Source of the DNA: Bacteroidota bacterium
GTDB lineage: Bacteria > Bacteroidota > Bacteroidia > 2-12-FULL-35-15
NCBI GenBank assembly: GCA_003151815.1
Contig: PLYN01000045.1
Location: 126,511 to 190,510, forward strand
Direction of reading: 5' to 3'
Length of the DNA: 64,000 nt
Shown: piece by piece, positions 1 through 64,000 of the stretch
How positions within the stretch are numbered: position 1 is the first letter of the stretch
Layout of the letters: each line of letters opens with the position of its first letter
Notes under the pieces: generated by a model
Database searches by the model: none
Seen by the model: the letters and a program-made list of their open reading frames with translations, nothing else
Told to the model about the DNA's origin: nothing
Program-made: the position numbers and the translations under genes

Positions 1-1579
1 ATTACAAGAAGTTGCCGCATGTGATTATGCTCAGCTCCTTGTAGCGAGTCCTGACAAAAGTATTACTATCATACATCTGGATAGTTCTGTAAACAGTAAA
101 GTCTCAGAATATGCGCCTATTCAGATGGATAGCCTGCTTTACTTTTCTTCGTTGCGCAACACCTCCGATCGTGATAAAAAGCACAATGTAAATTTTAATA
201 AAATATATACTGCTGTGCAGGATAGCGTTAAATGGCAAAAGGCAAAGGAGCTCGACACGCTGTTTAATAAAGAAGGGCTCCACAATGCCAACACAGCTTT
301 TAATGCCAACTTTACAAAATTATACATCACGAGATGCGAGCAGAAAAATGCTCTTGATTTTATTTGCGAAATTTATTTTTCCGAATTTAAAAAAGGCCAT
401 TGGAAATCATTGCAAAAATTACCATCCGAAATTAATGAAACAGGTTATACGAATACCCAGCCGGCAGTTGGTTTTCTTTCTGATGAAGAAGTATTATTTT
501 TCGCTTCCAATCGCCCCGGAGGTATTGGGAAAATGGATATCTGGTATAGTAAAATAAATCCCAACGGAAGCTATGGAAAGGCTGTAAATGCCGGAAAAAA
601 AGTAAATTCCATCGATGATGAAATAACACCTTTTTATTGTAAGTCCTGTCAGGAACTATTCTTCAGTTCCACATGGCATAAAGGATTAGGAGGTTTCGAT
701 ATTTTTAAAAGTGATTATAAAAATAATGAATTGGGAGAACCGAAAAATTTGGGAGTGCCAATCAACAGTAATTACAACGATATTTATTTTTCTATTAATT
801 CCACAAAAACAGAAGCGTTTTTTTCATCCAATCGGGCAGGATCCTTTTTTGAAGAAAAAGAAAGTTGTTGCAATGATATTTATATGTTTAAAATTCCACA
901 ACCTGTTGACACAACAAAACACACACCTCCTAAAAAGCCGGAACCGGTGGACAGTACACAAATTTTTGTAACTCAAATGAAACTTTTGGTACCTCTTACT
1001 TTATATTTTCACAATGATGAGCCCGACAAAAAAACATTGGCAATAACTACCAAAAAGAATTATAAAAAAACGTATGAAGATTATTCAGCGCTGCACGAAT
1101 TATACAAAAAAGAATATTCAAAAGGAGCGAAGGGAAAAGATATAGAGCGAGCCCAAAATGATATTGATGTTTTGTTTGAAGACTCTGTAGATGCAGGGAT
1201 GCATGAGCTCGATGAATTTGCAGCACTCTTGTTGAAAGTTTTAAAAGATAGTGAAAAAGTAAGCATAACAATGAAAGGTTATTGTAGTCCACTCGCATCT
1301 ACTAAATATAATGTGAATCTGGCCAAGCGAAGAATGTCGAGCCTTCGCAACTATTTTATGGAATACCAGAATGGTGTTTTTGGTCCTTATGTAAACAATC
1401 AAAATCCCAATGAGGGTAGCATTACTTTTATTTATGAAGATATTGGTGAATTAAAAGCTCGTCCTGAAGTGAGTGATAATTATTACGATACAAAAAACTC
1501 TATTTATAACCCTGTAGCCGCATTTGAACGTAAAATTCAAATCATTGCTATTTCTACATTTTCCTCCCAAAAGGAATAA
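1..1579 (+). CDS. OmpA-family peptidoglycan-associated protein with PD40/TolB-like beta-propeller repeats; 5' partial (frame is open from base 2 to the first ATG at 125)
   Basis: No in-frame stop between base 2 and 125, so the gene runs off the window edge. PD40-like repeat motifs (FFASNRPGGIGKMDIWYS; AFFSSNRAGSF) and a C-terminal OmpA_C-like block (KGYCSPLASTKYNVNLAKRRMSSLRNYF). Confidence 0.7.
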   Translation, partial: LQEVAACDYAQLLVASPDKSITIIHLDSSVNSKVSEYAPIQMDSLLYFSSLRNTSDRDKKHNVNFNKIYTAVQDSVKWQKAKELDTLFNKEGLHNANTAFNANFTKLYITRCEQKNALDFICEIYFSEFKKGHWKSLQKLPSEINETGYTNTQPAVGFLSDEEVLFFASNRPGGIGKMDIWYSKINPNGSYGKAVNAGKKVNSIDDEITPFYCKSCQELFFSSTWHKGLGGFDIFKSDYKNNELGEPKNLGVPINSNYNDIYFSINSTKTEAFFSSNRAGSFFEEKESCCNDIYMFKIPQPVDTTKHTPPKKPEPVDSTQIFVTQMKLLVPLTLYFHNDEPDKKTLAITTKKNYKKTYEDYSALHELYKKEYSKGAKGKDIERAQNDIDVLFEDSVDAGMHELDEFAALLLKVLKDSEKVSITMKGYCSPLASTKYNVNLAKRRMSSLRNYFMEYQNGVFGPYVNNQNPNEGSITFIYEDIGELKARPEVSDNYYDTKNSIYNPVAAFERKIQIIAISTFSSQKE

Positions 1580-1633
1580 TACCGAAAAAAGTTCCAGCAA
1601 ATAATGAGCTGAGTTTCGTAGCTTCACAAAAAA

Positions 1634-1719
1634 ATCAGCGAAACTCTGCGATTTTATCAGCGAAACTCTGCGAGAAATGTGAAAAATATCAGCGAAATTA
1701 ATCAGCGAAACTCTGCGAG
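1634..1719. repeat. Direct repeats of ATCAGCGAAACTCTGCGA (3 full copies plus 1 partial, starts at 1634, 1656, 1688, 1701) upstream of the 1753 gene
   Basis: Read directly: atcagcgaaactctgcga at 1634 and 1656, atcagcgaaatta at 1688, atcagcgaaactctgcgag at 1701. Confidence 0.6.
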
Positions 1720-1727
1720 AAAAACAT

Positions 1728-1735
1728 TAGTTTTG
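1728..1735 (+). promoter_or_regulatory. Candidate Bacteroidetes sigma-A -7 box TAGTTTTG (TAnnTTTG), 17 nt upstream of ATG 1753
   Basis: Motif matches the TAnnTTTG consensus at the expected distance from the start codon. Confidence 0.3.
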
Positions 1736-1752
1736 TAAGAATAAAATAATTT

Positions 1753-3390
1753 ATGCGCAAGTTTTTAAAAATTTATTTGTTGTTGTTTCCGGTTGCATTG
1801 TTTGCGCAGCCTGCTCAAAATATTCAACCTAACGGGTACAATACGTTTTATTATGAAAACGGGAAAATTTCCAGTGAAGGCACGCTGCGCAATGGAAAGC
1901 CTGATGGATATTGGAAAACGTATTCAATGACCGGAGTAATAAAATCAGAAGGTAACAGGAAGAACTTCCAGTTAGACAGCGTTTGGAGATTTTATAATGA
2001 GAGAGGACTGCTGGCTTTTGAATTCAGTTATAAGGATGGAAAAAAAAATGGATTTAAAAAAACCTTCGATACCGAAGGCGATTTTTTAATTACAGCAGAG
2101 AATTATGTAAATGATGTCAAACAAGGAAACTCCTATATTTATTTTAAACCAATTCGACCAAGTAGCAGGAATAATAGCAATATTGAGCATGATAGCATAA
2201 GCAAAAAATTGATGACTATGCATTTCAGTAATGTCGGTGAAGTAAGTAAAGTCATCCCTTTTGTAAACGGAAAAGAAGAAGGGCAAGGGTTTGAATATTC
2301 ACTCGATAGCACTATTATTTCTATCACTCAATACAAAATGGGCTTTGTTCAAAAAGAAGAAAAAATAAATCGGAGAGACGCAAATAATCACAAACATGGT
2401 ATTTGGAAAGAATTTTATCCTTCCGGGGTAATTAAAAAAGAGGTGAATTATTCGGATGATAAAATGGATGGATATTTAAAAGAATATTCGACAAAAGGAA
2501 GTCTGATAAGTGCTACCAAATATGTTAAAGGAGTATTACAAACCAATGTACCTGAACTGGCAAAGCTCGATTTAAAAACAGAATATTATCAAGGTGGATT
2601 TATCAAATCTACCGGCACCTATAAAAATGGAGTACCCGAAGGGGTTCACCGCCAATTTTCTCCGGATGGGAAAGTGTTAAGTGCGAAAGTTTATTCGGAA
2701 GGTTTTTTAACAGGTGAAGGAATTATAGATACCGCCGGAAGGCAACAAGGTCCATGGAAAGAATACTATTCTAACGGACAATTAAAATCAAAAGGAGAAT
2801 ATTTAAATAGTAAACGTATTGGTGAATGGGTGTTTTATTTTTCGAATGGAAAAATGGAGCAAAAGGGAAAATATGATAATAAAGGACGGGCACAAGGTGT
2901 TTGGAAATGGTATTATCCTTGTCCTGATACATGTAAAGGTGAAACAGGGCAATTGCTGAGGGAAGAAAATTATAGAAATAATTTACATGAAGGGTTGATG
3001 ATCGAATATACTGACAGTGGCAAAATAATTACAAAAGGAGAATATATTGATGGTCAAAAGGAAGGTCCATGGATGATGGAATTGGTTGATTATAGAGAAG
3101 AAGGATCCTACAAATCCGGTAAACGCGATGGGGAGTGGAAACATTATTATGTCGGAACCGGAAATATTCGTTTTGTTGGGAAATTTATTGATGATGTACC
3201 TGATGGAAAACAAATTTTTTATTACCCTAATGGGAAAGAAAAACAAGTAGGAAAATATGTAGGAGGTTTAAAAGAAGGCGAATGGAAATTTTTTGATGAA
3301 ACAGGATATTTATTTTTAACCATCTTATTTAAAAATGATATTGAGATACGTTTTGACGGAATAAAAGTGGTTCCTGAAACAACAGAATAA
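1753..3390 (+). CDS. Secreted MORN-variant (YwqK-like) repeat protein
   Basis: N-terminal signal peptide (MRKFLKIYLLLFPVALFAQ). Many G-x-W/Y-K-x-Y/F repeats (GKPDGYWKTY, KNGFKKTFDTEGD, KEGEWKFFDETG) typical of MORN-variant/YwqK repeats. Confidence 0.6.
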   Translation: MRKFLKIYLLLFPVALFAQPAQNIQPNGYNTFYYENGKISSEGTLRNGKPDGYWKTYSMTGVIKSEGNRKNFQLDSVWRFYNERGLLAFEFSYKDGKKNGFKKTFDTEGDFLITAENYVNDVKQGNSYIYFKPIRPSSRNNSNIEHDSISKKLMTMHFSNVGEVSKVIPFVNGKEEGQGFEYSLDSTIISITQYKMGFVQKEEKINRRDANNHKHGIWKEFYPSGVIKKEVNYSDDKMDGYLKEYSTKGSLISATKYVKGVLQTNVPELAKLDLKTEYYQGGFIKSTGTYKNGVPEGVHRQFSPDGKVLSAKVYSEGFLTGEGIIDTAGRQQGPWKEYYSNGQLKSKGEYLNSKRIGEWVFYFSNGKMEQKGKYDNKGRAQGVWKWYYPCPDTCKGETGQLLREENYRNNLHEGLMIEYTDSGKIITKGEYIDGQKEGPWMMELVDYREEGSYKSGKRDGEWKHYYVGTGNIRFVGKFIDDVPDGKQIFYYPNGKEKQVGKYVGGLKEGEWKFFDETGYLFLTILFKNDIEIRFDGIKVVPETTE

Positions 3391-3391
3391 A

Positions 3392-5722
3392 ATGCTTCCA
3401 TATCCTTTGGAGGAACGCTACAGTGAGGTAAAAAAATCAATAATGACACATTCTAAAAAAACAAAAATCGAACTTTATGCTGAAGTAAAAAAGCTTCAGC
3501 ATAAAATTGAATTGTTGGAGAATAGAAAAGATACTAAAATAAAAAAACAAGAACCAAGGATTTTAAAAAATGCTGATTTAATGTCATTTTTAAATCATTC
3601 GAAAAATTCTATTGTATTAATAGATATAAATGGAAATATTCTGGATGTAAACAAAGTGGGGAAAACATTTCAAAAAGAAAATATAATCGGATCCAATGTT
3701 TTTTTATTTATTACAGAGGAATCGAAAAAGATAGTCAAAGAAGCCATTGCCAGTGTTTTTAAAACTCAGAAACCTGAAATTTATGGAAGTTCCATAATGA
3801 CAAAAGAGGCTGGGTTAATTTATTTTTCAAGTGTAATTACACCTATAATTGAAAACAAACAAGTAATTGCAGCCCTAATTGAGGCAGAGGATATTACCGA
3901 AGAAATTAAAATTCATAATAAACTAAAAGATAGCGAAGCAAAGTTTAGAAAACTTGCACAAAATGCAACGGATATTATATTCAGATATTCAGTTTATCCG
4001 GAGCGTAAACTGGAATACATGAGTCCTTCATTTGAAAAAATTACGGGTTATTCATTGGAAGAATTTTATAAGGATCCTCATCTTGGATTTAAAATTATTC
4101 ACCCCGATGATTTGCATATAATTGAAACACTCCAAAAACAAAATCCCACGGAAACTGCTGCCGCCAATTATAAAAATAATTCACGCGTTTTACGCTGGAT
4201 CAGGAAAGATGGCCGTATTATTTGGACAGAGACAATCGATACCCCCATATTGGATAAGGAAGATAAATTAATTGCCGTTGAAGGTATATCTAGAGACATT
4301 ACCGAACGTAAATTGTATGAACAAAAATTAATTGAGAGTGAAAATAGATTTAAAGAATTAATTGAAGGAAGTACCGAATTAATACAAAGTGTGGGAATTG
4401 ATGGAAAGTTTTTATACGTCAATAAAATATGGAAGGAAACTCTTGGTTATACCGATGATGAAGTTGTTAAATTTGAATTATTCGACATTATGGATGAAGA
4501 ATTTTTGGATCAGTGTAAAGCGGAATTAGAAGAAGTGTTGAATGGAAAAACTCTAAAAAATATTCAAGTTGTATTTAAATCAAAAACAGGGCAAAAAATA
4601 TTTTTAGAAGGGAATGTAATTCCACGTTATTTGAATGGGAAAGTTATAGGTACTCAAGCCTTTTTTGAGAATATAGCGGATCGTATAAAAATGGAAGTTT
4701 TGGTTAAAGCTAAAGAACAAAACACATTGCTCGCAAGACATGCCGAACTTGTACCTGGTTTGATTTTCCAATATCAGATTTTTCCTGATGGAAGATTTAT
4801 GTTCCCGTTTGCCAGTAAAAAGATTTGGGATATTTTTGAAGTAACACCCGAAGAAGTGAAGAAAGATGCCTCATTGGCATTTAGCAGATTGCATTTAGAT
4901 GATAGTGAAAATGTAGTGCTTTCTATCAAACAGTCAATGAAAACATTAAAAGAATGGAGTTCTGAATTTAGAGTAAATCTTCCCGGTAGAGGAACTATAT
5001 GGATAAGTGGGCACGCTAAACCGGAGAAGTTATCAGATGGAAGTTTAATATGGCATGGATATATTTCTGACATTACTGAAGCAAAAATAGTCACCGAACA
5101 AATTAATCAATCCTTGCAGGAAAAAGAGATATTGCTGAAAGAGGTGCACCATCGTGTAAAAAACAATTTGCAGGTAATATCAAGCATATTAAATCTTCAG
5201 TCATCCTATGTGAAGGACGAGGCAACACTAAATGTTTTAAGAGAGAGCCAAAATCGAATTAAATCAATGGCTTTTATTCATGAAAGTCTTTATCAAGCGG
5301 ATAATTTTTCAAACATCAACTTTTCTGATTATGTAGTAAATTTATTGCAAAATTTAATGCAATCATATTCCAAATTAAATCAAACGGTAAAATTAAATGT
5401 TGATCTTCAAACTGTTTTTCTTAATTTAGACACAGCAATTCCATGCGGATTAATTATTAACGAAATTATTTCAAACGCATTAAAATATGCTTTTGCAGAT
5501 AACAAAGAAGGCGATGAGATAACAATAATGATGAAAATGGAAGGCAAAAATATAAAACTTGCAGTTGGAGATAATGGAGTTGGTTTACCACAAAATATAG
5601 ATTATAGAAATACTGAGTCGTTGGGATTACAATTAGTCGTAACTTTGGTGGGTCAATTAAATGGAAGCGTAGCATTAGATAATACAAACGGAACAAAATA
5701 TACTATTCAATTCGCAAAGTAA
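3392..5722 (+). CDS. Cytoplasmic multi-PAS sensor histidine kinase (HisKA_2/HWE-type dimerisation domain + HATPase_c)
   Basis: No TM segment; several PAS-like blocks; HisKA_2 signature EVHHRVKNNLQVISSILNLQ; G-box DNGVGLP near the C-terminus. The start may instead be the internal Met at about 3443. Confidence 0.8.
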   Translation: MLPYPLEERYSEVKKSIMTHSKKTKIELYAEVKKLQHKIELLENRKDTKIKKQEPRILKNADLMSFLNHSKNSIVLIDINGNILDVNKVGKTFQKENIIGSNVFLFITEESKKIVKEAIASVFKTQKPEIYGSSIMTKEAGLIYFSSVITPIIENKQVIAALIEAEDITEEIKIHNKLKDSEAKFRKLAQNATDIIFRYSVYPERKLEYMSPSFEKITGYSLEEFYKDPHLGFKIIHPDDLHIIETLQKQNPTETAAANYKNNSRVLRWIRKDGRIIWTETIDTPILDKEDKLIAVEGISRDITERKLYEQKLIESENRFKELIEGSTELIQSVGIDGKFLYVNKIWKETLGYTDDEVVKFELFDIMDEEFLDQCKAELEEVLNGKTLKNIQVVFKSKTGQKIFLEGNVIPRYLNGKVIGTQAFFENIADRIKMEVLVKAKEQNTLLARHAELVPGLIFQYQIFPDGRFMFPFASKKIWDIFEVTPEEVKKDASLAFSRLHLDDSENVVLSIKQSMKTLKEWSSEFRVNLPGRGTIWISGHAKPEKLSDGSLIWHGYISDITEAKIVTEQINQSLQEKEILLKEVHHRVKNNLQVISSILNLQSSYVKDEATLNVLRESQNRIKSMAFIHESLYQADNFSNINFSDYVVNLLQNLMQSYSKLNQTVKLNVDLQTVFLNLDTAIPCGLIINEIISNALKYAFADNKEGDEITIMMKMEGKNIKLAVGDNGVGLPQNIDYRNTESLGLQLVVTLVGQLNGSVALDNTNGTKYTIQFAK

Positions 5723-5726
5723 AAAA

Positions 5727-5795
5727 TAGTTGTTAGTTGTTAGTTATTAGAACACACTAACAACTAACAACTAACAACTAATCACTAACAACTAA
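5727..5795. repeat. Heptad-repeat palindrome (TAGTTGT/ACAACTA units, stem of about 19-24 bp) between the kinase and response-regulator genes
   Basis: tagttgttagttgttagttattag ... ctaacaactaacaactaacaacta read directly. Flanked by A-runs, not T-runs, on the + strand. Confidence 0.5.
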
Positions 5796-5802
5796 AAAAA
5801 AC

Positions 5803-6555
5803 ATGTCAAAAATAAGTGTACTGATAGTAGAAGACGAAAGCATTGTTGCGAAAGATATTCAACATAGTTTAAAAAAACTCGGATACAATGTTTTAGGAAT
5901 ATGTTCCTCCGGTGAAGATGCCATCAAATTAGTAGAAGAACTAGGTCCGGATATTGTATTAATGGATATTATGTTAAAAGGTACAATGAATGGTATTGAG
6001 GCTGCTGCACAAATACGTGAAACTAATAATATACCGGTTATTTTCCTTACTGCTTACGCTGACGAAAATACATTAAGCAAAGCAAAAGTGTCAGAACCCT
6101 TTGGTTATATTATCAAGCCCTTCAAGGAAATTGATTTACACACGTCAATTGAAATGGCCATTTATAAACATGAAAAAGAAAGCAATCTTAAAAAAGAACG
6201 TGACTTTTTGTATTCAATAGTTGAAAACAAAGAGTTTAAAGATATTCTTTTTGTGAAATCAAATTCTAAATTGGTTAAAGTAAAAACAAGCGACATATTT
6301 TATGTAGAGGCACTAAAGGATTATGTAGTGGTAAATACTGCAACTACCCGTTATACGATACATTCAACAATGAAAGACATCGAAAAGAAATTACCTGCAA
6401 GTGATTTTGTTCGTGTGCACCGATCATTTATTGTCCGCATCGATAAAATTGTAGCCATCGAACAACCGAACTTAATTTTGGAAGACGATAAAAAATTGAT
6501 TCCGCTGGGTGGTTCTTATAAAGATGCATTAACAAAAAGGCTGAACCTATTATAG
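5803..6555 (+). CDS. LytTR-family two-component response regulator (REC + LytTR DNA-binding domain)
   Basis: REC motifs (VLIVEDE, phospho-acceptor region IVLMDIML, KP motif) and a C-terminal LytTR domain (FVRVHRSFIVRIDKI). Confidence 0.85.
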   Translation: MSKISVLIVEDESIVAKDIQHSLKKLGYNVLGICSSGEDAIKLVEELGPDIVLMDIMLKGTMNGIEAAAQIRETNNIPVIFLTAYADENTLSKAKVSEPFGYIIKPFKEIDLHTSIEMAIYKHEKESNLKKERDFLYSIVENKEFKDILFVKSNSKLVKVKTSDIFYVEALKDYVVVNTATTRYTIHSTMKDIEKKLPASDFVRVHRSFIVRIDKIVAIEQPNLILEDDKKLIPLGGSYKDALTKRLNLL

Positions 6556-6611
6556 GGATTTACGATTGAAGATTAACGAATTAAAAAATTCGAACGAAGT
6601 AATTTCGTGTG

Positions 6612-7032
6612 TTGTCAGTTCGAGCGTAGTCGAGAATTTGCGGATGCCTCTGTAAAATTAACAAAATCAAACCTTGCCTTTATCAAAATACTTATATGTG
6701 TATATCTTAAAATGTTCGGATAAAACATATTATACGGGTGTTACCAATAATCCGGAAAGAAGAATCGAAGAACATAGTTCCGGTATAAATAAAACGTGTT
6801 ATACATTTTTGAGACGACCTATAGAAATGGTCTATTGTGAAAGATTTACGAATTATAATCTAGCCATTGAGTGGGAGAAACGAATAAAAAACTGGAATAG
6901 GAAAAAGAAAGAAGCTTTGATTAAAGAGAATTGGAATCAATTAAAAATAGAAGCGGAATGTAAGAATGAAACCTCGCATAAAAATTTTGTAAAAAATCCA
7001 ACACACGTTCTCGACTATGCTCGAACTGACAA
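6612..7032. mobile_element. GIY-YIG gene cassette bounded by a 25-bp inverted repeat (TTGTCAGTTCGAGCGTAGTCGAGAA, 1 mismatch); putative selfish or mobile mini-element
   Basis: Left arm 6612-6636, right arm 7008-7032 (reverse complement ttgtcagttcgagcatagtcgagaa). The right arm lies inside the 3' end of the annotated ORF. Confidence 0.3.
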
Positions 7033-7045
7033 TGCACAAATCTAA
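6674..7045 (+). CDS. GIY-YIG nuclease family protein
   Basis: YVYILKCSDKTYYTGVTNNPERRIEEH is a GIY-YIG core motif. The core is about 85 aa, followed by a C-terminal tail that is encoded partly by the inverted repeat. Confidence 0.75.
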   Translation: MPLSKYLYVYILKCSDKTYYTGVTNNPERRIEEHSSGINKTCYTFLRRPIEMVYCERFTNYNLAIEWEKRIKNWNRKKKEALIKENWNQLKIEAECKNETSHKNFVKNPTHVLDYARTDNAQI

Positions 7046-7084
7046 CGAACTGATTAGATTATCAATCGTATCTCGTCAATCCTT

Positions 7085-9448
7085 TCATATCTCAAATCCC
7101 CAATCATCATCGAAATTTTTACCGGGAGATAGTGGTTTTTTAGGCGTTTCTTTTTCTTTAGCAGGATCTGTTTTTTTATTCTCTGCATTTTTTGCAGTTG
7201 CAGATTTCATTGCTTCCTTAAAATTTTTTTTCTGCTCGGGGCGTTCTTTGTTTGTTGATTTGTCGGATGCATTTTTGTTTGTTTCGGTCACTTCAACCAA
7301 TGCGAAATCAAGTTGTTTTTTAACCAGATCGGCACGTTTTATTTCAATTCTAACAGTGTCGCCAAGCGATAATACCTTGCCGGATCTGCGACCGCGCAGA
7401 CAATAATTGTCTTCATCAAAAATATAATTATCATCACGTAATTCACGTATACGAACCATTCCTTCGCAATGGTTTTCAATAATCTCTACAAATATTCCCC
7501 ATTCGGTAACACCCGATATGATACCGTCAAATTCCTGTCCGATTTTATCTGTTAAAAATTGTACTTGTTTATATTTAATGGAAGCACGTTCCGCATCGGA
7601 AGCTAATTTTTCCATGTCGGAAGAATGCTTGCACTGCTCTTCTAATTTATCAATATCAGGGCTTTGTCCGCCATCCAGATAATGTTGTAATAAACGGTGT
7701 ACCATCACATCCGGATACCTCCGGATAGGGGAAGTGAAGTGTGTGTAATATTCGAAACCCAGACCATAATGCCCAATATTTTTGGTAGTATATATTGCTT
7801 TCGCCATTGTACGAATAGCAAGCATCTCGATCATTCCGGCTTCTTTTTTCTCACTTACTTCCTTCAATAAATTATTCATTGAATCGGCAACAGCCTTCTC
7901 ATTTTTTATATTTAATTTATAACCAAACTTTCCAACAAACTCAGCAAAACTAGCCAGTTTATCAGGATTGGGTTTATCATGGATACGGTAAACAAATGCT
8001 CGTTTTCCGTCTTTTAATTTTTGATTACTCTCTTTCGACTTTTTTTCCTTGCCAATAAATTCAGCTACTTTACGGTTAGCCAATAACATGAAATCTTCTA
8101 TCAGTTGGTTGGAGTCTTTGGCTGTTTTAAAAAACACACCAGTTGGATTGCCGGCTTCATCCAAATGAAATTTCACTTCTGCCTTTTCAAATGCAATACT
8201 ACCGGTTCTAAATCGATTGGCTCGTAATATTTTTGCTAAACGATTTAAGGTTAAAATTTCATTATCATAGTCGCCTTCTTCAGTTTCAATAACTTGTTGA
8301 GCTTCTTCATAAGTAAATCGTTTGTTGGAATTAATGATGGTTCTTCCGAACCATTCATTCACCACTTCGGCTTCATCAGTGATTTCAAAAACCGCAGAAA
8401 AACATAATTTTTCTTCATTAGGGCGGAGGGAACATACATTGTTTGAAAGCACTTCCGGCAACATGGGTACAACTCTGTCAACTAAATATACGGACGTTGC
8501 GCGTGAAATAGCTTCCTGGTCAATCATTGACCCCGATTTTATATAATGGCTAACATCGGCAATGTGTATACCAATTTCCCAGTTTCCGTTTTTTAATTTT
8601 TGTATGGACAGGGCATCATCAAAATCTTTTGCATCAACAGGGTCGATCGTGAAAGTTGTGATTTTACGGAAGTCGCGCCTCTTCGCAATTTCTTCTTTAG
8701 TAATAGTGATGGGAATCAGATCGGCAGCACGTTCTACATCTTTAGGGAATTCATAAGGCAAGCCAAATTCAGCAAGTATGGCATGCATTTCCGTATTGTT
8801 TTCGCCCACATCGCCCAGCACTTCAATGATCTCACCAATGGGGTTCACACCATTTTTAGGCCACTCTATAATTTTTGCAATGGCTTTTTGTCCGTTTTTG
8901 GCTCCATTCAATTTATCAAGAGGAATATATATGTCAACATGAACTTTGTTGTTGCTGGGAACTAAAAATGCAAATCGTGCCGATAGCTGAATAACACCCA
9001 CAAATTTAATTTTTGCCCTTTCAATAACCTCTATTATTTCACCTTCCTTTTTATCTTTTTGTGTCGGGAACAAACGAACTTTTACCAAATCGCCATGCAT
9101 GGCATTAAGCGTATTTTTTGGTGTAACCACAACATCATTCTCGGTTTCTTCCGAAACGATATAAGCTGTTCCGGCACTCGTCATATCCACTTTTCCGATG
9201 ATGATTTTTTCTTCCAGTTTCATTTTGAATTTTCCACGCTCCGGTTCTGAAACCGAACCTTTTGATTTCAATTCCGACAAAATATCATTTATTAACAATC
9301 GTTGGGATTGATCGGTTACCTGCAGTTCAGCGGCAATTTGCTTATAGTTGAGTGCTCTTTGTGAATTTTTGGATAATACCCTTAAAATTTCTTCGAAAAA
9401 GAAAGCTTTACCCTTTCCTTGTCCTTTTTTTCTGGTGTTTTTTGTCAT
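7085..9448 (-). CDS. rnr: Ribonuclease R (RNB catalytic domain + S1 domain, Lys-rich C-terminal tail)
   Basis: RNB motifs (FTIDPVDAKDFDDALS; HYGLGFEYYTHFTSPIRRYPD), a C-terminal S1-like region and a K-rich tail. Confidence 0.9.
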   Translation of the reverse strand: MTKNTRKKGQGKGKAFFFEEILRVLSKNSQRALNYKQIAAELQVTDQSQRLLINDILSELKSKGSVSEPERGKFKMKLEEKIIIGKVDMTSAGTAYIVSEETENDVVVTPKNTLNAMHGDLVKVRLFPTQKDKKEGEIIEVIERAKIKFVGVIQLSARFAFLVPSNNKVHVDIYIPLDKLNGAKNGQKAIAKIIEWPKNGVNPIGEIIEVLGDVGENNTEMHAILAEFGLPYEFPKDVERAADLIPITITKEEIAKRRDFRKITTFTIDPVDAKDFDDALSIQKLKNGNWEIGIHIADVSHYIKSGSMIDQEAISRATSVYLVDRVVPMLPEVLSNNVCSLRPNEEKLCFSAVFEITDEAEVVNEWFGRTIINSNKRFTYEEAQQVIETEEGDYDNEILTLNRLAKILRANRFRTGSIAFEKAEVKFHLDEAGNPTGVFFKTAKDSNQLIEDFMLLANRKVAEFIGKEKKSKESNQKLKDGKRAFVYRIHDKPNPDKLASFAEFVGKFGYKLNIKNEKAVADSMNNLLKEVSEKKEAGMIEMLAIRTMAKAIYTTKNIGHYGLGFEYYTHFTSPIRRYPDVMVHRLLQHYLDGGQSPDIDKLEEQCKHSSDMEKLASDAERASIKYKQVQFLTDKIGQEFDGIISGVTEWGIFVEIIENHCEGMVRIRELRDDNYIFDEDNYCLRGRRSGKVLSLGDTVRIEIKRADLVKKQLDFALVEVTETNKNASDKSTNKERPEQKKNFKEAMKSATAKNAENKKTDPAKEKETPKKPLSPGKNFDDDWGFEI

Positions 9449-9574
9449 ATACCAAAGGTACTGATTTATAAGAAATTTTTAAGGTTATTTAATAAAAAAT
9501 AAAAAAAGCTTTTGGGATGCAACTAATTAGTGCAACTTTGCATCTTAATAAAAATCAATACGACGAAGTAACCA

Positions 9575-10102
9575 ATGACCGATGAGCAAATTGTAGATGG
9601 TTGCATTAAAAAAAATGCCATTGCTCAGAAATATTTATATGATAAATTTTCCCGTAAAATGATGGGCGTATGCCTACGTTATTGCGATAGTGAACAAGAA
9701 GCAGAGGATGTATTGCAAAATGGATTCATTACTGTATTCGGTAATTTAGAATCATATAAAGGAACAGGTTCTTTTGAAGGTTGGATCAGAAAAATAATGG
9801 TAAACACTGCGCTTACCAATATTAGAAAAAATAAAAAATTCAAACAAAACATTGCATTGGATAGCGTGGAGTTCATGATTCCGGCAACAAACCATACAGG
9901 TGATAATTTTGCAGCTCAGGATTTGTTAAAAATAATACAACAATTACCAACAGGAAGTAGAACAGTTTTTAATTTATATGCAATAGAAGGCTATTCCCAC
10001 AATGAAATAGCGGAGATGTTAAATATTTCAGAAGGCACATCTAAATCGCAATATTCAAGAGCAAGGGCATATTTACAAAAAGTAATACCATCAGATAGAT
10101 AA
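9575..10102 (+). CDS. RNA polymerase ECF-type sigma-70 factor
   Basis: Sigma-70 region 2 (YLYDKFSRKMMGVCLRYCDSEQEAEDVLQNGFITVF) and region 4 HTH (YSHNEIAEMLNISEGTSKSQYSRA). Confidence 0.85.
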   Translation: MTDEQIVDGCIKKNAIAQKYLYDKFSRKMMGVCLRYCDSEQEAEDVLQNGFITVFGNLESYKGTGSFEGWIRKIMVNTALTNIRKNKKFKQNIALDSVEFMIPATNHTGDNFAAQDLLKIIQQLPTGSRTVFNLYAIEGYSHNEIAEMLNISEGTSKSQYSRARAYLQKVIPSDR

Positions 10103-10106
10103 GGAA

Positions 10107-11132
10107 ATGAAAGAAAATGATATTGATGATTTATTTAAAAAATCGTTCGACAACTTTGAAGCCAAAGTAAAACCGAGCGTTTGGAAAAATATTCAAGTTG
10201 GATTAAAATGGGGCGGAGCCGGGCTGGTGGTTAAATTTATCTTAAATAAGATAGGTGCCAACACTGTTGTTGCTGTCCTTTCATCTGCAGCTACTGTAAT
10301 TAGTACCGTAATGGTGATGAATTGGACCCATGGCAATGCTGACAAAACTCCTTTAGAAGTAAATAAAACCCAAACCGAATCAATAGCTACTGTTGAAAAA
10401 TCTGCCCATATAATTAATTCTGATGCCACAGAACCAATCAAACCAATTGCTGAAGAACAAAAAATAGAAAATGTAAAAACACTTTTAACGAATGAAGTTA
10501 AGGTAGATAAACACGAACAAAAAACCGAATCTCAACCGGAAACAGATGCTGTTGAATATGTTAAAGCAGACCATCAAAAAATGAAATCGGTTATTACAAC
10601 CTTTTCCGAACAATCAATTGCCTCTATTTCTGCAAGTCCTGTAGGTGGTTCAGTTCCTTTAATTGTCAATCTGATGAATACCGGAAATGGCAGTACCAAT
10701 AAGTGGACATACAGTGATGGAAAAAAAGAGAACAATAGTTCGAACCCTGTTCATGTATTTGAAGCACCGGGTATTTATTCAATAACACTTACTTCAACAA
10801 ATGCTGAAGGGAAAACTGCAGTTGATAGCATACGAATTGAAGTTACAGGAAATTCATCCATATCATCTATTCCAACTTTGTTTTCACCAAATGGCGATGG
10901 AATAGCGGATGTATTTACTTTTCAAAGTAAAAATATGATCAATATGAAGGTTGAAATTTTCGATAAAAAAGGAATCATATTTTACAAATGGCTTGGTAAT
11001 GGCGGTAAATGGGATGGAAGAAATCTGAAAGGTGAAAAAGCCAAAGAAGGTACTTATTTTTATATTATAAGCGCCGAAGGTGTTGATGGTAAAAAGTACG
11101 AACAAAAAGGAGCAATAAACCTAGCCAGATAA
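10107..11132 (+). CDS. Membrane-anchored protein with a PKD domain and a T9SS type B (CHU_C/gliding-motility-associated) C-terminal sorting domain; sits in the anti-sigma position 4 bp after the ECF sigma gene
   Basis: Short N-terminal region then a hydrophobic segment (GAGLVVKFILNKIGANTVVAVLSSAATVISTVMVM). PKD-like block (PVHVFEAPGIYSITLTSTNAEGK). C-terminus FSPNGDGIADVFTF...WDGRNLKGEKAKEGTYFYIISAEG...AINLAR matches the type B sorting domain. Confidence 0.6.
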   Translation: MKENDIDDLFKKSFDNFEAKVKPSVWKNIQVGLKWGGAGLVVKFILNKIGANTVVAVLSSAATVISTVMVMNWTHGNADKTPLEVNKTQTESIATVEKSAHIINSDATEPIKPIAEEQKIENVKTLLTNEVKVDKHEQKTESQPETDAVEYVKADHQKMKSVITTFSEQSIASISASPVGGSVPLIVNLMNTGNGSTNKWTYSDGKKENNSSNPVHVFEAPGIYSITLTSTNAEGKTAVDSIRIEVTGNSSISSIPTLFSPNGDGIADVFTFQSKNMINMKVEIFDKKGIIFYKWLGNGGKWDGRNLKGEKAKEGTYFYIISAEGVDGKKYEQKGAINLAR

Positions 11133-11233
11133 AATTTTAAATTTCATACTGATTAGTGCAAATGATGCACAGAGTTTCCCCACATAAAATAGACAAAATA
11201 TTTTTTTGTTTGAACATCAACTAAACTATTCCT

Positions 11234-11262
11234 TTTGGTCAGGATTTGTAATCCTGACCAAA
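11234..11262. repeat. Dispersed palindromic element TTTGGTCAGGATTTGTAATCCTGACCAAA (copy 1 of 2; see 36652)
   Basis: Perfect 13-bp arms. A 29/30-identical copy lies at 36653-36681. Confidence 0.6.
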
Positions 11263-11332
11263 GAATAATTCATTCCCTCTCTCTAAATTAAGTAATTTTT
11301 AACCCCTCCCTGTATGGAAAAATCCATTATAT

Positions 11333-12229
11333 TTGCCTTCCGTTGTAAAAAACACAATAAACACACTAAAAGATAGTTACTTAGGCTTGAAAAAATATTT
11401 TTTTATATTTACAATTACCTTACTTCCTACACTTACAGGATTCGCCCAACGCACTCAAAAAAGCAGCGAAATTGGCTTGTTTCTGGGTGGTTGCTATTAT
11501 ATCGGGGACATAAACCCAAATGGACATTTTAGTCAATTTACAAAACCTGCCGGCGGGATTGTCTATCGTTATAATTTTAACCCTCGTTTTGCCGCACGTG
11601 CCAATGCATTGTATGGGCATTATGAGGCGCATGATTCATATTCTAAATCCGCATATCAAAGACAACGTAACTTAAGCGTAAAATCTGAAGTTATCGAGGT
11701 ATCTGCTCAATTCGAATTTAATTTTCAGAATTACGAGATAGGCAAAGATAAATCAATGCTTTCTCCTTACATTTTTATGGGGCTTGGTGGTTTTTATTTT
11801 AATCCTCAAGGGCAGCTTGGCAATGATTGGGTTGATCTTCGTCCTCTGCATACCGAAGGACAAGGACTCGCAGGATCAGCAACAAAAAGCCAGTATAAAC
11901 AACTTCAAATTTCCATTCCTATGGGCGTTGGTGTTAAAGCTGTTTTTTCTAAAGGACTTGGTATTGGTTTTGAATGGGGGATGCGTAAAACATTTACCGA
12001 TTATCTGGATGATGTAAGTAGACGATATTATGATCCTAATTTACTGGCTGCTCAAAAAGGTGCGACGGCCGCTCTAATGTCGGACCCCAGTATTGGAACT
12101 GATCCTAATCACACCAATGTTGGAAAGATGAGGGGAAATTCAACAACAAAAGATTGGTATAATTTTTTTGGAATAGTATTAACAATAAAAATAAATCGAA
12201 AGGCTGACCTCTGTCCTGTTGCGTATTGA
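11333..12229 (+). CDS. Outer-membrane beta-barrel protein (DUF6089-like)
   Basis: Signal peptide ...FIFTITLLPTLTGFAQ. Alternating hydrophobic beta-strand patterns and a Gly-rich motif GIGFEWGMRKTF. The true start is probably an internal TTG/ATG downstream of 11333. Confidence 0.45.
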   Translation: MPSVVKNTINTLKDSYLGLKKYFFIFTITLLPTLTGFAQRTQKSSEIGLFLGGCYYIGDINPNGHFSQFTKPAGGIVYRYNFNPRFAARANALYGHYEAHDSYSKSAYQRQRNLSVKSEVIEVSAQFEFNFQNYEIGKDKSMLSPYIFMGLGGFYFNPQGQLGNDWVDLRPLHTEGQGLAGSATKSQYKQLQISIPMGVGVKAVFSKGLGIGFEWGMRKTFTDYLDDVSRRYYDPNLLAAQKGATAALMSDPSIGTDPNHTNVGKMRGNSTTKDWYNFFGIVLTIKINRKADLCPVAY

Positions 12230-12257
12230 GTTTAAAGTTTTAAAGTTCAAAGTTTTT
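12229..12257. repeat. TYAAAGTT tandem-unit repeat (AAAGTT family), left copy
   Basis: agtttaaagttttaaagttcaaagttttt. Confidence 0.6.
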
Positions 12258-12350
12258 GAGATCACAACAGAATATCAATGTAGGAAGATGAATTTAAAAG
12301 CAGTTTGAAACAGTAGAATAACAATTCACAAAGTAAAAAATTAGACGCGC

Positions 12351-12376
12351 AACTTTAAAACTTTGAACTTTAAACT
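12351..12376. repeat. AAAGTT-family repeat, inverted copy (AACTTT units), immediately upstream of the uppS ATG
   Basis: aactttaaaactttgaactttaaact; together with 12229-12257 it forms a head-to-head pair around a spacer of about 90 bp. Confidence 0.6.
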
Positions 12377-12382
12377 AATTAA

Positions 12383-13123
12383 ATGAGCTTAAAAGATAAA
12401 ATTAATCCTGAAACATTACCACAACACATTGCTATTATCATGGATGGTAATGGAAGGTGGGCTAAACAACATGGTGCGGATCGGATTTTTGGTCATGAGA
12501 ATGGTGTAAAATCGGTGCGTGATACTGTTGAAGCCGCTGCTGAAGTGGGAGTGAAATTTCTTACATTATATGCATTTTCAACTGAAAATTGGAATCGTCC
12601 TCAGGAGGAAGTGATTGCACTGATGCAGTTACTTGTGCATACTATTAATGCTGAAACAAAAACATTGAACAAGAATAGCATCCGCTTGCAAGCCATTGGT
12701 GATTTAAAAAGTTTACCGGTTGATTGTTATAATGAGCTACAGGAAGCTATTGACAATACAAAAAATAATACCCGAATGACACTTGTGCTGGCTTTAAGCT
12801 ATAGTTCACGCTGGGAGATTACGAATGCGGTTAAACAAATTGCTGAAAAAATAGAAAACAAAACGCTATCCGTTGCAGAAATAAATGAAAATACCATCAA
12901 TTCTCATCTCTGCACAGCTAATATACCCGATCCGGAACTAATGATTCGTACAAGCGGAGAGAACCGTATCAGTAATTTTTTGTTGTGGCAGTTGGCATAT
13001 ACCGAACTGTATTTTACCGAAAAATTATGGCCGGATTTTAGAAAAGAAGATCTATACCTCGCCATACTTAATTATCAAACCCGTGAACGCAGGTTTGGAA
13101 AAACGAGTGAGCAAATAGTTTAA
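12383..13123 (+). CDS. uppS: Isoprenyl transferase / undecaprenyl-diphosphate synthase
   Basis: HIAIIMDGNGRWAKQ, ENWNRP, ELYFTEKLWPDF motifs; about 246 aa. Confidence 0.9.
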   Translation: MSLKDKINPETLPQHIAIIMDGNGRWAKQHGADRIFGHENGVKSVRDTVEAAAEVGVKFLTLYAFSTENWNRPQEEVIALMQLLVHTINAETKTLNKNSIRLQAIGDLKSLPVDCYNELQEAIDNTKNNTRMTLVLALSYSSRWEITNAVKQIAEKIENKTLSVAEINENTINSHLCTANIPDPELMIRTSGENRISNFLLWQLAYTELYFTEKLWPDFRKEDLYLAILNYQTRERRFGKTSEQIV

Positions 13124-13205
13124 CAATACTATATTCCACATTTGTAATTTACATTATAAAACAAATAAATAAACAGGTTGAAAACCTGTTATTACAACAC
13201 TTACG

Positions 13206-15752
13206 ATGTACAAAAAAATTGCTGTATTGTTTTATTTTTCAATAGTTACAACTGTATTAAAAGCTCAAAACCCATCTGCTGGAAAGGATTCCACATCCTT
13301 TGATTTTTCTACCCCGAAAGAATACGAAATAGGAGGCATTTTTGTATCCGGCTCCGATCATTTAGATCAAAATGTATTAACATTATTATCCGGATTAAGT
13401 GTTGGAGATAAGGTTCAGGTACCGGGAGATAAATTTTCTACGGCAATTGAAAACTTATGGAAACAAGGACTTTTTGAAGATGTGAAAATTACCGCTACAA
13501 AAATTAAAGGTTCAACTATTTACATAAATATTACTGTTCTCGAACGTCCACGTTTATCAAAATTCATACTCAAAGGTTTGAAAAAAAGTGAAGCCGATGA
13601 TGTACGTGAAAAAATAAAATTGATAAAAGGAAAAGTGCTAACGGATGGATTAATTTCATCTACTTCCTTAATAGTGAAAGAATTTTTTATGAAAAAAGGA
13701 TTTATGGACGTTAAAGTTGTTATAGCAAAAGATAAAGATGAAAAGGTTGAGAATACTGTAATACTTACCATTTCTATTGATAAAGGATCAAAAATAAAAA
13801 TAAAAAATATTAATATTATTGGAACCAACTCCATTCCATTATCGAAACTGCGCAGAACATTAAAGGAAACCAAACCCAAACGATGGTGGAATCCATTTAA
13901 TGCCGGCAAGTTTAAAGAAGAGGATTATGAAAAAGATAAAAAATCACTTATTGCAAAATATAATGAGAAAGGTTTTCGTGATGCAAAAATTGTAAGAGAT
14001 ACTATTTATCGTGTTGAAAAAAACCGTATAAATATTGATATAGTTATTGATGAAGGACACAAATATTATTTTCGTAACATTTCCTGGGTAGGTAATAGTA
14101 AATATTCTAACAGGGAACTTAGTAATATTCTTGGCATCAAAAAAGGTGATATATACGATCAGACTCAATTGGAATCAAAATTATTCATGAATCCCAACGG
14201 CAATGATGTAAGTTCACTATATATGGATGATGGTTATTTGTTTTTTAGTGTGTCACCTGTTGAAACAACAGTTGTAAATGATTCTATTGATCTTGAAATG
14301 CGTATTTTTGAAGGTAAGCAAGCAACCATCAATAAAATAACCATTGTTGGCAATTCCAAAACCAATGACCATGTTATTCTTCGTGAAATACGCACCAAAC
14401 CCGGTCAATTGTTTCGCAGGTCAGATATTATTCGTACCCAACGCGAGTTATCTCAATTAGGTTATTTTGATCCGGAAAAAATGAATGTTACGCCCACTCC
14501 CAACCAAGCTACAGGTACTGTTGATATTGAATATAAAGTGGAAGAAAAACCTTCTGACCAAATCGAACTTTCAGGAGGTTATGGTAATAAACAAATAGTT
14601 GGAACGTTAGGTGTTTCGTTCAATAATTTTTCCGGGAAAAATTTTTTAAAGAAAAATGCGTGGCGTCCTTTGCCATCCGGTGATGGTCAGCGTTTGAGCG
14701 TTCGTGCACAATCAACCGGAATATATTATCAATCCTATAATATTTCGTTTACCGAACCATGGTTAGGTGGTAAAAAACCAAACGCATTTAGTGTAACTGC
14801 ATATTATTCTGTACAATCAAATGGAATATCAAAGAAAAACTCAACGAGCGAAAATCCACGTACTGACCTTGATATATTGGGCGTCTCGGTTGGTTTAGGT
14901 AAACGTCTGAAAAAACCGGATGATTATTTTACATTATACCAAGAGGTGGATTATGAGTATTATACATTAAATAATTACAGTAGCGGTACTACTCTTTTCT
15001 CTTTTAGTAAAGGCTATTCAAATGAAATTTTTTACAAAGCATCTTTACAACGTAATTCAATTGATAAACCAATTTTTTCAACACGTGGTTCACAAATAGC
15101 TTTAACAGGTCTATTTACTCCGCCATATTCATTATTAAATAATAAAGATTATTCAAATCCGTTGCTGACAGATCAGCAACGATACAAATTTGTAGAGTTT
15201 CAAAAATATAAATTTACTGCGAAATTTTATACTCCAATTACAAATAAACGCGGGGCTGAAGGCAAGGAGGCAAGGAACCTGATATTATACACATCAGCAG
15301 GTTTTGGTTTGTTAGCACCCTATCAAACCAAAGTGGGAGCTGTGCCTTTTGAACGTTTTTATTTAGGGGGAAGTGGATTGACAGGATTTTCATTAGGTGG
15401 TAGAGAAATTATTGCATTAAGAGGTTATGATGATCAATCAATGTCTCCACGGACCGGAGCGGCTTTCATTGCAAAATATTCAATGGAATTGCGTTTTCCG
15501 ATAACAACTAACCCGCAAGCAACAATTTACGTTCTTGGTTTTACCGATGCAGGTAATTCATGGGCTAATGCAAAAGATTTTAATCCGTTTAACGTATATC
15601 GTTCAGCGGGTGCGGGTGTAAGAATATTTTTACCAATGTTCGGGTTACTTGGATTTGATTACGGCTGGAGAATGGATACGTTGCCAACCGCTCCGAACAT
15701 GCAAAAGGGACAATTCCACTTTACTATTGGAGCCTCAATCGGAGAATTGTAA
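13206..15752 (+). CDS. bamA: Outer membrane protein assembly factor BamA (POTRA repeats + Omp85 barrel)
   Basis: Signal peptide, multiple POTRA-like segments, C-terminal Omp85 barrel; conserved position after uppS. Confidence 0.9.
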   Translation: MYKKIAVLFYFSIVTTVLKAQNPSAGKDSTSFDFSTPKEYEIGGIFVSGSDHLDQNVLTLLSGLSVGDKVQVPGDKFSTAIENLWKQGLFEDVKITATKIKGSTIYINITVLERPRLSKFILKGLKKSEADDVREKIKLIKGKVLTDGLISSTSLIVKEFFMKKGFMDVKVVIAKDKDEKVENTVILTISIDKGSKIKIKNINIIGTNSIPLSKLRRTLKETKPKRWWNPFNAGKFKEEDYEKDKKSLIAKYNEKGFRDAKIVRDTIYRVEKNRINIDIVIDEGHKYYFRNISWVGNSKYSNRELSNILGIKKGDIYDQTQLESKLFMNPNGNDVSSLYMDDGYLFFSVSPVETTVVNDSIDLEMRIFEGKQATINKITIVGNSKTNDHVILREIRTKPGQLFRRSDIIRTQRELSQLGYFDPEKMNVTPTPNQATGTVDIEYKVEEKPSDQIELSGGYGNKQIVGTLGVSFNNFSGKNFLKKNAWRPLPSGDGQRLSVRAQSTGIYYQSYNISFTEPWLGGKKPNAFSVTAYYSVQSNGISKKNSTSENPRTDLDILGVSVGLGKRLKKPDDYFTLYQEVDYEYYTLNNYSSGTTLFSFSKGYSNEIFYKASLQRNSIDKPIFSTRGSQIALTGLFTPPYSLLNNKDYSNPLLTDQQRYKFVEFQKYKFTAKFYTPITNKRGAEGKEARNLILYTSAGFGLLAPYQTKVGAVPFERFYLGGSGLTGFSLGGREIIALRGYDDQSMSPRTGAAFIAKYSMELRFPITTNPQATIYVLGFTDAGNSWANAKDFNPFNVYRSAGAGVRIFLPMFGLLGFDYGWRMDTLPTAPNMQKGQFHFTIGASIGEL

Positions 15753-15782
15753 TGTATAAGTTTAATTTTAAAGGATATTGAA

Positions 15783-16301
15783 ATGAAAAAATTAATTTTA
15801 ATTGCAGTCTTTCTATTTGCAACAAATGTTATTACATTTGCACAAAAAATTGGATATGTTGATACGGAATATATTTTAAGTAAAATTCCTGAATACAAAA
15901 CGGCACAAACAGAATTAGATAACATATCCATTCAGTGGCAAAAAGAGATTGAAGCAAAATATACCGAAATTGATAAGATGAATAAAGCTTATGAAGCCGA
16001 ACAAATCTTGCTCACTGACGATATGAAATCAAAACGGGAAAAAGATATTGCTTCAAAAGAAAACGAGGTAAAAGATTTACAAAAACAGCGTTTCGGAATA
16101 GATGGCGAATTATTTAAAAAACGCCAGTCATTAGTAAAACCTATTCAGGATAAAGTATATAATGCAATAAAAGCAATTGCCGAAAAAGGTGCGTATTCGA
16201 TAATTTTTGATAAAGCAAGTGATATAACAATGCTTTACTCAAGTCCAAAACTTGATAAGAGTGATGCAGTATTAAAGCAATTGGGATTACTAAAGAAATA
16301 A
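15783..16301 (+). CDS. OmpH/Skp-family periplasmic chaperone
   Basis: Signal peptide, coiled-coil-rich protein of about 170 aa, downstream of bamA. Confidence 0.8.
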   Translation: MKKLILIAVFLFATNVITFAQKIGYVDTEYILSKIPEYKTAQTELDNISIQWQKEIEAKYTEIDKMNKAYEAEQILLTDDMKSKREKDIASKENEVKDLQKQRFGIDGELFKKRQSLVKPIQDKVYNAIKAIAEKGAYSIIFDKASDITMLYSSPKLDKSDAVLKQLGLLKK

Positions 16302-16339
16302 ATAGATTAACAATTAATAATTAATAAAAATCCATCACC

Positions 16340-16912
16340 ATGAAGAATAAATTAAAACTAGTTATTATAGGAGTTGTAATAACAGCATGTTCATTTACTA
16401 ATGTATCCGCACAAAAAATTGCACACGTTAATTTAGACTCGTTAATTACCCTTTTACCTGAATCGAAAATTGCACAACAAGGTGTTCAGGAATATGCTAA
16501 GCAATTGGAACAACAAGTTACTGCAATGCAAGCAGAGTTGCAAACCAAATATGCCGAATTTCAGGAAAAATCAAAAGATATGGCTGAATTGGTGCGTGCT
16601 TCAAAAGAAAAAGAATTAAATGATTTGAACCAACGTATTCAGGATTTCCAACAACAAGCGCAAGCCGATTATCAAAAGAAAAGCGCTGAATTTTCAAAAC
16701 CTGTTTACGAAAAAGCGAAAAGAGCCATCGATCAGGTAGCAAGGGAGAACGGTTATAAATATGTGTTAGATACAAGTACAGGCATTGTTCTTTTCTCTGA
16801 ACCTTCCGATGATATTATTGCACTTGTTATTAAAAAACTTGGAGTTGTGCCAAACGCTACCCCTACTCCTATTAATGCTCCTGCAGGAACTCCCCCAACT
16901 CATAAAAAATAA
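16340..16912 (+). CDS. OmpH/Skp-family periplasmic chaperone (second copy)
   Basis: Same architecture as the first copy; the tandem arrangement is typical of Bacteroidetes. Confidence 0.8.
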   Translation: MKNKLKLVIIGVVITACSFTNVSAQKIAHVNLDSLITLLPESKIAQQGVQEYAKQLEQQVTAMQAELQTKYAEFQEKSKDMAELVRASKEKELNDLNQRIQDFQQQAQADYQKKSAEFSKPVYEKAKRAIDQVARENGYKYVLDTSTGIVLFSEPSDDIIALVIKKLGVVPNATPTPINAPAGTPPTHKK

Positions 16913-16937
16913 AAACTGAAACTCAATTTTTTTTCAA

Positions 16938-16967
16938 AAGCCCCACAAAATTGTGGGGCTTTTTTTG
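16938..16967. terminator. Rho-independent terminator (bidirectional, between convergent genes)
   Basis: aaagccccacaaaattgtggggctttttttt: GC stem followed by a T-run, preceded by an A-run. Confidence 0.7.
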
Positions 16968-16991
16968 TAATTTTCAATTGATATAAATTAG

Positions 16992-17618
16992 TTAAATGCG
17001 CTCCTCTCTGCGTGGAGAAGGGTTTTTGGGGAGGTCAGAAATAATTCGCAATTTTTTATAAACTGCATCCCGTTTTAATTCGCGAACATCACCGGGCTGC
17101 ATACTCTCTAATCGAATATCTTCAATAGCAATACGAATTAACCGAATACAAGGGAAGCCCACTCCGGCGGTCATTTTACGTACCTGGTGATATTTACCTT
17201 CGGTTAAAGTGAGTTCAATCCATGATGTTGGTAAATTTTCACTGACTGGATGCGCGCGCGCGGGAAGATTTTCTGGTTCTCTTACTTGTTTTACCTTGCA
17301 CGGTTTTGTATTATATTCGCCAGCATCCAAAGCAATGGTTACACCAGCTTCAATTTGTTTTAGCGCTTCAGGAGTAACGATGCCTTGTAACTGAACGAGG
17401 TAGATGCGTTTATGTTCAAATTCCGGATTCAGTAATTTAAAGTTAAGACTTTTATCATTGGTTAAAATCAATAAGCCTTCACTATTTTCATCCAAACGCC
17501 CTAAGGGATAAACATCTTTTGGAAAAATAAAATTTAATGAATCCAAACACTTCTTCTTGTGTGAAGAGGTGAATTGTGAAATTATTTTATAAGGCTTATA
17601 GATAATGTAGTAATTCAT
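16992..17618 (-). CDS. Pseudouridine synthase, RsuA/RluE-like (no S4 domain)
   Basis: Catalytic motif LGRLDENSEGLLILTNDKS; about 208 aa. Confidence 0.75.
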   Translation of the reverse strand: MNYYIIYKPYKIISQFTSSHKKKCLDSLNFIFPKDVYPLGRLDENSEGLLILTNDKSLNFKLLNPEFEHKRIYLVQLQGIVTPEALKQIEAGVTIALDAGEYNTKPCKVKQVREPENLPARAHPVSENLPTSWIELTLTEGKYHQVRKMTAGVGFPCIRLIRIAIEDIRLESMQPGDVRELKRDAVYKKLRIISDLPKNPSPRREERI

Positions 17619-17623
17619 TTTTT

Positions 17624-17664
17624 AAACTAGTTTAAAGTTCAAAATTAGAAAGTTCAAAGTTGAA
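17624..17664. repeat. AAAGTT-family repeat; contains a minus-strand TAATTTTG -7 box (17640-17647) 21 nt upstream of the pseudouridine synthase ATG
   Basis: aaactagtttaaagttcaaaattagaaagttcaaagttgaa; the minus strand reads TAATTTTG, a TAnnTTTG match. Confidence 0.55.
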
Positions 17665-17732
17665 CGGTTTAAAATAACTTATTTCTTATATCGTTATTCT
17701 CAAGCACTTTGATAATGATTTTTCAATTACTG

Positions 17733-17759
17733 CAACTTTAAACTTTCTAACTTTGAACT
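17733..17759. repeat. AAAGTT-family repeat, inverted copy (contains TAACTTTG)
   Basis: aactttaaactttctaactttgaacta; paired head-to-head with 17624-17664. Confidence 0.55.
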
Positions 17760-18459
17760 AAATTATTTCACATTCAAATAGATCAGCAAAATGTTTTTTT
17801 AATTTTTGTTTTACTTCTTCATCGTCCACCTTTTTACCTAACTCTTTATTCATAGATGTAACAGCTTTATCAACAATGCCACAAGGTATAATGTTATTGA
17901 AATACCCCAGATCAACATTTACATTTAGCGCAAAGCCATGCATGGTAACCCATCGGCTGGCGCGTACACCCATTGCACATATTTTTCTTGCTTTCAAAGG
18001 GTTTTCAACATCTATCCATACACCGGTTTCTCCTTTGCTTCTGCTCGATTCTATACCATATTCCGATAATGTTCGAATTACTATTTCTTCTAAAAAACGA
18101 AGGTATTTATGGATGTCGGTAAAAAAATTGTCAAGATCTAAAATAGGGTAGCCAACAATTTGTCCAGGACCATGATAGGTGATATCTCCACCGCGATTTA
18201 TTTTGTAAAACGTAGCATTTTTTTCTTCCAGTTGCTGTTCGTTAATCAGCAAATTTTTTTTGTCCCCGCTATTACCAAGAGTATATACATTAGGGTGTTC
18301 GCAAAAGAGTAAATAGTTTGGTGTTTGCAAAACGAACTCAGAAGAAAGTTTACGATTGTTACTTTTAATTTGAACAACCTCATCAAATAATTTTTCTTGA
18401 TAATCCCAAGCTTGTTTATAATCTATGAGCCCTAAGTCTATCAATTTTACTAGTTGCAT
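17758..18459 (-). CDS. lipB: Lipoyl(octanoyl) transferase
   Basis: MQLVKLIDLGLIDYKQAWDYQ N-terminus and RGGDITYHGPGQ motif. Confidence 0.85.
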   Translation of the reverse strand: MQLVKLIDLGLIDYKQAWDYQEKLFDEVVQIKSNNRKLSSEFVLQTPNYLLFCEHPNVYTLGNSGDKKNLLINEQQLEEKNATFYKINRGGDITYHGPGQIVGYPILDLDNFFTDIHKYLRFLEEIVIRTLSEYGIESSRSKGETGVWIDVENPLKARKICAMGVRASRWVTMHGFALNVNVDLGYFNNIIPCGIVDKAVTSMNKELGKKVDDEEVKQKLKKHFADLFECEII

Positions 18460-18506
18460 TTTATTTTGGTTGTTTATTGCAGGCTCTATATGATATGTTT
18501 TGGTAA

Positions 18507-18714
18507 TTTAAACCACATAGAAACATAGTTTTATTGATAGTTGTTCTTTGTAGCTATTGGGAATATTTGAGAAGTTTTCATAGTTTTGAAGCTACGCTTC
18601 AAAAGATGTTCTTAAATCTATGTTAAAAATTTATTTTTCTATCTAACATCTCTTTTTAATGTTCTGGTAATAATGTTTACAAACAAAAATGATTATGTTT
18701 CTATGTGGTTAAAA
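18507..18714. repeat. Inverted-repeat pair (TTTAAACCACATAGAAACATA / TATGTTTCTATGTGGTTAAA) flanking about 165 bp; MITE-like or structured intergenic element
   Basis: Arms at 18507-18527 and 18694-18714, with a 17-bp perfect core aaccacatagaaacata. Confidence 0.5.
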
Positions 18715-18738
18715 ATTTTTTACTAATAGAATTCTCTC

Positions 18739-19722
18739 TTAAATCTTTGACAGGGCTGATTTCAAATGATTGATAACATTAACTTCTACAGCATCAACTC
18801 CTCTAAATTCTGCTAACAAAACAGAAATCCAATCACCTAAATGAATAAAATAAATTGCTTTTTCAATTGCAGAAATTCCTTTGGAATATATTTCAGTAAT
18901 GTTGAAAGCATATTTTTTGATTATTTCTTTATTTATTTCAACACGAGCCATGTTGCGGGAATATTCATCTTTATCAAGGAAAATTAAAACAGAAAGATTG
19001 TCATTTTTTTGAGTCCATCCAACCAATTCATTATGATTCATTTCCGGAATGATATGATGCCAGCAAAGTATTTTGGCATTTTCATTTAACTGTTGACGGA
19101 AACGAATTGCAATTCCCTCATTATAGGTTGTTGCATAGATAACCGGAGTTTTATCTTTCAACTTTTTAGCAATATTTTTTGCTTCTGTAATAATATTGTT
19201 TTCTTCCTGGTCAATTAATTTTATTGCTGCTTCAAGTTCTGCTTTAAAATCATTGGTAATAATTTTATGAAAATCAAGTATAAAAAATAGTTGAGTCAGC
19301 GAATAGCCTAAGCATGAACGGGGAGGCATTCCTCCGGGAATCATTATGCAATCATATCCATTTGATTTGGCTAATTCCTGAACTTTTCCACCTGAGGTAA
19401 CACAAACAATTTTTGCTTTTTTTGCAATCGCCAACTCCATGCAATTAAGCGTTTCTTCGGTATTGCCTGAATAAGAAGAAATGATGACCAACGTATTTTC
19501 ATTCACAAATGCAGGAATAAAATAGCCTTTACTAACATTTATAGGAACATTTGCGTTTGCAATTACAAGTTCCGAAACAATACTTCCCCCGATACCGGAA
19601 CCACCCAACCCGCAAATTAAAACATTTGAAATCTTTTGCATAGAAGGGCTAAGATTAGCATTGCAGCCAATGTTGATCGCTTCTGTTAATTGCTTTGAAA
19701 AGTTTGATATTAATGTTTTCAT
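18739..19722 (-). CDS. Bifunctional phosphoglucose/phosphomannose isomerase family protein (SIS domains)
   Basis: SIS motif ICGLGGSGIGGS; about 327 aa. Confidence 0.7.
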   Translation of the reverse strand: MKTLISNFSKQLTEAINIGCNANLSPSMQKISNVLICGLGGSGIGGSIVSELVIANANVPINVSKGYFIPAFVNENTLVIISSYSGNTEETLNCMELAIAKKAKIVCVTSGGKVQELAKSNGYDCIMIPGGMPPRSCLGYSLTQLFFILDFHKIITNDFKAELEAAIKLIDQEENNIITEAKNIAKKLKDKTPVIYATTYNEGIAIRFRQQLNENAKILCWHHIIPEMNHNELVGWTQKNDNLSVLIFLDKDEYSRNMARVEINKEIIKKYAFNITEIYSKGISAIEKAIYFIHLGDWISVLLAEFRGVDAVEVNVINHLKSALSKI

Positions 19723-19823
19723 GTTCGTATAAAAATCACTCTTAGTGGGTAAAAATACATATTTTGGTTAAATAATTATAGAAAATCCGATATATTAACC
19801 ATTATTTATTATTACTTTGAACG

Positions 19824-19831
19824 TATATTTG
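19824..19831 (+). promoter_or_regulatory. Candidate -7 box TATATTTG, 21 nt upstream of ATG 19853
   Basis: TAnnTTTG match. Lies inside the TTG-extended ORF (19817), which supports 19853 as the true lysS start. Confidence 0.35.
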
Positions 19832-19852
19832 CCCAAAATTTATAAAAACAAA

Positions 19853-21559
19853 ATGATCATTGAATTAAGCGAACAAGAATTAATAAGAAGAGCAAAATTG
19901 GAAGAGATTACCAAAATGGGAATCGATGCTTATCCTGCGGCTTTGGTTGAAATCAATGCCACAGCAAAAGATATTTTAAAAAATTTCACCCTTGAAAATG
20001 CTGAAGAATATAAAAACATTAGCATTGCAGGACGTATCATGAGCAATCGTGATATGGGAAAGGCATGTTTTGTGAGTTTGCAGGATGCAACGGGTCGTAT
20101 TCAGGTATATATCCGCAGAGACGATATTTGCACAGGAGAAGATAAGAGCACCTTTGATCTATTATTTAAAAAGCATACTGATCTGGGTGATATCATTGGG
20201 ATCAAAGGTTTTGTATTTATCACGAAAGTGGGGGAAATATCAATTCATGCCACTTCTTTTACTATGTTAAGTAAATCATTGCGCCCATTGCCTTCGGTAA
20301 AGCGTGATGATCAGGGAAATGTATTTGATGAAGTAACGGATCCGGAATTTCGTTACCGTCAGCGTTATGTTGATCTGATCGTAAATCCTTCTGTAAAAGA
20401 AACATTTATCAAACGTACCAAAATGGTAAATACCATTCGTGATTTTTATAACGCGAAAGGTTATTTAGAAGTGGATACCCCTGTTTTACAGGCTATCCCT
20501 GGTGGAGCCTCTGCCCGTCCGTTCACCACGCATCACAATACCCTGAACATACCAATGTATTTGCGCATTGCAAATGAATTGTATTTAAAGCGATTGATCG
20601 TTGGAGGTTTTGATGGCGTGTATGAATTTTCCCGCAACTTCCGTAACGAAGGGATGGACAGAACACATAATCCTGAATTTACGGTTATGGAGTTGTATGT
20701 GGCTTATAAAGATTATAATTGGATGATGGATGTTACGGAGGAATTGATCGAAAAAATTGCAATGGATCTGAATGGAACAACCGCAGTGCCGGTAGGAGAT
20801 AAGATCATTGATTTTAAGCGTCCGTTCAAACGTATCACCATGTTTGATTCTATCAAAGAATTTACCGGAATTGATATCAGCGCCATGGATGAAAATCAAT
20901 TGCGTGAGGTCTGTAAACAGTTGCAAATAGAAGTTGCACCCCATTCGGGTAAAGGGAAATTAATTGATGAAATATTTGGAGCAAAATGCGAAGGCAATTA
21001 TATGCAACCTACATTTATTACGGATTACCCTGTGGAGATGAGTCCGCTTACGAAAAAGCACCGCAGCAAACCCGGATTGGTAGAACGTTTTGAGTTGATG
21101 GTGAACGGCAAAGAATTGGCAAACGCTTATTCTGAACTTAACGACCCGATCGATCAACGGGCACGATTTGAAGAACAAATAGAATTAATGGAACGCGGTG
21201 ATGACGAAGCCATGTTCATTGATCATGATTTTTTACGTGCCTTAGAATACGGTATGCCGCCAACATCCGGTATAGGTATTGGTATCGATCGTTTGGCAAT
21301 GATCATGACCAACAATGTATCTATTCAGGATGTTTTATTTTTCCCGCAAATGCGCCCCGAAGAGGTTAAGAAAGTTATTGTTGAAGTAAAAGGTGATGAG
21401 CAAATAGTATTAGAAGAAGTGAAAAAATTAAATCAAGCTACAGTAACTACTATAAACGAAGCAACGGGAATATCTAAAAATCAATTGCAGAAAATATTGA
21501 CTTCTTTGACCGAAAAAAATTTAGTGAAAAGAGAAGGGCCTGTATTTCAGGTAATATAG
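19853..21559 (+). CDS. lysS: Lysine--tRNA ligase (class II) with a C-terminal extension of about 80 aa
   Basis: Class II motifs (FRNEGMDRTHNPEFTVMELY; GIGIGIDRLAMI) and an OB anticodon-binding N-terminus. The track ORF starts at TTG 19817; ATG 19853 is preferred. Confidence 0.9.
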   Translation: MIIELSEQELIRRAKLEEITKMGIDAYPAALVEINATAKDILKNFTLENAEEYKNISIAGRIMSNRDMGKACFVSLQDATGRIQVYIRRDDICTGEDKSTFDLLFKKHTDLGDIIGIKGFVFITKVGEISIHATSFTMLSKSLRPLPSVKRDDQGNVFDEVTDPEFRYRQRYVDLIVNPSVKETFIKRTKMVNTIRDFYNAKGYLEVDTPVLQAIPGGASARPFTTHHNTLNIPMYLRIANELYLKRLIVGGFDGVYEFSRNFRNEGMDRTHNPEFTVMELYVAYKDYNWMMDVTEELIEKIAMDLNGTTAVPVGDKIIDFKRPFKRITMFDSIKEFTGIDISAMDENQLREVCKQLQIEVAPHSGKGKLIDEIFGAKCEGNYMQPTFITDYPVEMSPLTKKHRSKPGLVERFELMVNGKELANAYSELNDPIDQRARFEEQIELMERGDDEAMFIDHDFLRALEYGMPPTSGIGIGIDRLAMIMTNNVSIQDVLFFPQMRPEEVKKVIVEVKGDEQIVLEEVKKLNQATVTTINEATGISKNQLQKILTSLTEKNLVKREGPVFQVI

Positions 21560-21599
21560 TTAGATAATTCAAGTCTGAAAATATAAATTAAAAGATCAT

Positions 21600-23483
21600 T
21601 TGAAAAATAGAATCACTACCGATACGCTATTATTATTTATTATTCTTATTGTCTCCGCCCTTCTTCGTTTTTGGAATTTTCATGAAATCCCTTTCATGCA
21701 TGATGAGTTAAGTGCATTGTCTAGAACAAATTATTCTAATTTTCAGGATGTTCTGACTTATGGTGTCGCCCTGAACGATACACATCCGGCGGGAGTACAA
21801 TTGTTTATTTATTATTGGATCAAAATTTTTGGCATAAGTGAAATGTCTGTCAAACTGCCATTTATTTTATTTGGACTATTCTCTATAATTGTCGCGTATA
21901 AAATTTCAAAAAAATGGTTCAACAGTTCCGTTGGACTTATTGTTGCTTCGTTCATGGCTGTTTTGCAATATATGGTAATGTATAGCCAGATAGCGAGACC
22001 ATACATTAGCGGAATGTTTTTTTCATTGATAATGGTTTGGTGTTGGAGTAATTATCTATTTGATGAAAATAACAAGAGTAAAAAAAGATGGCTGCTTGGT
22101 TATGTCTTATCATCTGCATTGTGTGCTTACGATCATCATTTTGCTTTGTTATTTGCCAGTACTGTTGGAGTTACAGGACTTTTTTTTATTAATGCCGACA
22201 ATTGGAAAGCTTATGTATTTGCCGGAATTTCAATTTTTATTTTATACATTCCTCACCTCAACATTTTCTTTTTTCAATTAAACAAAGGTGGATTAGGAGG
22301 GCCGGACGGTTGGTTAGGAAAACCCCAACACGATTGGTTCTCAGGTTATCTTAAATACCTGTTCCACTATTCTTTTTTGATGTATGCTTTGGTTTTTTTT
22401 CTCTTATTATTTAGCATTTTCTTTCATTCACAGGATTTAAAAACAAAACAAAAATTTAGAATTATATCGGTCTGTTGGTTTTTTTCAGTCTTTTTTATTG
22501 AATATTATTATTCCTTATTTGTTAATCCCATTATTCAATATTCCACTTTGATTTTTGTATTTCCCTTTTTACTAATATTTATTTTTTCTTTGTTCGGTGA
22601 ACTAAATCGGAATGCTAAAATGTTGATTGTTTCATCCATATTAATAACAGGAACATATACATTAATTTTTGTCCGAAAACATTTCCAGATATTTTACAAA
22701 CAGCCCTTTCAGGAGCAAGTAAAAAACACATATAAAAGTTTAGATAGATTAAAAAATAAAAAAGATGCTACTATTGAATTAATGATTCCATCTTATTATA
22801 AAGAATATTATTTTAAAAAATATAACAGACGTTTTGAACTCATTGACTATAACCTTTTTGATACAAAAGCATTTCGAAATTTTGTACAGAAACAAACGAC
22901 AAATTATTTTATAACAGGAAATTTACCCTTGGAATATATTCAAATTATTAAAGAAAAGTATCCTTATATAATAAGCAAAGGGGAAGGATTTACTTACTCA
23001 ACATTCTGTTTTTCAAAAAATAAAAATTTATCACGGCCCTCTGAATATCCTCTATTGGATCGAAAAACTGAGTTCAATTTCGTCATAAAAAAAATAGATA
23101 GCACAACAGAATATAGTCAATCATATCGATTTAAATTAAAAGAGATTATAAACGACAGACATACTATTATTAATATTGGTGCTCGGCTGTTGGTTCCTGA
23201 CAGTTCTTCTAACCCTGTATTGGTAATGAATATAAAAGATAACAACCAACTTATAGACTGGAGAGGATCTGATTATTTTAATTATAATAATAATCCAAAA
23301 ACATTTAATACAATTTTTTTATCTATTGACCTTACCGGCTTTAATTTTAAGGAACATCCGAATGCAGAAGCTGAAATTTATATTTGGAACAGAAATAAAA
23401 AAGAGATTTTGATAGATAATTTTAAAATAGATGCCAACGAAGGCAATCATTTAATCTATTCACTTTATGAACCTATTGACTAA
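21600..23483 (+). CDS. GT-C family integral-membrane glycosyltransferase (ArnT/PMT-like)
   Basis: TTG start. N-terminal TM segment followed by a DE-containing loop (FMHDELSAL), and many TM segments. Confidence 0.65.
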   Translation: MKNRITTDTLLLFIILIVSALLRFWNFHEIPFMHDELSALSRTNYSNFQDVLTYGVALNDTHPAGVQLFIYYWIKIFGISEMSVKLPFILFGLFSIIVAYKISKKWFNSSVGLIVASFMAVLQYMVMYSQIARPYISGMFFSLIMVWCWSNYLFDENNKSKKRWLLGYVLSSALCAYDHHFALLFASTVGVTGLFFINADNWKAYVFAGISIFILYIPHLNIFFFQLNKGGLGGPDGWLGKPQHDWFSGYLKYLFHYSFLMYALVFFLLLFSIFFHSQDLKTKQKFRIISVCWFFSVFFIEYYYSLFVNPIIQYSTLIFVFPFLLIFIFSLFGELNRNAKMLIVSSILITGTYTLIFVRKHFQIFYKQPFQEQVKNTYKSLDRLKNKKDATIELMIPSYYKEYYFKKYNRRFELIDYNLFDTKAFRNFVQKQTTNYFITGNLPLEYIQIIKEKYPYIISKGEGFTYSTFCFSKNKNLSRPSEYPLLDRKTEFNFVIKKIDSTTEYSQSYRFKLKEIINDRHTIINIGARLLVPDSSSNPVLVMNIKDNNQLIDWRGSDYFNYNNNPKTFNTIFLSIDLTGFNFKEHPNAEAEIYIWNRNKKEILIDNFKIDANEGNHLIYSLYEPID

Positions 23484-23500
23484 AATAATTTAAGATTATT

Positions 23501-24868
23501 TTAACTTGTTTTTATATGGTTTTTTTTAAAATAAATTGTTAAAAATAAAAGGGAAGAAATAAATAAAACAAGCCACACCAAGAAAGAAACAACCGGATTT
23601 ACACCTAAAAATAAGGTCAATAAATTATTGGAATTAAATTTACAAGAAATAAAATCAGGGATAATTATTTGAAAAAGAGGATGCTTTATTTCTGTCGGTA
23701 GGCAATAGAGGACAGCCGATTTAGCCATAAATGCGATTGTAATTCCAAATGTTATTACTATCCAAAAGAAGATTTTAGAGAAATTTTGTTTTGACAAAAA
23801 AATGATCCCTTCATAAAATAAAAGCACTGTAATAAAAATAAGTAAGCGAGGGCCATAAGACCAGCCTCCCCACCATCCCAAATAAGATGAGGTTGCAATA
23901 ATAATTGTAAATGAAATAAGAAAAAGATAATTTGAACAAAATTCTAAAACAATTTTTTTAATTGGAAACATTCTGACTCTTTTAATAAAATAAAATAAAA
24001 TAATCAGGAGAAACGGTGCATAAAAAAACAAACCTCTGTAATCACTAAAAATAAGTCCCCACAATGATTCGGCTGTTGGATGAACAAACGCATAGTTTAC
24101 ATGGAGCTCTGGTGATAAATTATGAAATTTATATATCATTGTGAAAGGGGAATTGGTAAAAATATAGTTGTAAATCATAATGAAAACTACAAACGGAAAA
24201 ACGCCAAGAATAAATTTACAAACACTTTTAATGTTGCGCTCATTCCATAAAATCTGAAAAACCCAAATAAAAATTACCAATGCAATAATAAATTCGCATA
24301 AAAAGGCGAGTCCGGCAAATACTCCGGCAATCCAATATTTTTTTTCTTTGAGAAGTATATAGGAGAAAAGAAGAAAAATTGAGGAAGATAAATGATTAAA
24401 AAATGTACCTGAAAAAATAAAAATAAAAGAACCATAAAAAGGCAGCATGGTCAATAAAACAGGTGAATAACTACTATTTTTGTAAATTTTTTTGAACGTA
24501 AGAAACAGGATCAAAACAAATGGAATCATGCTGCATAAAAAAGAACCGATAGCGTAAACATGTCTTCCATAAAGGGAACCATTATGGCTTTTTATTAACC
24601 CGATTAATTTTAATAATCCAAAAAATGGGAACACAATAATAGTTGGCAATGGGGCTTTTTCAGAATAATAATGATTTTTTATTATACTTTTATCGCATGT
24701 AAGTTCATGGTATTTATCTATTTGAAATGTTCCACTTTCAAAATAAGAGATGATGGGTAATATTCTGGAAGTGGTATTTGCATTGTTCCATAAATCGATA
24801 TAAAAAATACTTATGATAAGGTTTAATAAGATAAACAAGAAATAAAATCTTTTCATAGTTTTATTCAA
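23501..24868 (-). CDS. Polytopic membrane protein, possible GT-C-like glycosyltransferase or DUF-family protein
   Basis: About 13 hydrophobic segments. First loop has acidic/aromatic motifs (YFESGTFQIDKYHELTCDKS). Convergent with the ArnT-like gene. Confidence 0.4.
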   Translation of the reverse strand: MNKTMKRFYFLFILLNLIISIFYIDLWNNANTTSRILPIISYFESGTFQIDKYHELTCDKSIIKNHYYSEKAPLPTIIVFPFFGLLKLIGLIKSHNGSLYGRHVYAIGSFLCSMIPFVLILFLTFKKIYKNSSYSPVLLTMLPFYGSFIFIFSGTFFNHLSSSIFLLFSYILLKEKKYWIAGVFAGLAFLCEFIIALVIFIWVFQILWNERNIKSVCKFILGVFPFVVFIMIYNYIFTNSPFTMIYKFHNLSPELHVNYAFVHPTAESLWGLIFSDYRGLFFYAPFLLIILFYFIKRVRMFPIKKIVLEFCSNYLFLISFTIIIATSSYLGWWGGWSYGPRLLIFITVLLFYEGIIFLSKQNFSKIFFWIVITFGITIAFMAKSAVLYCLPTEIKHPLFQIIIPDFISCKFNSNNLLTLFLGVNPVVSFLVWLVLFISSLLFLTIYFKKNHIKTS

Positions 24869-25023
24869 TTTAAAAATACTGCCAATAAAAGTATGGAAAA
24901 AGAATAAGAGTAGTTTTTTTTTGACAAATCAAATAAGAAAATAACTGGTATTTTATTGAAATACAATAAGCATAATAAATAAAAAGCGTATTTTTCGAAT
25001 CTCAAATGCATTAAATTTCAAGA

Positions 25024-26022
25024 ATGACAAATACTAAACAAATTGCAGTAATAGGTGGTGGAAGTTGGGCTACAGCCATTGTAAAAATGCTTTGCAACAA
25101 TTCTGATCAAGTACATTGGTGGATTCGTAATGCAGCATCGGTCGAACATATTAAAAAATACAAACACAATCCGAATTACCTGACTTCTGTTGAATTCGAT
25201 ACGGATAAATTAGTATTGAATACTGATTTAAAAGAAATTATAGCAAAAGCCGATATATTGATAATGGCAGTGCCTTCTGCATTTTTGAAAGATGCCCTTT
25301 CGGAATTAACACCGGAAAATTTTAAAAATAAGCAAGTATTTTCAGCAATTAAAGGAATTGTTCCGGAACACAATTTAATTGTTGGTGAATTTTTTAATAC
25401 TGAATACAAAGTGCCGATGGAAAACATTGGCGTAATCACCGGTCCTTGCCATGCAGAAGAAGTGGCGATGGAAAAATTATCATACCTGACTGTCGCTTCT
25501 CAAAATTATGATAATGCCGTATTCATGGCTTCTCAATTAAAATGCAGATATATTAAAACTACGGTATCGGATGATATTTATGGAACAGAATATTCTGCTG
25601 TATTAAAAAACGTATTTGCTATCGCCAGCGGAATTTGTCATGGTTTAGGCTATGGCGACAACTTTCAGGCTGTTTTGATCTCCAATGCAATACAAGAAAT
25701 AAAACGTTTTGTGGATGATGTTCATCCCATTGATCGTGACATAAAAAGTTCGGCCTACCTTGGAGATTTATTGGTAACAGCCTATTCGCAGTTTAGCCGA
25801 AACCGAACTTTTGGTGGAATGATTGGTAAAGGATATTCCGTAAAATCGGCACAATTAGAAATGAATATGGTTGCTGAAGGTTATTACGGAGTAAAATGCG
25901 TATACGAAATAAATAAAAAATATAAGGTAGATATGCCTATTACGAATGCAGTGTATAACATTTTATATGAAAAAATTTCTCCTGCCATTGAAATGAAATT
26001 GTTAACCGATCAACTGTCGTAA
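25024..26022 (+). CDS. gpsA: NAD(P)H-dependent glycerol-3-phosphate dehydrogenase
   Basis: IAVIGGGSWATAIV Rossmann motif; about 332 aa. Confidence 0.9.
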   Translation: MTNTKQIAVIGGGSWATAIVKMLCNNSDQVHWWIRNAASVEHIKKYKHNPNYLTSVEFDTDKLVLNTDLKEIIAKADILIMAVPSAFLKDALSELTPENFKNKQVFSAIKGIVPEHNLIVGEFFNTEYKVPMENIGVITGPCHAEEVAMEKLSYLTVASQNYDNAVFMASQLKCRYIKTTVSDDIYGTEYSAVLKNVFAIASGICHGLGYGDNFQAVLISNAIQEIKRFVDDVHPIDRDIKSSAYLGDLLVTAYSQFSRNRTFGGMIGKGYSVKSAQLEMNMVAEGYYGVKCVYEINKKYKVDMPITNAVYNILYEKISPAIEMKLLTDQLS

Positions 26023-26195
26023 CAATAATTTTTAGCAAACTATGCATTCCATTTCCATAATCTTATTTTCTTGCAATTGACAGGTTGAAAACATAAAATA
26101 AATAGTAAGTTTACCATTATATAATTAAATTGAATACTGTTTCAGCAAAATTATAATATATCTTTGATGCTTCAAAATCCTTAAAAATTATAAAA

Positions 26196-27071
26196 ATGAA
26201 AAAATCTATTGCGATCCTACTATTTGTTTCTGTATGTTATACAACATCGTTTGCACAATTAACTCCCAAAGGAGATGTTCCTACGTTGGAAGAAATGACA
26301 ATAATTTTCGATAAAATGATGGTTGCCATCAGCAATGTTAAAACTGCAAAATTTCGAATGGTGAAAAATGAGAGATATGATGGGAAAATTGTTCAAAGTG
26401 ACCAATTAGTTAAACAAAATGTTAACCCCTTGAAAATTTACATGAAGATAACTAAAGGTCCGAACAGTGGCGCCGAAGTTCTTTATATACAAGGAGCAAA
26501 CAATGGGAATGCATATGTAAATGCAAGTTCTTTTTTGCCAACTCTTAGTCTTGACCCTAGAGGTTCTCTTGTTAATGAAAAGCAAAGACATACCATGTTT
26601 GAACTTGGATTTGCTTATACCGGCGATTTGATAAACGATGCTTATCATAGATATAAAAACAAAGCAGCCGAATACTCTACTTATGGAGGAATTATTAAAT
26701 GGGATAACCGTGATGTATACAAAATTACCCTTGATAATAAAGAATACAAAATTAAAGATTACACTGTATTAGCCGGTGAAGACCTGGTAAAAATTGCAAG
26801 GAAATTAAAATTGGATGAATATAATATACGTGAGTTAAATCCTTCCATCAGCAGCTATACTTCTGTAAAGGCCGGTCAGGTTATTAAAATACCGGAAACG
26901 TTCACGAAGTCTGTTATAATGTATGTTGATACAAAAACATTCCTGCCTATATATCAAAAAATGACAGACCTGAAAGGTGTTGTTGGTGAATATGAATATC
27001 ATGATGTTATTATCAACTCTGGTATTACTGAAGAAGAATTTACAAAAGCCTATAAAGGATATTCGTTTTAA
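26196..27071 (+). CDS. Secreted protein with a C-terminal LysM domain
   Basis: Signal peptide; LysM-like block DYTVLAGEDLVKIARKLKLDEYNIRELNP...VKAGQVIKIP. Confidence 0.6.
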   Translation: MKKSIAILLFVSVCYTTSFAQLTPKGDVPTLEEMTIIFDKMMVAISNVKTAKFRMVKNERYDGKIVQSDQLVKQNVNPLKIYMKITKGPNSGAEVLYIQGANNGNAYVNASSFLPTLSLDPRGSLVNEKQRHTMFELGFAYTGDLINDAYHRYKNKAAEYSTYGGIIKWDNRDVYKITLDNKEYKIKDYTVLAGEDLVKIARKLKLDEYNIRELNPSISSYTSVKAGQVIKIPETFTKSVIMYVDTKTFLPIYQKMTDLKGVVGEYEYHDVIINSGITEEEFTKAYKGYSF

Positions 27072-27076
27072 TTTAA

Positions 27077-27107
27077 TTCACCGCAGTCAAGGCTGCGGTG
27101 AATTTTC
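27077..27107 (+). terminator. Rho-independent terminator after the LysM gene
   Basis: tcaccgcag-tcaagg-ctgcggtga followed by a T-rich tract. Confidence 0.6.
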
Positions 27108-27131
27108 AATCTGTGAACCTTTGGAATTTTT

Positions 27132-27180
27132 AAGCGAAATTAAAAACTGAGTACTATCAGATTTTAATTTCGCTTTTTTT
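27132..27180 (+). terminator. Second hairpin plus T-run (tandem terminator)
   Basis: agcgaaattaaaa...ttttaatttcgct followed by ttttttt. Confidence 0.5.
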
Positions 27181-27200
27181 CTTGTTTTATTTTTATTCAA

Positions 27201-29234
<2,034 letters not shown>

Positions 29235-29247
29235 TTATATTAAGAGC

Positions 29248-29373
29248 CTCACCCCCAACCCCTCTCCAAAGGAGAGGGGAGACTATGTGTGAAGCGCTAT
29301 GTGGTTTTTTTATTTTTAATTTCGTACTTCAAGTATTGCCCCCTCTCCAATTGGAGAGGGGCTGGGGGTGAGG
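29248..29373. repeat. GC-rich composite palindrome: outer inverted repeat CCTCACCCCCAACCCCTCTCC / GGAGAGGGGCTGGGGGTGAGG, each arm with its own hairpin (CCCCTCTCC-loop-GGAGAGGGG)
   Basis: Read directly at 29248-29279 and 29341-29373. The GGGG(C/T)TGGGGG core recurs at 38386-38400. Confidence 0.6.
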
Positions 29374-29374
29374 T

Positions 29375-30136
29375 CTATTTGCTCTTATTTTCTGCAAATT
29401 TTCGCAAAAACTCTTCGCGGTCAGTAATGCTAACTTCTGTTTTAAATTCATGATCTAATCCTTGTTGTAAGGTATGGGAAGCACCATAATAATAAAATGC
29501 TTTCATCGCTGCTATCGTTTGTGCCGAATTTCCAATTATTTTCTCAGCCACTTGATTCACCGTTTCCTCTAGTTTATCCAATGGAACAGATTTATTAACT
29601 AATCCAATACGCTCAGCTTCCTTGCCGGAAACAGGTTGCGTAGTGAACGACATTTCCATCGCTTTCATCAATCCTACTTTTAATGGCAATCGCTGTGTCA
29701 TCCCCCATTTGGGAGCAATCCCCCATTTGGAATGTGTATCACCAATCTGTGCTTCATCCGCTGCATACGCCAGATCAAAAGCCAACAGAAACTCCGTAGC
29801 TCCGGTATAACAATGCCCGTTAACCATAGCAATCGTTACTTGAGGCATCTTTTGTAATATCTCAATAAATTCCGCACCTTTTTCCATGAAATCAAAATTA
29901 GAAAATTGTCCTCCTTGAATATTTTCATTGATCGCCTTTAAATCTACACCAGCCGACCATGCTCTACCGGCTCCAGTAACAATCACCACTTTTACTGAAT
30001 CGTCTTTTGCAATTTTATTAGTAACATCAATTAATTCCTTTAACATTATAGGGCTAAGTGAATTTAATACTGTTGGTCGGTTGAGTGTAATTTTAGCAAC
30101 TCCATTGGCCGTTGAAAACAAGATTTCTTGATACAT
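29375..30136 (-). CDS. Enoyl-CoA hydratase/isomerase family protein
   Basis: Crotonase-fold motifs (VVIVTGAGRAWSAGVDLK). Confidence 0.8.
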   Translation of the reverse strand: MYQEILFSTANGVAKITLNRPTVLNSLSPIMLKELIDVTNKIAKDDSVKVVIVTGAGRAWSAGVDLKAINENIQGGQFSNFDFMEKGAEFIEILQKMPQVTIAMVNGHCYTGATEFLLAFDLAYAADEAQIGDTHSKWGIAPKWGMTQRLPLKVGLMKAMEMSFTTQPVSGKEAERIGLVNKSVPLDKLEETVNQVAEKIIGNSAQTIAAMKAFYYYGASHTLQQGLDHEFKTEVSITDREEFLRKFAENKSK

Positions 30137-30293
30137 TTTATTGTTGGGTTTATAATTTAAAAATTAAAATAAATCTGTGAACAAATATAAAAATTAAATT
30201 TCATCACTAACTTCTTTTATTTGTTTGGATTTTGCAGATTTGTCCTCCTGAAATTAGAGAATATATTTGTTTTTTATTTAAAAATTAAAATGT

Positions 30294-31793
30294 ATGGCAA
30301 CAACCATCGTATTTGTCCATGGCTATAGTGTTACCAATCTAAACACATATGGCGAACTTCCTATACGCTTGCGCGAAGAAGCAAAACAAGCTGGACTCAA
30401 CATCCAAGTAGAAGAAATTTTTCTCGGGCGTTATATTAGTTTTAATGACGACGTGCGTTTAAATGATATTTCAAGAGCCTTTAAAACTGCAGTAAACGAA
30501 CAGTTATCTGATATGTTGAATGCCGGCAATCGTTTTGTATGCATCACCCATTCTACCGGTGGACCTGTTATTCGTAACTGGTGGAGCCGTTATTGTAAAA
30601 ACTCCGACAAACCCTGCCCTATGAGCCATTTAATTATGCTGGCACCGGCTAATTTTGGTTCAGCATTAGCCCAATTAGGCAAAGGGAAATTAAGTCGTTT
30701 AAAATCCTGGTTTGATGGTGTAGAGCCTGGTCAGGGAGTTTTAAACTGGTTGGAATTAGGTAGCGCTGAAGCTTGGGAGCTTAACAAAGAATGGATTATA
30801 AGTAATGGTAAGCAAATAGGAAGCGATGGAATTTTTCCATTTGTACTAGCCGGACAAACCATTGACCGCAAGTTGTTCGACCACTTAAATACCTATACCG
30901 GCGAATTGGGTTCAGATGGTGTAGTACGTGTTGCCACTACCAATTTGAATGCACGTTATATAAAATTGATGCAGCCAATACCGACAAAAAATGAAAATGG
31001 ATTTGAAGTTATCGAATATAATCAGGCACCTGCAACAGCAACACGAGTAATTTCAGGAAAATCACACAGTGGAGATGATATAGGAATAATGAAAAGTGTG
31101 AAAAAAGAACTGAGCGATTCCGATAGCAGCGAAACACTTAAGGCAATTATCAATTGTATTCGGGTAACAAATAATGCTCAATACAATGCATTAACATTGC
31201 AATTTATAAATGAAACAGAACAAGTACAACAACAAGAATTAGTGGAAACAGAAAAAGAGATATTTCTGAAAGAAAGAGATTTTATACACGATAAATTTTC
31301 ACAGGTAATTTTTAGAGTGCGTGATACCGAAGGTTATCCTGTTACTGATTACGATCTTATTTTAACTGCAGGTCCTCAGAATGATGCCAACCATCTTCCT
31401 GAAGATTTCGTTGTAGATAAACAAAAAAATTATGTCACTCCTGAAACATTAACCTACTTTTTTAATTACAATATAATGAATGGATTTCCCGCCATAAAAA
31501 ATTCTAAAGGAGAAATTATACGCGATGCAATTGAAAAAACAGAAAGCATGGGATTAGAAATTTACCCTCGTCCGGATAACGGATTCATGCGTTACCTTCC
31601 TTACAAAATAAAAGCAAACGCCGACCTCCTGCAAAAAGCATTAAGTCCCAACAACACGACTTTAATTGATATTGTTATGCAACGTATTGTGAGTAAAGAA
31701 GTATTCCGATTAACAAAAGTTGGAGACTCAATGCCAACAACAAACGAAGGTGATTTTAAAGATGTGGAACCGGGAAATGAGATCGTGGAATAG
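30294..31793 (+). CDS. Alpha/beta-hydrolase-fold protein (lipase/esterase-like, nucleophile elbow ITHSTGG) with an uncharacterised C-terminal domain of about 300 aa
   Basis: No signal peptide; N-terminus VFVHGY...ITHSTGG resembles GHSxG hydrolases. The C-terminal half has no recognisable motif. Confidence 0.45.
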   Translation: MATTIVFVHGYSVTNLNTYGELPIRLREEAKQAGLNIQVEEIFLGRYISFNDDVRLNDISRAFKTAVNEQLSDMLNAGNRFVCITHSTGGPVIRNWWSRYCKNSDKPCPMSHLIMLAPANFGSALAQLGKGKLSRLKSWFDGVEPGQGVLNWLELGSAEAWELNKEWIISNGKQIGSDGIFPFVLAGQTIDRKLFDHLNTYTGELGSDGVVRVATTNLNARYIKLMQPIPTKNENGFEVIEYNQAPATATRVISGKSHSGDDIGIMKSVKKELSDSDSSETLKAIINCIRVTNNAQYNALTLQFINETEQVQQQELVETEKEIFLKERDFIHDKFSQVIFRVRDTEGYPVTDYDLILTAGPQNDANHLPEDFVVDKQKNYVTPETLTYFFNYNIMNGFPAIKNSKGEIIRDAIEKTESMGLEIYPRPDNGFMRYLPYKIKANADLLQKALSPNNTTLIDIVMQRIVSKEVFRLTKVGDSMPTTNEGDFKDVEPGNEIVE

Positions 31794-31817
31794 TAAAGAT
31801 TTCTTTTTTTATTACAA

Positions 31818-31853
31818 AAAACTTTAAACTTTGAACTTTCTAACTTTGAACTT
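31818..31853. repeat. AAAGTT-family repeat (AACTTT orientation) containing TAACTTTG (31841-31848) 11 nt upstream of the yraN ATG
   Basis: aaaactttaaactttgaactttctaactttgaactt. Confidence 0.55.
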
Positions 31854-31859
31854 AAAATA

Positions 31860-32225
31860 ATGGCAGAACATAATGAAACAGGCACTAAAGGAGAGGAATT
31901 GGCCGCCACATTTTTAGCAAACAAGGGATATATTATACTTGAAAAAAACTGGAGATTTAAAAATCTGGAGGCCGATATAATAGCAACTATTTCTAAAACA
32001 TTAATTATTGCTGAAGTGAAAACACGCAAAAGCAATTATTTTGGAGAGCCCGAAACATTCGTTAACAAACAAAAACAAAGCAATCTGATCAAAGTTGCGC
32101 AAAGTTATATTGAACGCAACAACCTGGATCTGGAAGTTCGCTTTGATATTATTTCGGTTACTACAGGCAACAATCAAACTACAATAAATCACATTGAGGA
32201 TGCCTTTTACCCTAAGGTTCATTAA
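31860..32225 (+). CDS. YraN-family (UPF0102) PD-(D/E)xK endonuclease-like protein
   Basis: GTKGEELAATFLANKGYIILEKNWRFKNLEADIIA is a typical YraN N-terminus. Confidence 0.8.
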   Translation: MAEHNETGTKGEELAATFLANKGYIILEKNWRFKNLEADIIATISKTLIIAEVKTRKSNYFGEPETFVNKQKQSNLIKVAQSYIERNNLDLEVRFDIISVTTGNNQTTINHIEDAFYPKVH

Positions 32226-32257
32226 TTAAATACAGTTCATTTTATAGTTCTATTCTA

Positions 32258-33856
32258 TTGGCTTTGCGTATCTTTGCAAAAAACAAAAAGATGGCAAAAG
32301 TATTCAAACGTAGCGGTAGCAAAGATTTTTCTGCAAAAGGTTCAGCAGGAAAAGGCAAAAGCAAATTCAGTGCAAAAAAAGATCCCCGCGATAGTTCAGA
32401 GAAAAAAACTTCATATAGTCGTCCCAACGATGATTCACGCCCTTCCGGAAAATTTAAAGCTAAGGACGAAAAAGGCTTCAACAGCGATAAAGCACCTGAA
32501 TCTAAAAAAACCAGAATAGATAAACGTGATAACAAACCTGTTTTTGAACGTTTCCGCGATGATTCACGCCCCTCTGATTTTGGTACTTCTAAAAATCGTG
32601 GCACATCCAATTATAACGATTCCCACAAAAAAAGCGATTCAGATAAACCGCCTTTCAAGAAAAAATATGACGATGGTGATGAAAAGCCATCATTCAGAGA
32701 TAGAAGCGATGATAAACCAAGATCATTTAATAAAAAACCTTTTTCAGATAAACCTGCTTTCAAGAAAAGGCGTGATGATGGCGATAACAAACCCTCTTTC
32801 AGAGAAAGCAGTGATGACAAACCAAGATCATTTAATAAAAAACCTTTTTCTGAGAAGCCTGCTTTCAAGAAAAGGCGTGATGATGGTGATAACAAACCAT
32901 CTTTAAAAGAAAGAGAAAATAACACACCAAGATCATTTGGTAAAAAACCATTTTCTGAGAAGCCTGCTTTTGTTAGAAAAAGCGACGGAGTGAATTCCAA
33001 TGATTTGAAGGAAAGTGATTTTGAATATGACAATGAAAAACCAAAATACAACGGTAATAGCGGAAGACCATTTAAAAAATCGAAACCATCAACCAACAAA
33101 AAATCAGGATCTTCAACTCCTCAAAGAGAAACAGATGATGGCTTGATTCGTCTTAATAAATATCTCTCAAATGCGGGTATTTGCTCACGCAGAGAGGCTG
33201 ATGATCTGATTTCTTCAGGTGTAGTTCAGGTAAATGGAAAAACGATAACCGAGGGATACAGGGTAAAGCCGACTGACATTGTTAAATACGGTGGTCAAAC
33301 ATTAAAAAAAGAGCGCCTTGTATATTTAATTTTAAACAAGCCGAAAGATTATATCACTACCGTTGATGATCCTCAAGAACGCAGAACAGTTTTAGAATTA
33401 GTACAAGATGCCTGCAAAGAACGCATTTATCCTGTTGGCCGTTTAGATAGAGCTACCACAGGTTTGCTGATGTTCACCAATGATGGCGACCTAACAAAAA
33501 AATTAACTCACCCACGTTACGGTGTTCGAAAAATTTACCACGTTGAACTTGATAAACCACTAAAAAAAGTGGATTTAGAAAAAATTTCGGAAGGCATTGA
33601 ACTGGAAGATGGTCCTATCAAAGTGGATGAAGTTAGCTATGTGGGCGATGGCGCAGACAAAACACAAGTAGGTGTTGAAATACACTCAGGCAAAAACCGT
33701 ATCGTTCGCAGAATATTTGAACACATGGGTTACAACGTTAGAAAACTTGATAGAGTAATGTTTGGTTCATTAACAAAAAAAGATCTGCCTCGAGGCCGCT
33801 GGAGAATACTTTCTGACGCTGAAGTGGGAATGTTGAAGATGATCAGCGCTGATTAA
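32258..33856 (+). CDS. rluB: Pseudouridine synthase RluB-like (S4 + PseudoU_synth_2) with an N-terminal K/R/D-rich low-complexity extension of about 290 aa
   Basis: S4 domain (IRLNKYLSNAGICSRREADDLISSGVVQVNGK) and catalytic GRLDRATTGLLMFTNDG motif in the C-terminal half. Confidence 0.8.
   Translation: MALRIFAKNKKMAKVFKRSGSKDFSAKGSAGKGKSKFSAKKDPRDSSEKKTSYSRPNDDSRPSGKFKAKDEKGFNSDKAPESKKTRIDKRDNKPVFERFRDDSRPSDFGTSKNRGTSNYNDSHKKSDSDKPPFKKKYDDGDEKPSFRDRSDDKPRSFNKKPFSDKPAFKKRRDDGDNKPSFRESSDDKPRSFNKKPFSEKPAFKKRRDDGDNKPSLKERENNTPRSFGKKPFSEKPAFVRKSDGVNSNDLKESDFEYDNEKPKYNGNSGRPFKKSKPSTNKKSGSSTPQRETDDGLIRLNKYLSNAGICSRREADDLISSGVVQVNGKTITEGYRVKPTDIVKYGGQTLKKERLVYLILNKPKDYITTVDDPQERRTVLELVQDACKERIYPVGRLDRATTGLLMFTNDGDLTKKLTHPRYGVRKIYHVELDKPLKKVDLEKISEGIELEDGPIKVDEVSYVGDGADKTQVGVEIHSGKNRIVRRIFEHMGYNVRKLDRVMFGSLTKKDLPRGRWRILSDAEVGMLKMISAD
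32657..32971 (+). repeat. Three tandem 105-bp repeats (35-aa units KK(R/K)xDDGD(E/N)KPSF...PRSFNKKPFS(D/E)KPAF) inside the rluB N-terminal extension
   Basis: Repeats visible at both the protein and DNA level. Confidence 0.7.
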
Positions 33857-33942
33857 TTTTTTAACATACTAAACTTATCCACCTTTCGTTATTGATAACA
33901 TCTTTCGACTATACAAAAGTTGACACTGTTTTTTTATAAACT

Positions 33943-36627
33943 TTGTATTGTAAAAAGGATATTCGAATGAATAACGAAAACGAAGTAGATCCTCAATTAC
34001 CTTCTAATAAAAAATCACCACTGATATTTCGTATGCTGTGGCGGTTCATTATTTTCTTATTTATTTTATTTGCTTTTGTTTTTACCGGAGCCTTACTAGT
34101 TGGTTATTATTACCAGGATGAAGTAAAAGGATATGTGATTTCGGAATTGAACAAACATCTCAATACCGAAATCATTGTGGATGGCAAAGATATTGATTTT
34201 ACTCTTATCAAAAATTTTCCTTATGCCTCGGTCGACTTCAAAAATGTAAAAGCACTGGATGCGGTAAAAACAAAAGACAAAGACACCCTATTCACAGCAG
34301 GAAAAATATCTCTTCAATTTAATATTGTTGATGTTTTTCATAAAAACTATCATGTAAAAAAAATAAAAATTGATGATGCTGATCTGAAAATCCGAATAGA
34401 TAAAAACGGAAATGATAATTATCATTTTTGGAGATCATCACCGGAAACAGACTCTACCGCTTTTTCTTTTGCACTGGAAGAAATCATTTTAAATCACATT
34501 CAATTTTCTTTCAAGAATTACAGAACAAAACAAAGCGCCGATGTATTAATTAACAATAGCAAACTATCCGGACATTTCTCTACCGAAAAACATTCATTGG
34601 AAATCGAAAGTAATATCCTTATAAACCGAATTGTAACAGACGGCAGAACGTATCTACGCAAAAAAAATATTCAAGTCGAACTTGCATTGGAAGTGGATAA
34701 TACAATTCAATCCTATAAAATAAAAAAAGGGAAAATTAAAATAGAAAATTTACTATTCGAGGTCGTGGGCAATGTGATGAACGAAAGTCAGGCTGGCAAC
34801 GAACTGATCGTGAACATTGGCGTTCGGGGTGAAAATATGGATATAAGATCTGTATTGTCTATCATCCCAAATCAGTATAAAGACAGAATTAATGATTACG
34901 AAAGTAATGGTGAATTTTATTTTGATGCAGTGGTAAAAGGTAGTTTATCTGAAAATAAAATGCCATTCATTGAAGCTAATTTTGGAATTAAAAATGCAGA
35001 TATCACACACATAAAAAACAACATTGTTTTGCATGATGTGAATTTAAAAGCTCGTTATTCTAACGGAAACAAAGCCAATGCTGAAACATCATTATTAGAA
35101 TTAACCGCTTTTTCTGCCACCATAAATAACGGTTCTGTTGCAGGTGAATTATTAATCAATAATTTAAATGATCCTTCTGTTGAGGCAAAAATAAAAGCAA
35201 ATATCAGTTTGGAAGAATTACAAAAATTTATAAAAATTGACACTATCGAAAGTATCACCGGGCAATTAAAAATGAACGCTTCGTTTAACGGGAAATGGAA
35301 TAATATTAATTCTACAAACTATCAAGACATCACTGCAAAGGGTAATTTGGCAATCACAGACATGAACGTAAAGTTGAAAAACAATTCCCTGGAGTTTACC
35401 AATATCAATGGGGATTTTAATTTCAATAACAATGATTTAATGGTAAATGAATTGAAAGGAAATATTGCAAATAGTGATTTTGATCTGAAAGGAATTTTTA
35501 AGAATAGTATCGGCTTTGCTTTAAACGAAAATCAGGACATCACTATAGAAGCTACTCTTCATTCAAAAAATATTGATCTTAATGAATTGCTTGCAAACAA
35601 AGAAGAAAAAAAACAATCGACAAGTAAATATAAACTTAAATTTTCGGAACATTTGAATGTAAATCTGGTTAGTGAAATTGAGCATCTGTCGTTCAGGAAA
35701 TTTGATGCAACCGATATCAGGGGGATCATTATTCTAAAAGATAAAAAATTGATGGCTGACCCGATACAACTTTCTACCATGAATGGAAACATCACTGTTA
35801 GCGGATTAGTGGACGGAAGTGATTCAACAAAATTATTGATCACCTGTTTTTCTGATGTCAATAAAATAAATGTTTCTAAATTATTTACATCCTTCGAAAA
35901 TTTCACCCAATCATCCATCACAGATCAAAATATCAAAGGATTGGTTACCGCTAAAATTCAATTTGCATCGGTGCTTAGCCCTGAATTAACTACAGATATG
36001 AGTAAATTAATCGCAACTATAGATATGACAATTGAAAATGGAGAGTTGAACAATGTAGAATCTATGAAAAGTTTGTCGCGTTTTATTGAATTGAAAGAAT
36101 TGAACAGCATTCGTTTTGCAACACTTAAAAATTCCTTCGAAATAAAAAATCAAATCCTTTCATTCCCAAAAATGGAAATTAAATCAAGTGCTATAAATAT
36201 TACCCTTTCCGGAACTCATACCTTTAACAATGATATTAATTATAAAATAAAACTATCATTGAATGATCTATTATCTAAGAAAGCGAAGAAAGCAAAAAAA
36301 GAAAATAATGAATTTGGAGAATTGGCTGATGATGGGCTTGGACGCACTAATATTTTTTTAACAATGACCGGCACTGTTGAACATCCAATTATAAAATATG
36401 ACAGCAAAGGAGCAATTCAGAATATGAAAATTGAGTTAAAAAAAGAAAAGAATACCTTAAAAACCATATTGAAAGAGGAGTTCGGACTCTTTAAAAAAGA
36501 TACAACCTTAAATAGAAAAACTAAAAAAGAAGAAACTAAATTCATTATCAAATGGGACGAAGTCGATAAAAAAGAAGAAAAAAAAGAATTGAAATTGCCG
36601 AAAAAGAAAGAAGACGACGATTTTTAA
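33943..36627 (+). CDS. AsmA-family / TamB-like outer-membrane biogenesis protein
   Basis: N-terminal TM anchor, long beta-rich body, K/E-rich C-terminal tail. The start is possibly the Met at 33967. Confidence 0.65.
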   Translation: MYCKKDIRMNNENEVDPQLPSNKKSPLIFRMLWRFIIFLFILFAFVFTGALLVGYYYQDEVKGYVISELNKHLNTEIIVDGKDIDFTLIKNFPYASVDFKNVKALDAVKTKDKDTLFTAGKISLQFNIVDVFHKNYHVKKIKIDDADLKIRIDKNGNDNYHFWRSSPETDSTAFSFALEEIILNHIQFSFKNYRTKQSADVLINNSKLSGHFSTEKHSLEIESNILINRIVTDGRTYLRKKNIQVELALEVDNTIQSYKIKKGKIKIENLLFEVVGNVMNESQAGNELIVNIGVRGENMDIRSVLSIIPNQYKDRINDYESNGEFYFDAVVKGSLSENKMPFIEANFGIKNADITHIKNNIVLHDVNLKARYSNGNKANAETSLLELTAFSATINNGSVAGELLINNLNDPSVEAKIKANISLEELQKFIKIDTIESITGQLKMNASFNGKWNNINSTNYQDITAKGNLAITDMNVKLKNNSLEFTNINGDFNFNNNDLMVNELKGNIANSDFDLKGIFKNSIGFALNENQDITIEATLHSKNIDLNELLANKEEKKQSTSKYKLKFSEHLNVNLVSEIEHLSFRKFDATDIRGIIILKDKKLMADPIQLSTMNGNITVSGLVDGSDSTKLLITCFSDVNKINVSKLFTSFENFTQSSITDQNIKGLVTAKIQFASVLSPELTTDMSKLIATIDMTIENGELNNVESMKSLSRFIELKELNSIRFATLKNSFEIKNQILSFPKMEIKSSAINITLSGTHTFNNDINYKIKLSLNDLLSKKAKKAKKENNEFGELADDGLGRTNIFLTMTGTVEHPIIKYDSKGAIQNMKIELKKEKNTLKTILKEEFGLFKKDTTLNRKTKKEETKFIIKWDEVDKKEEKKELKLPKKKEDDDF

Positions 36628-36651
36628 TTCGATAGAATTTTGTACCTACCG

Positions 36652-36706
36652 CTGGTCAGGATTTATAATCCTGACCAAAGAGCTTGCAGATTTGAAATCT
36701 GCAAGT
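36652..36706. repeat. Dispersed palindrome TGGTCAGGATTTATAATCCTGACCAAAGA (copy 2) immediately followed by a second hairpin CTTGCAGATTTGAAATCTGCAAG
   Basis: 29/30 identical to 11236-11264; second perfect 10-bp-arm hairpin at 36683-36705. Confidence 0.6.
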
Positions 36707-36811
36707 ATAAATTAAAAAACAGATCTTAAACTTATTCAATTTGATTTGCAAATCCAACCCAACTCAATAAAAAAATACTAAATTCGTAATACTAAAATAA
36801 ATTTTATCCTC

Positions 36812-38314
36812 GTGAGTATCTATTCAAAAAAACAACAATGGAAGTTATGGCTGTTTATGACTGCTGTAATTATTTTTGGTGCCTCATTATGGTATACCAA
36901 TGTTTTGGTGAATAAAATTGCGAAAGAAGAACGTAAAAAAGTAAAATTATGGGCGGATGCTATTCAGAAAAAAGCAAATCTTGTAAAATACACCAACGAA
37001 TTATTTAATAAGATAAAAACAGACGAGCGAAAAAAAGTAGAACTGTGGGCAGAAGCAACCAAACAACTATCAAAAGATCTGAGCGATTACAGTTTTGTAT
37101 TAAAAGTAGTTTCCGATAATACAACCGTACCCGTTATACTTGCTGATGAAAACAGAACGCCGCTCACCTCCCGAAATTTAGATCCTAAAAAAGAGAATGA
37201 TAAAGCTTATTTAATAGCACAAATGAAGGAAATGCGCGAAGTTCAAGAGCCTATTAAGATAGATGTCTATCGAGGAAAAAAAAATTATCTCTACTACAAA
37301 GACTCTAAACTTTTTTCAGAATTAAAAACAGTATTGGATGATCTGGTAAAATCATTTATTTCTGAAGTTGCCGTAAACTCTGCATCTGTCCCTGTTATTT
37401 ATACCGATTCAACCAAAATGAATGTGATTGCTTCCGGCAATATCGACTCATCAAAAATACATGACACCACTTTCTTGAAAACAACCTTAATAACCATGAG
37501 CTCCCAAAATCAGCCCATTGAAGTTGAGTTTGGCGATGGCAGTAAAAGTTATATTTTCTATCAGGAGTCTAAACTTTTAACACAATTAAAATATTATCCT
37601 TATGTGATGTTTGGTACTATTGGTATGTTTTTATTAATTGCCTATTTACTTTTCAGTACAGCACGAAAAGTAGAACAAAACCAGGTATGGGTAGGAATGG
37701 CAAAAGAAACAGCCCATCAGCTGGGAACACCGCTGTCTGCCTTAATTGCCTGGCTTGAATATTTGAGATCCACCGGACTGAATCCTGAAACAGCAACCGA
37801 AATAGAAAAAGATATTAAACGTTTGGAAACGATTACTGAACGTTTTTCAAAAATTGGTTCCATTCCTAAATTAGATTATGTTGATCTTCTTCCGGTATTA
37901 AATGAGTCGGTAAATTATATTAAATTAAGAACTTCAAAAAATGTACTATTTACAATTGATACAGACAATCAAACAGAAGTGTTAGCACAATTAAACGTCC
38001 CCCTGTTTGAATGGGTGATTGAAAATTTATGTAGAAATGCTGTCGATGCGATGAATGGAAATGGATCGATTACCATTAAACTTTCTGACCAGACTCAATA
38101 TGTATACATTGATATTACAGATACTGGCAAAGGAATTCCGAAATCAAAATACAAAACCATCTTCGAGCCTGGTTTCACTACCAAAGAACGCGGTTGGGGC
38201 TTAGGCTTGTCACTCACTAAACGGATCATAGAAAATTATCATTCAGGAAAAATATTTGTAAAAAATTCCGAAATCGATAAAGGAACAACCTTTAGGATCG
38301 TGTTGAATAAATGA
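36812..38314 (+). CDS. Membrane-anchored sensor histidine kinase (HisKA + HATPase_c), orphan
   Basis: N-terminal TM, internal repeated ERKKV(K/E)LWA(D/E)A motif, H-box ETAHQLGTPLSAL, G-boxes (DTGKGIP; GWGLGLS). Confidence 0.8.
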   Translation: MSIYSKKQQWKLWLFMTAVIIFGASLWYTNVLVNKIAKEERKKVKLWADAIQKKANLVKYTNELFNKIKTDERKKVELWAEATKQLSKDLSDYSFVLKVVSDNTTVPVILADENRTPLTSRNLDPKKENDKAYLIAQMKEMREVQEPIKIDVYRGKKNYLYYKDSKLFSELKTVLDDLVKSFISEVAVNSASVPVIYTDSTKMNVIASGNIDSSKIHDTTFLKTTLITMSSQNQPIEVEFGDGSKSYIFYQESKLLTQLKYYPYVMFGTIGMFLLIAYLLFSTARKVEQNQVWVGMAKETAHQLGTPLSALIAWLEYLRSTGLNPETATEIEKDIKRLETITERFSKIGSIPKLDYVDLLPVLNESVNYIKLRTSKNVLFTIDTDNQTEVLAQLNVPLFEWVIENLCRNAVDAMNGNGSITIKLSDQTQYVYIDITDTGKGIPKSKYKTIFEPGFTTKERGWGLGLSLTKRIIENYHSGKIFVKNSEIDKGTTFRIVLNK

Positions 38315-38374
38315 TATTGATGCGCTAATTATTCGATGTGCTAATTAAACAATAATTTCATTTACGAAGCAATT

Positions 38375-38409
38375 CCCCCTTTTAAAGGGGGCTGGGGGAT
38401 TATTTTTTT
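38375..38409 (+). terminator. GC-rich hairpin (CCCCCTTT-T-AAAGGGGG, then CTGGGGG) followed by a T-run
   Basis: ccccctttt aaagggggctgggggattattttttt; shares the GGGGCTGGGGG core with 29353-29373. Confidence 0.55.
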
Positions 38410-38444
38410 CAATCAGCACATTAATTAATCAGCATATCAAACCA

Positions 38445-39614
38445 ATGGCAGGCATTTACATTCATATTCCTTTTTGCAAACAAGCCTGTCATTATTGCGA
38501 TTTCCATTTTTCTACTTCACTGAAAAACAAAGATGCCTTTTTGCTTGCGCTGCAAAAAGAAATAGTGTTACAGAAAGATTACCTCAGCAATCCTATCATT
38601 AAAGCAGAAGAGCCGATTGAAATAAATACGATTTATTTTGGCGGAGGCACACCATCTATCCTTTCTCAAAAAGAATTGATGAACATTTTTGATTCACTTC
38701 ACCAACATTACACAATTAGCGGAGATGCAGAAATTACATTGGAAGCCAATCCCGATGATTTAACAATAGCTAAAATAAAGGAGCTAAAAAACACTCCTGT
38801 CAATCGTTTAAGCATCGGGATCCAAAGTTTTTATGATGAGGATCTAAAGATGATGAACAGAGCGCATAACTCAAAAGAAGCATTAAGGGTTGTAAAAGAT
38901 TCTCAAGATAAGGGGTTTGAAAACATTACAATCGATCTGATCTACGGAATCCCTACTTTGTCAACTAAAAATTGGAAACAAAATTTACAGACTGCATTTG
39001 AGCTAAATGTTAAACATATTTCAGCCTATTGCTTAACGATAGAGCCTAAAACAACTCTGGCTCACCTGGTGAAAGAAGGAAAAATAAATAATGTAGACGA
39101 GCAAAAAAGTGCCGAACATTTTGAAATAATGTTAGCGGAAATGCGGAAAAATAATTTTGAACAATATGAGATCTCAAATTTTTGTAAAGACAATTGTTAT
39201 TCAAAACACAACAGTAATTATTGGCTAAAAAAAAACTATTTGGGCTTGGGTCCTTCTGCACATTCATACAATGGAACAAGCAGACAATGGAATATTGCTA
39301 ACAATGCATTATATATTCGATCATTTGAAAAAGATTTTGATGCAGGCAAGCAATCGCGATTTGAAGAAGAAACATTAACAACATCACAACAATACAACGA
39401 ATATATTTTAACCACCTTGCGCACCATGTGGGGAACAGATTTGAAGTATATTGAAAATGTTTTCGGAAACGATTATTTGTCTTCCTGTTTAATAGAAGCA
39501 GATAAATATATTCTCTTAGGTGATATCAGAAAAGAAAACGATAAATTATTTTTAAATGATAAAGGAAAATTAATTGCCGATAAAATTGCAAGTGATTTAT
39601 TTGTCGTTGATTAA
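38445..39614 (+). CDS. hemW: Radical-SAM heme chaperone HemW (HemN-like)
   Basis: CxxxCxxC motif in IPFCKQACHYCDF; about 389 aa. Confidence 0.85.
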   Translation: MAGIYIHIPFCKQACHYCDFHFSTSLKNKDAFLLALQKEIVLQKDYLSNPIIKAEEPIEINTIYFGGGTPSILSQKELMNIFDSLHQHYTISGDAEITLEANPDDLTIAKIKELKNTPVNRLSIGIQSFYDEDLKMMNRAHNSKEALRVVKDSQDKGFENITIDLIYGIPTLSTKNWKQNLQTAFELNVKHISAYCLTIEPKTTLAHLVKEGKINNVDEQKSAEHFEIMLAEMRKNNFEQYEISNFCKDNCYSKHNSNYWLKKNYLGLGPSAHSYNGTSRQWNIANNALYIRSFEKDFDAGKQSRFEEETLTTSQQYNEYILTTLRTMWGTDLKYIENVFGNDYLSSCLIEADKYILLGDIRKENDKLFLNDKGKLIADKIASDLFVVD

Positions 39615-39615
39615 A

Positions 39616-40584
39616 TTATTCCTTCTTTTCGAGATCCATCCGAATTCGATAAGCCAAGCCAATATTAATGACCGGATAATTTTTTATTGGGCCATAAACA
39701 GGGTTATTCACCGTTTCCAATTCTTTCGTGTTATATTTATACTGTAAGGGATTTTTTCCAAGGCTATACCCAAGTTCAGCAAACAATAATATTTTTTTAT
39801 ATACAAAATAATCTACAAATAATTTTAATTGTATCTCATTGTAACGCACATAATCATACCCTTCTAATTTAGATAATCGAAAAGAACGTGTAAAAGATCT
39901 TAAACCAAAGCCCGTGTATAACTTATTTTTTATAGCATTAATTTCTATTCTATAATTTGTTGGCAAAACGCCATACATATTAATTCTATCATTTATTCTC
40001 CAATCTACTCCAACTAGCGGTATAAAAAAATTACCAAAATATTCGCGATTATAATATAAACCTGCCTTTATTTTGAGCTTTTCGTTAGGTATATATGTTT
40101 GTAAAAATACTCCTCCATATTGATAATCGTGCTTGTCAATAACATCTTTAAAATCCGATGAAAGCTTTTGAAGAGACATCACCACAGTATTCCATTTTTT
40201 ATTTGTTGAAACAAATCTAAAACCAATCGGTAATGTTAACATATATAATTTTGATGAATAAGCCAAGTCAGACATAATTGACGAATTCATCATTTCACTG
40301 TTTAATCCCAACAATAAAACATTACCGTTTTTATACTGTTTGGGTAAAAATAAATTGAAAAAATAATCATCTGTTTTATTTTTTGATTTTGCATTATCTT
40401 TATATTGAGAGGAAAATGTTTGATAGCTAAAACTAGTTACATCAATAAAAGGTTGAGAGAATCCTTTGAAAGTGATCATAAAAAAAAGAGGAAATAAAAC
40501 GAGGAGGGGACGAAAAATTTGATTATTTAAAAAACTCGGCTTATTAAAATTAACAATGCTTTTGAGTAAATTCAGAACATTCAT
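39616..40584 (-). CDS. Hypothetical membrane / outer-membrane beta-barrel-like protein downstream of the PorP/SprF gene
   Basis: Hydrophobic N-terminus (RPLLVLFPLFFMITFKGFSQ), Tyr/Gly-rich alternating patterns, no recognisable catalytic motif. Confidence 0.35.
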   Translation of the reverse strand: MNVLNLLKSIVNFNKPSFLNNQIFRPLLVLFPLFFMITFKGFSQPFIDVTSFSYQTFSSQYKDNAKSKNKTDDYFFNLFLPKQYKNGNVLLLGLNSEMMNSSIMSDLAYSSKLYMLTLPIGFRFVSTNKKWNTVVMSLQKLSSDFKDVIDKHDYQYGGVFLQTYIPNEKLKIKAGLYYNREYFGNFFIPLVGVDWRINDRINMYGVLPTNYRIEINAIKNKLYTGFGLRSFTRSFRLSKLEGYDYVRYNEIQLKLFVDYFVYKKILLFAELGYSLGKNPLQYKYNTKELETVNNPVYGPIKNYPVINIGLAYRIRMDLEKKE

Positions 40585-40657
40585 TTTAAAAAATATTTTT
40601 ATAAAAAAAATCCCCCCTACAATTCCTAGGGAGGATTTTAAATTTTTCTTGACTAAA

Positions 40658-41620
40658 CTAATTTGTTATTATAACAATAGGTTCTGCCTTAGGAACCACT
40701 TTGTGGAATTTAATACCGATCATTAATTCATGCGTTCCGGAACTGTATCTTCTAATGTTGCTGGTAGTAAAATCGTATGAATAAGCAAAAGAAATATTTT
40801 CCTGAAACTTATACCCAAACATTGCCGAAACAGCATCCAAATAACGGTACATTGTACCTATCCATATTTTATCATGATAAATTGCCCGTAAACCTAAATT
40901 AAATGTTATAGGAGTCGGATTTGCATATTGAATGCAAGCAGAAGGTTCTAATACAAAATCTGAGTTCAACTTATATTTATATCCAGTTGTAAAATAATAA
41001 TGTCTTGCCAATGTACTTAAAGATGACGTAGAAATGTTAACAAAATTTATTTTACTCTGAAACATTTGAGGAACACTTGCTCCAACATACCATTTGTGAT
41101 CTGTTGAATAGGCATAAATTCCTGCACCGAAATCGGGTGCAATAACAGATTGAAGACCATTGGTAATCACTATATCTGAAGGATCCCGCAAAGCGATTTG
41201 TGAGCCATCCACCGAAAATTGCACGACACCTCCTGATAAACCCAAAGAGACTTTAACTTTTTCGGCAACTCTGATTTGATAGGCATAAGAAAAAGACATA
41301 CCAATTCTCCTAGTTGGACCCACTATATCGGTATATATTGAACCTCCTAGTCCCATATTTAAAGATTTGGTTGGACCTTGCGCAGTTAATATATATGTTC
41401 GTGGTGCGTCAGTAAGTCCGACCCATTGATAACGATTATTTGATATCCCTTCGAAATAGGAAGTAGTTCCGGCAACAGCAGGATTCATCGCAAAATTATT
41501 AAGCATATAATTACTGTATTGAGGTAACTGTTGCGCGTTAACCTGAATAGCTATAAAAATTAACAATACGATGGAAAGAATGCTTTTCCGTGATAACATA
41601 TCAATATCAGTTTTTGTCAA
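40658..41620 (-). CDS. PorP/SprF-family type IX secretion system membrane protein
   Basis: Hallmark N-terminus after the signal peptide: AQQLPQYSNYMLNNFAMNPAVAG; about 320 aa. Sits immediately downstream of the type B sorting-domain adhesin. Confidence 0.8.
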   Translation of the reverse strand: MTKTDIDMLSRKSILSIVLLIFIAIQVNAQQLPQYSNYMLNNFAMNPAVAGTTSYFEGISNNRYQWVGLTDAPRTYILTAQGPTKSLNMGLGGSIYTDIVGPTRRIGMSFSYAYQIRVAEKVKVSLGLSGGVVQFSVDGSQIALRDPSDIVITNGLQSVIAPDFGAGIYAYSTDHKWYVGASVPQMFQSKINFVNISTSSLSTLARHYYFTTGYKYKLNSDFVLEPSACIQYANPTPITFNLGLRAIYHDKIWIGTMYRYLDAVSAMFGYKFQENISFAYSYDFTTSNIRRYSSGTHELMIGIKFHKVVPKAEPIVIITN

Positions 41621-41668
41621 TTCTAAATTGTATTAAAAAAATTCACTTAAATTATAATATAACACCCA

Positions 41669-44600
41669 TTATCTCATAATAGTAACCGGACCAGTATATG
41701 CATCAGGAAACGCAGGATCATTTAAAATAATTATATAATAATAGGTTCCAACAGGCAAAGGTTTACCTTTAAAATTACCATCCCATTTTTCTGTGTATCC
41801 CGGAGACCTGAATACTAACTCACCCCATCTATTATAAATTTCCACATTATTATTAGGGTAAGAATCCAAGAAATCAACTATCCATGTATCATTTACTCCA
41901 TCACTATTTGGTGTAAATCCTCCAGGAGGTGCGAATTGAGGAAGTATTTTTACTAATACCGAATCAGTTGCTTTACAACTACCTAAGGTAACAATTACTG
42001 TATAAACGGTTGTACTTGTTGGCTTCGTAACCGGATTGGCATAAGTGTTATCAATAAATCCTGCCGAAGGATTCCAAATATAATGTGAACCTGCAATACC
42101 TGTTGGGCTGCCACCAAGTGTAATGCTTGCACCGGAAATAATGCTAATGTCAGCTCCCGCATTTGCAGTAGCTTTAGGTTCTACCGAAATGTTGTAGCTG
42201 GAAACGGAACCAACACAGCCATTTAAGGTAGATGTAACAGTTATAAGTCCCGATAGGGTGGATGCTGTATTATTTGTACCGGTAAAACCGGGAACATTTC
42301 CTACTCCATTTGCAGCTAATCCAATTGCCGGATTGGAATTTGTCCAGGTATAAGTTGGAATATTAACAAAAGATGTTGTTACAACTGCATCACCATCGCA
42401 AACATCTGTATTGGCAGGAACTGTAAAGCTTGGAAACATTGTTATTATAACGATACTCGAATCTTTGATCAAAGTACCTGAACAATCATAAGTGTTGTAA
42501 ACCATATATGTTCCTTGAGCACTTGCTGTAAGATCAATTAATCCGGTGAAAGGATCTGAAAAAACCAAACCTGCCGATGACGTAAAAACTCCAGGGAAGG
42601 ATCCTGCAGGGAATGTAGGAGAAGCGTTGGGTGTTGAACTTTGACAATATGGTCCGGCATAGCTAAAGGATGCAGTTGGACTTGGTAAATTGGTAATATT
42701 AACAACAAAAGTACCGGTATTAGGACAAGTACCGCCAACATTAGTATAACTTATGGTATACGTACCAACGTTACTTATGCTTAAATTTATTTGACCTGTT
42801 GAAACAGATACAAAAACGATGCCTGCCGGAGAAGCACTAAATACCCCACCTGAAACACCTGTTATAGTCGGCGTTGGATTTAATATTGCTCCTTGACAAA
42901 AAGATGAGTATGAATAATTAAATGAGGCATCTTCTGCAGGATTAATTGTAACAGTATTAGTGGAAGGAGTAGCACCATTACAACCAAGCGTATTGGTTAT
43001 AGTATAGATTCCTACTGTGGATACTGAAAGATCAATTAATCCGGTAAATTTATTTGCAAATACCAAACCTGCTGGGGCAGAAAAAACTCCGGCACTCGCT
43101 CCAAGTGCTGGAATAAAAGTTGGACTTGGATCAGCAACATTCTTGCAATAAGGACCGGCATAACTAAAACCAGTGCCTGGAGGACTGGAGTTTGTTATAG
43201 TAACACCAAAAGTACTCGAAGTAGGACAAGCACCGTTAGTGGTATATGTTATAGCATAAGGTGAGCCTATATTTAAAGTACTTGCTAATAAATTTATTTG
43301 ACCTGTTACTGCATTAAAAACGATTCCTGATGTAGCAGAACTAAATGTTCCACCTGCTAATCCTGCAATTGTTGGACTTGGATCTATACCTGATTGGCAG
43401 AAAGTAGAGGATGAATAATTAAATGAGGCATCGTCCACAGCGTTAATGGTAACAGTATTAGTGAACGTGAAAACTCCGCCTGCCGCACATTTTGGAATAG
43501 TATTAGTTACAGTATAGGTTCCGGCCGCACTTGCTGTAAGATCAATTAAACCGGTGAATTTATTTGCAAACACCAAACCTCCCGTGGGTTCTGTAAAAAC
43601 ACCGGCACTCGATCCAACAACCGTGAAAGTCGGAGTTGGATTAGGAGTACTATTTTTGCAATATGCAGCAATTGGATAACTAAAATTAGGTACCGGAGGA
43701 TTAGAAACAGTAACACCAAAAATGGTTGAGTCGGGACAAGTACCATTCGTAACGTATTTTACTGAATATACTTTTAGAGCGCTTGCGCTCAAATTAATTT
43801 CACCTGTTGAAGTAGATACAAAAACAAGACCTACTGGAGACGAGCTAAACGTTCCACCTGCTTTGGCGATAAATGTTGGAGTAGGATTAATACCAGTTTT
43901 GCAAAAAGTAGAAGATAAATAATTAAATGTAGCATCGTCTATTGGGTTTATTGTTACTGAACTGAATTTCACAAAAGGTGCGCCTCCTATAGAACATGGT
44001 GGAATAGTATTGGTAACAGTATAGGTTCCAGGAGAACTTGCGGTTAAATCAATTTCACCGGTAAATTTATTAGCAAAAACTAAACCCGGGGTAGTCGTAA
44101 AAACGCCGGCACTTGATCCCCCAACAAAACCTGGAAATGGATTGGCGCTGTTTTGACAAAACGGATCCGAATAAATGAAATTCGCCTTGGGTGAATTTGT
44201 AATAGTAAGCCCAAAAGTGCTTGAATCCGGACAAGTACCGCTAGTAACATATTTCACAGTATAAACTGTGGCAGTACTTGCACTCAAATTAATTTCACCT
44301 GTCGAAGTAGATATAAAAACAAGACCTGCCGGGGTAGCGCTAAATATTCCGCCTGCTGTGGCTATGAATGTTGGAATTGTTGGATTAGGATCTGTTTTAC
44401 AAAAAGTAGAAGATGAATAATTAAATGAAGGATCGTCAAAAGGGTCTACGGTAACAGTTGCTGTAATTGCTGTCCCCGCACATCCATTCGCAGAAGGAGT
44501 AATGGTGTAAACTGCATTGCCTGATGTTAGCCCTGTTAATGTTAAGACTTGATCAATAAAACTTGAATTAATGGTATCAAAAGCCCCACTTACACCATTT

Positions 44601-47600
44601 TGAACAACAGTCCAATTAAAAGTAGTACCTAAAACAGGACTTGATAATATTATATTGGGAGCAGTACCGGTACAAATAGTTTGACCGGCAGGCGTTGCTG
44701 TTGAAACCGGATTTACAGTAACAGTACTGGTAACGTCTGTTCCAAGACATCCGTTCATTTTTGGAGTAATGGTATACACCGCTGTTCCGGCAACAGTAAG
44801 TGTCGATGTTAAAATTTGAGCAATGGGTCCGATGGTATCAATAACCGCCGAAGCACCGGAAACACCTGTAGGAACTACCGTCCAGTCAAATAACGTACCT
44901 GCCACATTACTTGTCAATACAACATTTGCAGCTATGCCCGAACAAATCGTTGACGTTATATTTGATACTATAACATCAGGTAACGGATTTACAGTGATGG
45001 TTACATCAACCGGTAAACCGGAACATCCGCTTGCTGATGGCGTAACAGTATAAACTGCTGAACCTGCTGAGGTAGTTGTTGCCGTTAGAATTTGACTGAT
45101 ATCGCCATTATTGGGAATATTTACAGAATCTCTGGCACCCACCACATTTGTTTGAACTATGGTCCAGTCGAAGGTGGTGCCCGGAATCGTACTTGTCAAT
45201 AAAACATTAGGTGAAGTACCCGAACATATTGTTGGAGAAGCGGGTGTTGTTACAGAAAGCGGATTTACTGAAACAACAACTAAAAAAGATGGTCCAACAC
45301 ATCCATTTAATGAAGGGGTAATCGAATAAGTTGCTGTTCCGGCAGCAATTCCTGTTGTTGTTAATGTTTGAGTAATATTTGAGCCGGCACTTGATATAGC
45401 ACCACTTACACCAACTTGATCTACGGTCCATGTAAAAGAAGAACCTGCCAGGGAAGTTAAAGCAATACTTGTAGTTCCACCCGAGCATATAGTTGATGCC
45501 GCAGGCGTTGCGATTATGTCCGGTATTGGTGTTACTGTAATTGTATCTAAAAAAGGCGCCCCATCGCATAAATTTGTTGTAGGAATAATAGTGTATGTAG
45601 CGGTACCATTAACAGGTCCTGTTGCCGTTAATGTTTCAATGATAGGGTTTGTTGTGCCGGATGAGGGACCTGTATTTGATGCGCCAACTTGGGAAACTGT
45701 CCATGCATAAGTTGTACCTGCTCCTAAATCATTATTCAATGTTATATTGGTATTTGTACCCGAACATATAGTTGACAATGCATTTGTTGCAGTTGCATTT
45801 GGTAATGGTTTTACTGTAACGATAACAGTAATTGGTATCCCCGGACAACCGTTTATTGTTGGCGTAACCGAATACGTTGCAGTTCCGGCAACAATACCTT
45901 TTGCCGTTAAAGTTTGCGTGATGGCTGTTAAGCTACTACCCGGTAAGGCACCGCCAACCCCGGTTGAATCTATTACTGTCCAATTAAATACAGTACCAAC
46001 AACATGAGTAGAAAAAATTACATTGCTTACCTCTCCGGAACAAATAGTTGAAGGTAGTGCACTTGCATCCGGAGTGGGATTTACTGTAATGGTAACGGTA
46101 AATGGTGCTCCCGGACAACCACTTGCGGTTGGTGTAACAGTATATACTGCTGTTTGTTGGGTAGTAGTTGCATTTGATAATTGCTGTTGTATAGTATCAT
46201 TATTGTTTGGAAAAGCGCCAAGCGCCAATCCTGATGCATCTACCGTCCATGCAAATGTAGTTCCTGCAACAGCACTTTGTAAAGGTACCAATGTAGTACT
46301 ATCTGAACAAATTGTTTGTGTGGTAATTGTTGAGGTGATAACCGGAGTAGGGTTTATGGTAATGGTAACGGTAATTGGACTTCCCGGACACCCATTTGCT
46401 AATGGTGTAATGGTATAAATAGCGAAACCGGCGGTAATATCTGTATTTGTTAATGTTTGCTGAATGCTATCGTTACTTCCTAATAAAGCACCTGTTACCA
46501 ATGGAGAAACAGCTACTGTCCAGCTATAGGTTGTTCCGGCCACACCACCTGTTAGCACTATCAATGTAGTGCTGTCCGAACAAATTGTTTGGGCAGCCGG
46601 AATCGCCGTAACACTTGGGGTAGGATTAACAGTTAATGTAATATTATAAGGAATTCCGAGACATCCGTTGGCGGTGGGAGTAATTGTGTAAATGGCTGTA
46701 AGCGGTGCAGGAGTTGGATTATGCAATGTTCTTATTATGGTATCTTTATTTCCAGGTGAAAAATCACCTGTTAAACTAGGATCCGGAACCACTGTCCAAT
46801 TATAGGTTGTTCCGGCAACATGGCTTGTTAATACTATCGATGTGGTACTGTCGGAACAAATCGTAGCTGTATTCAGTGTTGTGACATCTGGTGTTGGCTC
46901 TACTCTAACCGTATCTGTATAGATTGGACCAGTACAGCCATCTGAAGTTCCGGTAATTGAATAAACAGCAGAATCCGCTACAAAAGCGTTGTTAATTAAA
47001 GTTTGTTTTATACTGTCGTTATTGCCAACAAGAGGAAAAGGAGAATTCGAAGCCCCCAATAAGCCTGAAGGATTAACTGTCCAGGCAAATGTTGTATTTG
47101 CTATTAAGCTACTTGACAATTCGATAAAAGAAGTGCTGTCCGAACAAATGGTGTCAGAAGTGTGAGGCGTTGAAATTACATCGGGAAGTGGTTTTACAAT
47201 GGTCCAATATTCAGCTGAGCCTTTACAAGCATTCGCAGAATTTGAAATGGTTATAAGATAAACTACAGTATCAGATGCTATACTTGTAGTTGTTAAAGTT
47301 TGAGTGGGTATTGTGGTTGTAGGTCCATTGTCGAATGTTGGATTCCGACCACTTAAAAATCCACCTGATAATGGATATACTACAAATGTACTCCATTTAA
47401 AAGTCGTAGTGGCAGGTGGCGCATCTGACGTTAAATTAACCAAAGTGGTGCTTGAACCGGAACAGACTTTTTGCTCCGAAGAGCCTGTTAAATGCGGAGC
47501 AGGATTAATATAAACCTTATACTCCGTAATAGGACCGGGACAACCGTTAACAGTGATGCTATAGGTAACCACTTTTTGGACATTGCTCGAATTTGAAATA

Positions 47601-48718
47601 TTTTGTATTGGTATAGAATCCATCTCCGCTCCCGGAGGATGTGGATTGTTAATAGAACCTATTGTATCATACCCGCTTAGGAAAGGCAAATGTGGCGTTG
47701 CCGCCCAGTCATAATAGGTTCCTATCATGTCCGACGTAAGTTTTACCAAAGTGGTACTATGACCGGAACATATTGTTTGGCTCATCGGACTGTTTGTTAT
47801 TATAGGTGTTTGAGTCACGTCCACCTCAAAATCCACCTGATTGCCGGCACAACCATTAGCAGTAGGAATAATGCTATAAATAACAGAGCCTCCACCCAAT
47901 CCATTACCATGAGCTGCATCGGAATATAACATTTGTACAATGCTAACATTATCAAACCCTAATCCCGGAAGCGCTCCGGATGTATTTGCCTGAGCAGTGT
48001 CCCATGTAAATTTTGTACCTGAAAATGTAGATGTTAAATCAATGGCACTAGGATTTCCGGAACATATTGTTTGAGAGTTGGTTCCACCACTGTTTGTGTT
48101 AACTGTTGGTTTCGGATTCACTAAAATAGTCGCTGTAATAGGGCTGCCTGTACAAGCACCATCCTTCGGGGTAATGGTATAAGTTACAGATCCAACGGAG
48201 TTGCTTGGAAAGCAATTCAAAGTCTGGATAATATCCCCGGGAGCAGCAATGCTACCTGAATTGGCACCATTTAGTTTTATTGCAGCTGTTACCCATGTAA
48301 AAGAAGTGGTGCTTCCTAAATTACTTGATAACGTAATTACAGCATTAGAAGGCAATCCGGAACAAATGGTTTGAGCCGATGGCGTTGCTGTTGCTACGGG
48401 ACCAACTGTAACTGTTGCAGTGGCAACTGTGAATGGAGCATTGGTGTCAGTTACTGTATAGGTAGTAGTAACGCTGGGACTAGCAACCGTAATAGGATTT
48501 ACAGTTTCACCTGTTGACCAAGTATAACTGCCGGAACCGCCACTTGCTGTGAGAATAGGATTAGCATCTCCTTTACAAATAGTTACGGAATTAACTGTAA
48601 CCTGAGCATGAACTTGTTGTGAAGCTATAGAAAAAAACAATAAAAATATTAGCTGTAGTAAACCTTTCCAGCCGAATGTTTGAGATTTTAAAATTTTTAT
48701 TGTAAGACTTTTTTTCAA
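41669..48718 (-). CDS. Giant SprB-like cell-surface adhesin (about 25 Ig/PKD-like tandem modules) with a T9SS type B (CHU_C) C-terminal sorting domain
   Basis: Signal peptide. Repeated modules of about 75-90 aa with TICSG...YTxTP..GC motifs; a central set of about 160-aa repeats (CPDSSTFG...GVFT...LVFANKFTGxIDLTAS). C-terminus FTPNSDGVNDTWIVDFL...YNRWGELVFRS...WDGNFKGKPLPVGTYYYII matches type B. Confidence 0.75.
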   Translation of the reverse strand: MKKSLTIKILKSQTFGWKGLLQLIFLLFFSIASQQVHAQVTVNSVTICKGDANPILTASGGSGSYTWSTGETVNPITVASPSVTTTYTVTDTNAPFTVATATVTVGPVATATPSAQTICSGLPSNAVITLSSNLGSTTSFTWVTAAIKLNGANSGSIAAPGDIIQTLNCFPSNSVGSVTYTITPKDGACTGSPITATILVNPKPTVNTNSGGTNSQTICSGNPSAIDLTSTFSGTKFTWDTAQANTSGALPGLGFDNVSIVQMLYSDAAHGNGLGGGSVIYSIIPTANGCAGNQVDFEVDVTQTPIITNSPMSQTICSGHSTTLVKLTSDMIGTYYDWAATPHLPFLSGYDTIGSINNPHPPGAEMDSIPIQNISNSSNVQKVVTYSITVNGCPGPITEYKVYINPAPHLTGSSEQKVCSGSSTTLVNLTSDAPPATTTFKWSTFVVYPLSGGFLSGRNPTFDNGPTTTIPTQTLTTTSIASDTVVYLITISNSANACKGSAEYWTIVKPLPDVISTPHTSDTICSDSTSFIELSSSLIANTTFAWTVNPSGLLGASNSPFPLVGNNDSIKQTLINNAFVADSAVYSITGTSDGCTGPIYTDTVRVEPTPDVTTLNTATICSDSTTSIVLTSHVAGTTYNWTVVPDPSLTGDFSPGNKDTIIRTLHNPTPAPLTAIYTITPTANGCLGIPYNITLTVNPTPSVTAIPAAQTICSDSTTLIVLTGGVAGTTYSWTVAVSPLVTGALLGSNDSIQQTLTNTDITAGFAIYTITPLANGCPGSPITVTITINPTPVITSTITTQTICSDSTTLVPLQSAVAGTTFAWTVDASGLALGAFPNNNDTIQQQLSNATTTQQTAVYTVTPTASGCPGAPFTVTITVNPTPDASALPSTICSGEVSNVIFSTHVVGTVFNWTVIDSTGVGGALPGSSLTAITQTLTAKGIVAGTATYSVTPTINGCPGIPITVIVTVKPLPNATATNALSTICSGTNTNITLNNDLGAGTTYAWTVSQVGASNTGPSSGTTNPIIETLTATGPVNGTATYTIIPTTNLCDGAPFLDTITVTPIPDIIATPAASTICSGGTTSIALTSLAGSSFTWTVDQVGVSGAISSAGSNITQTLTTTGIAAGTATYSITPSLNGCVGPSFLVVVSVNPLSVTTPASPTICSGTSPNVLLTSTIPGTTFDWTIVQTNVVGARDSVNIPNNGDISQILTATTTSAGSAVYTVTPSASGCSGLPVDVTITVNPLPDVIVSNITSTICSGIAANVVLTSNVAGTLFDWTVVPTGVSGASAVIDTIGPIAQILTSTLTVAGTAVYTITPKMNGCLGTDVTSTVTVNPVSTATPAGQTICTGTAPNIILSSPVLGTTFNWTVVQNGVSGAFDTINSSFIDQVLTLTGLTSGNAVYTITPSANGCAGTAITATVTVDPFDDPSFNYSSSTFCKTDPNPTIPTFIATAGGIFSATPAGLVFISTSTGEINLSASTATVYTVKYVTSGTCPDSSTFGLTITNSPKANFIYSDPFCQNSANPFPGFVGGSSAGVFTTTPGLVFANKFTGEIDLTASSPGTYTVTNTIPPCSIGGAPFVKFSSVTINPIDDATFNYLSSTFCKTGINPTPTFIAKAGGTFSSSPVGLVFVSTSTGEINLSASALKVYSVKYVTNGTCPDSTIFGVTVSNPPVPNFSYPIAAYCKNSTPNPTPTFTVVGSSAGVFTEPTGGLVFANKFTGLIDLTASAAGTYTVTNTIPKCAAGGVFTFTNTVTINAVDDASFNYSSSTFCQSGIDPSPTIAGLAGGTFSSATSGIVFNAVTGQINLLASTLNIGSPYAITYTTNGACPTSSTFGVTITNSSPPGTGFSYAGPYCKNVADPSPTFIPALGASAGVFSAPAGLVFANKFTGLIDLSVSTVGIYTITNTLGCNGATPSTNTVTINPAEDASFNYSYSSFCQGAILNPTPTITGVSGGVFSASPAGIVFVSVSTGQINLSISNVGTYTISYTNVGGTCPNTGTFVVNITNLPSPTASFSYAGPYCQSSTPNASPTFPAGSFPGVFTSSAGLVFSDPFTGLIDLTASAQGTYMVYNTYDCSGTLIKDSSIVIITMFPSFTVPANTDVCDGDAVVTTSFVNIPTYTWTNSNPAIGLAANGVGNVPGFTGTNNTASTLSGLITVTSTLNGCVGSVSSYNISVEPKATANAGADISIISGASITLGGSPTGIAGSHYIWNPSAGFIDNTYANPVTKPTSTTVYTVIVTLGSCKATDSVLVKILPQFAPPGGFTPNSDGVNDTWIVDFLDSYPNNNVEIYNRWGELVFRSPGYTEKWDGNFKGKPLPVGTYYYIIILNDPAFPDAYTGPVTIMR

Positions 48719-49099
48719 TTATCCGGTTTTTAGTTTATCCGTATCTCAATTAAATGTTCATAGTGCTTGAGATAAAATTACTGCTCAAAGATATTATTTT
48801 ATTTTTTAAACAACCAAGAATTTTAAAATAGAACATTTTTTTATAAACGATGATACGTTCATAATATCCTTTATTAAAATGAAAACATGGGAATTCCCTT
48901 CACCTGATTATGCATAACAATACGTTTTGCTTATACATTTTATTTTCAAAAAATGTTTCAAAAATCATTCGATTTTACAATAAAAATAACTCTTTCGTTA
49001 AATATTGTTTATTCAATTTTTCTTTTTTATGATTACAATCATTTCTTTTTAATCGTCTGAATTTATAATAATAAGCCATTATAATTTTAGATTTGCCGA

Positions 49100-50545
49100 A
49101 TGAAAAAACTAAAAACAAAAATGTTGGTGCTTGCTTTTTCAGCATTCTTTGCACCATTATCAAAGGGGCAACAAACAAGAAAGGTAGATGATTTTAATGG
49201 AATTAAGATAACTGATTCGTTTACAATCATTATTTCGCAAAGCGATGTAAATACTGTTACAATTAATGCTGACACAACTTTACTACCAAAAATAAAAACT
49301 GAAATCACTGAAGGTATTTTAAACATAAGAACTGAAGACAACATCAAAAATGAACACCCCATCATAATCAACATTGCAATAAAATCATTGAATAGTTTGA
49401 ATGTTTCAGGCTCAACAGATATAAAAACCGCCAATCAATTAAATTGCAGTAAACTATTTATAGAATCCGGTAGTGCCGGTAATGTGAGTTTGGATGTGAA
49501 AGCAGATGAAATAAAAACACAAATTAACGGTATAGGTGATGTTGCTTTAACCGGCAGTGCAGAAATACTGGATGCAAATGTATCGGGTGCGGGTGATTTA
49601 AGAGCTTCTAACCTGGAAGTTGATAAAGCAAAAGTGAACGTATCGGGAACGGGAAATGCAAAGATAAATGTTAAACAAACTTTAGATGCTGATATAACAG
49701 GGACCGGCTCAATAATTTACAAAGGTAAACCTGTTGTGCGGAACATAACCATTACCGGAACCGGCTCTGTTCGTGAAAGCAAAAGCGGAAACGGCGAAGA
49801 AACTACCAATGATACCACTAAATTAAAATTTGGCAAAAAAAAATACAGTATCATTCACGATGGAAATGATTTAATCAATCGAAATAAAAAATTGTTTTTC
49901 AAGGAATATAACAGAACGTTTAAAAACTGGACGGGAATTGAATTCGGCATCAATGGCTTGCTCGATAATAAAAACAGTTTGGATGTTCCTCCATCAGCTG
50001 AGTTTTTAAAATTGAATTATTCAAGATCTTTTCAATTCGGAATCAATCTTTTGGAAAAAGATTTTCACATCTTCCAAAATTATTTAAACATTGTAACGGG
50101 CTTTGGTTTCGATTTTAATCATTATGCACTTCAAAAAGATGTTACATTATCAACCAACACCGATTTTTTATCCGCACAAGTGGATAGCTCTTTTTATTAT
50201 AAAAAAAATAAATTAAATGTAAGTTATATCAAAGCACCCTTATTATTGGAATTGAACACAAGCAAAAATTCAAAAAACAACTTGCATATTGCTATAGGCT
50301 TTGAATTTGCCTGGAGAATACATGCAGTCCAAAAACAGAAAAAGGAATTGGGCGATAAATTATATAAAATAAAAATACGGGACGATTTTAATCTACAACC
50401 TTTCCGTTATAGTGCTGTTGCACGTTTGGGCTTCAAGAACATTACACTATTTGCAAATTATGGAATCAACCGGTTATTCCTAAAAAATCAAGGACCTCAG
50501 GTATATCCATTTACTATTGGTTTAGCGATTAATTTTAATAAATAA
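49100..50545 (+). CDS. DUF2807 (GIN, autotransporter-adhesin-head-like) domain protein fused to a C-terminal beta-barrel-like domain
   Basis: Signal peptide. Repetitive beta-helix-like segments (NVSGSTDIK...NVSGAGDL...NVSGTGNAKINV) and a Tyr/Phe-rich C-terminal half. Confidence 0.55.
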   Translation: MKKLKTKMLVLAFSAFFAPLSKGQQTRKVDDFNGIKITDSFTIIISQSDVNTVTINADTTLLPKIKTEITEGILNIRTEDNIKNEHPIIINIAIKSLNSLNVSGSTDIKTANQLNCSKLFIESGSAGNVSLDVKADEIKTQINGIGDVALTGSAEILDANVSGAGDLRASNLEVDKAKVNVSGTGNAKINVKQTLDADITGTGSIIYKGKPVVRNITITGTGSVRESKSGNGEETTNDTTKLKFGKKKYSIIHDGNDLINRNKKLFFKEYNRTFKNWTGIEFGINGLLDNKNSLDVPPSAEFLKLNYSRSFQFGINLLEKDFHIFQNYLNIVTGFGFDFNHYALQKDVTLSTNTDFLSAQVDSSFYYKKNKLNVSYIKAPLLLELNTSKNSKNNLHIAIGFEFAWRIHAVQKQKKELGDKLYKIKIRDDFNLQPFRYSAVARLGFKNITLFANYGINRLFLKNQGPQVYPFTIGLAINFNK

Positions 50546-50588
50546 ATAATAAGTTTAAAGAAGTTGTCATCTAAGAAAGATGCTCCAT

Positions 50589-50626
50589 AAAAAAAGCATC
50601 CCGCAGTATTTGCAGGATGCTTTTTA
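50589..50626. terminator. Bidirectional rho-independent terminator between convergent genes
   Basis: aaaaaagcatcccgcag-tattt-gcaggatgcttttt (about 10-bp stem with 1 mismatch; A-run upstream, T-run downstream). Confidence 0.65.
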
Positions 50627-50652
50627 AACTTTAAACTTTCAAACTTTGAACT
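50626..50652. repeat. AAAGTT-family repeat (AACTTT orientation)
   Basis: aaactttaaactttcaaactttgaact. Confidence 0.5.
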
Positions 50653-50678
50653 ATCTTCCCTTTTTAAACTGCCTTGCC

Positions 50679-53600
50679 TTAATTCACGATCAGCCTCTTG
50701 CAGTATATTTTTTGGTTAGAAGTAGCAGTGATCATATACACTCCCTTACTTAATTTTTGAAGTAGGTCAATAGCATAAACAGCGTTTCCTTTTTGCTCAG
50801 TAACAACTATTTTAGAGTATAATTCCTGACCTAAAACATCATACACCACAATCACAACTTCCTGACCTTTTTCGGCAGTGATGATAGAATTAAGTGCTGT
50901 ACCATCACTTGGATTGGGTGAAATGTTAAACGAGAAGTCCGCGTTTCCTTTAATCTCCACTACAGCAATATTCGAATATTTAAACTCCCCATTAAAATCG
51001 GTTTGTTTCAAGCGGTAATAATAAACACCCGGAGTCACATTATCGTCATTTAAATAATAAGAAAGATCCGATGTGCTATTTCCGCCTTTTGCTTTAGAAG
51101 GAACGATAACACCTACAGCAAAAAAGTGGATCCCATCTAACGAACGTTCAACAGTAAAATAATCGTTGTTGATCTCCGATGCTGTTTGCCAGGTAGCATC
51201 AACCGTACTACCATTGTATGTAGCATTAAAATAAAGCAATTCAATAGGCAATGGATTCGTATTTGTAGTATCACCGAACGTAAAAGGACTGAATTCGGTA
51301 ACCAATGTATTGGAGGTAATGGAACCGGAAGAACTTCCTCCACAGCTTCCTGTAGTAGTAACCCTCGGATTATTATCTTCCCATGAACCCATAGTGCCGC
51401 CTGCATTAGTAGCGTTAGAAGGATCCCAATGCGCAATTTTCAAGGTGTTGCAATTTGATATTCCGCTCCAGCCGGCATCTTGCCACCATAACGTTAACTT
51501 TCCTCCATGAACTGTATTAACAGGACTTACTCTGAAAAAGTCCCAACGTTCTACAGCACTTACTTTTTTAAGTACCGGCGAAGGCGTTGCAGCCATATAT
51601 GCCGGGGTAACTTTTGCAGCCGAGGTATTATAATATTCCGCCTGAAAATCACAAATAGTATCCAGATTTTTTATACCTATTCTTGCCCATTTTGTTCCTT
51701 TTCCGGTAGGAAAAACATATGGACCTACCCCGTGTAATCCATTCCACCTCATCGGTCCGCTAACAAAACTACCAACATTACCGCTATCTGAACTTGCGGT
51801 ACTGGTAAGGGTTAGCAGGTTAGATGTACTCGAAATTATAATGCCATTCGTCAGCTTAAGCGTATTAGTAATAGTAGCCGGCTGAGTAAGCGTATCATTA
51901 TTACTACCGGAGCCTCCTGTTTTGTTCATCGTAACACTATAAAAAAAGTTTTCTGCAATACCACCTATGGATGTGTTTGTAGTGCCCTGAAACGTTGTTG
52001 TTCCGGAAGCAGGCGTAAATGCTCCATTGTTTAACCAATTACCACATACATTTAAACCATAGGTAGTCAAATATTCAAGGGAAGCGCCTGTTGAAATCGT
52101 CAAATCTCTACAAACCGCACCCGCAGCCCCAATTTGTGGGAATTGAGCACCTGGAGGAGTAGTAGGAATAAACGCGTCAGCAGTACAAGAAGGGATGCCA
52201 CACCAGTTACCGACAGTAAACCAACTTCGATCGGGATTAGCAAGCCCTGTCCAGTAACCACTTGGGTTGATAGTTGCCGTTACTATTTGAGGAGACATTC
52301 CACCATCTGTTCCAACACAACCTGTTGCCGTAACAGTAGGTATTACAGAATAGGTTACGGTAGTTATAGCACCTGTATTAATTGTTATTGTATTATTAAT
52401 GGTAGCACCGCTTTGTGTCGTTAAACTTTCACCAGTTGTGCTGGCATTGTCTGCCGCAATCCATGCATACGTTGAAGCCGCTGCCGGGGTACTTGCTAAT
52501 GGAATGTTCAGAGCCGTTCCGCTACACGCATATCCTACTGTAGTTGTTACTGCCGGACGAGGATTCGGATTTAATGCTAAAGTACGTGCTGTTCCATCGC
52601 CGCATGAATTATATTCGATTACCTGAACGTTTCCTGCTACAGCTCCTGCTGTTACCGTTATCGAATTGGAATTGCCACCTCCTGTAATTGTCCAATCGGA
52701 GGGTACCGACCATTGGTAACTCACTGCAGTTCTGTTTTGTGTAGTATATACCTGTGTTGTACCTTGACAAGGAGTAGTATTGGGAGCTATATTTGCAAGA
52801 ACAGTAACAGCAAGTATTGATGCTGTACTTGTTGAACAGCCACTGCTGGCAGTTACGGTTATGTTTCCATTTGAACCGGCGACACCCGCAGGTACCGATA
52901 TTGAAGTGGTTCCTTGGCCTGTTATTGCACCCCAACCTGCAGGCACCGTCCAAGTATACGTTGTAGCGTTAGTTACCGGGGCAATGCTGTAAGGCTCAAC
53001 AAACCCTGCGTATGTGGTAACAATACCTGAAATGGCGCCCGGTGCAGCAGGAGCAGCGGGGTTTACAACAATTGTTGCGGTGATAGCAGGACCGGCACAG
53101 AAAGTACCTGTAGGTCCTGTTGGTATGATGGTAAAGGTTACCGTTATAGCTGAGGATGTTGAATTGGTTAATACCACTCCTGTAATATCTCCGGTACCAC
53201 TGGCAGCAATACCTGTTACGCCCACTGTGTTATCCCTCGTCCATGCATAAGTAGTACCTGCAACGCCATTACTTGTGCTTAAAGCCATTGTTGCAAATCC
53301 TCCGGTAGAACATATTGTTTGACCACTATTAGTAACTGTTGCCAGAGGTATTACATTTACAGTTGCTGTTATGGTATTCGAATTTACAGCAGCTACCGAT
53401 GCGCAAGCCGGAACATCCACATCAGGAGTCATCACTACACTTACTTTATCGTTATTGGCGAGTGTTGAAGTGGTATAATTGGAATATATTTCACCGGCAA
53501 TATTTACTCCGGCCTTTTGCCATTGATAGGATGGAGTAGTACCGGCATTGGTAGGCGTAGGAGTAAATACCACACTGGTTCCGGCACATATAGCTCCCGA

Positions 53601-56600
53601 CGGTGATGCCGCAATTGTAACAGATGGATTTAAAGGCGTAATAGAGAATGTTCCAATTGCAGGCGATGTAGTAGGCGGACAAGGAGCGGATGTTACTGTT
53701 CGTTGATACCAGGTATTGGCTCCTAAGGCCCCCGGTGAATAATCCGGTGTTGTGGCGATAGTTCCACCCCAACCTGCGGTACTACTTGTAGTAGATGATA
53801 CCCATGCATATGTATAGGCTCCATTACCGCCTGCAGGAAGGCCACCTGCCAATGGCGAAGGTGTTGCTCCTGAGCAAATACTTTGTGTTGCACTGATGAT
53901 ATTATTAGTTATGGCGGTATTTACTGTTATTGCAATTACGGCAGAAGTATCTGTTGCACAAACGCCGGATGTTATATATCTTCTATACCAGGTTGTTACC
54001 GTTGGTATATTGCCACCCGTAAGACTACGGGTGGTGAGGGATTGTATTCCACCAAATAGAACAAAACCGGCAGTACTACTTGTTGTTGACCATTGCCAAT
54101 GAGCAGAAGGGGATCCATTACCTCCCCCGGGTGTAGTACCTGTTAAACCGGCAGGTGTAGAACCTGTACAAATAACCTGTGCAGTGCTTATTACGTTGTT
54201 ATTAATAGGACTGTTAACGCTCATGGTTATGGTATTGGATGTTGACTGCCATGGAGTAGCACAACCCAAGCTGGTAGTCATTAAAACGGTAATAGCATCA
54301 TTATTTGAAAGCGTAGTAGCAGCATACGTATAACTATTCGTTCCAACCAAGGCTCCACCATTTTTCCATTGATAAACAGGAGTTCCGCCGCCACTTGGTG
54401 TTGCAGTAAATGTTACACCTGTACCGTTACAAATAGCAGTTGCAGTTGCAGCAATGCTTACACTTGGCGATACACTGGTACCAATAGTTAAACTAAATGT
54501 TGCTGTTGATGCAACACCTGTACATGTTCCTGTTGCAGTTAAGGTATAAACAGTTAATGCCTGACCGGTGGTGGGGGTTCCGCTGATGGTATAAACACCA
54601 TTGGAGTATGAACCTGTAATGCCCGTAGGTAATGCAGGACTCACTGAAGCGCCTGTTCCGCTGCCGGTGAGTGTATAAGTAACAGGTACAATGGTGTTGC
54701 CGGAACATAAATTTTGATTGTTAGTACCGGGTACTGATGTTAAACTGATTACAGCATAGGGAGTAATGTGCATAAAGATAGGCGTAGAAATATACGAACA
54801 ATTATTGGTAGCATTATTAGATATCATATTTACAGCGATAGCATCTCCTTCTGCAAGTGTTGCATCACTATATGTTGTAGAATTTGTTCCAACATTCACA
54901 CCATTTTTTGTCCATTGATAAGTTGGTGTAGTTCCGCCGTGAAAAGGGGTGGCTGTAAATGTTACATTGGTTCCTGCACAAATGCTATTGGAAGTACTTG
55001 CCGCAATAGTAACATAGGCAACCGTAACCGAAAATGTAAAGGCAGTACCTGCACCACTACAATTAACCGGTGTCACAGTAATATTACCGGATGTGGTACT
55101 TGGATTTACATAAATCGAGCTGGTAGAGTCACCCGAAATTTGAACCCATCCTGTAGGAAATGTCCAACGATAATGATCCGCCGTAGCAGGATTTATATTA
55201 TAATTTTGCGAATAGCCGGCGCATGGATATTGAATACCTGCCGTGTTAACAGTTAATAAAGCCAATCCATTGCTATATACAAAAGGTGTACAAGTACCGG
55301 AAACTTTGCAACGGTAATAATTACCATTCTTGGTTGAAGCAGGAGTGACAATTGTTAATGTTGCCGTTGTTCCATTCGTATAAGTTGCGTTAACAGGAAC
55401 GGCTGCAAAAGTGGCTCCTCCATCGGTGCTTTCCTCCCATTGATAGCTAAGACCTGCACCTGTTGCAGTAACTGTAAAAATACCATTTGGTGTTGCCGGT
55501 GTTGCTGTTGGATCTACCAAATATGAGACCGGTTGACCGGTAATAGCAGGCAATGCATTTACCATAACTGCCACGGCACTGCTGGTAACAGAAGTACAAG
55601 GTGCTGTTCCTGTTACAACCGCATCATAATTTCCTGCAGCAGCAACAGCAGGATTTGTGATGGTTAAGGTAGCTCCGGTAACACCACTATAAGTGGCATT
55701 ATTAGCGATATTTGAACCTGCTAGCCTCCATTGATATGTTAAGCCCGTGCCGGTTGCGGTCACACTAATAGTACCTGATCCTGAACCGGCACAAAATGCA
55801 GCGGGAGCGACCGGCTGAACAGTTATTGTAGGTAAAGCGTTTACTGTTTCAGCAACACCACTTATTGTAGAACCGCATGGACTTGTTGCCGTTATTGAAT
55901 AATTCCCTGCCATTGCTGTTGTAACACTTGCATTTACTACTCCGGGACTTAATGAAGTAGAAGTAAAACCGTTGGGACCTGTCCAGCTATAGCTGGTTGC
56001 ATTGGTTGCAGCGCCGGTCATTGATAAACTACTTCCCGAACATATTGGATTGGTATTAGGAGTTGCTGATACAGCAGAAGGAACGGCTGATACAGTAACT
56101 GTCGCGCTTTGTCCGGAACTACAACCTCCTGCTGTAACAGAATAGGTAATTGTACATGATCCTGCTGCAACACCGGTCACCACGCCTCCGGCACTTACCG
56201 TTGCCACTGCAGTATTACTGCTTGCCCAAACTCCTGCTGCATCCGGATATCGAACAATCACAATACCTGAACCACCGGCACCGGCAAGTGTACCATCACC
56301 AATTCCGGTACCACCACCACCACCACCTGTATTTGCTGTTCCATTATTACCTGCACCTGTAGATCCGGCACCACCACCACCATTACCAGCAGCACCAACC
56401 GACCCTGACGCACAAACAACACCACCGCCACCGCCACCGGCATAATATACAGATGAACCGGAAATAGCATAAGCCAATCCTGCTCCACCTGCTCCACCTG
56501 CTCCGGTAGCTCCAGTTGTTCCCGCTTTATCTGCACCACCACCACCACCAGCACCTGTATTACAACCAATTGTTGGATTTTGTCCTGATCCACCTGAATT

Positions 56601-58586
56601 TCCCTGACCGGCAGTATTCGTACCAGCAACTGATAAACCAGCAGTAAACTCCCCAGCAGCTCCACCACCGGAACCTCCGGCACCAGCTGTATTTGAACCA
56701 TTAGGATTATTATAACTTCCCCCACGACCACCGCCATTTGCCGTAATCAATGCTCCAAATGTTGTATTTGAGCCCACAAAGCCTGCATTAGCATTAGCAC
56801 CGGCTGCGCCACCGGTACCAATAGTTATTGCATAAGTAGTATTAGCTGCAACTGCTTGACTTGCATTATGAACCAAACCACCGGCACCTCCTCCACCACC
56901 GCCATTTCCACCACCACCACCACCACCGGCAACTGCTAATACCTCTATATTGCCGCTAAAACCTGCCGGGGTTATAAAATTTCCATTTCCTGTAAAAGTA
57001 TGCGTACGATATCCACCTGAAGTAGTACCACCTGCAGGAGGAGTACTTGCCAATGTTGTTGTACTACCAATACATACAGAGGTGGTACCTGTAATAGAAG
57101 CGGGAGTGGGCGGTAAAGTAGATGACACTTCTAATATACGAGTAGGAGTAGTACAAGCACCAACAACTGCGTAAACACTGACATTTCCATTTTGACCTGC
57201 AGTACCTACGGTTGATACTGTCATTGAATTGGTTGCTCCACCAGCCTGCGTCCATCCTGTAGGAACTGTCCAAGTATAAGTAGGACCTCCGGCAACTGCA
57301 GTAATACTATATGCTTGAGTCACTGCACCGGGACATTGCTGAACAGTTCCGGTTATAGCACTCAGTGTGGCAGGCGCTGTAGTTATGGTTACCGTTACGT
57401 CAAACCTTGTTGTACTTTCACAACCACTAACCGTTTGGGTTGCATAATAATGAGTTGCAGTAACCAAAGCGGTGCTAGTTGCTAATGCTGTACCTCCACT
57501 TGATGCGGCATACCATTGTATTGCTGTTCCTGTTGCTGTTAAGCTTGCTACGGTTGGACTCGAACTACTACAAAAGCTTTGAGAAGCACTACCTGTGGGT
57601 GCTGCCGGTGGACTGACTACTGTCCAGGTAATTACTACATAGCCATCTTTACCATTGACAGAAGTACAAGTACTGTTAATCGTTCCACCAGTAGCATTAC
57701 CAGCAGCACCTCCAGCATTACCGGGTACTGTACCAGCACCATTTGTTATTGTATTAGCTGTTCCTGCATTCGTTGAGCTGGATCCACCAGCACCACCACC
57801 ACCGCCAGTACCATTATTGACACCACCATTACCACCAAGGGCACCACCACCACCTCCTCCACCACCACCATTAGTACCGGAAGCTCCCCCATTTGCTCCT
57901 ATACCTGTACCTGTATTTCCTGAACCACCAGCGCCCCCACTATTACTACCATTAACACCACCACCACCACCAGCGCCACCAACGCTACTAACACTACCAC
58001 CACCACCACCACCACCACCAGCTATAGCAAGTGTTGTACTTGTGGTTGAATTTAAAACATAAGAAGCGCCACCACCACCCCCACCTGCGCCAGCTTGAGA
58101 AGCAGTTGCTGCTCCTCCGCCCCCTCCTGCATGGGTTGCGTTTCCATATCCGGAGCCGCCAGCACCAACACAAGCACCACCGCAGCAACCATTCCCACCA
58201 TGTCCACCAACAACAACTGTTAAAACATCAGCAGGGCTTACTGCATAAGTAGCTGTTGCATAAGCTCCACCACCACCGCTACCACCTGCTTTACTATTAC
58301 TTCCACCATCACCACCCGCACCACCACCGGCACCCCAACATTTAACAACTATTGAAGTAACACCACAAGGAACAGTAAATGATTGAGTACCGCCTGTATA
58401 AGAAAAATTAGTAGTTTGTGCAAATAATTTATTGGGTAGGATTGCCGCAAGAAGAACCACAATGCAAAAAAGGAAGGATGAAATTATTTTTTTACCCGTA
58501 TTCGAACGCAACAAAGAAGCACCAGAGGCCTTCTCCTTCTTGCTTTTTGAAACATCTAAAAACTTATTTGGGTAAGATTTTATCAT
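50679..58586 (-). CDS. Giant (2635 aa) secreted multi-domain protein: two glycine-rich (PF12810/ALK-GRD-like) domains, many Ig-like/PKD-like modules, T9SS type A (Por_Secre_tail) C-terminal sorting domain
   Basis: Gly-rich domains at about aa 61-325 (DNA about 57610-58410) and aa 524-785 (about 56230-57020), starting with F-x-Y/H-T-G...F-x-V/T-P...GV and ending [12 protein letters not shown]-terminus ...[59 protein letters not shown] matches type A. The start codon is uncertain (long leader before the hydrophobic core). Confidence 0.7.
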
Positions 58587-59096
58587 TTTAAAAATCAGTT
58601 TCTGCTAAAAAGTTTTAAATTAATAGTATTATCTCAAGCAATTCTACGCAAATTCTCCTATCAAGGTTTCAAATTTTAAACATTCGAAGGTTGATAAATA
58701 GATGTTCGAATTAGAATTATCGTATAAACTTAACAAGCAAAAATAAGCCAAAAATGCTTGGTTTCTCTAATTTTTATCAACAAAATTCATTGATCTGTTA
58801 TCATTTCTTAAGGATTCATCAGGATTAACGAAAATGAACAGGATTGGGTTGCATTTGTTGATAAGTTAGAGATTAAAAAAATACAGATTGCAGATTGGAA
58901 AATTGAAGGTTGTATGGATAAGACAAATGACACGAATTTCACGAATTAAAACTCAAATGTACGGATAAAGACGTTGAAGGAGTTTTTTATGGATTATCGT
59001 TTGTATTTAATACTTGCATTTCGACTGGTAAAGAATGTTTTTGACTAAAGACATTGAATACATGTAAATGTTCCTTACATTTGCATAACAAATTAG

Positions 59097-59354
59097 ATGG
59101 AACTTCGAACAATGGAAACGATTAGAAACCTTATTACAATCGATAGTGAAATACTTGGTGGGCAGCCTGTTTTTAAGGGTACCCGAGTACCTATCGAGAC
59201 TTTATTCTTACATTTAGAGAAAGGCATTTCACTAAATGAGTTTTTAGAGGACTTTCCCACCGTAACCCAAGATCAAGCTGTTGCAATTCTTGAAGTTGCA
59301 GAAAAAGTTTTAACTTCTAAAAACTTTGCTAAGTTATATGAAACTGCTGCTTGA
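59097..59354 (+). CDS. DUF433-family protein (putative antitoxin of a DUF433/DUF5615 pair)
   Basis: ILGGQPVFKGTRVPIETLF motif typical of DUF433; stop overlaps the downstream gene start. Confidence 0.75.
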   Translation: MELRTMETIRNLITIDSEILGGQPVFKGTRVPIETLFLHLEKGISLNEFLEDFPTVTQDQAVAILEVAEKVLTSKNFAKLYETAA

Positions 59355-59658
59355 CGAAAATCTACCCAAAAGGCTCAAAATAGATCTTTCAGAACATGAT
59401 ACTTACACCGTCAGAGATAAGGGTTGGAACGGAAAGAAAAACGGGGAACTTTTAAAGCTGATGCTAGAGGATAGTTTTGAGGTTTTAATTACTTTTGACA
59501 AAAATCTTCAATATCAGCAAAATTTTAGCAAATATTCGCTTCCCGTATTGGTTCTAAATGCGACTGACAATTCATATCTTACACTTCGTTTACTTGTTCC
59601 GCAAATTAAGATTATTTTGTCAAAACCCCTAAATGTAGGATCAATAGAAGTGAAATAA
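59326..59658 (+). CDS. DUF5615-family PIN-like (Mut7-C-type) putative toxin
   Basis: MKLLLDENLP N-terminus (ATG at 59338, or TTG at 59326); overlaps the DUF433 gene by 17-29 nt. Confidence 0.7.
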   Translation: MLSYMKLLLDENLPKRLKIDLSEHDTYTVRDKGWNGKKNGELLKLMLEDSFEVLITFDKNLQYQQNFSKYSLPVLVLNATDNSYLTLRLLVPQIKIILSKPLNVGSIEVK

Positions 59659-59726
59659 AGTTTTAGACTTTTTTGTCGTAAACGAATTCCCGACAAAATT
59701 AAATTTTTTTTTGGATGTAGGAAAGT

Positions 59727-59987
59727 TTATAAATAATGCCCCTTGAGAGAATAAACATAAATTGTTTGATTTTCAATTGAATAGACCAGCCTGTTTTCTC
59801 TATCAATTCTCCTTGACCATTTACCTGTAAGCTGATGTTTAAGAGGTTCTGGCTTACCAATGCCATCGAAAGGGTTTTCAACAATAGCTCTTGTAAGCAT
59901 TGCAATACGTTTGAGGATAATTTTATTTCCAGTCTTTTTCCAATAAACTAAATGTTCATGAGCCTTTGGGAGTATAACTACTTCCAT
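59727..59987 (-). CDS. yoeB: Txe/YoeB-family type II toxin (mRNA interferase)
   Basis: Strong similarity to YoeB: LVYWKK..., FDGIGKPEPLKHQLTGKWSRRIDRENRLVYSI..., ends ...SLKGHY. Confidence 0.85.
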   Translation of the reverse strand: MEVVILPKAHEHLVYWKKTGNKIILKRIAMLTRAIVENPFDGIGKPEPLKHQLTGKWSRRIDRENRLVYSIENQTIYVYSLKGHYL

Positions 59988-60241
59988 AAATCATCCAATT
60001 CTTTGAGGGTAATTTTTTTTCCTTTCCCATTTTTTAAGTCTTTATCACCCTGTTGAATCATCGCAACAAATTCAGGATTATAAGGAGACTTATTTTTAGG
60101 AACTTCGAATTTTATTTTTAATGCCTTCATAAAAGCCTTTAAAGCTTCGAATTTATCATCACTACCCGGATGAACAATTATTATGTCAGATGTTTTCATT
60201 TGTAGATAATTTGTTTTTTCACAATACAAAGGTAATGTCAT
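59978..60241 (-). CDS. Putative YefM/Phd-like antitoxin partnered with the YoeB-like toxin
   Basis: Overlaps the yoeB start by 10 nt; the C-terminal region (YNPEFVAMIQQGDKDLKNGKGKKITLKEL) resembles the YefM C-terminus. The true start is probably the internal Met (MKTSDIII). Confidence 0.5.
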   Translation of the reverse strand: MTLPLYCEKTNYLQMKTSDIIIVHPGSDDKFEALKAFMKALKIKFEVPKNKSPYNPEFVAMIQQGDKDLKNGKGKKITLKELDDLWK

Positions 60242-60313
60242 TATACTACAAATTGCAAATAAATTAAATGAATTCGGCTAAAGGGTGATAAATAATCTGA
60301 TAAGGACTTTCCA

Positions 60314-60484
60314 TCATAATTGTTTAGTGACTAGCAATTTCGCTGCTTTCACCACTTCTTCACGGCTTTTTCCTTTTACTTTCCCTGATTCAATGTCCTT
60401 TGCCCGACGCTGCATTTCCTTTACAAACACATTATTCCAAATTTCGTGTTTTTCTTTTATTTCTTCCTCCACTATTGTCCTCAA
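60314..60484 (-). CDS. Small unannotated ORF (56 aa, TTG start): Unstab_antitox/TIGR02574-like addiction-module antitoxin, apparently N-terminally truncated (possible pseudogene)
   Basis: Translation LRTIVEEEIKEKHEIWNNVFVKEMQRRAKDIESGKVKGKSREEVVKAAKLLVTKQL. The W..E..RR...I.SGKVKG...EEV pattern matches the family C-terminus. Below the 60-aa cut-off of the ORF track, and antisense to the spurious ORF 60285-60578. Confidence 0.35.
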   Translation of the reverse strand: MRTIVEEEIKEKHEIWNNVFVKEMQRRAKDIESGKVKGKSREEVVKAAKLLVTKQL

Positions 60485-60650
60485 ATTGTGTCAAGCTATT
60501 TCAGGGATAGACATAATTCAAAACCAGAGCGCCATTGCGAGGGAGGAGCGAAGGGAGTTAATACAAAAAACCAAATAACCATAATGGTATTTTATTTTTA
60601 AAGCCATATTCAATATCGTTAGATGCTATAAATGCAAGGGTTGAAAAAAA

Positions 60651-63600
60651 CTAATAGCTTTTCATTGAAGTAGGCGCGGCAGGGGCAGCCTGTAATGTTT
60701 GTGTGCCACCCGCAGTTGTTGGCCCACCGGATTGCGTACCGGCATATGTAAGATCGCCGGCTGTTATTGCATTACAAGTAATTGTATTACCACTTGTTGG
60801 TGAAGCAACAACATCTACTGTTATCCAAAAATAATAGGTTGTTCCTGATGTGAGTGTGGGAGTTGTAAAAGCGGCGAATGAACGAGTACCTGCACCACCA
60901 CCGGCAGTAAGCAAATCAGCACCTACTTGAGTAGCAGTACCGGGAAAAGTATTTGAAGCGCTATACCATAATTGATATTTAACAATGTCAGCCTGTGCAT
61001 AGCTTCCTGTGGTAGTAAATTGAACATTTGTTAAGTTTCCATTACCAACTGTAATTGCCCCACTGAAACTTTGAATAGGAACTTTTAGGGTGGATGGAAC
61101 TTTACAAGCTGCAGATATAGTGTTTGAAGCTAATGCAATTGCCGAACAAGCACCAACAGTAATAGGTGCTGTAACTGCAGTAGAGGTACAACCGGAAGCA
61201 CCGGGGTATGAATAACTTATTGTAGCTGAACTCCCTGCCGAAACACCTGTAATAGTTGTTGCAGAACTTGTTGCAGTAACAGTAGTAGTACCAACGGTTA
61301 CTTGTCCATTATTACTTGACCAGGTGCCACCTGTTGGATCGGGATAACGTATAATAACAATACCTAAACCTCCTGCTCCACCTGAATAACCTGCATCACC
61401 ACCACCACCACCACCACCAGTATTTGCTGTGCCGGCAACTCCAGTAGTATTAGTTCCGCCCGCTCCACCGCCACCCGAACCACCGGCTGCTGCAGAAAGA
61501 CCACTTCCGGCATTATAAACACAACCACCACCGCCACCGCCATAAGTAACAGAAGCTCCCGAGATCGAAAAAGCTTTACCGTTTCCCCCCGCTCCTGCAG
61601 TATTACCGCTTCCTGCAACTCCAACAGCACCGGCACCACCGCCACCCGAACCTCCCCAACCAAAACTACTTTCTGTTCCCCCGTCATTACCTTGACCTGC
61701 CGGACTTGCAGTTCCACCGATACCCAATGTTGTACCATCCGCCGGACTTCCACCACCTCCGCTACCTCCATTATCACCAGCCTGTCCGTAACAGGGTGAT
61801 CCACAAATCCTTGTGCCACCGCCACCGCCACCTGCAGCAGTTATTCCGTTGAAAACTGAAGCTTGGCCGTCGTTTCCATTTGTAGAATTATAAGCACCAC
61901 CATTGCCACCACTACCCACTGTAACTGCATATCCGGTAGAAGCAGCCACTGATGATGTAGTATATATTACACCTCCTGCACCACCACCACCACCAAAACC
62001 GCCACCACCACCGCCACCCGCAACAATTAATACCTCTACAGTTCCAGGGTTAAAACCTAAAGTTGTAAATGATTGTCCATCGGTAGTAAATTTATGTATT
62101 CGATACCCTCCCGAAGAAGTAATGGTACCACCGGTAGGAAGCCCTGCTGTAGTTAATACTGATGTAGCTGCACAATTAATAGAAGTTGTTCCTGTAATAG
62201 CATCTGGGGCTGGCAAAGTATAAACCGTCATTGTTCCTGTTGCATAGGTAATTGTATAATTACTTAGCCCTGACCCAACGGCAGCACTGGGAGTAATTGT
62301 GGAAGCTCCTGCTCCTGCTCCTGCTGCTGCACCGGCACACGCAAATGTTGCGCTGGTAACAGCATCTGTATTTTTGAGCCCGCTTGTGGCAAATTCAGTT
62401 CCGGCAAATGTATAAGTTGATCCCTGGCATTTAGGTATATTATAGGCGGTTATGGTTAATGGGGCGGTAACTGTAATTACTTTAGTCTGTGCAGGGCTGG
62501 CAGTACAAGGAAAACCGGCACCACCATATATATAGGAAATGGTGGTTGTTCCATATGCAACACCCGTAACAACTCCTGTAGATGCATTTACGGTTGCTAC
62601 CGCTGGCGCACTGCTTGACCAAGTACCTGCAGTTACATCTGCATAGCGAACTATTACTATTCCAGTACCTCCTGCACCACCAGCGCTACCACCTCCACCA
62701 CCACTACCTGTATTTGCTGTACCCACTCCTCCTGAAGGTCCACCCGCACCTCCAACTGCGCTACCTCCAGATCCATTATTTGCTGTTTTCCCTGCTGCCG
62801 GTGGATAACATGTAATACCACCGCCACCGCCACCCGCATAAAATGTTGCTGTTCCGGAAATACTACTTGATATTCCTGCCCCACCATTACCACCAGTCGC
62901 ACTTGTATTGGCAACAAATCCACCATTACCACCTACAGCACCTGCACCACCACCGCCGCCACCTGCTGAATAACATCCCTTATCACCAACTGTGGCAATA
63001 AACCAATTACCATTACCACCTGCACTTTTTGACGTACCAGAACCACCTGCAGCAACACCTGTAGAAAGTGCAGCAGTACTAGCACCACCACCACCACCAC
63101 CTGAACCACCTGAAAGAGCGTTTCCACCAGCATCTCTGGATGCACCACCACCACCACCGGTAGAGGTGATAACTGTTCCCGTTCCAAATACGGAACTCCC
63201 GCCAACAAATACCCCTGCACCGCCTGAATTAGTCCCTACAAGTCCACCATCACCAACAGTCACAGGGTAAGTAGTATTCGCGGCAATTAGATAATTTGTA
63301 TTAGTTGTATATGCACCCGCACCACCACCACCACCACCATTAGCGCCACCGCCACCACCACCACCAACAACCAAATACTCAAAATTGCTTGGTATGAAAC
63401 CAACAGGAGTAATGAATGATGTCGATCCAACAGTTGTAAATTTGTGGACTCTATAACCTGCTGCTGTACCGGGTGAACTACTAACTAAATCACCACCGGA
63501 AGGACCTGTTATAGTTAGGGCAATTGTAGAGCCAACCACAACAGCTGCTGGTCCACCAATTGACGGTGCTTGTTTGCATTGTGAAAAAGTTTTATTAGGC

Positions 63601-63803
63601 ATTAAACTGAAAAGGAAGATAATAGACAATAGCGAATAGCGAATAGATTTACGTTTAAAGTTTAAAGTTAGAAAATTTAAAGAATTGAGAAAATTTCGAA
63701 TAGAAAAAAAAGAACAAGGAATAACTCCCATGAACAGGCTTTTTACAACAATTATCAATTTATTTAAGTATTGTTTTATCATTTTACTATAGTTAATAGG
63801 CAA
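60651..63803 (-). CDS. Giant-protein paralog (1050 aa as drawn): two glycine-rich PF12810/ALK-GRD-like domains plus Big_2-like Ig domains; no recognisable T9SS C-terminal sorting domain
   Basis: Gly-rich domains at about aa 116-388 (DNA about 62640-63460) and aa 565-820 (about 61340-62110), with the same GYR(V/I)HKFT...GIVI(V/I)RY(A/P)D boundaries as the 50679-58586 gene. C-terminus ends ...APAAPTSMKSY. The true start is probably internal, because the annotated N-terminus translates the AAAGTT repeat. Confidence 0.65.
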   Translation of the reverse strand: MPINYSKMIKQYLNKLIIVVKSLFMGVIPCSFFSIRNFLNSLNFLTLNFKRKSIRYSLLSIIFLFSLMPNKTFSQCKQAPSIGGPAAVVVGSTIALTITGPSGGDLVSSSPGTAAGYRVHKFTTVGSTSFITPVGFIPSNFEYLVVGGGGGGGANGGGGGGAGAYTTNTNYLIAANTTYPVTVGDGGLVGTNSGGAGVFVGGSSVFGTGTVITSTGGGGGASRDAGGNALSGGSGGGGGGASTAALSTGVAAGGSGTSKSAGGNGNWFIATVGDKGCYSAGGGGGGAGAVGGNGGFVANTSATGGNGGAGISSSISGTATFYAGGGGGGITCYPPAAGKTANNGSGGSAVGGAGGPSGGVGTANTGSGGGGGSAGGAGGTGIVIVRYADVTAGTWSSSAPAVATVNASTGVVTGVAYGTTTISYIYGGAGFPCTASPAQTKVITVTAPLTITAYNIPKCQGSTYTFAGTEFATSGLKNTDAVTSATFACAGAAAGAGAGASTITPSAAVGSGLSNYTITYATGTMTVYTLPAPDAITGTTSINCAATSVLTTAGLPTGGTITSSGGYRIHKFTTDGQSFTTLGFNPGTVEVLIVAGGGGGGGFGGGGGAGGVIYTTSSVAASTGYAVTVGSGGNGGAYNSTNGNDGQASVFNGITAAGGGGGGTRICGSPCYGQAGDNGGSGGGGSPADGTTLGIGGTASPAGQGNDGGTESSFGWGGSGGGGAGAVGVAGSGNTAGAGGNGKAFSISGASVTYGGGGGGCVYNAGSGLSAAAGGSGGGGAGGTNTTGVAGTANTGGGGGGGDAGYSGGAGGLGIVIIRYPDPTGGTWSSNNGQVTVGTTTVTATSSATTITGVSAGSSATISYSYPGASGCTSTAVTAPITVGACSAIALASNTISAACKVPSTLKVPIQSFSGAITVGNGNLTNVQFTTTGSYAQADIVKYQLWYSASNTFPGTATQVGADLLTAGGGAGTRSFAAFTTPTLTSGTTYYFWITVDVVASPTSGNTITCNAITAGDLTYAGTQSGGPTTAGGTQTLQAAPAAPTSMKSY
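63653..63682. repeat. AAAGTT-family repeat at the 5' end of the giant-protein paralog
   Basis: gtttaaagtttaaagttagaaaatttaaag. A CAATAGCGAATAG short repeat also flanks it (63627-63649 and 63800-63820). Confidence 0.5.
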
Positions 63804-64000
63804 TAGCGAATAGTTATCAGGGAAATTTTCGCATTTAAAATTACAAATAATTTTTTCTAATCGATTTTACGGTAAAAAAGGATAAAGGTTTCAAAGTAAA
63901 GACAAAAGTTAAAAGTCAAAAACCAAGGGTGTGTATTAAGTTTAAAGTTTTGTTGCTAAGCTAATTTCTTTTCAATGAATATGGCAATAGCTTTTTCAAT

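What the first reader, a model, noticed from the sequence alone, without database searches (positions are those of the whole stretch)
9500..12229. ECF sigma factor operon in which the anti-sigma position is occupied by a membrane-anchored PKD protein with a T9SS type B sorting domain, followed by a beta-barrel gene
The gene 4 bp downstream of the ECF sigma factor has a short cytoplasmic N-terminus and a single hydrophobic anchor, as in anti-sigma factors. Its extracytoplasmic part, however, is a PKD domain plus a CHU_C/type B T9SS sorting domain, a signal normally found on secreted or surface-attached cargo. Type B cargo typically needs a cognate PorP/SprF-like outer-membrane partner encoded immediately downstream. 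Here the downstream gene is a DUF6089-like beta-barrel that could play that role. This would link sigma-factor release to T9SS export or shedding of the anti-sigma ectodomain, which as far as I know has not been described. Upstream of the sigma gene sits a palindromic element GATGCAA-CTAATTAG-TGCAACTTTGCATC (9517-9544) that could be its autoregulatory site.
Basis: inference. Interest (0 to 1): 0.6.

Follow-up and report, generated by a model that had tools for sequence, protein, structure and literature searches.

The report
Anti-sigma factor carrying T9SS sorting domain
A stress-type sigma factor gene is paired with a membrane-anchored partner that looks like an anti-sigma factor but ends in a type IX secretion (T9SS) sorting signal; this widespread, undescribed design could tie gene regulation to that secretion system, while the barrel gene next door is an unrelated core secretion component, PorG.

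Summary
The sequence features are real. Gene 9575-10102 is an ECF sigma factor. Gene 10107-11132 ("G2") has a conserved 35-residue N-terminus, one TM helix, a roughly 100-residue disordered tether, a PKD domain and a T9SS type B sorting domain (CTD).

- **The pair is the unit.** A sigma gene sits directly upstream of G2 relatives in 59/59 genome loci and 11/11 distant metagenome loci.
- **The N-terminus matches an anti-sigma module.** It is homologous (hhalign 97%) to the N-terminus of sigma-adjacent proteins that end in an outer-membrane (OM) beta-barrel. That is the architecture of the Dma dual-membrane anti-sigma factors, whose first 40 residues bind their sigma.
- **The "palindrome" is a promoter.** It is the operon's ECF-type promoter, TGCAAC-N16-GCATCT, with fixed spacing in 57/57 loci. 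The inverted repeat itself is perfect in only 10/57.
- **The triad fails.** The downstream barrel is PorG, part of the usual porG-uppS-bamA cluster, and follows G2 in only 2/55 related loci. No PorP/SprF partner lies nearby.

Best reading: a Dma-like anti-sigma factor whose barrel is replaced by a T9SS sorting domain. This is a new variant of a known kind. Sigma binding and T9SS engagement are inferred, not shown.

The parts
9516..9547 (+). ECF-type promoter of the sigma/G2 operon. The -35 element TGCAAC(T) is at 9518-9524 and the -10 element GCATCT at 9540-9545, with 16 nt between TGCAAC and the hexamer.
   Evidence: TGCAAC-N18-RTC occurs at identical spacing upstream of the sigma gene in 57/57 loci with enough upstream sequence. 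This includes relatives at only 28-30% G2 identity. It is the only PWM hit of 10 or more, and the only exact core match, in the window. The 7-nt inverted repeat is perfect in only 10/57.
9575..10102 (+). ECF sigma factor, 175 aa, with sigma-2 and sigma-4 domains only.
   Evidence: Pfam Sigma70_r2 and Sigma70_r4_2; TIGR02937 at 94.6 bits against a cut-off of 42.9. It is 48% identical (169-180 bits) to sigma factors encoded directly upstream of Dma-architecture beta-barrel proteins. The best solved ECF sigma scores 63 bits.
10107..10211 (+). G2 residues 1-35: conserved two-helix N-terminal module, the putative sigma-binding anti-sigma region.
   Evidence: F10, K11, F14, E18, W26, N28 and K34 are invariant across 28 family members of 48-79% identity. 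AF2 models helices at 3-15 and 23-35. A profile search finds 437 representative clusters. hhalign against the N-termini of sigma-adjacent beta-barrel proteins gives 97.3% probability, E 2.2e-11. No Pfam family matches even at E<=1.
10218..10325 (+). G2 residues 38-73: amphipathic helix (38-48) followed by a single transmembrane helix (51-73).
   Evidence: Hydropathy profile and AF2 helices. K48, G50, S60 and T67 are invariant. This level of conservation is unlike a cleaved signal peptide.
10326..10625 (+). G2 residues 74-173: low-complexity, variable tether, with one predicted helix at 146-165.
   Evidence: This is the most variable part of the family alignment, with indels. pLDDT is 22-36, and AF2 predicts no regular structure except H146-165.
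10626..10844 (+). G2 residues 174-246: PKD domain.
   Evidence: PKD_4 E 1.2e-9 and PKD E 4.7e-7. AF2 models a beta-sandwich with pLDDT 72-90.
10869..11123 (+). G2 residues 255-339: T9SS type B C-terminal sorting domain (CHU_C / TIGR04131).
   Evidence: CHU_C scores 61.3 bits (cut-off 27), covering profile positions 3-85 of 86. TIGR04131 scores 40.0 bits (cut-off 35). It is 39% identical over 64 residues to the CTD of the canonical type B cargo in the same window. The PNGDG, WDG and DGK motifs are invariant.
11227..11267 (+). Stem-loop between G2 and porG, the likely 3' boundary of the sigma/G2 unit. It has no U-tract.
   Evidence: Folding energy -20.7 kcal/mol, z = -5.4, with 0 of 200 shuffles as stable. 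The consensus scan did not call it an intrinsic terminator.
11333..12229 (+). porG, a core T9SS outer-membrane barrel. It is a neighbour, not part of the sigma/G2 unit. The probable true start is TTG at 11387.
   Evidence: NCBIfam equivalog NF052316 T9SS_PorG scores 184.9 bits against a cut-off of 130, plus DUF6089. It is followed by uppS, bamA and two ompH genes. In P. gingivalis porG (pg0189) lies near bamA (pg0191) (PMC12365241). It follows G2 in only 2/55 related loci.

Best explanation
Genes 9575-10102 and 10107-11132 form a two-gene ECF sigma / anti-sigma unit. It is transcribed from its own ECF-type promoter (TGCAAC-N16-GCATCT, 9518-9545), so it is probably autoregulated.

G2 is a single-pass, N-in membrane protein. 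Its conserved roughly 35-residue N-terminal module holds the sigma factor at the inner membrane, as the first 40 residues of Dma1 hold Das1 in Bacteroides. A roughly 100-residue disordered tether crosses the periplasm. At its far end, in place of the Dma outer-membrane beta-barrel, sit a PKD domain and a T9SS type B sorting domain.

Proposed mechanism: the sorting domain docks the C-terminal end onto the T9SS at the outer membrane. The state of that connection (T9SS working or not, or a cue seen by the PKD domain) then controls regulated proteolysis of G2 and release of the sigma factor.

Shown here: the architecture, the strict pairing, the homology of the N-terminal module, the promoter, and the independence from porG.

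Inferred: sigma binding (about 0.8), engagement of the T9SS (about 0.45), proteolytic release and the regulon (unknown).
For: (1) Pairing.
- A sigma gene lies directly upstream of G2 relatives in 59/59 genome loci. The median gap is 5 nt, and some pairs overlap.
- The same holds in 11/11 distant metagenome loci and in 2/2 further contigs with unrelated neighbours.
- Of about 69 CHU_C proteins lacking the N-terminal motif, only 2 have a sigma gene directly upstream on the same strand.
- In most loci that lack a downstream CHU_C or porG gene, the next gene is convergent.

(2) The N-terminus is a functional module.
- It has invariant residues, while the tether varies.
- A profile search finds 437 clusters. 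Of 117 distant ones, 85 carry CHU_C and 3 carry an OM beta-barrel.

(3) Link to Dma.
- Two barrel-bearing motif proteins were looked up. Both lie directly downstream of ECF sigma genes, one after a 4-nt gap and one overlapping by 4 nt.
- Those sigma factors are 48% identical to this one.
- hhalign between the two N-terminal modules gives 97.3% probability, E 2e-11.
- Dma1(1:40) binds Das1 in pull-downs, and Dma proteins have the order N-terminal domain, TM, disordered tether, OM barrel (PMC10927553).

(4) The CTD is intact and cargo-like. The organism has a T9SS: porG, a PorP/SprF gene, and type A and type B cargo are all in the window.

(5) The promoter is conserved at fixed spacing in 57/57 loci.

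(6) Precedent for a T9SS CTD acting as a periplasmic signal to an ECF sigma pathway: PorA CTD, PorY, PorX, SigP (PMC12152298).
Against: - No direct test of sigma binding was possible. The isolated N-terminus is modelled at low confidence, pLDDT 33-40.
- The N-terminus matches no curated anti-sigma family and no solved structure.
- Homology was shown to proteins with the Dma architecture, not to B. thetaiotaomicron Dma1 itself. ECF21 membership of the sigma factor was not tested. The two Dma-type loci examined do not show the same promoter motif.
- No PorP/SprF gene lies within 8 kb of G2 in 56/59 loci, whereas the canonical type B cargo in this window has one directly downstream.
- TIGR04131 passes only narrowly (40 against 35).
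- In P. gingivalis, PorA variants kept on the inner membrane were not exported to the surface. An inner-membrane-tethered protein may therefore never pass the translocon.
- No second promoter of this type was found in the window or in flanking DNA of related loci, so the regulon is unknown.
Confidence: 0.55

Rival explanations
1. G2 is an anti-sigma factor, but its PKD and CHU_C domains are only a periplasmic sensor module of Ig-like folds. The CTD never engages the T9SS. It binds some periplasmic ligand or protein, and the resemblance to a sorting signal reflects domain re-use.
For: - No cognate PorP/SprF gene lies near G2 in 56/59 loci.
- TIGR04131 scores barely above its cut-off.
- The Foldseek search returns only generic tandem Ig-like matches.
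- Inner-membrane-tethered PorA is not exported yet still signals through its CTD in the periplasm.
Against: - The CTD matches the full length of both curated models and keeps the cargo-type motifs. It is 39% identical to a bona fide cargo CTD in the same genome.
- The N-terminal module is combined almost exclusively with two kinds of C-terminal module, both of them outer-membrane-targeting: CHU_C or an OM barrel.
- A long disordered tether is conserved as a feature in both.
Confidence: 0.27
2. Sigma, G2 and the DUF6089 barrel form one functional unit, with the barrel acting as the PorP/SprF-like outer-membrane partner of G2's type B CTD.
For: The three genes are adjacent and on the same strand in the window and in L005 and L032. 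The barrel is a T9SS component.
Against: - The barrel is the PorG equivalog, which binds PorK/N rings, not cargo. It gives no PorP/SprF hit, whereas a true PorP/SprF gene in the window scores 272.9 bits.
- It belongs to the porG-uppS-bamA-ompH cluster; in P. gingivalis porG also lies near bamA.
- It follows G2 in only 2 of 55 loci.
- A stable hairpin and a TAnnTTTG element at 11328-11335 separate it from G2.
- It has no ECF-type promoter.
Confidence: 0.03
3. G2 is an ordinary secreted type B T9SS cargo. Its N-terminal hydrophobic segment is a cleaved signal peptide, and its position next to a sigma gene is incidental.
For: Sources annotate the family only as 'gliding motility-associated C-terminal domain-containing protein'. 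About half of related loci have large CHU_C cargo genes next door.
Against: - About 50 hydrophilic or amphipathic residues with invariant positions precede the TM core, and the TM itself is conserved.
- Sigma adjacency is 59/59 and 11/11, against 2 of about 69 for motif-less CHU_C proteins.
- The N-terminus is homologous to that of sigma-adjacent barrel proteins.
Confidence: 0.03

Closest known systems
[quoted passage not shown]
   Same: - Restricted to Bacteroidota.
- The gene lies directly downstream of an ECF sigma gene.
- A short (about 40-residue) N-terminal region comes before a single TM helix, followed by a long disordered periplasmic tether and an outer-membrane-directed C-terminal module.
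- The N-terminal motif of G2 is homologous to that of proteins with this architecture, and the sigma factors are 48% identical.
   Different: - The defining C-terminal 8-stranded OM beta-barrel is absent. A PKD domain and a T9SS type B sorting domain take its place, which implies a different route to the outer membrane (T9SS rather than BAM).
- The two Dma-type loci examined lack the TGCAAC-N16-GCRTCT promoter.
PorA - PorXY - SigP signalling in Porphyromonas gingivalis (PMC7712824, PMC12152298)
   Same: A T9SS C-terminal domain acts both as a secretion signal and as a periplasmic regulatory input that ends at an ECF sigma factor. An inner-membrane-tethered form still signals.
   Different: - PorA is a free type A CTD cargo that acts through a two-component system (PorY/PorX).
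- There is no anti-sigma factor, and the CTD is not covalently linked to the regulator.
- The CTD type differs (A rather than B).
Canonical type B T9SS cargo with an adjacent PorP/SprF gene (SprB/SprF type); example in this window at 40658-48718 (-)
   Same: Both carry a C-terminal CHU_C/TIGR04131 domain with the same motifs, 39% identical over 64 residues. Ig/PKD-like domains lie upstream of the CTD.
   Different: - G2 is small (341 aa).
- It has a conserved cytoplasmic module plus an uncleaved-looking TM anchor instead of a signal peptide.
- It has no adjacent PorP/SprF gene.
- It is always paired with a sigma gene.
FecI/FecR/FecA-type cell-surface signalling (from established knowledge; contrasted with Dma in PMC10927553)
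   Same: An ECF sigma factor is controlled by a single-pass anti-sigma factor whose periplasmic part communicates with an outer-membrane machine.
   Different: - FecR has a recognised, larger anti-sigma domain and a FecR periplasmic domain that contacts a TonB-dependent transducer.
- Here the N-terminal module is about 35 residues and matches no curated family.
- The presumed outer-membrane partner is the T9SS.

Membership tests
ECF (group IV) sigma-70 factors | Sigma-2 and sigma-4 domains only; passes the family HMM | tested here: met
   Sigma70_r2 and Sigma70_r4_2 are present, the protein is 175 aa, and TIGR02937 scores 94.6 bits against a cut-off of 42.9.
ECF21 sigma group (the group paired with Dma proteins) | Assignment by ECF-group HMM or phylogeny, or similarity to Das1/EcfO | tested here: inconclusive
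   No ECF-group models or Das1 sequence were available. The only indirect evidence is 48% identity to sigma factors encoded upstream of Dma-architecture proteins. Their promoters look different.
Dma family | Encoded directly downstream of an ECF sigma gene | tested here: met
   A 4-nt gap in the window. The arrangement holds in 59/59, 11/11 and 2/2 related loci.
Dma family | Short N-terminal cytoplasmic region that binds the cognate sigma factor | tested here: inconclusive
   Sequence homology of the motif to Dma-architecture proteins is supported: hhalign 97.3% and a profile hit at E about 1e-6.
Dma family | Single TM helix followed by a long intrinsically disordered periplasmic tether | tested here: met
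   Helix 51-73; residues 74-145 are disordered with pLDDT 22-30; the region is variable in the alignment.
Dma family | C-terminal 8-stranded outer-membrane beta-barrel | tested here: not met
   The C-terminus is PKD plus CHU_C, modelled as beta-sandwiches, with no OMP_b-brl hit. G2 is therefore not a Dma member in the strict sense.
T9SS type B cargo | C-terminal type B sorting domain (TIGR04131 / CHU_C) above the curated cut-off | tested here: met
   TIGR04131 scores 40.0 against 35 and CHU_C 61.3 against 27, both over nearly the full model length.
T9SS type B cargo | Cleavable N-terminal Sec signal peptide, so the protein is free in the periplasm | tested here: not met
   About 50 conserved hydrophilic or amphipathic residues precede the hydrophobic core, and the TM is conserved. 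No dedicated signal-peptide predictor was available, so this rests on sequence pattern.
T9SS type B cargo | Cognate PorP/SprF-family gene adjacent | tested here: not met
   A phmmer search with the window's own PorP/SprF finds none within 8 kb in 56/59 loci. The positive control at 40658-41620 scores 272.9 bits on TIGR03519.
Classical anti-sigma domains (zf-HC2, RskA, FecR and similar) | Match to a curated anti-sigma domain model | tested here: not met
   No Pfam family matches residues 1-80 at E<=1, no NCBIfam hit covers the N-terminus, and there is no PDB relative.
PorG (for gene 11333-12229) | Equivalog HMM above cut-off; conserved position next to bamA; C-terminal extension with a Cys | tested here: met
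   NF052316 scores 184.9 against 130. The gene is followed by uppS, bamA and two ompH genes. In P. gingivalis porG pg0189 lies near bamA pg0191, and PorG Cys232 bonds PorK. Here a Cys lies 6 residues from the C-terminus.
PorP/SprF (for gene 11333-12229) | Match to PF11751 / TIGR03519 | tested here: not met
   Neither model appears among the hits for this protein at E<=0.1.

The most novel reading that the evidence does not exclude
A large Bacteroidota family of anti-sigma factors are themselves T9SS clients. The inner-membrane-anchored protein hands its type B sorting domain to the T9SS translocon or anchor, so one polypeptide bridges the cytoplasmic sigma factor and the secretion machine. The cell then reads out T9SS capacity, or a surface cue seen by the exported PKD domain, directly as sigma-factor release. 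This would be a second way, independent of beta-barrels, to build a dual-membrane-spanning signalling protein. It would also be the first direct anti-sigma link to the T9SS.
Probability: 0.3. Interest if true: 0.8.

Novelty: new variant of a known kind. Interest (0 to 1): 0.62.

Why it matters
How T9SS activity and cargo expression are regulated is known only for P. gingivalis (PorXY-SigP-PorA). In gliding and environmental Bacteroidota it is largely open.

This locus represents a family of several hundred 50%-identity clusters in which a T9SS sorting signal is fused to an anti-sigma module. Databases currently label the family only as "gliding motility-associated C-terminal domain" proteins.

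If the fusion works as proposed, it offers:
- a directly testable sensor of T9SS function;
- an extension of the recently discovered Dma principle (one protein reaching from cytoplasm to outer membrane) to a second export route;
- a new question: what does the T9SS do with a substrate that is still anchored in the inner membrane?

It also corrects annotation. The DUF6089 gene here is porG, and the upstream "palindrome" is an ECF promoter.

Tried and rejected
- **AF2 on a sigma-(G4S)6-G2(1-82) fusion** with a paired alignment from 22 loci, meant to test binding.
- **Search for regulon members.**
  - A PWM and a core-pattern scan for the promoter found only the sigma gene's own site in the window, with one-mismatch hits at chance level. 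In ±8 kb of 59 loci there were only a few weak extra hits, scoring 15-19.
  - Regions upstream of the downstream large CHU_C genes show a hairpin with a T-run and TAnnTTTG-like elements, not the ECF motif.
- **Reaching B. thetaiotaomicron Dma1** through a homologue search seeded with Dma-architecture proteins. This gave only 14 Saprospiraceae-like hits. The supplements of the Dma paper are not held.
- **Finding a cultured carrier.** Cluster look-up and a profile search returned only unnamed metagenome or MAG proteins.
- **Broad alignment A6** was too diverse for the metagenome scan. A narrower one, A7, worked.
- **Structural searches.** The PDB sequence search of the N-terminal profile gave only noise. 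The Foldseek search of the model gave generic tandem Ig folds.
- **The palindrome as an operator.** Rejected, because the arms are complementary in only 10/57 orthologous sites.
- **One wasted literature search**, 'CHU_C' plus 'sigma'.


Full report
**1. The observation**

- Gene 9575-10102 is a 175-aa ECF sigma factor. It has Sigma70_r2 and Sigma70_r4_2, and scores 94.6 bits on TIGR02937 against a cut-off of 42.9.
- After a 4-nt gap, gene 10107-11132 ("G2", 341 aa) carries a PKD domain (residues 174-246) and a C-terminal CHU_C domain (255-338; 61.3 bits, cut-off 27). The domain also passes the NCBIfam type B sorting-domain model TIGR04131, narrowly, at 40.0 against 35.
- Residues 1-35 of G2 are hydrophilic. 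A hydrophobic stretch follows, with its core at 51-73.
- An AlphaFold2 (AF2) model built on a 28-sequence family alignment gives short helices at 3-15 and 23-35, an amphipathic helix at 38-48 and a TM helix at 51-73. Residues 74-145 are disordered (pLDDT 22-30). Two confident beta-sandwich domains follow.
Its 7-nt arms are exact reverse complements.

**2. The third gene is PorG and is not part of the unit**

It also passes the NCBIfam equivalog for the core T9SS protein PorG, at 184.9 bits against a cut-off of 130. It gives no PorP/SprF hit.
- It is followed by uppS, bamA and two ompH genes. In P. gingivalis porG (pg0189) likewise lies near bamA (pg0191). PorG is an 8-stranded barrel that is disulfide-bonded to the PorK/N ring through a C-terminal Cys (PMC12365241). 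The window protein also has a Cys 6 residues from its C-terminus.
- A stable stem-loop lies between G2 and porG (-20.7 kcal/mol, z = -5.4). A TAnnTTTG element sits at 11328-11335, about 50 nt before the likely true start at TTG 11387.
- Among 55 related loci with enough downstream sequence, porG follows G2 in only 2. A large CHU_C protein follows in 26. Something else follows in 27, and in most of those the next gene is convergent.
- The window provides an internal control. A 2349-aa protein with a strong type B CTD (65.6 bits) is followed directly by a true PorP/SprF gene (TIGR03519, 272.9 bits) at 40658-48718 on the minus strand.
- No PorP/SprF gene lies within 8 kb of G2 in 56 of 59 loci.

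**3. The sigma/G2 pair is the conserved unit**

- G2 belongs to a family of at least 257 full-length relatives of 320-340 aa.
- A scan of one genome per species returned 59 loci with full-length relatives, all from uncultured Bacteroidota. Four of them are Flavobacteriales or Parvicella loci at only 28-30% identity.
- My ORF and phmmer analysis finds an ECF sigma gene directly upstream in 59/59. The median gap is 5 nt and some pairs overlap.
- RNase R is divergent upstream in most loci, but other neighbours vary.
- In a separate metagenome scan seeded with distant relatives, 11/11 proteins with the N-terminal motif plus CHU_C have a sigma gene directly upstream. Only 2 of about 69 CHU_C proteins without the motif do.
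- Two further distant members sit among unrelated housekeeping genes and are again preceded by a sigma gene.

**4. The N-terminus is a conserved module shared with Dma-type anti-sigma factors**

- Across family members of 48-79% identity, the first 73 residues have many invariant positions: F10, K11, F14, E18, W26, N28, K34, K48, G50, S60 and T67. The tether is variable and full of indels. This is the opposite of what a signal peptide shows.
- A profile of residues 1-80, searched against 1.84 billion representative proteins, found 437 clusters at E<=1e-3.
- Of 117 distant hits, 85 carry CHU_C and 48 carry PKD. Most of the rest are short fragments. Three carry an outer-membrane beta-barrel domain instead.
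- The barrel proteins are 480-612 aa and carry the motif 2-5 times before a TM helix. Two were looked up, and each lies immediately downstream of an ECF sigma gene, one after a 4-nt gap and one overlapping by 4 nt.
- Those two sigma factors are 48% identical to the window's sigma factor, at 169-180 bits. The best solved ECF sigma scores 63 bits.
- hhalign between the G2 N-terminal profile and the N-termini of these barrel proteins gives 97.3% probability, E 2.2e-11, over the 28-residue core D-x-(L/I)-F-(K/R)-x-S-F-x-N-(F/Y)-E-x-x-x-x-P-x-V-W-x-N-(I/V).
- This architecture matches the Dma family of Pardue et al. 2024 (PMC10927553). Dma proteins are found only in Bacteroidota and are encoded next to ECF21 sigma factors. 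They have an N-terminal sigma-binding region, a TM helix, a long disordered tether and an 8-stranded OM barrel. Dma1(1:40) was sufficient to pull down Das1, and the protein was shown to reach both membranes.
- The module matches no Pfam family and no solved structure.

**5. The "palindrome" is an ECF promoter**

- Upstream regions of the sigma genes align on TGCAAC, then 16 nt, then a hexamer NN(A/G)TCT. The consensus is GTGCAACC-N15-GCATCT. The spacing is identical in 57 of 57 loci with enough upstream sequence, including the most distant ones (GTGCAACC...TAGTCT).
- This is the usual ECF -35/-10 layout. The -35 resembles GGAAC and the -10 resembles CGTC, from general knowledge of ECF promoters.
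- The 7-nt inverted repeat is perfect in only 10/57 sites. The second TGCAAC copy in the spacer is present in 32/57. The promoter boxes explain the conservation, not the symmetry.
- The element is the only PWM hit, and the only exact core match, in the 64-kb window. One-mismatch hits occur at chance level.
- The unit is therefore probably autoregulated. No other regulon member was found in the DNA available.

**6. How it most likely works**

Shown:
- the architecture of G2;
- the obligate sigma pairing;
- the homology of the N-terminal module to that of Dma-architecture proteins;
- an intact cargo-type CTD, 39% identical to the CTD of the canonical cargo in the same genome;
- the presence of a T9SS in this organism.

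Inferred:
- The N-terminal module binds and sequesters the sigma factor (about 0.8).
- Topology is N-in and C-out. This is required because PKD and CTD domains are extracytoplasmic.
- The roughly 100-residue tether lets the C-terminal end reach the outer membrane.
- The CTD docks on T9SS components (about 0.45).
- Loss or change of that connection triggers regulated proteolysis and sigma release. Proteolytic fragments were seen for Dma1.

The main argument for an outer-membrane destination is that the module is combined almost only with two outer-membrane-targeting devices, a BAM-type barrel or a T9SS CTD. In both cases a long disordered tether is present.

The main arguments against are three. 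There is no PorP/SprF partner. The TIGR04131 score is marginal. In P. gingivalis, PorA kept on the inner membrane is not exported, though it still signals through its CTD in the periplasm. That last result supports the rival view that the CTD acts as a periplasmic signalling domain.

**7. Comparison and novelty**

- The closest known system is Dma/Das (Reo/EcfO). G2 fails one defining feature, the C-terminal barrel, so it is not a Dma member in the strict sense. It is a new variant of that kind.
- PorA-PorXY-SigP is the closest functional precedent for a T9SS CTD feeding into an ECF sigma factor. It acts through a two-component system with a free type A cargo.
- Literature searches combining anti-sigma, T9SS, type B and TIGR04131 found no description of an anti-sigma factor with a T9SS sorting domain. 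The Dma papers do not mention one either.
- Databases name the family only as gliding-motility-associated C-terminal domain proteins.

**8. Limits**

- There is no binding or localisation evidence.
- ECF21 membership was not tested, and no direct comparison with BT_4721 or BT_4720 was possible.
- The regulon is unknown.
- All carriers found are uncultured.
- Synteny calls rest on my own ORF finding and single-sequence or home-built HMM searches. These can miss divergent PorP/SprF or CHU_C genes.

Noticed in passing
window 39616-48718 (-): A canonical T9SS type B cargo gene (41669-48718, 2349 aa, TIGR04131 65.6 bits) is followed directly by a PorP/SprF gene (40658-41620, TIGR03519 272.9 bits). 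Next comes a 322-aa ORF with a weak DUF6268 match (39616-40584). I used the cargo/PorP pair as an internal control.
   Followed up: partly
window 50679-58586 (-): A 2635-aa protein with PKD-like, Ig_7, Gly_rich_2 and Big_2 domains and a type A T9SS CTD (Por_Secre_tail). The window therefore encodes both CTD classes.
   Followed up: no
proteins P0218, P0250 (2 copies), P0147 (4 copies), P0247 (5 copies); loci L083, L084: In proteins that end in a beta-barrel or a barrel-like C-terminus, the roughly 30-residue N-terminal motif is tandemly repeated 2-5 times before the TM helix. G2-type proteins mostly have one copy (two in P0165 and P0178). Whether several copies bind several sigma factors is unknown.
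   Followed up: partly
L006, L009, L012, L015, L016, L024-L026, L029, L030, L034-L036, L042-L046, L048, L050-L052, L054 and others: In 26 of 55 related loci the gene after G2 is an 1100-1400 aa CHU_C protein (SprB-repeat type in L001/L006), sometimes followed by a second one. They are separated from G2 by a hairpin with a T-run and TAnnTTTG-like elements, and they lack the ECF promoter. The association may be functional or only syntenic.
   Followed up: partly
L136 (940-2752), L163 (2237-4414): ECF sigma genes are followed directly by CHU_C proteins of 419 and 524 aa in which my N-terminal HMM finds no motif. These may be further diverged variants of the same design.
   Followed up: no
L085 (3231-3932), L166 (7316-7897): In two distant loci a second sigma-like gene (Sigma70_r4_2 in L166) lies directly downstream of the G2 homologue.
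   Followed up: no
window 11333-12229: The porG ORF as listed starts at TTG 11333. A start at TTG 11387 gives a typical signal peptide (MKKYFFIFTITLLPTLTGFAQ) and the 280-aa length seen in L005. A Cys lies 6 residues from the C-terminus, like the PorK-bonding Cys232 of P. gingivalis PorG.
   Followed up: partly
window 10275-10325 (G2 residues 57-73): The TM helix of the close family has invariant S60 (S59 nearly invariant), followed by two or three Ala in mid-membrane. This recalls the Ala-rich ends exposed by site-2 proteolysis of RsiW and RseA. That comparison is from memory and was not tested. The more distant CHU_C relatives do not keep it.
   Followed up: no
window 7085-9448 (-): RNase R is divergently transcribed from the sigma gene. 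This arrangement is conserved in most of the 59 related loci, with a roughly 115-nt shared intergenic region that holds the ECF promoter.
   Followed up: partly
window 3392-6555 (+): A PAS-rich HWE/HisKA_2 histidine kinase (3392-5722) and a LytTR response regulator (5803-6555) lie upstream of RNase R. Related loci L002 and L003 have a different kinase and regulator pair (CHASE3-HAMP) at the same position.
   Followed up: no

Follow-up and report, generated by a model that had tools for sequence, protein, structure and literature searches.

The window, a stretch of 64,000 nt from a Bacteroidota bacterium (GCA_003151815.1, PLYN01000045.1:126511-190510), carries in the junctions between its protein-coding genes a dispersed family of tandem arrays with a 7-8-bp unit, AACTTTR (YAAAGTT in reverse). 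We count 7 clear arrays, each of at least 3 units, and 1 marginal array (Table 1), the strand of an array being the one that gives the AACTTT reading. All eight sites named in an earlier, sequence-only reading of this DNA were found where it had placed them. That reading had passed over the degenerate partner arm behind the DUF2807 gene, the degenerate AAAGTY array near the end of the window, the contact between array ends and ORF boundaries, and another family of heptamers, built in the same way and located between the genes of a two-component system.

Table 1. Arrays, module parts and related structures in the window
Position	Strand	Feature	Context
5727-5795		Hairpin of a different heptamer, (TAGTTGT)3 - loop - (CTAACAA)6	AACTTT-module architecture; starts 4 nt past the stop of the histidine-kinase gene and ends 8 nt ahead of the ATG of the response regulator
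12230-12256	-	Module 1, left arm (AAAGTT-type on + strand)	Directly follows TGA stop of DUF6089 gene (11333-12229)
12257-12350		Module 1, spacer	Unlike module 2 spacer and unlike S23p genes
12351-12376	+	Module 1, right arm (AACTTT-type)	Terminus ...AAACT, 6 nt ahead of uppS ATG (12383)
17624-17666	-	Module 2, arm	Faces pseudouridine-synthase ATG (17618, minus strand); contains TAATTTTG
17667-17733		Module 2, spacer	
17734-17759	+	Module 2, arm	Terminal GAACTA overlaps lipB TAG stop (17758-17760, minus strand); contains TAACTTTG, directed antisense into lipB
31820-31853	+	Single array	Covers the larger part of the spacer (66 nt) ahead of yraN (ATG 31860)
50561-50576	-	Degenerate partner arm, AAGTTTAAAGAAGTTG	About 15 nt past DUF2807 gene stop; architecture matched in L086
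50590-50625		Canonical G+C-rich bidirectional terminator hairpin	Lies within module 3
50626-50652	+	Module 3, right arm	Between convergent genes; faces stop (50679) of 2635-aa T9SS adhesin gene
63654-63682	-	Single array	Upstream of, or in N-terminal extension of, glycine-rich protein gene 60651-636xx; start codon uncertain
63890-63925	-	Degenerate AAAGTY array	Followed by the marginal copy at 63940-63951
63940-63951	-	Marginal array	Two units only

Frequency, orientation and folding of the arrays

With up to one mismatch allowed, AACTTTRAACTTT was matched 12 times in the window against 1.15 +/- 1.1 times expected from 100 dinucleotide shuffles, none of which (0/100) reached 12 matches. Non-coding DNA makes up 5,584 nt (8.7%) of the window and contains every array; across 919 kb, 89% of 171 arrays were intergenic, compared to 13.8% of the DNA. 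The arrays are polar with respect to genes: for 96 of 121 arrays, it was the 3′ end in the AACTTT reading, and not the 5′ end, that lay closer to an ORF boundary (p = 5e-11), the median distances being 11 nt for the 3′ end and 120 nt for the 5′ end. Gaps measured from the terminal RAAC peak at -1/0 for stop codons and at 6-11 nt for ATG, with 76 arrays oriented toward a start and 67 toward the stop codon of a convergent gene. The family is real and its occurrence is not random.

All 16 inverted pairs (16/16) point outward, AAAGTT...AACTTT. The two that had been noticed before in the window are genuine and fold into long stems, at -27.7 kcal/mol (z -2.7) for module 1 and -38.0 kcal/mol (z -6.6) for module 2; these stems of 19-27 bp are the terminal inverted repeats of 12230-12376 and 17624-17759, and in module 2 the unit order is mirrored between the arms. 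The lone array in 31790-31865 has no fold of its own (-4.5 kcal/mol, z +0.45). Many arrays that appear single have a degenerate counterpart at the gene boundary on the other side (50 G-type vs 10 C-type 5-mers), and for the arrays at 31820-31853 and 63654-63682 no partner arm was detectable. Sense transcripts folded only slightly better than antisense ones (9 vs 4 pairs, not significant), so that selection on the RNA stem is no more than possible. The layout of a module is an AAAGTT-type arm, a variable interior and an AACTTT-type arm, and the module fills the junction of two ORFs, with one arm extending from the flanking stop codon and the other ending 6-11 nt before a start or at a convergent stop.

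Filled and empty junctions

The DUF6089-uppS spacer measures 153 nt in the window, while the genes overlap by 11 nt in L119/L120 and are separated by 43 nt without arrays in L121/L123; similarly, the rluA-lipB spacer measures 139 nt here versus 16 nt in L121/L123. At both junctions, filled or empty, conservation covers the native stop codons as well as the C-termini of the proteins, and at filled sites about 70-95 nt of unrelated spacer comes together with the arms. The spacers of modules 1 and 2 are unrelated to each other. Module 2 has TA at both flanks and module 1 has TGA|G at its left and AAAC|TA at its right, the relatives being too diverged to give exact junctions.

Arrays were missing from the orthologous regions of relatives (about 85 kb), from 864 kb of unselected Bacteroidota uppS loci and from the DNA that precedes yraN in 3 relatives; other Bacteroidota DNA without such arrays amounts to about 900 kb in all. 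A search for the family gave more than 117 matches, of which about 80% belong to Bacteroidota, and 20 blocks in one MAG, so the distribution is broad yet patchy. As whole units, modules come and go between related genomes; their expansion is strong in some Bacteroidota lineages (the window's, MAG RYN_276 and others), and most lineages have none. The sequence-only reading had suggested a mobile or duplicating promoter cassette; the mobile part is supported, in an altered form, by these insertions or deletions relative to relatives and by expansion in particular lineages, while the promoter part is not supported (see below). No mobilising enzyme or transposase was identified, and there is no Y1 transposase among the window genes examined.

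Link to S23p genes and rRNA intervening sequences

ORFs of the S23p family (PF05635), with a Pfam bAvd match, lie between the same AACTTT-type arms in L023 and L087, and the same arms enclose a PF05635 gene in three suf-operon lineages (L209, L219 and L224). S23p, not a transposase, is the only ORF found between such arms. S23p modules fold in 7/7 cases with a terminal helix of 15-49 bp, and L087 has an S23p 3′ remnant between two arrays. The window has no S23p gene, and its modules hold neither an ORF nor an S23p remnant. Elsewhere, the arrays that flank S23p genes have very different sequences, which favours arm-arm pairing over recognition by one sequence-specific protein.

The anatomy of an intervening sequence (IVS) as given in PMC4990558 includes tandem heptamers, an S23p ORF and a terminal stem of 28 bp, together with cleavage by RNase III. 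The modules share with the 23S rRNA IVS of Coxiella and Leptospira, which have an S23p/PF05635 four-helix-bundle ORF, the terminal inverted repeats, a stem of 20-28 bp or longer, an interior that varies and tandem heptamers where the element ends; moreover, the same protein family is found inside array-bounded modules of other Bacteroidota, and both kinds of insert are located where looping out keeps the host RNA functional. However, the IVS sits in helix 9/25/45, carries the PF05635 ORF, is cut by RNase III and has arms of unique sequence, whereas the modules occupy junctions of protein-coding genes (no rRNA is present in the window), are ORF-less in the window, are putative RNase III substrates only and have arms built from AACTTTR units. 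The array-bounded S23p cassettes in suf operons have the anatomy of an ORF-bearing 23S rRNA IVS.

Comparison with other repeat systems

MITEs are known from operons, e.g. Chunjie in Geobacter and the Correia elements in Neisseria. Like the modules, they are short, non-coding, bounded by inverted repeats and dispersed, have a lineage-specific copy number, are tolerated within transcription units and form RNA hairpins; the modules differ by the lack of a conserved interior between copies, of a clear target-site duplication and of any cognate transposase found, by arms of tandem heptamers and by exact placement at stop or start codons. REPIN/REP elements, mobilised by RAYT transposases, resemble them in being extragenic, in forming inverted doublets and decayed singlets and in hairpin potential. 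Yet a single module arm is neither palindromic in itself nor provided with a GTAG-type head, the window genes examined include no RAYT, and REPs are G+C-rich and not bound to codon boundaries. Mycobacterial interspersed repetitive units (MIRUs) lie exactly between stop and start codons within operons, including a two-component-system operon, a placement comparable to that of the hairpin at 5727-5795 between kinase and regulator genes; they are, however, 40-100-bp direct tandem units carrying small coupled ORFs, not inverted heptamer arrays. The STRR sequences of heterocystous cyanobacteria are tandem heptamers (CCCCAGT, TTGGTCA, CAACAGT) with several families per genome and no assigned function. 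They have the heptamers, the intergenic location and the multiple sequence families per genome in common with the modules but differ in phylum and unit sequence, and we know of no codon-boundary rule or outward pairing for them. Integron attC sites were considered and rejected: the outer ends GTTYAAA ... TTTRAAC are the opposite arrangement to the outer core sites RYYYAAC ... GTTRRRY that go with an IntI integrase, and the genes flanking the modules are core housekeeping genes.

Discussion

Several explanations of the arrays have to be weighed. A mobile promoter cassette, with outward sigma-A -7 boxes (TAnnTTTG) driving the adjacent gene, draws on TAATTTTG at 21 nt from the pseudouridine-synthase ATG and TAACTTTG at 11 nt from the yraN ATG, both as described in the sequence-only reading, and on one or other of these words in three window arrays. 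In addition, an outward promoter would rescue downstream genes after insertion into an operon junction, and roughly every second array points at a gene start that lies 6-11 nt away. Nonetheless, TAnnTTTG is found in 3/7 window arrays and only 9-15% of the 171 family members, and it is not enriched in start-facing arrays (14%) compared to those running antisense into a 3′ end (9%). No array in the window has TTG-N17-21-TAnnTTTG, neither the TAATTTTG nor the TAACTTTG site having a TTG 17-21 nt upstream, and all 19 two-box matches that the window contains are outside the arrays; bona fide-looking two-box sites sit upstream of other window genes. Equally many arrays run antisense into a gene 3′ end and touch the stop codon, and in the window the arm at 17734-17759, with its -7-like box, is directed into the 3′ end of lipB, and that at 50626-50652 also into a 3′ end. 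Flavobacterium-type arrays contain no G, and the CTAACAA hairpin has the same architecture without TTTG. The likeness to the Bacteroidetes sigma-A promoter (-33 TTG / -7 TAnnTTTG) lies in the fit of CTAACTTTG to the -7 consensus; the arrays differ in having no -33 box at the right spacing, in that most family members have no TA or no G at all, and in an orientation independent of gene starts. The occasional TAnnTTTG matches are by-products of the unit variant CTAACTTTG and not the purpose of the family, and we consider a promoter cassette very unlikely. In five Flavobacterium species, some arrays precede the separate -7 box that one and the same tRNA gene carries, hinting that in this genus they may be retained, and possibly function, as promoter-upstream DNA.

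About as improbable is a translation signal, where a G-poor unstructured (AACUUUR)n leader 6-11 nt before AUG would offer the Shine-Dalgarno-independent Bacteroidota ribosome a standby site or an enhancer. The ‘epsilon’ enhancer of T7 gene 10 is UUAACUUUA, the gap to ATG peaks tightly at 6-11 nt, several genomes have arrays ahead of rplF, rplK and secE, and the single array before yraN has no structure of its own; yet half of the family lies past stop codons in the complementary orientation, the same genes are expressed in relatives without an array, and paired arrays sequester the leader in a long stem. An array of binding sites for a multimeric protein that recognises DNA or RNA (a global regulator, a nucleoid protein or a pentameric S23p/four-helix-bundle protein, with one 7-8-nt unit per subunit) is unlikely as well, albeit less so. 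It fits the 3-6 tandem units of constant period with a core conserved across a phylum, the arrays that bracket and persist beside S23p genes in several lineages, and the fact that the S23p/Avd relatives (Pfam bAvd match) are ring-shaped nucleic-acid binders (PMC4990558). Against it stand a 7-8-bp period that leaves the sites off a single face of duplex DNA and a window without an S23p gene; the global-regulator version proposed in the sequence-only reading is not supported, in that arrays are missing at the orthologous promoters and junctions of relatives and in that position is linked to ORF ends, about half abutting stop codons, rather than to promoters. Slightly better placed, though still unlikely, are immobile and functionless simple repeats born in place by slippage of A/T-rich seeds (GTTTAAA) at junctions, with symmetry from hairpin-templated correction. 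Seed-like words do exist at empty sites (TAGTTTAAAAG in L119, GTAAACTA in L121), copies differ in unit number and order, spacers are unrelated, and the same genome has other heptamer arrays. Such an origin is hard to reconcile with an identical unit and sharp ...TTTRAACT(T)A terminus in distant Bacteroidota classes and Pyrinomonadaceae, with an extra 16-nt flank, GCATCTGCGCACAGCA, common to RYN_276 copies, with the mirrored unit order of the module 2 arms, with the arrival of an unrelated spacer of ~70-95 nt along with the arms, and with double occupancy of spacers above the rate for independent events (by our estimate, ~0.3 expected and 2-3 observed).

We give about even chances to the explanation we prefer, namely small non-coding insertion modules at gene junctions that form hairpins and have the arrays as their two arms, and that are IVS-like or MITE-like, ORF-less and looped out in RNA. 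The arms would pair in the transcript and loop out the insert, keeping the stop codon of the first gene beside the 6-11-nt initiation region of the second, which the insert leaves untouched; this would make an operon-junction insertion nearly neutral. An AU-rich stem of at least 20 bp would be a likely RNase III substrate, and looped-out inserts are probably processed in RNA. The window copies may be ORF-less (MITE-like) relatives of the S23p cassettes, even though spacers unlike each other and unlike S23p genes lend no direct support to descent from such cassettes or from one master copy. Perhaps, and this broader proposal we regard as quite doubtful, hairpin modules of heptamer arrays, whether or not they carry a PF05635 (S23p/Avd-like) gene, belong to a single class of selfish intercistronic elements, undescribed but widespread in Bacteroidota and found in some Acidobacteriota as well. 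The IVS of 23S rRNA would then be the special case that landed in rRNA, and the ring-shaped S23p pentamer would bind the 7-8-nt units, one per subunit in a TRAP-like manner, controlling the processing or copying of the element.

Tandem arrays at gene junctions

The repeat family, which a sequence-only reading had described as TYAAAGTT units and taken for a possible mobile promoter cassette or the array of a regulator, is real. Repeats were found at all positions listed by that reading, seven of them as arrays with at least three (A)ACTTT units spaced by 7-8 nt, while the remaining listed site is present but holds just two units. In the window, AACTTTRAACTTT occurs 12 times (at most one mismatch) vs 1.15 times expected from dinucleotide shuffles, none of which ever attained this count, and all arrays lie in non-coding DNA, which makes up 8.7% of the window. 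The window carries traits of Bacteroidota, namely T9SS C-terminal sorting domains, a uppS-bamA-skp-skp operon and 36% G+C. It holds no tRNA gene and no Rfam match at the gathering threshold, with just unspecific hairpin/miRNA matches below it.

Coordinates of arrays and other features, in the window unless a locus of another genome (L-number) is named
Feature	Position	Strand	Remark
Array	12230-12256	-	at least 3 units
Array	12351-12376	+	at least 3 units
Array	17624-17666	-	at least 3 units
Array	17734-17759	+	at least 3 units
Array	31820-31853	+	at least 3 units
Array	50626-50652	+	at least 3 units
Array	63654-63682	-	at least 3 units
Two-unit site	63940-63951		
Degenerate partner arm (example)	50561-50576		
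Degenerate partner arm (example)	L086 2469-2494		
(TAGTTGT)3/(CTAACAA)6 hairpin	5727-5795		
GIY-YIG cassette	6596-7056		ORF 6674-7045
ORF-less long hairpin	L121 4095-4180		GTCATTGCGAGGGACGAAGCAATCT...
(AATAGCG)n / GGCAATAGCGAATAG heptamer array	63626-63646, 63797-63815		upstream of glycine-rich protein gene
Start region of glycine-rich protein gene	63602-63803	-	start ambiguous
AATAG-type repeats	L121 9295-9337		
(CGGACTTTACTGACTTT)n arrays	L193 1960-1981, L194 2062-2091, L204 260-427		
Array pair around S23p ORF	L023 2603-3071, L087 6464-7077		
S4-domain pseudouridine synthase gene	32258-33856		532 aa
105-bp in-frame unit	32638-32970		3.2 copies, 85% identity
Giant surface-protein gene	41669-48718		2349 aa
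Giant surface-protein gene	50679-58586		2635 aa
PIN-like/DUF5615 pair	59097-59658		toxin-antitoxin type

The anatomy of the arrays was examined in a set of 171 arrays in 919 kb, comprising the window and loci selected for arrays, where 89% of the arrays are intergenic vs 13.8% of the DNA. All AACTTT-oriented arrays end sharply on their 3′ side, in ...TTTRAACT(T)A, and in 96 of 121 arrays this end lies nearer to an ORF boundary than does the 5′ one (p = 5e-11; median distances 11 and 120 nt, respectively). Co-directional start codons and convergent genes' stop codons make up the boundary at the 3′ end equally often. The gap to the ATG peaks at 6-11 nt, and that between RAAC and the stop at -1/0, giving on the sense strand of the gene the junctions TAA|GTTC..., TA|GTTC... 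or TGA|GTTT.... All 16 inverted pairs read AAAGTT...AACTTT across a spacer of 7-147 nt; both arms are thus directed outward, at the flanking genes. Many seemingly single arrays are matched by a degenerate partner at the other gene boundary; in the 45 nt adjoining that boundary, G-type 5-mers outnumber C-type ones by 50 to 10. The two window pairs, in the DUF6089-uppS spacer and the rluA-lipB spacer, are predicted to form stems of 19-27 bp (-27.7 kcal/mol, z -2.7, and -38.0 kcal/mol, z -6.6), and in the latter the order of units is mirrored between the arms save for two transitions. An asymmetry of G-U pairs in the sense transcript, as a sign of selection on the stem, was not significant (9 vs 4 pairs).

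Several other features were noted. The glycine-rich protein gene has a signal-peptide-like stretch, KRKSIRYSLLSIIFLFSL, upstream of its first ATG (63602), and with an ORF start farther upstream the array at 63654-63682 would be translated as NSLNFLTLNFK. The 105-bp repeats lie in the N-terminal part of the pseudouridine synthase gene, and a domain scan of the longer giant gene showed PKD/Ig-like domains, a T9SS sorting tail and long CAC/ACC triplet-repeat tracts.

Gain, loss and distribution of modules

Comparison with relatives of the window organism showed that whole modules are gained or lost. The DUF6089-uppS spacer is 153 nt long in the window, arranged arm-spacer-arm, whereas the genes share an 11-nt overlap in L119 and L120 and are separated by 43 array-free nt in L121 and L123; the rluA-lipB spacer measures 139 nt in the window vs 16 nt in L121 and L123. 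At both junctions the flanking proteins stop at the same residue in the window and in the relatives, which indicates that the arm begins at the native stop codon. The spacers of the two modules have no mutual similarity. In L121 and L123 the DUF6089-uppS spacer is filled by AATAG-type repeats.

Further window cassettes are built in the same style. A second heptamer family, (TAGTTGT)3 - AACACA loop - (CTAACAA)6, has the architecture of the AACTTTR modules and a predicted hairpin of ~23 bp (-28.3 kcal/mol, z -7.6), reaches from 4 nt past a histidine-kinase stop to 8 nt short of a response-regulator ATG, and is absent from L121. A small GIY-YIG nuclease ORF lies between 26-bp inverted repeats, TTGTCAGTTCGAGCRTAGTCGAGAA; L121 lacks this whole cassette and carries an ORF-less long hairpin at the equivalent place. 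Among Bacteroidota loci not selected for the motif, (CGGACTTTACTGACTTT)n forms a different array family, arranged in L204 as an outward-facing inverted pair.

Scanning AACTTTRAACTTTNNAACTTT against 185,579 species genomes returned at least 117 stretches. About four fifths of those listed belong to several classes of Bacteroidota (Flavobacterium, Chitinophagales, Cytophagales, Saprospiraceae and Bacteroidales) and a few to Pyrinomonadaceae, while 20 listed blocks come from a single MAG, RYN_276, which is related to the window organism at ~70% identity. On the other hand, DNA unselected for the motif held no canonical array, neither in 864 kb of Bacteroidota uppS loci, nor in ~85 kb of orthologous regions from relatives with 87-93% identical UppS, nor in 52 kb surrounding yraN in three relatives. 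The family is thus widespread but patchy, and strongly expanded in the lineage of the window. A phage-borne origin was rejected, as 2.9 million viral contigs gave just 19 single matches. The arrays of RYN_276 (L027 1-440, L032, L075, L082 and L086) have a conserved 5′ flank, GCATCTGCGCACAGCA, upstream of which lie small hairpins with compensatory changes (GCTCC-GAA-GGAGC vs ATCGC-GAA-GCGAT) and ...CCTTAGTGGTAAAA motifs; in this MAG, the arrays thus belong to a composite REP-like repeat.

Relation to S23p genes and rRNA intervening sequences

The same arms occur around genes. L023 and L087 each have an outward AAAGTT...AACTTT pair around an ORF of PF05635, the “23S rRNA intervening sequence protein” S23p (E = 1e-38; the bAvd match is weak), and L087 shows the tandem order array, S23p 3′ remnant, array, S23p, array. 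In three more Bacteroidota lineages (L209-L231), S23p homologues lie within suf operons (sufB|S23p|sufC and sufS|S23p|sufE), each bracketed as [stop]-AAAGTY array ... AACTTT array-[ATG], and in L194, L066 and L081 the S23p genes stand between inverted arrays of 7-8-mers that differ in sequence. In all seven S23p modules folded, the minimum-energy structure has a terminal helix of 15-49 pairs between both arrays. These modules share the anatomy of the 23S rRNA intervening sequence (IVS) of Coxiella, in which RNase III cuts a terminal stem of 28 bp, an S23p ORF is present and tandem heptamers lie close to the 5′ end (PMC4990558). The window itself has no S23p gene, and descent of its spacers from S23p remnants was rejected, blastx and blastn similarity not being significant.

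Interpretation and alternatives

The evidence best supports a reading in which the arrays form the arms of ORF-less, IVS-like or MITE-like hairpin modules colonising gene junctions. The arms would pair in the transcript and loop out the insert, so that the upstream stop would stay beside the following gene's intact initiation region of 6-11 nt, and the stem may be processed by RNase III; looping out and processing together could render the insertions nearly neutral. Yet neither a clear target-site duplication nor a conserved interior nor a transposase was found for the modules, which makes birth of the arrays by slippage in place a serious rival. Possibly, a protein reads the tandem units, S23p itself being a candidate.

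The mechanism proposed from sequence alone is largely wrong. Its two cited TAnnTTTG boxes do lie at the distances claimed from their start codons, but the motif occurs in just 9-15% of arrays, whichever boundary they face (14% of start-facing, 9% of stop-facing ones), one such box aims antisense into lipB, and Flavobacterium-type arrays are G-free. Moreover, none of the 19 window matches to TTG-N17-21-TAnnTTTG overlaps an array; such matches precede other genes, at 30294, 59097 and 48718. The TAnnTTTG matches are incidental, arising from the CTAACTTTG unit variant. In five Flavobacterium species (L002, L064, L068, L080 and L092), the same tRNA gene has a separate TAnnTTTG box that is preceded, at ~4-10 nt, by a G-free array (AACTTTAAACTTTTAAACTTT); this array covers the -33/upstream region and seems to be retained across the genus.

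Other explanations were also rejected. Stop codons in three frames do not account for the 7-nt period, since all frames are stopped in only 32% of arrays (two of them in most window arrays), and circularisation of mRNA by a C-type 5′-UTR and a G-type 3′-UTR array of one gene is contradicted by the window, where no gene has arrays at both ends. Intrinsic terminators do not fit stems that are AU-rich with loops of 70-95 nt and no trailing U-run; the module around 50561-50652 contains a separate canonical terminator. Integron attC sites have a similar geometry, but their core sites are reversed.

The family is best filed with IVS or MITE-like intercistronic hairpin elements, as a variant of which we found no description in the searchable literature. 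If this is correct, a whole class of “mystery” intergenic repeats of Bacteroidota would follow one rule, with one arm at the stop codon, the other 6-11 nt before the next start and the two paired, and promoter calls from TAnnTTTG within such arrays would require caution. It would also place ORF-bearing rRNA IVSs in one structural context with PF05635, a very large function-less family, making both a role of S23p outside diversity-generating retroelements and the spread of IVS-like elements testable in culturable Flavobacterium or Chitinophaga. Finally, the modules are natural insertions of 125-150 nt at essential operon junctions (uppS-bamA), tolerated without a Shine-Dalgarno system, and are therefore relevant to the translation of downstream cistrons in Bacteroidota.

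Follow-up and report, generated by a model that had tools for sequence, protein, structure and literature searches.

Genes A and B, both on the minus strand of the 64,000-nucleotide stretch of DNA analysed here (the window), probably encode two modular proteins that a T9SS-bearing member of the Bacteroidota exports via Sec, and each protein carries two compact glycine-rich domains (GRDs) in its N-terminal half. On this reading, to which we assign a probability of roughly 70%, A would be a surface T9SS cargo with GRD heads and B a lineage-specific short form. Gene A spans positions 50679-58586 as a 2635-aa ORF, with the same gene call on the source contig. Gene B spans 60651-63803 and encodes 1050 aa from a TTG or 1043 aa from an ATG at 63782; the database gene call also comprises 1043 aa, begins with MIKQY at nt 63782 and is 100% identical (P0001). 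The two giant minus-strand ORFs of the original prediction are real, but they are not strictly tandem, because 2.06 kb with two toxin-antitoxin pairs separates them. One pair lies on the plus strand at 59097-59658 and consists of ORFs with precomputed Pfam assignments to a DUF433 antitoxin-like protein (59097-59354) and a DUF5615 PIN-like protein (59326-59658). The other, assigned by Pfam, lies on the minus strand at 59727-60241 and comprises DUF2683 (59978-60241) and a YoeB toxin (59727-59987). Upstream of the window the DUF2683/YoeB pair occurs again, once as a further copy and once as a relic, and the duplicate copies are 79.5% identical.

The four glycine-rich segments measure 261-278 aa and contain 35-38% Gly, as originally described. 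All are encoded on the minus strand: A1 at 57618-58415 (aa 58-323, 37.6% Gly), A2 at 56235-57020 (aa 523-784), B1 at 62631-63464 (aa 114-391) and B2 at 61332-62114 (aa 564-824). The boundary motifs GYRxHxFT and G(I/L)VI(V/I)RY(P/A)D, first attributed to all four, are present in A2 (GYRTHTF at the entry, GIVIVRYPD at the exit), B1 and B2 but not in A1, whose start and end differ. The Pfam family that these segments match is PF21722 (Gly_rich_2) instead of PF12810, the family first proposed. Using the PF21722 gathering score of 24.3 bits and requiring a whole-domain match, A2 (66.9 bits, E 3.4e-18), B1 (47.8 bits, E 2.4e-12) and B2 (81.1 bits, E 2e-22) pass the cut-off, with alignments running from profile positions 1-4 to 225 of 226. 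With PF12810, hmmscan gave no match to A1, A2, B1 or B2 even at E<=10, a search in which HMMER filters may hide very weak matches.

A1 is divergent. It scores 13.5 bits (E 0.075) against PF21722, below the cut-off, and -8.7 bits against the family HMM built here. Remote homology to the PF21722 group is detected by hhalign over the N-terminal ~90 columns (probability 98%, E 1.8e-13). Among 22 database homologs of A1, precomputed PF12810 matches occur in 4 and PF21722 matches in 11. When an A1-type profile was compared with PDB sequences, LTK (E 0.0064) and ALK (E 0.08-0.18) were all of the top matches and aligned in register. Judged by these profile comparisons, A1 alone of the four segments leans toward PF12810.

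The PF21722 family is large, with 45,748 clusters at 50% identity (E<=1e-3) and 246 viral models in BFVD. Most of the 120 top homologs contain 2-4 GRD copies, and the extremes reach 19 matched stretches and proteins of 7,335 aa. Other Bacteroidota members pair PF21722 with Ig_7, Big_2, PKD_5/6 or Por_Secre_tail (P0024, P0039, P0098, P0125). On profile evidence A2, B1 and B2 genuinely belong to this huge, already catalogued family, in which multi-copy giant proteins are the norm, and they are no different in kind from the PF21722 proteins of bacteria, phages and giant viruses. Bacterial members do appear to be uncharacterised, as had been stated: searches of the literature yielded no work on bacterial proteins with PF21722/PF12810-type domains.

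Long glycine tracts could be flexible low-complexity linkers, with the profile matches as compositional artefacts. The Gly content of 35-38%, a HMMER bias of ~125-130 bits and the sub-threshold score of A1 fit such an explanation. It is nevertheless refuted for B2, for which structure prediction with AF2 and a 45-sequence alignment gave a confident fold (pLDDT 95.5, pTM 0.92) with no segment below 50, as the original prediction of a folded domain required. Over the 45 homologs, 33 columns are invariant and 40 near-invariant, including the non-Gly positions L32, S121, Y260, F12, Q144 and N234, and 300 shuffles of each domain scored -30 or worse, far below the real sequences. We regard the chance that the tracts are linkers as close to nil.

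In the B2 model, strands are assigned at the entry, the exit and a few internal positions only, while the rest is confident but has no DSSP class. When superposed on solved members, the predicted structure matches them in the sandwich as well as in the glycine-rich region. A TNF-like β-sandwich would be built from the entry strands (YRxHxF, FTxP, VEVLVVAGG) and the exit strand (GIVIVRY), so that the sharp boundaries noted originally would correspond to the N- and C-terminal strands of one sandwich. From it, ~10-12 G-rich loops are predicted to project and pack against one another. From the superposition on solved structures, Pam3 among them, and from the confident residues that lack a DSSP class we infer that this packing is a polyglycine-II-type lattice.

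The likeness to ALK that had been proposed applies to A1, which leans toward ALK/LTK; the nearest solved relatives of A2, B1 and B2 are instead phage tail fibres (Pam3 gp24 and Bxb1 gp33). The best PDB sequence-profile match is the Pam3 fibre (E 1.7e-4), in register up to GIIIVQY. Related phage systems are the Bxb1 tail 'wing brush' gp33 with the tail spike gp29 (PDB 9D93) and the adhesin gp38 of Salmonella phage S16 (6F45), and the GRD of the ALK/LTK receptors (PF12810; PDB 7LRZ, 7NX3, 7LS0, 7LIR, 7NX0) falls into the same structural class as the domains described here. Phage fibres with GRDs form trimers with the help of chaperones, and the ALK glycine-rich domain binds a cytokine. Whereas Pam3 gp24 (PDB 7YPX/7YFW) is a trimeric phage fibre, A and B are single-chain, multidomain proteins, predicted to be exported by Sec, with a GRD twice per chain, and neither shows any sign of a chaperone or trimerisation element. 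Pam3 gp24 is a fibre protein of 280 aa with an N-terminal helical shaft, requires the chaperone gp25 and combines a TNF-like with a glycine-rich domain; host-receptor recognition through its less conserved loop tips has been proposed, and it is structurally similar to S16 gp38 and to C. elegans ALK (PMC9608196).

Since phage tail fibres are its nearest structural counterparts, both solved and predicted, B might be a prophage-derived tail-fibre gene and not a cellular one. The phage fibre chaperone domain PF13884 is present in some homologs, and there are relatives on viral contigs. The surroundings of B point the other way: no phage structural genes occur within 35 kb, where toxin-antitoxin genes and adhesin-like paralogs are found instead. 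B itself lacks an N-terminal baseplate-attachment helix and has a putative Sec signal peptide with the Gln typical of Bacteroidota after the predicted cleavage site. A phage origin of this gene is in our estimate extremely unlikely.

The module order of A is signal peptide, ALK-like GRD, Ig_7, PF21722 GRD, Big_2, a long Ig/PKD stalk and a type A C-terminal domain (CTD), and its Pfam matches comprise four PKD_6, two PKD_5, Gly_rich_2, Ig_7, Ig_3, Big_2 and Por_Secre_tail. Its leader (58419-58586, minus strand, as are all modules of A) consists of a 30-aa N-terminal extension (MIKSYPNKF...) and a putative Sec-type signal peptide, assigned by inspection, with a hydrophobicity maximum at aa 39-50 and Q after the putative cleavage site. 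Behind A1 follows an Ig_7 (CHU_C-associated Ig-like) domain at 57381-57608 (aa 327-402; PF19081, E 6.5e-10), and directly after A2 a partial Big_2 match at 56130-56237 (aa 784-819; PF02368, E 1.6e-5). The stalk (50925-56129) comprises ~1,730 aa of Ig-like/PKD_6/PKD_5 repeats and β-rich sequence, in which Pfam finds PKD_6 in four stretches, PKD_5 in two, and Ig_3. At the extreme C-terminus, the T9SS type A sorting domain (50685-50924, aa 2555-2634) passes both curated cut-offs (PF18962, 28.1 bits against 27; TIGR04183, 36.6 bits against 23). As first noted, only the 2635-aa protein has such a domain.

The host, judged from a PorP/SprF gene at 40658-41620 (256 bits) adjoining a gene with twelve PKD_5 matches and CHU_C, carries T9SS machinery; this neighbouring pair is the classical type B arrangement. 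SprB and RemA of Flavobacterium johnsoniae are giant T9SS-secreted surface adhesins. A resembles them in its putative Sec signal peptide, in a long stalk of repeated Ig/PKD-like units and in ending with a T9SS sorting domain, but that domain is of type A, not type B, and neither SprB nor RemA is known to carry GRDs. A would be exported through the T9SS and stay anchored to the cell surface at its C-terminus, which would place the ALK/LTK-like and the Pam3-like (PF21722) GRD at the distal tip, at the end of the ~1,700-aa Ig/PKD stalk. There they may act as ligand-binding heads, a role suggested by the likeness to the variable loop tips of phage fibres, which bind host receptors, and to ALK, which binds a cytokine. 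Taken over the whole analysis, the GRDs probably represent an adhesin head.

In B, the order is signal peptide, GRD, spacer, GRD, Ig-like link, terminal β-sandwich module and stop. The leader (63582-63782, minus strand) contains an extension beginning MIKQYLNKL, a heptamer-repeat stretch and a putative signal peptide (KRKSIRYSLLSIIFLFSLMPNKTFS before the presumed cleavage site, QC after it); either ATG 63782 or ATG 63731 may be the start codon. By inspection, the N-termini of both A and B show a positive n-region, a hydrophobic core and sites ending in FA or FS before Q, and unusual extensions of 30-50 aa precede both putative signal peptides. B, C and D all have AAACTTT heptamer repeats in their 5' regions, C and D being further GRD genes of the array treated below. 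We considered these repeats as a phase-variation switch and rejected it: the motif is enriched window-wide, occurring at 16 places where 4.4 are expected, and is no special feature of these genes, several sites lie by their coordinates between ORFs or at ORF ends, and the motif is imperfect in B.

The C-terminal 167-aa module of B (60654-61154, minus strand) is complete, and the protein ends 9 residues beyond it. In jackhmmer searches its full length aligns with five repeats arranged in tandem in a Cloacimonetes protein; together these repeats score 50.7 bits against PF14873. The B module itself has no Pfam match (last 167 aa, E<=10); while it is possibly BNR_assoc_N-like, we did not retain this identity, the link being sub-threshold and transitive. 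No sorting domain (PF18962, TIGR04183 or CHU_C/PF13585) was found in B by Pfam over the whole protein at E<=0.01, by Pfam over the last 167 aa at E<=10 or by NCBIfam, nor is there an orphan CTD-coding ORF in the 2 kb downstream, which hold only toxin-antitoxin genes. A frameshift or truncation was considered as the cause and discarded. The stop of B is genuine and not a one-off truncation, since its position (...PA(A/T)PT(SM/TL)KS(H/Y) and stop) is shared with the frameshifted paralog C and two relic 3' fragments, four copies in all; the last module is complete, and what follows downstream is toxin-antitoxin genes.

The original prediction also held that A and B have the same N-terminal architecture, that similarity at the DNA level between 56.2-58.4 kb and 61.3-63.5 kb would permit gene conversion, and that the short gene might be a donor cassette. 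Paralogy of A and B is evident in the GRDs (51-55% aa identity between A2 and B1/B2) and in the N-terminal leader (MIKSYPNKF in A, MIKQYLNKL in B), but the remaining architecture differs, and the shared N-terminal architecture is loosely true at best, A having one ALK-like and one Pam3-like GRD and B two Pam3-like GRDs. The DNA similarity is not real homology and reduces to (GGN)n tracts. Pairwise global alignment puts the identity of the GRD-coding DNA of A and B at 49-61%. Exact matches reach at most 20-24 nt and consist of (CCA)n, that is, (GGT)n codons, and among BLASTN patches (word size 7) the best span 30 nt with 97% identity and 58-78 nt with 78-81%. Gene conversion between them thus lacks its premise.

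A silent donor recombining into an expressed T9SS gene, with gene conversion or antigenic variation as the outcome, would suit the clustering of several paralogs and relics in one orientation and their module-level mosaicism, the Ig spacer of C being visibly like an Ig module of A (translations compared by eye) and that of B unrelated. For the A-B pair this idea is largely refuted, because there is no usable DNA homology between the two genes. Silent cassettes lack a leader, signal peptide and start context of their own, whereas B has its own leader, putative signal peptide and start context. Between A and B no recombinase, invertase or flanking inverted repeat was found, only weak inverted repeats of 15-21 nt (76-93% complementarity). 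We consider a donor role very unlikely.

Within 35 kb, D, C, B and A form an array of four same-strand GRD genes with two 3' relics, and toxin-antitoxin modules fill each gap between them. C, which lies outside the window, is a close paralog of B, with 72% identity at the aa level and, in the 3' module, 91% at the DNA level. D, which is located upstream of the window, encodes 2387 aa with a GRD and thirteen PKD_5 matches. B and C have no close ortholog off this contig, the next BLASTP match covering <=25% of the query.

That B, together with C and D, is a decaying non-functional remnant of an adhesin array broken by duplication, deletion and insertion of toxin-antitoxin DNA, leaving A as the only working T9SS cargo, is possible but doubtful. 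The reading frame of C shifts after the signal peptide and before the first GRD, the final ~57 codons recur as two relic copies in a toxin-antitoxin island just outside the window, and D likewise ends without a sorting domain. The B-type terminal module is moreover internal in homologs from Crocinitomicaceae (an ORF of >4011 aa) and Cloacimonetes, which extend past it, one of them to a Por_Secre_tail. With its nearest paralog frameshifted and relics in the array, B may be non-functional. Against decay, B is an intact 1043-codon ORF with a leader, a putative signal peptide and four complete domains, and its conserved stop follows a complete domain. Most GRD-family members in other phyla have no T9SS domain either. 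Divergence between B and C is mosaic, with the ORF kept in both except for the single frameshift in C, and that shift may be an artefact of assembling the metagenome contig.

The array might also be a maintained diversification locus in which B and C are functional and toxin-antitoxin pairs protect recombination-prone, directly repeated adhesin paralogs from deletion. Such protection has been proposed for cassettes in chromosomal integrons. We rate this as unlikely; if it were true, B and C might reach the surface independently of the T9SS or work in trans, perhaps docked to A or to the glycine lattices of other cells. We favour B as a lineage-specific short form consisting of two PF21722 GRDs, an Ig-like link, a terminal β-sandwich module and a genuine stop, without a sorting domain. 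It may end up in the periplasm or reach the outer membrane by another route.

The family being huge and catalogued before, these results change annotation and not concepts. In the giant surface proteins of Bacteroidota, GGGGGG tracts are confidently predicted to form compact domains, not linkers or junk, and these share their structural class with phage host-recognition domains and the ligand-binding domains of human ALK/LTK. By pairing ALK-like and Pam3-like sub-types in one predicted T9SS cargo, A may offer a convenient bacterial system for the question of what such domains bind.

Gene A (50679-58586, minus strand) is an open reading frame of 2635 aa with an ATG start, and gene B (60651-63803, minus strand) encodes 1050 aa when read from TTG. 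In public data B is called (P0001, 100% identical) from the ATG at 63782, which yields 1043 aa; the ATG at 63731 is another possible true start. The two proteins share a conserved beginning, M-I-K-(S/Q)-Y-x-N-K-(F/L) (58497-58586 and 63582-63782, minus strand), their start codons lie in similar contexts (AAAATGATAAAA), and both have a 30-50-aa extension ahead of the signal-peptide core, comparable to that (MNTTYSKI...) of D, a further glycine-rich domain (GRD) gene beyond the window's right end.

Each protein contains two GRDs: A1 (residues 58-323, nt 57618-58415, 37.6% Gly) and A2 (523-784, nt 56235-57020, 35.9%) in A, B1 (114-391, nt 62631-63464, 34.9%) and B2 (564-824, nt 61332-62114, 37.5%) in B. 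A2, B1 and B2 are 51-55% identical to one another and share the entry (S/A)GYRxHxFT...F(I/T)TP and the exit G(I)VI(V/I)RY(P/A)D. The conserved boundaries of the original prediction thus apply to three of the four segments but not to A1, which starts and ends with its own sequences and shares just 35-40% identity with the other three.

The same prediction had called the domains PF12810-like. Pfam scans instead assign A2 (66.9 bits), B1 (47.8 bits) and B2 (81.1 bits) to PF21722 (Gly_rich_2), whose cut-off of 24.3 bits A1 does not reach (13.5 bits); PF12810 gave zero matches for all four segments, even at E<=10. In a profile built from 45 homologous domains, 33 columns are invariant, including several non-glycine positions, and real GRD sequences score far above shuffled versions of the same domains. 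An A1-type profile matches the PF21722-type profile over its N-terminal ~90 columns (probability 98%, E 1.8e-13), and at the level of sequence A1 is homologous to A2, B1 and B2. Among the 22 database homologs of A1, precomputed annotation gives PF21722 for 11 and PF12810 for 4. Against PDB sequences the A1-type profile found LTK (E 0.0064) and ALK (E 0.08-0.18) as top matches, in register, and the PF21722-type profile found the cyanophage Pam3 tail fibre (E 1.7e-4).

The AlphaFold2 model of B2, built from the 45-sequence alignment, has a pLDDT of 95.5 and a pTM of 0.92, with no low-confidence segments. Strands are confined to the entry (residues 2-34), a few internal positions and the exit (residues 255-261), while the glycine-rich remainder is confident without a DSSP class. 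In structure comparisons B2 scored highest with the Pam3 tail fibre gp24 (16.3; 176 aa, 2.1 Å, 28% identity), followed by the Bxb1 'tail wing brush' gp33 (12.9), the Bxb1 tail spike gp29 (10.4) and four ALK GRD entries (7.1-7.3 over ~120 aa). On the A1 side, human ALK GRD came first (13.4; 178 aa, 33% identity), then the Pam3 fibre (13.1), Bxb1 gp33 and C. elegans ALK (both 12.5). Protein A therefore combines one ALK/LTK-leaning and one Pam3-leaning GRD, and B has two Pam3-leaning ones. The proposed ALK-GRD-like structural class was right. The proposed Pfam family did not fit three of the four domains, and the closest relatives are phage fibres. From superpositions on the solved structures we infer that the GRDs would adopt polyglycine-II geometry. 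In Pam3 gp24, 12 glycine-rich motifs project from a TNF-like β-sandwich and stack into a four-layer lattice, and host-receptor binding has been proposed for its less conserved loop tips; the authors remarked on its likeness to S16 gp38 and C. elegans ALK (PMC9608196).

At E<=1e-3 the PF21722-type profile matches 45,748 cluster representatives (50% identity), and 9,852 still match at E<=1e-30. These proteins are up to 7,335 aa long, with up to 19 matched stretches each; most of the best 120 homologs of B have 2-4 complete domains. Among BFVD viral models, 246 match at E<=1e-3 (top TM 0.86), from tailed phages, cyanophages, one haloarchaeal phage and algal giant viruses, under the name 'Glycine-rich domain-containing protein', and relatives also occur on IMG/VR contigs. 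Other Bacteroidota proteins (P0024, P0039, P0098, P0125) similarly join the domain with Ig_7, Big_2, PKD_5/6 or Por_Secre_tail. No study of bacterial members turned up in the literature searches. Because the family is very large, multiple copies are common and such domain combinations are seen in other Bacteroidota, the duplication of GRDs within a giant T9SS protein is a further example of a kind already catalogued but functionally unstudied.

As predicted, only one of the two proteins has a sorting signal: the C-terminus of A is a type A sorting domain above both curated thresholds, and Pfam and NCBIfam searches found none in B. A sequencing frameshift, whose correction would give B a sorting domain, and a one-off truncation were both rejected, since the stop is common to B, its paralog C and two relics and the last module is complete. 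C (P0002), just past the window's end and 72% identical to B at the aa level, is called at 928 aa but is really a full-length paralog frameshifted after the signal peptide. C and the relics (last ~57 codons) end ...PA(A/T)PT(SM/TL)KS(H/Y)* at the same position as B. The last 167-aa module of B aligns end to end with repeats in a Cloacimonetes protein, which has five copies and ends in Por_Secre_tail; the 2 kb downstream of B hold only toxin-antitoxin genes. In a Crocinitomicaceae ORF of >4011 aa, open at the contig end (JBKCEW010000064.1, L001 983-13017), an A1-type GRD (GNGTWTCPAGVTSATVHCWGGGGGG...LIITYT) and, internally, B's terminal module are followed by many Ig-like repeats. This ORF comes closest to being a full-length relative of the C-terminal half of B and C. 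The internal position of the module in other lineages indicates that B and C represent a short architecture specific to their lineage. D also lacks a sorting domain, and most family members outside Bacteroidota lack any T9SS signal.

DNA similarity between A and B had been proposed to permit gene conversion. This premise fails, as their GRD-coding DNA is 49-61% identical globally and the longest exact matches are (CCA)n codon-repeat tracts of 20-24 nt; neither a recombinase gene nor convincing inverted repeats were found between the genes. Real DNA homology lies beyond the window, between B and C, and is mosaic (3' module 91%, GRD2 70-84%, spacer 32-45%); duplicated toxin-antitoxin units share DNA homology as well. 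GRD genes continue upstream of B on the same strand (L004 1-12787, L003 1-10000; scaffold_113 about 187-212 kb), including D (2387 aa; GRD, BNR_assoc_N-like, fn3 and 13 PKD_5). All gaps between them are packed with toxin-antitoxin/defence-type modules, about ten in 15 kb (RelE, PemK, ParE, two HepT/MNT pairs, two DUF2683/YoeB pairs, AbiEii/DUF6922, DUF433/DUF5615). The two relics, at L003 about 1915-2098 (merged 14107-14290) and 3139-3311 (merged 15331-15503), lie inside this toxin-antitoxin island, retain the stop and match the 3' end of C at 94-97% identity; the first is followed by a remnant of the region upstream of DUF2683. Such remnants imply that a unit of B-type gene plus DUF2683/YoeB was duplicated several times and later partly deleted.

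A short tandem motif, the heptamer AAACTTT / AAACTTTAAACTTT, occurs at 16 places in the window against 4.4 expected, among them 63650-63682, 63937-63950, 50626-50654, 31819-31839, 17649-17746 and 12227-12371, and at 176-228, 9512-9546 and 9637-9671 of L004. By coordinates most sites lie between ORFs or at ORF ends; a single site immediately precedes the ATG of D, the 5' region of C has two, and the annotated leader of B contains one. The motif looks like a short repeat spread across the genome, not one particular to GRD genes.

The window comes from a metagenome scaffold of 277,883 bp (ENA ERZ28653421, WOOD18-1_SAMN07125042 scaffold_113). The host is a low-GC (~33-35%) member of the Bacteroidota, and B finds its best genome match in a Crocinitomicaceae MAG. 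GC rises locally to 0.43-0.49, with strong negative skew, over GRD-coding stretches because GGN codons are read on the opposite strand. The (GGN)n runs also create long spurious V-, P- and H-rich ORFs in other frames (56258-56737, 61364-61831 and 62657-63220, minus; 61903-62223 and 62992-63270, plus), which might be annotated as genes by mistake. A classical T9SS type B arrangement lies nearby (40658-48718, minus strand): one gene encodes 2349 aa, with 12 PKD_5 repeats and a CHU_C sorting domain, and directly after it comes the gene for an outer-membrane protein of the PorP/SprF type (256 bits). A DUF6268-like gene occupies 39616-40584. Between the CHU_C gene and A lies a divergently oriented gene (49100-50545, plus strand) for a 481-aa protein with a DUF2807 'auto-transporter adhesin head GIN' domain and an OMP_b-brl_2 outer-membrane β-barrel.

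The analysis established for A and B which domains they contain, the predicted fold class, the presence or absence of a sorting domain, and the context; on this basis a function can be proposed. For B there are two alternatives, a GRD protein targeted elsewhere or a copy in decay. Protein A would be Sec-exported, then secreted by the T9SS and held at the surface via its C-terminal end, which would place its two GRDs at the distal tip, about 1,700 residues of Ig/PKD stalk from the anchor, a geometry like that of a phage fibre. To our knowledge, all characterised relatives (Pam3 gp24, S16 gp38, ALK/LTK) use the GRD as the element that binds the receptor or ligand, and for this reason our best guess is that the GRDs of A may form the ligand-binding 'head' of an adhesin.
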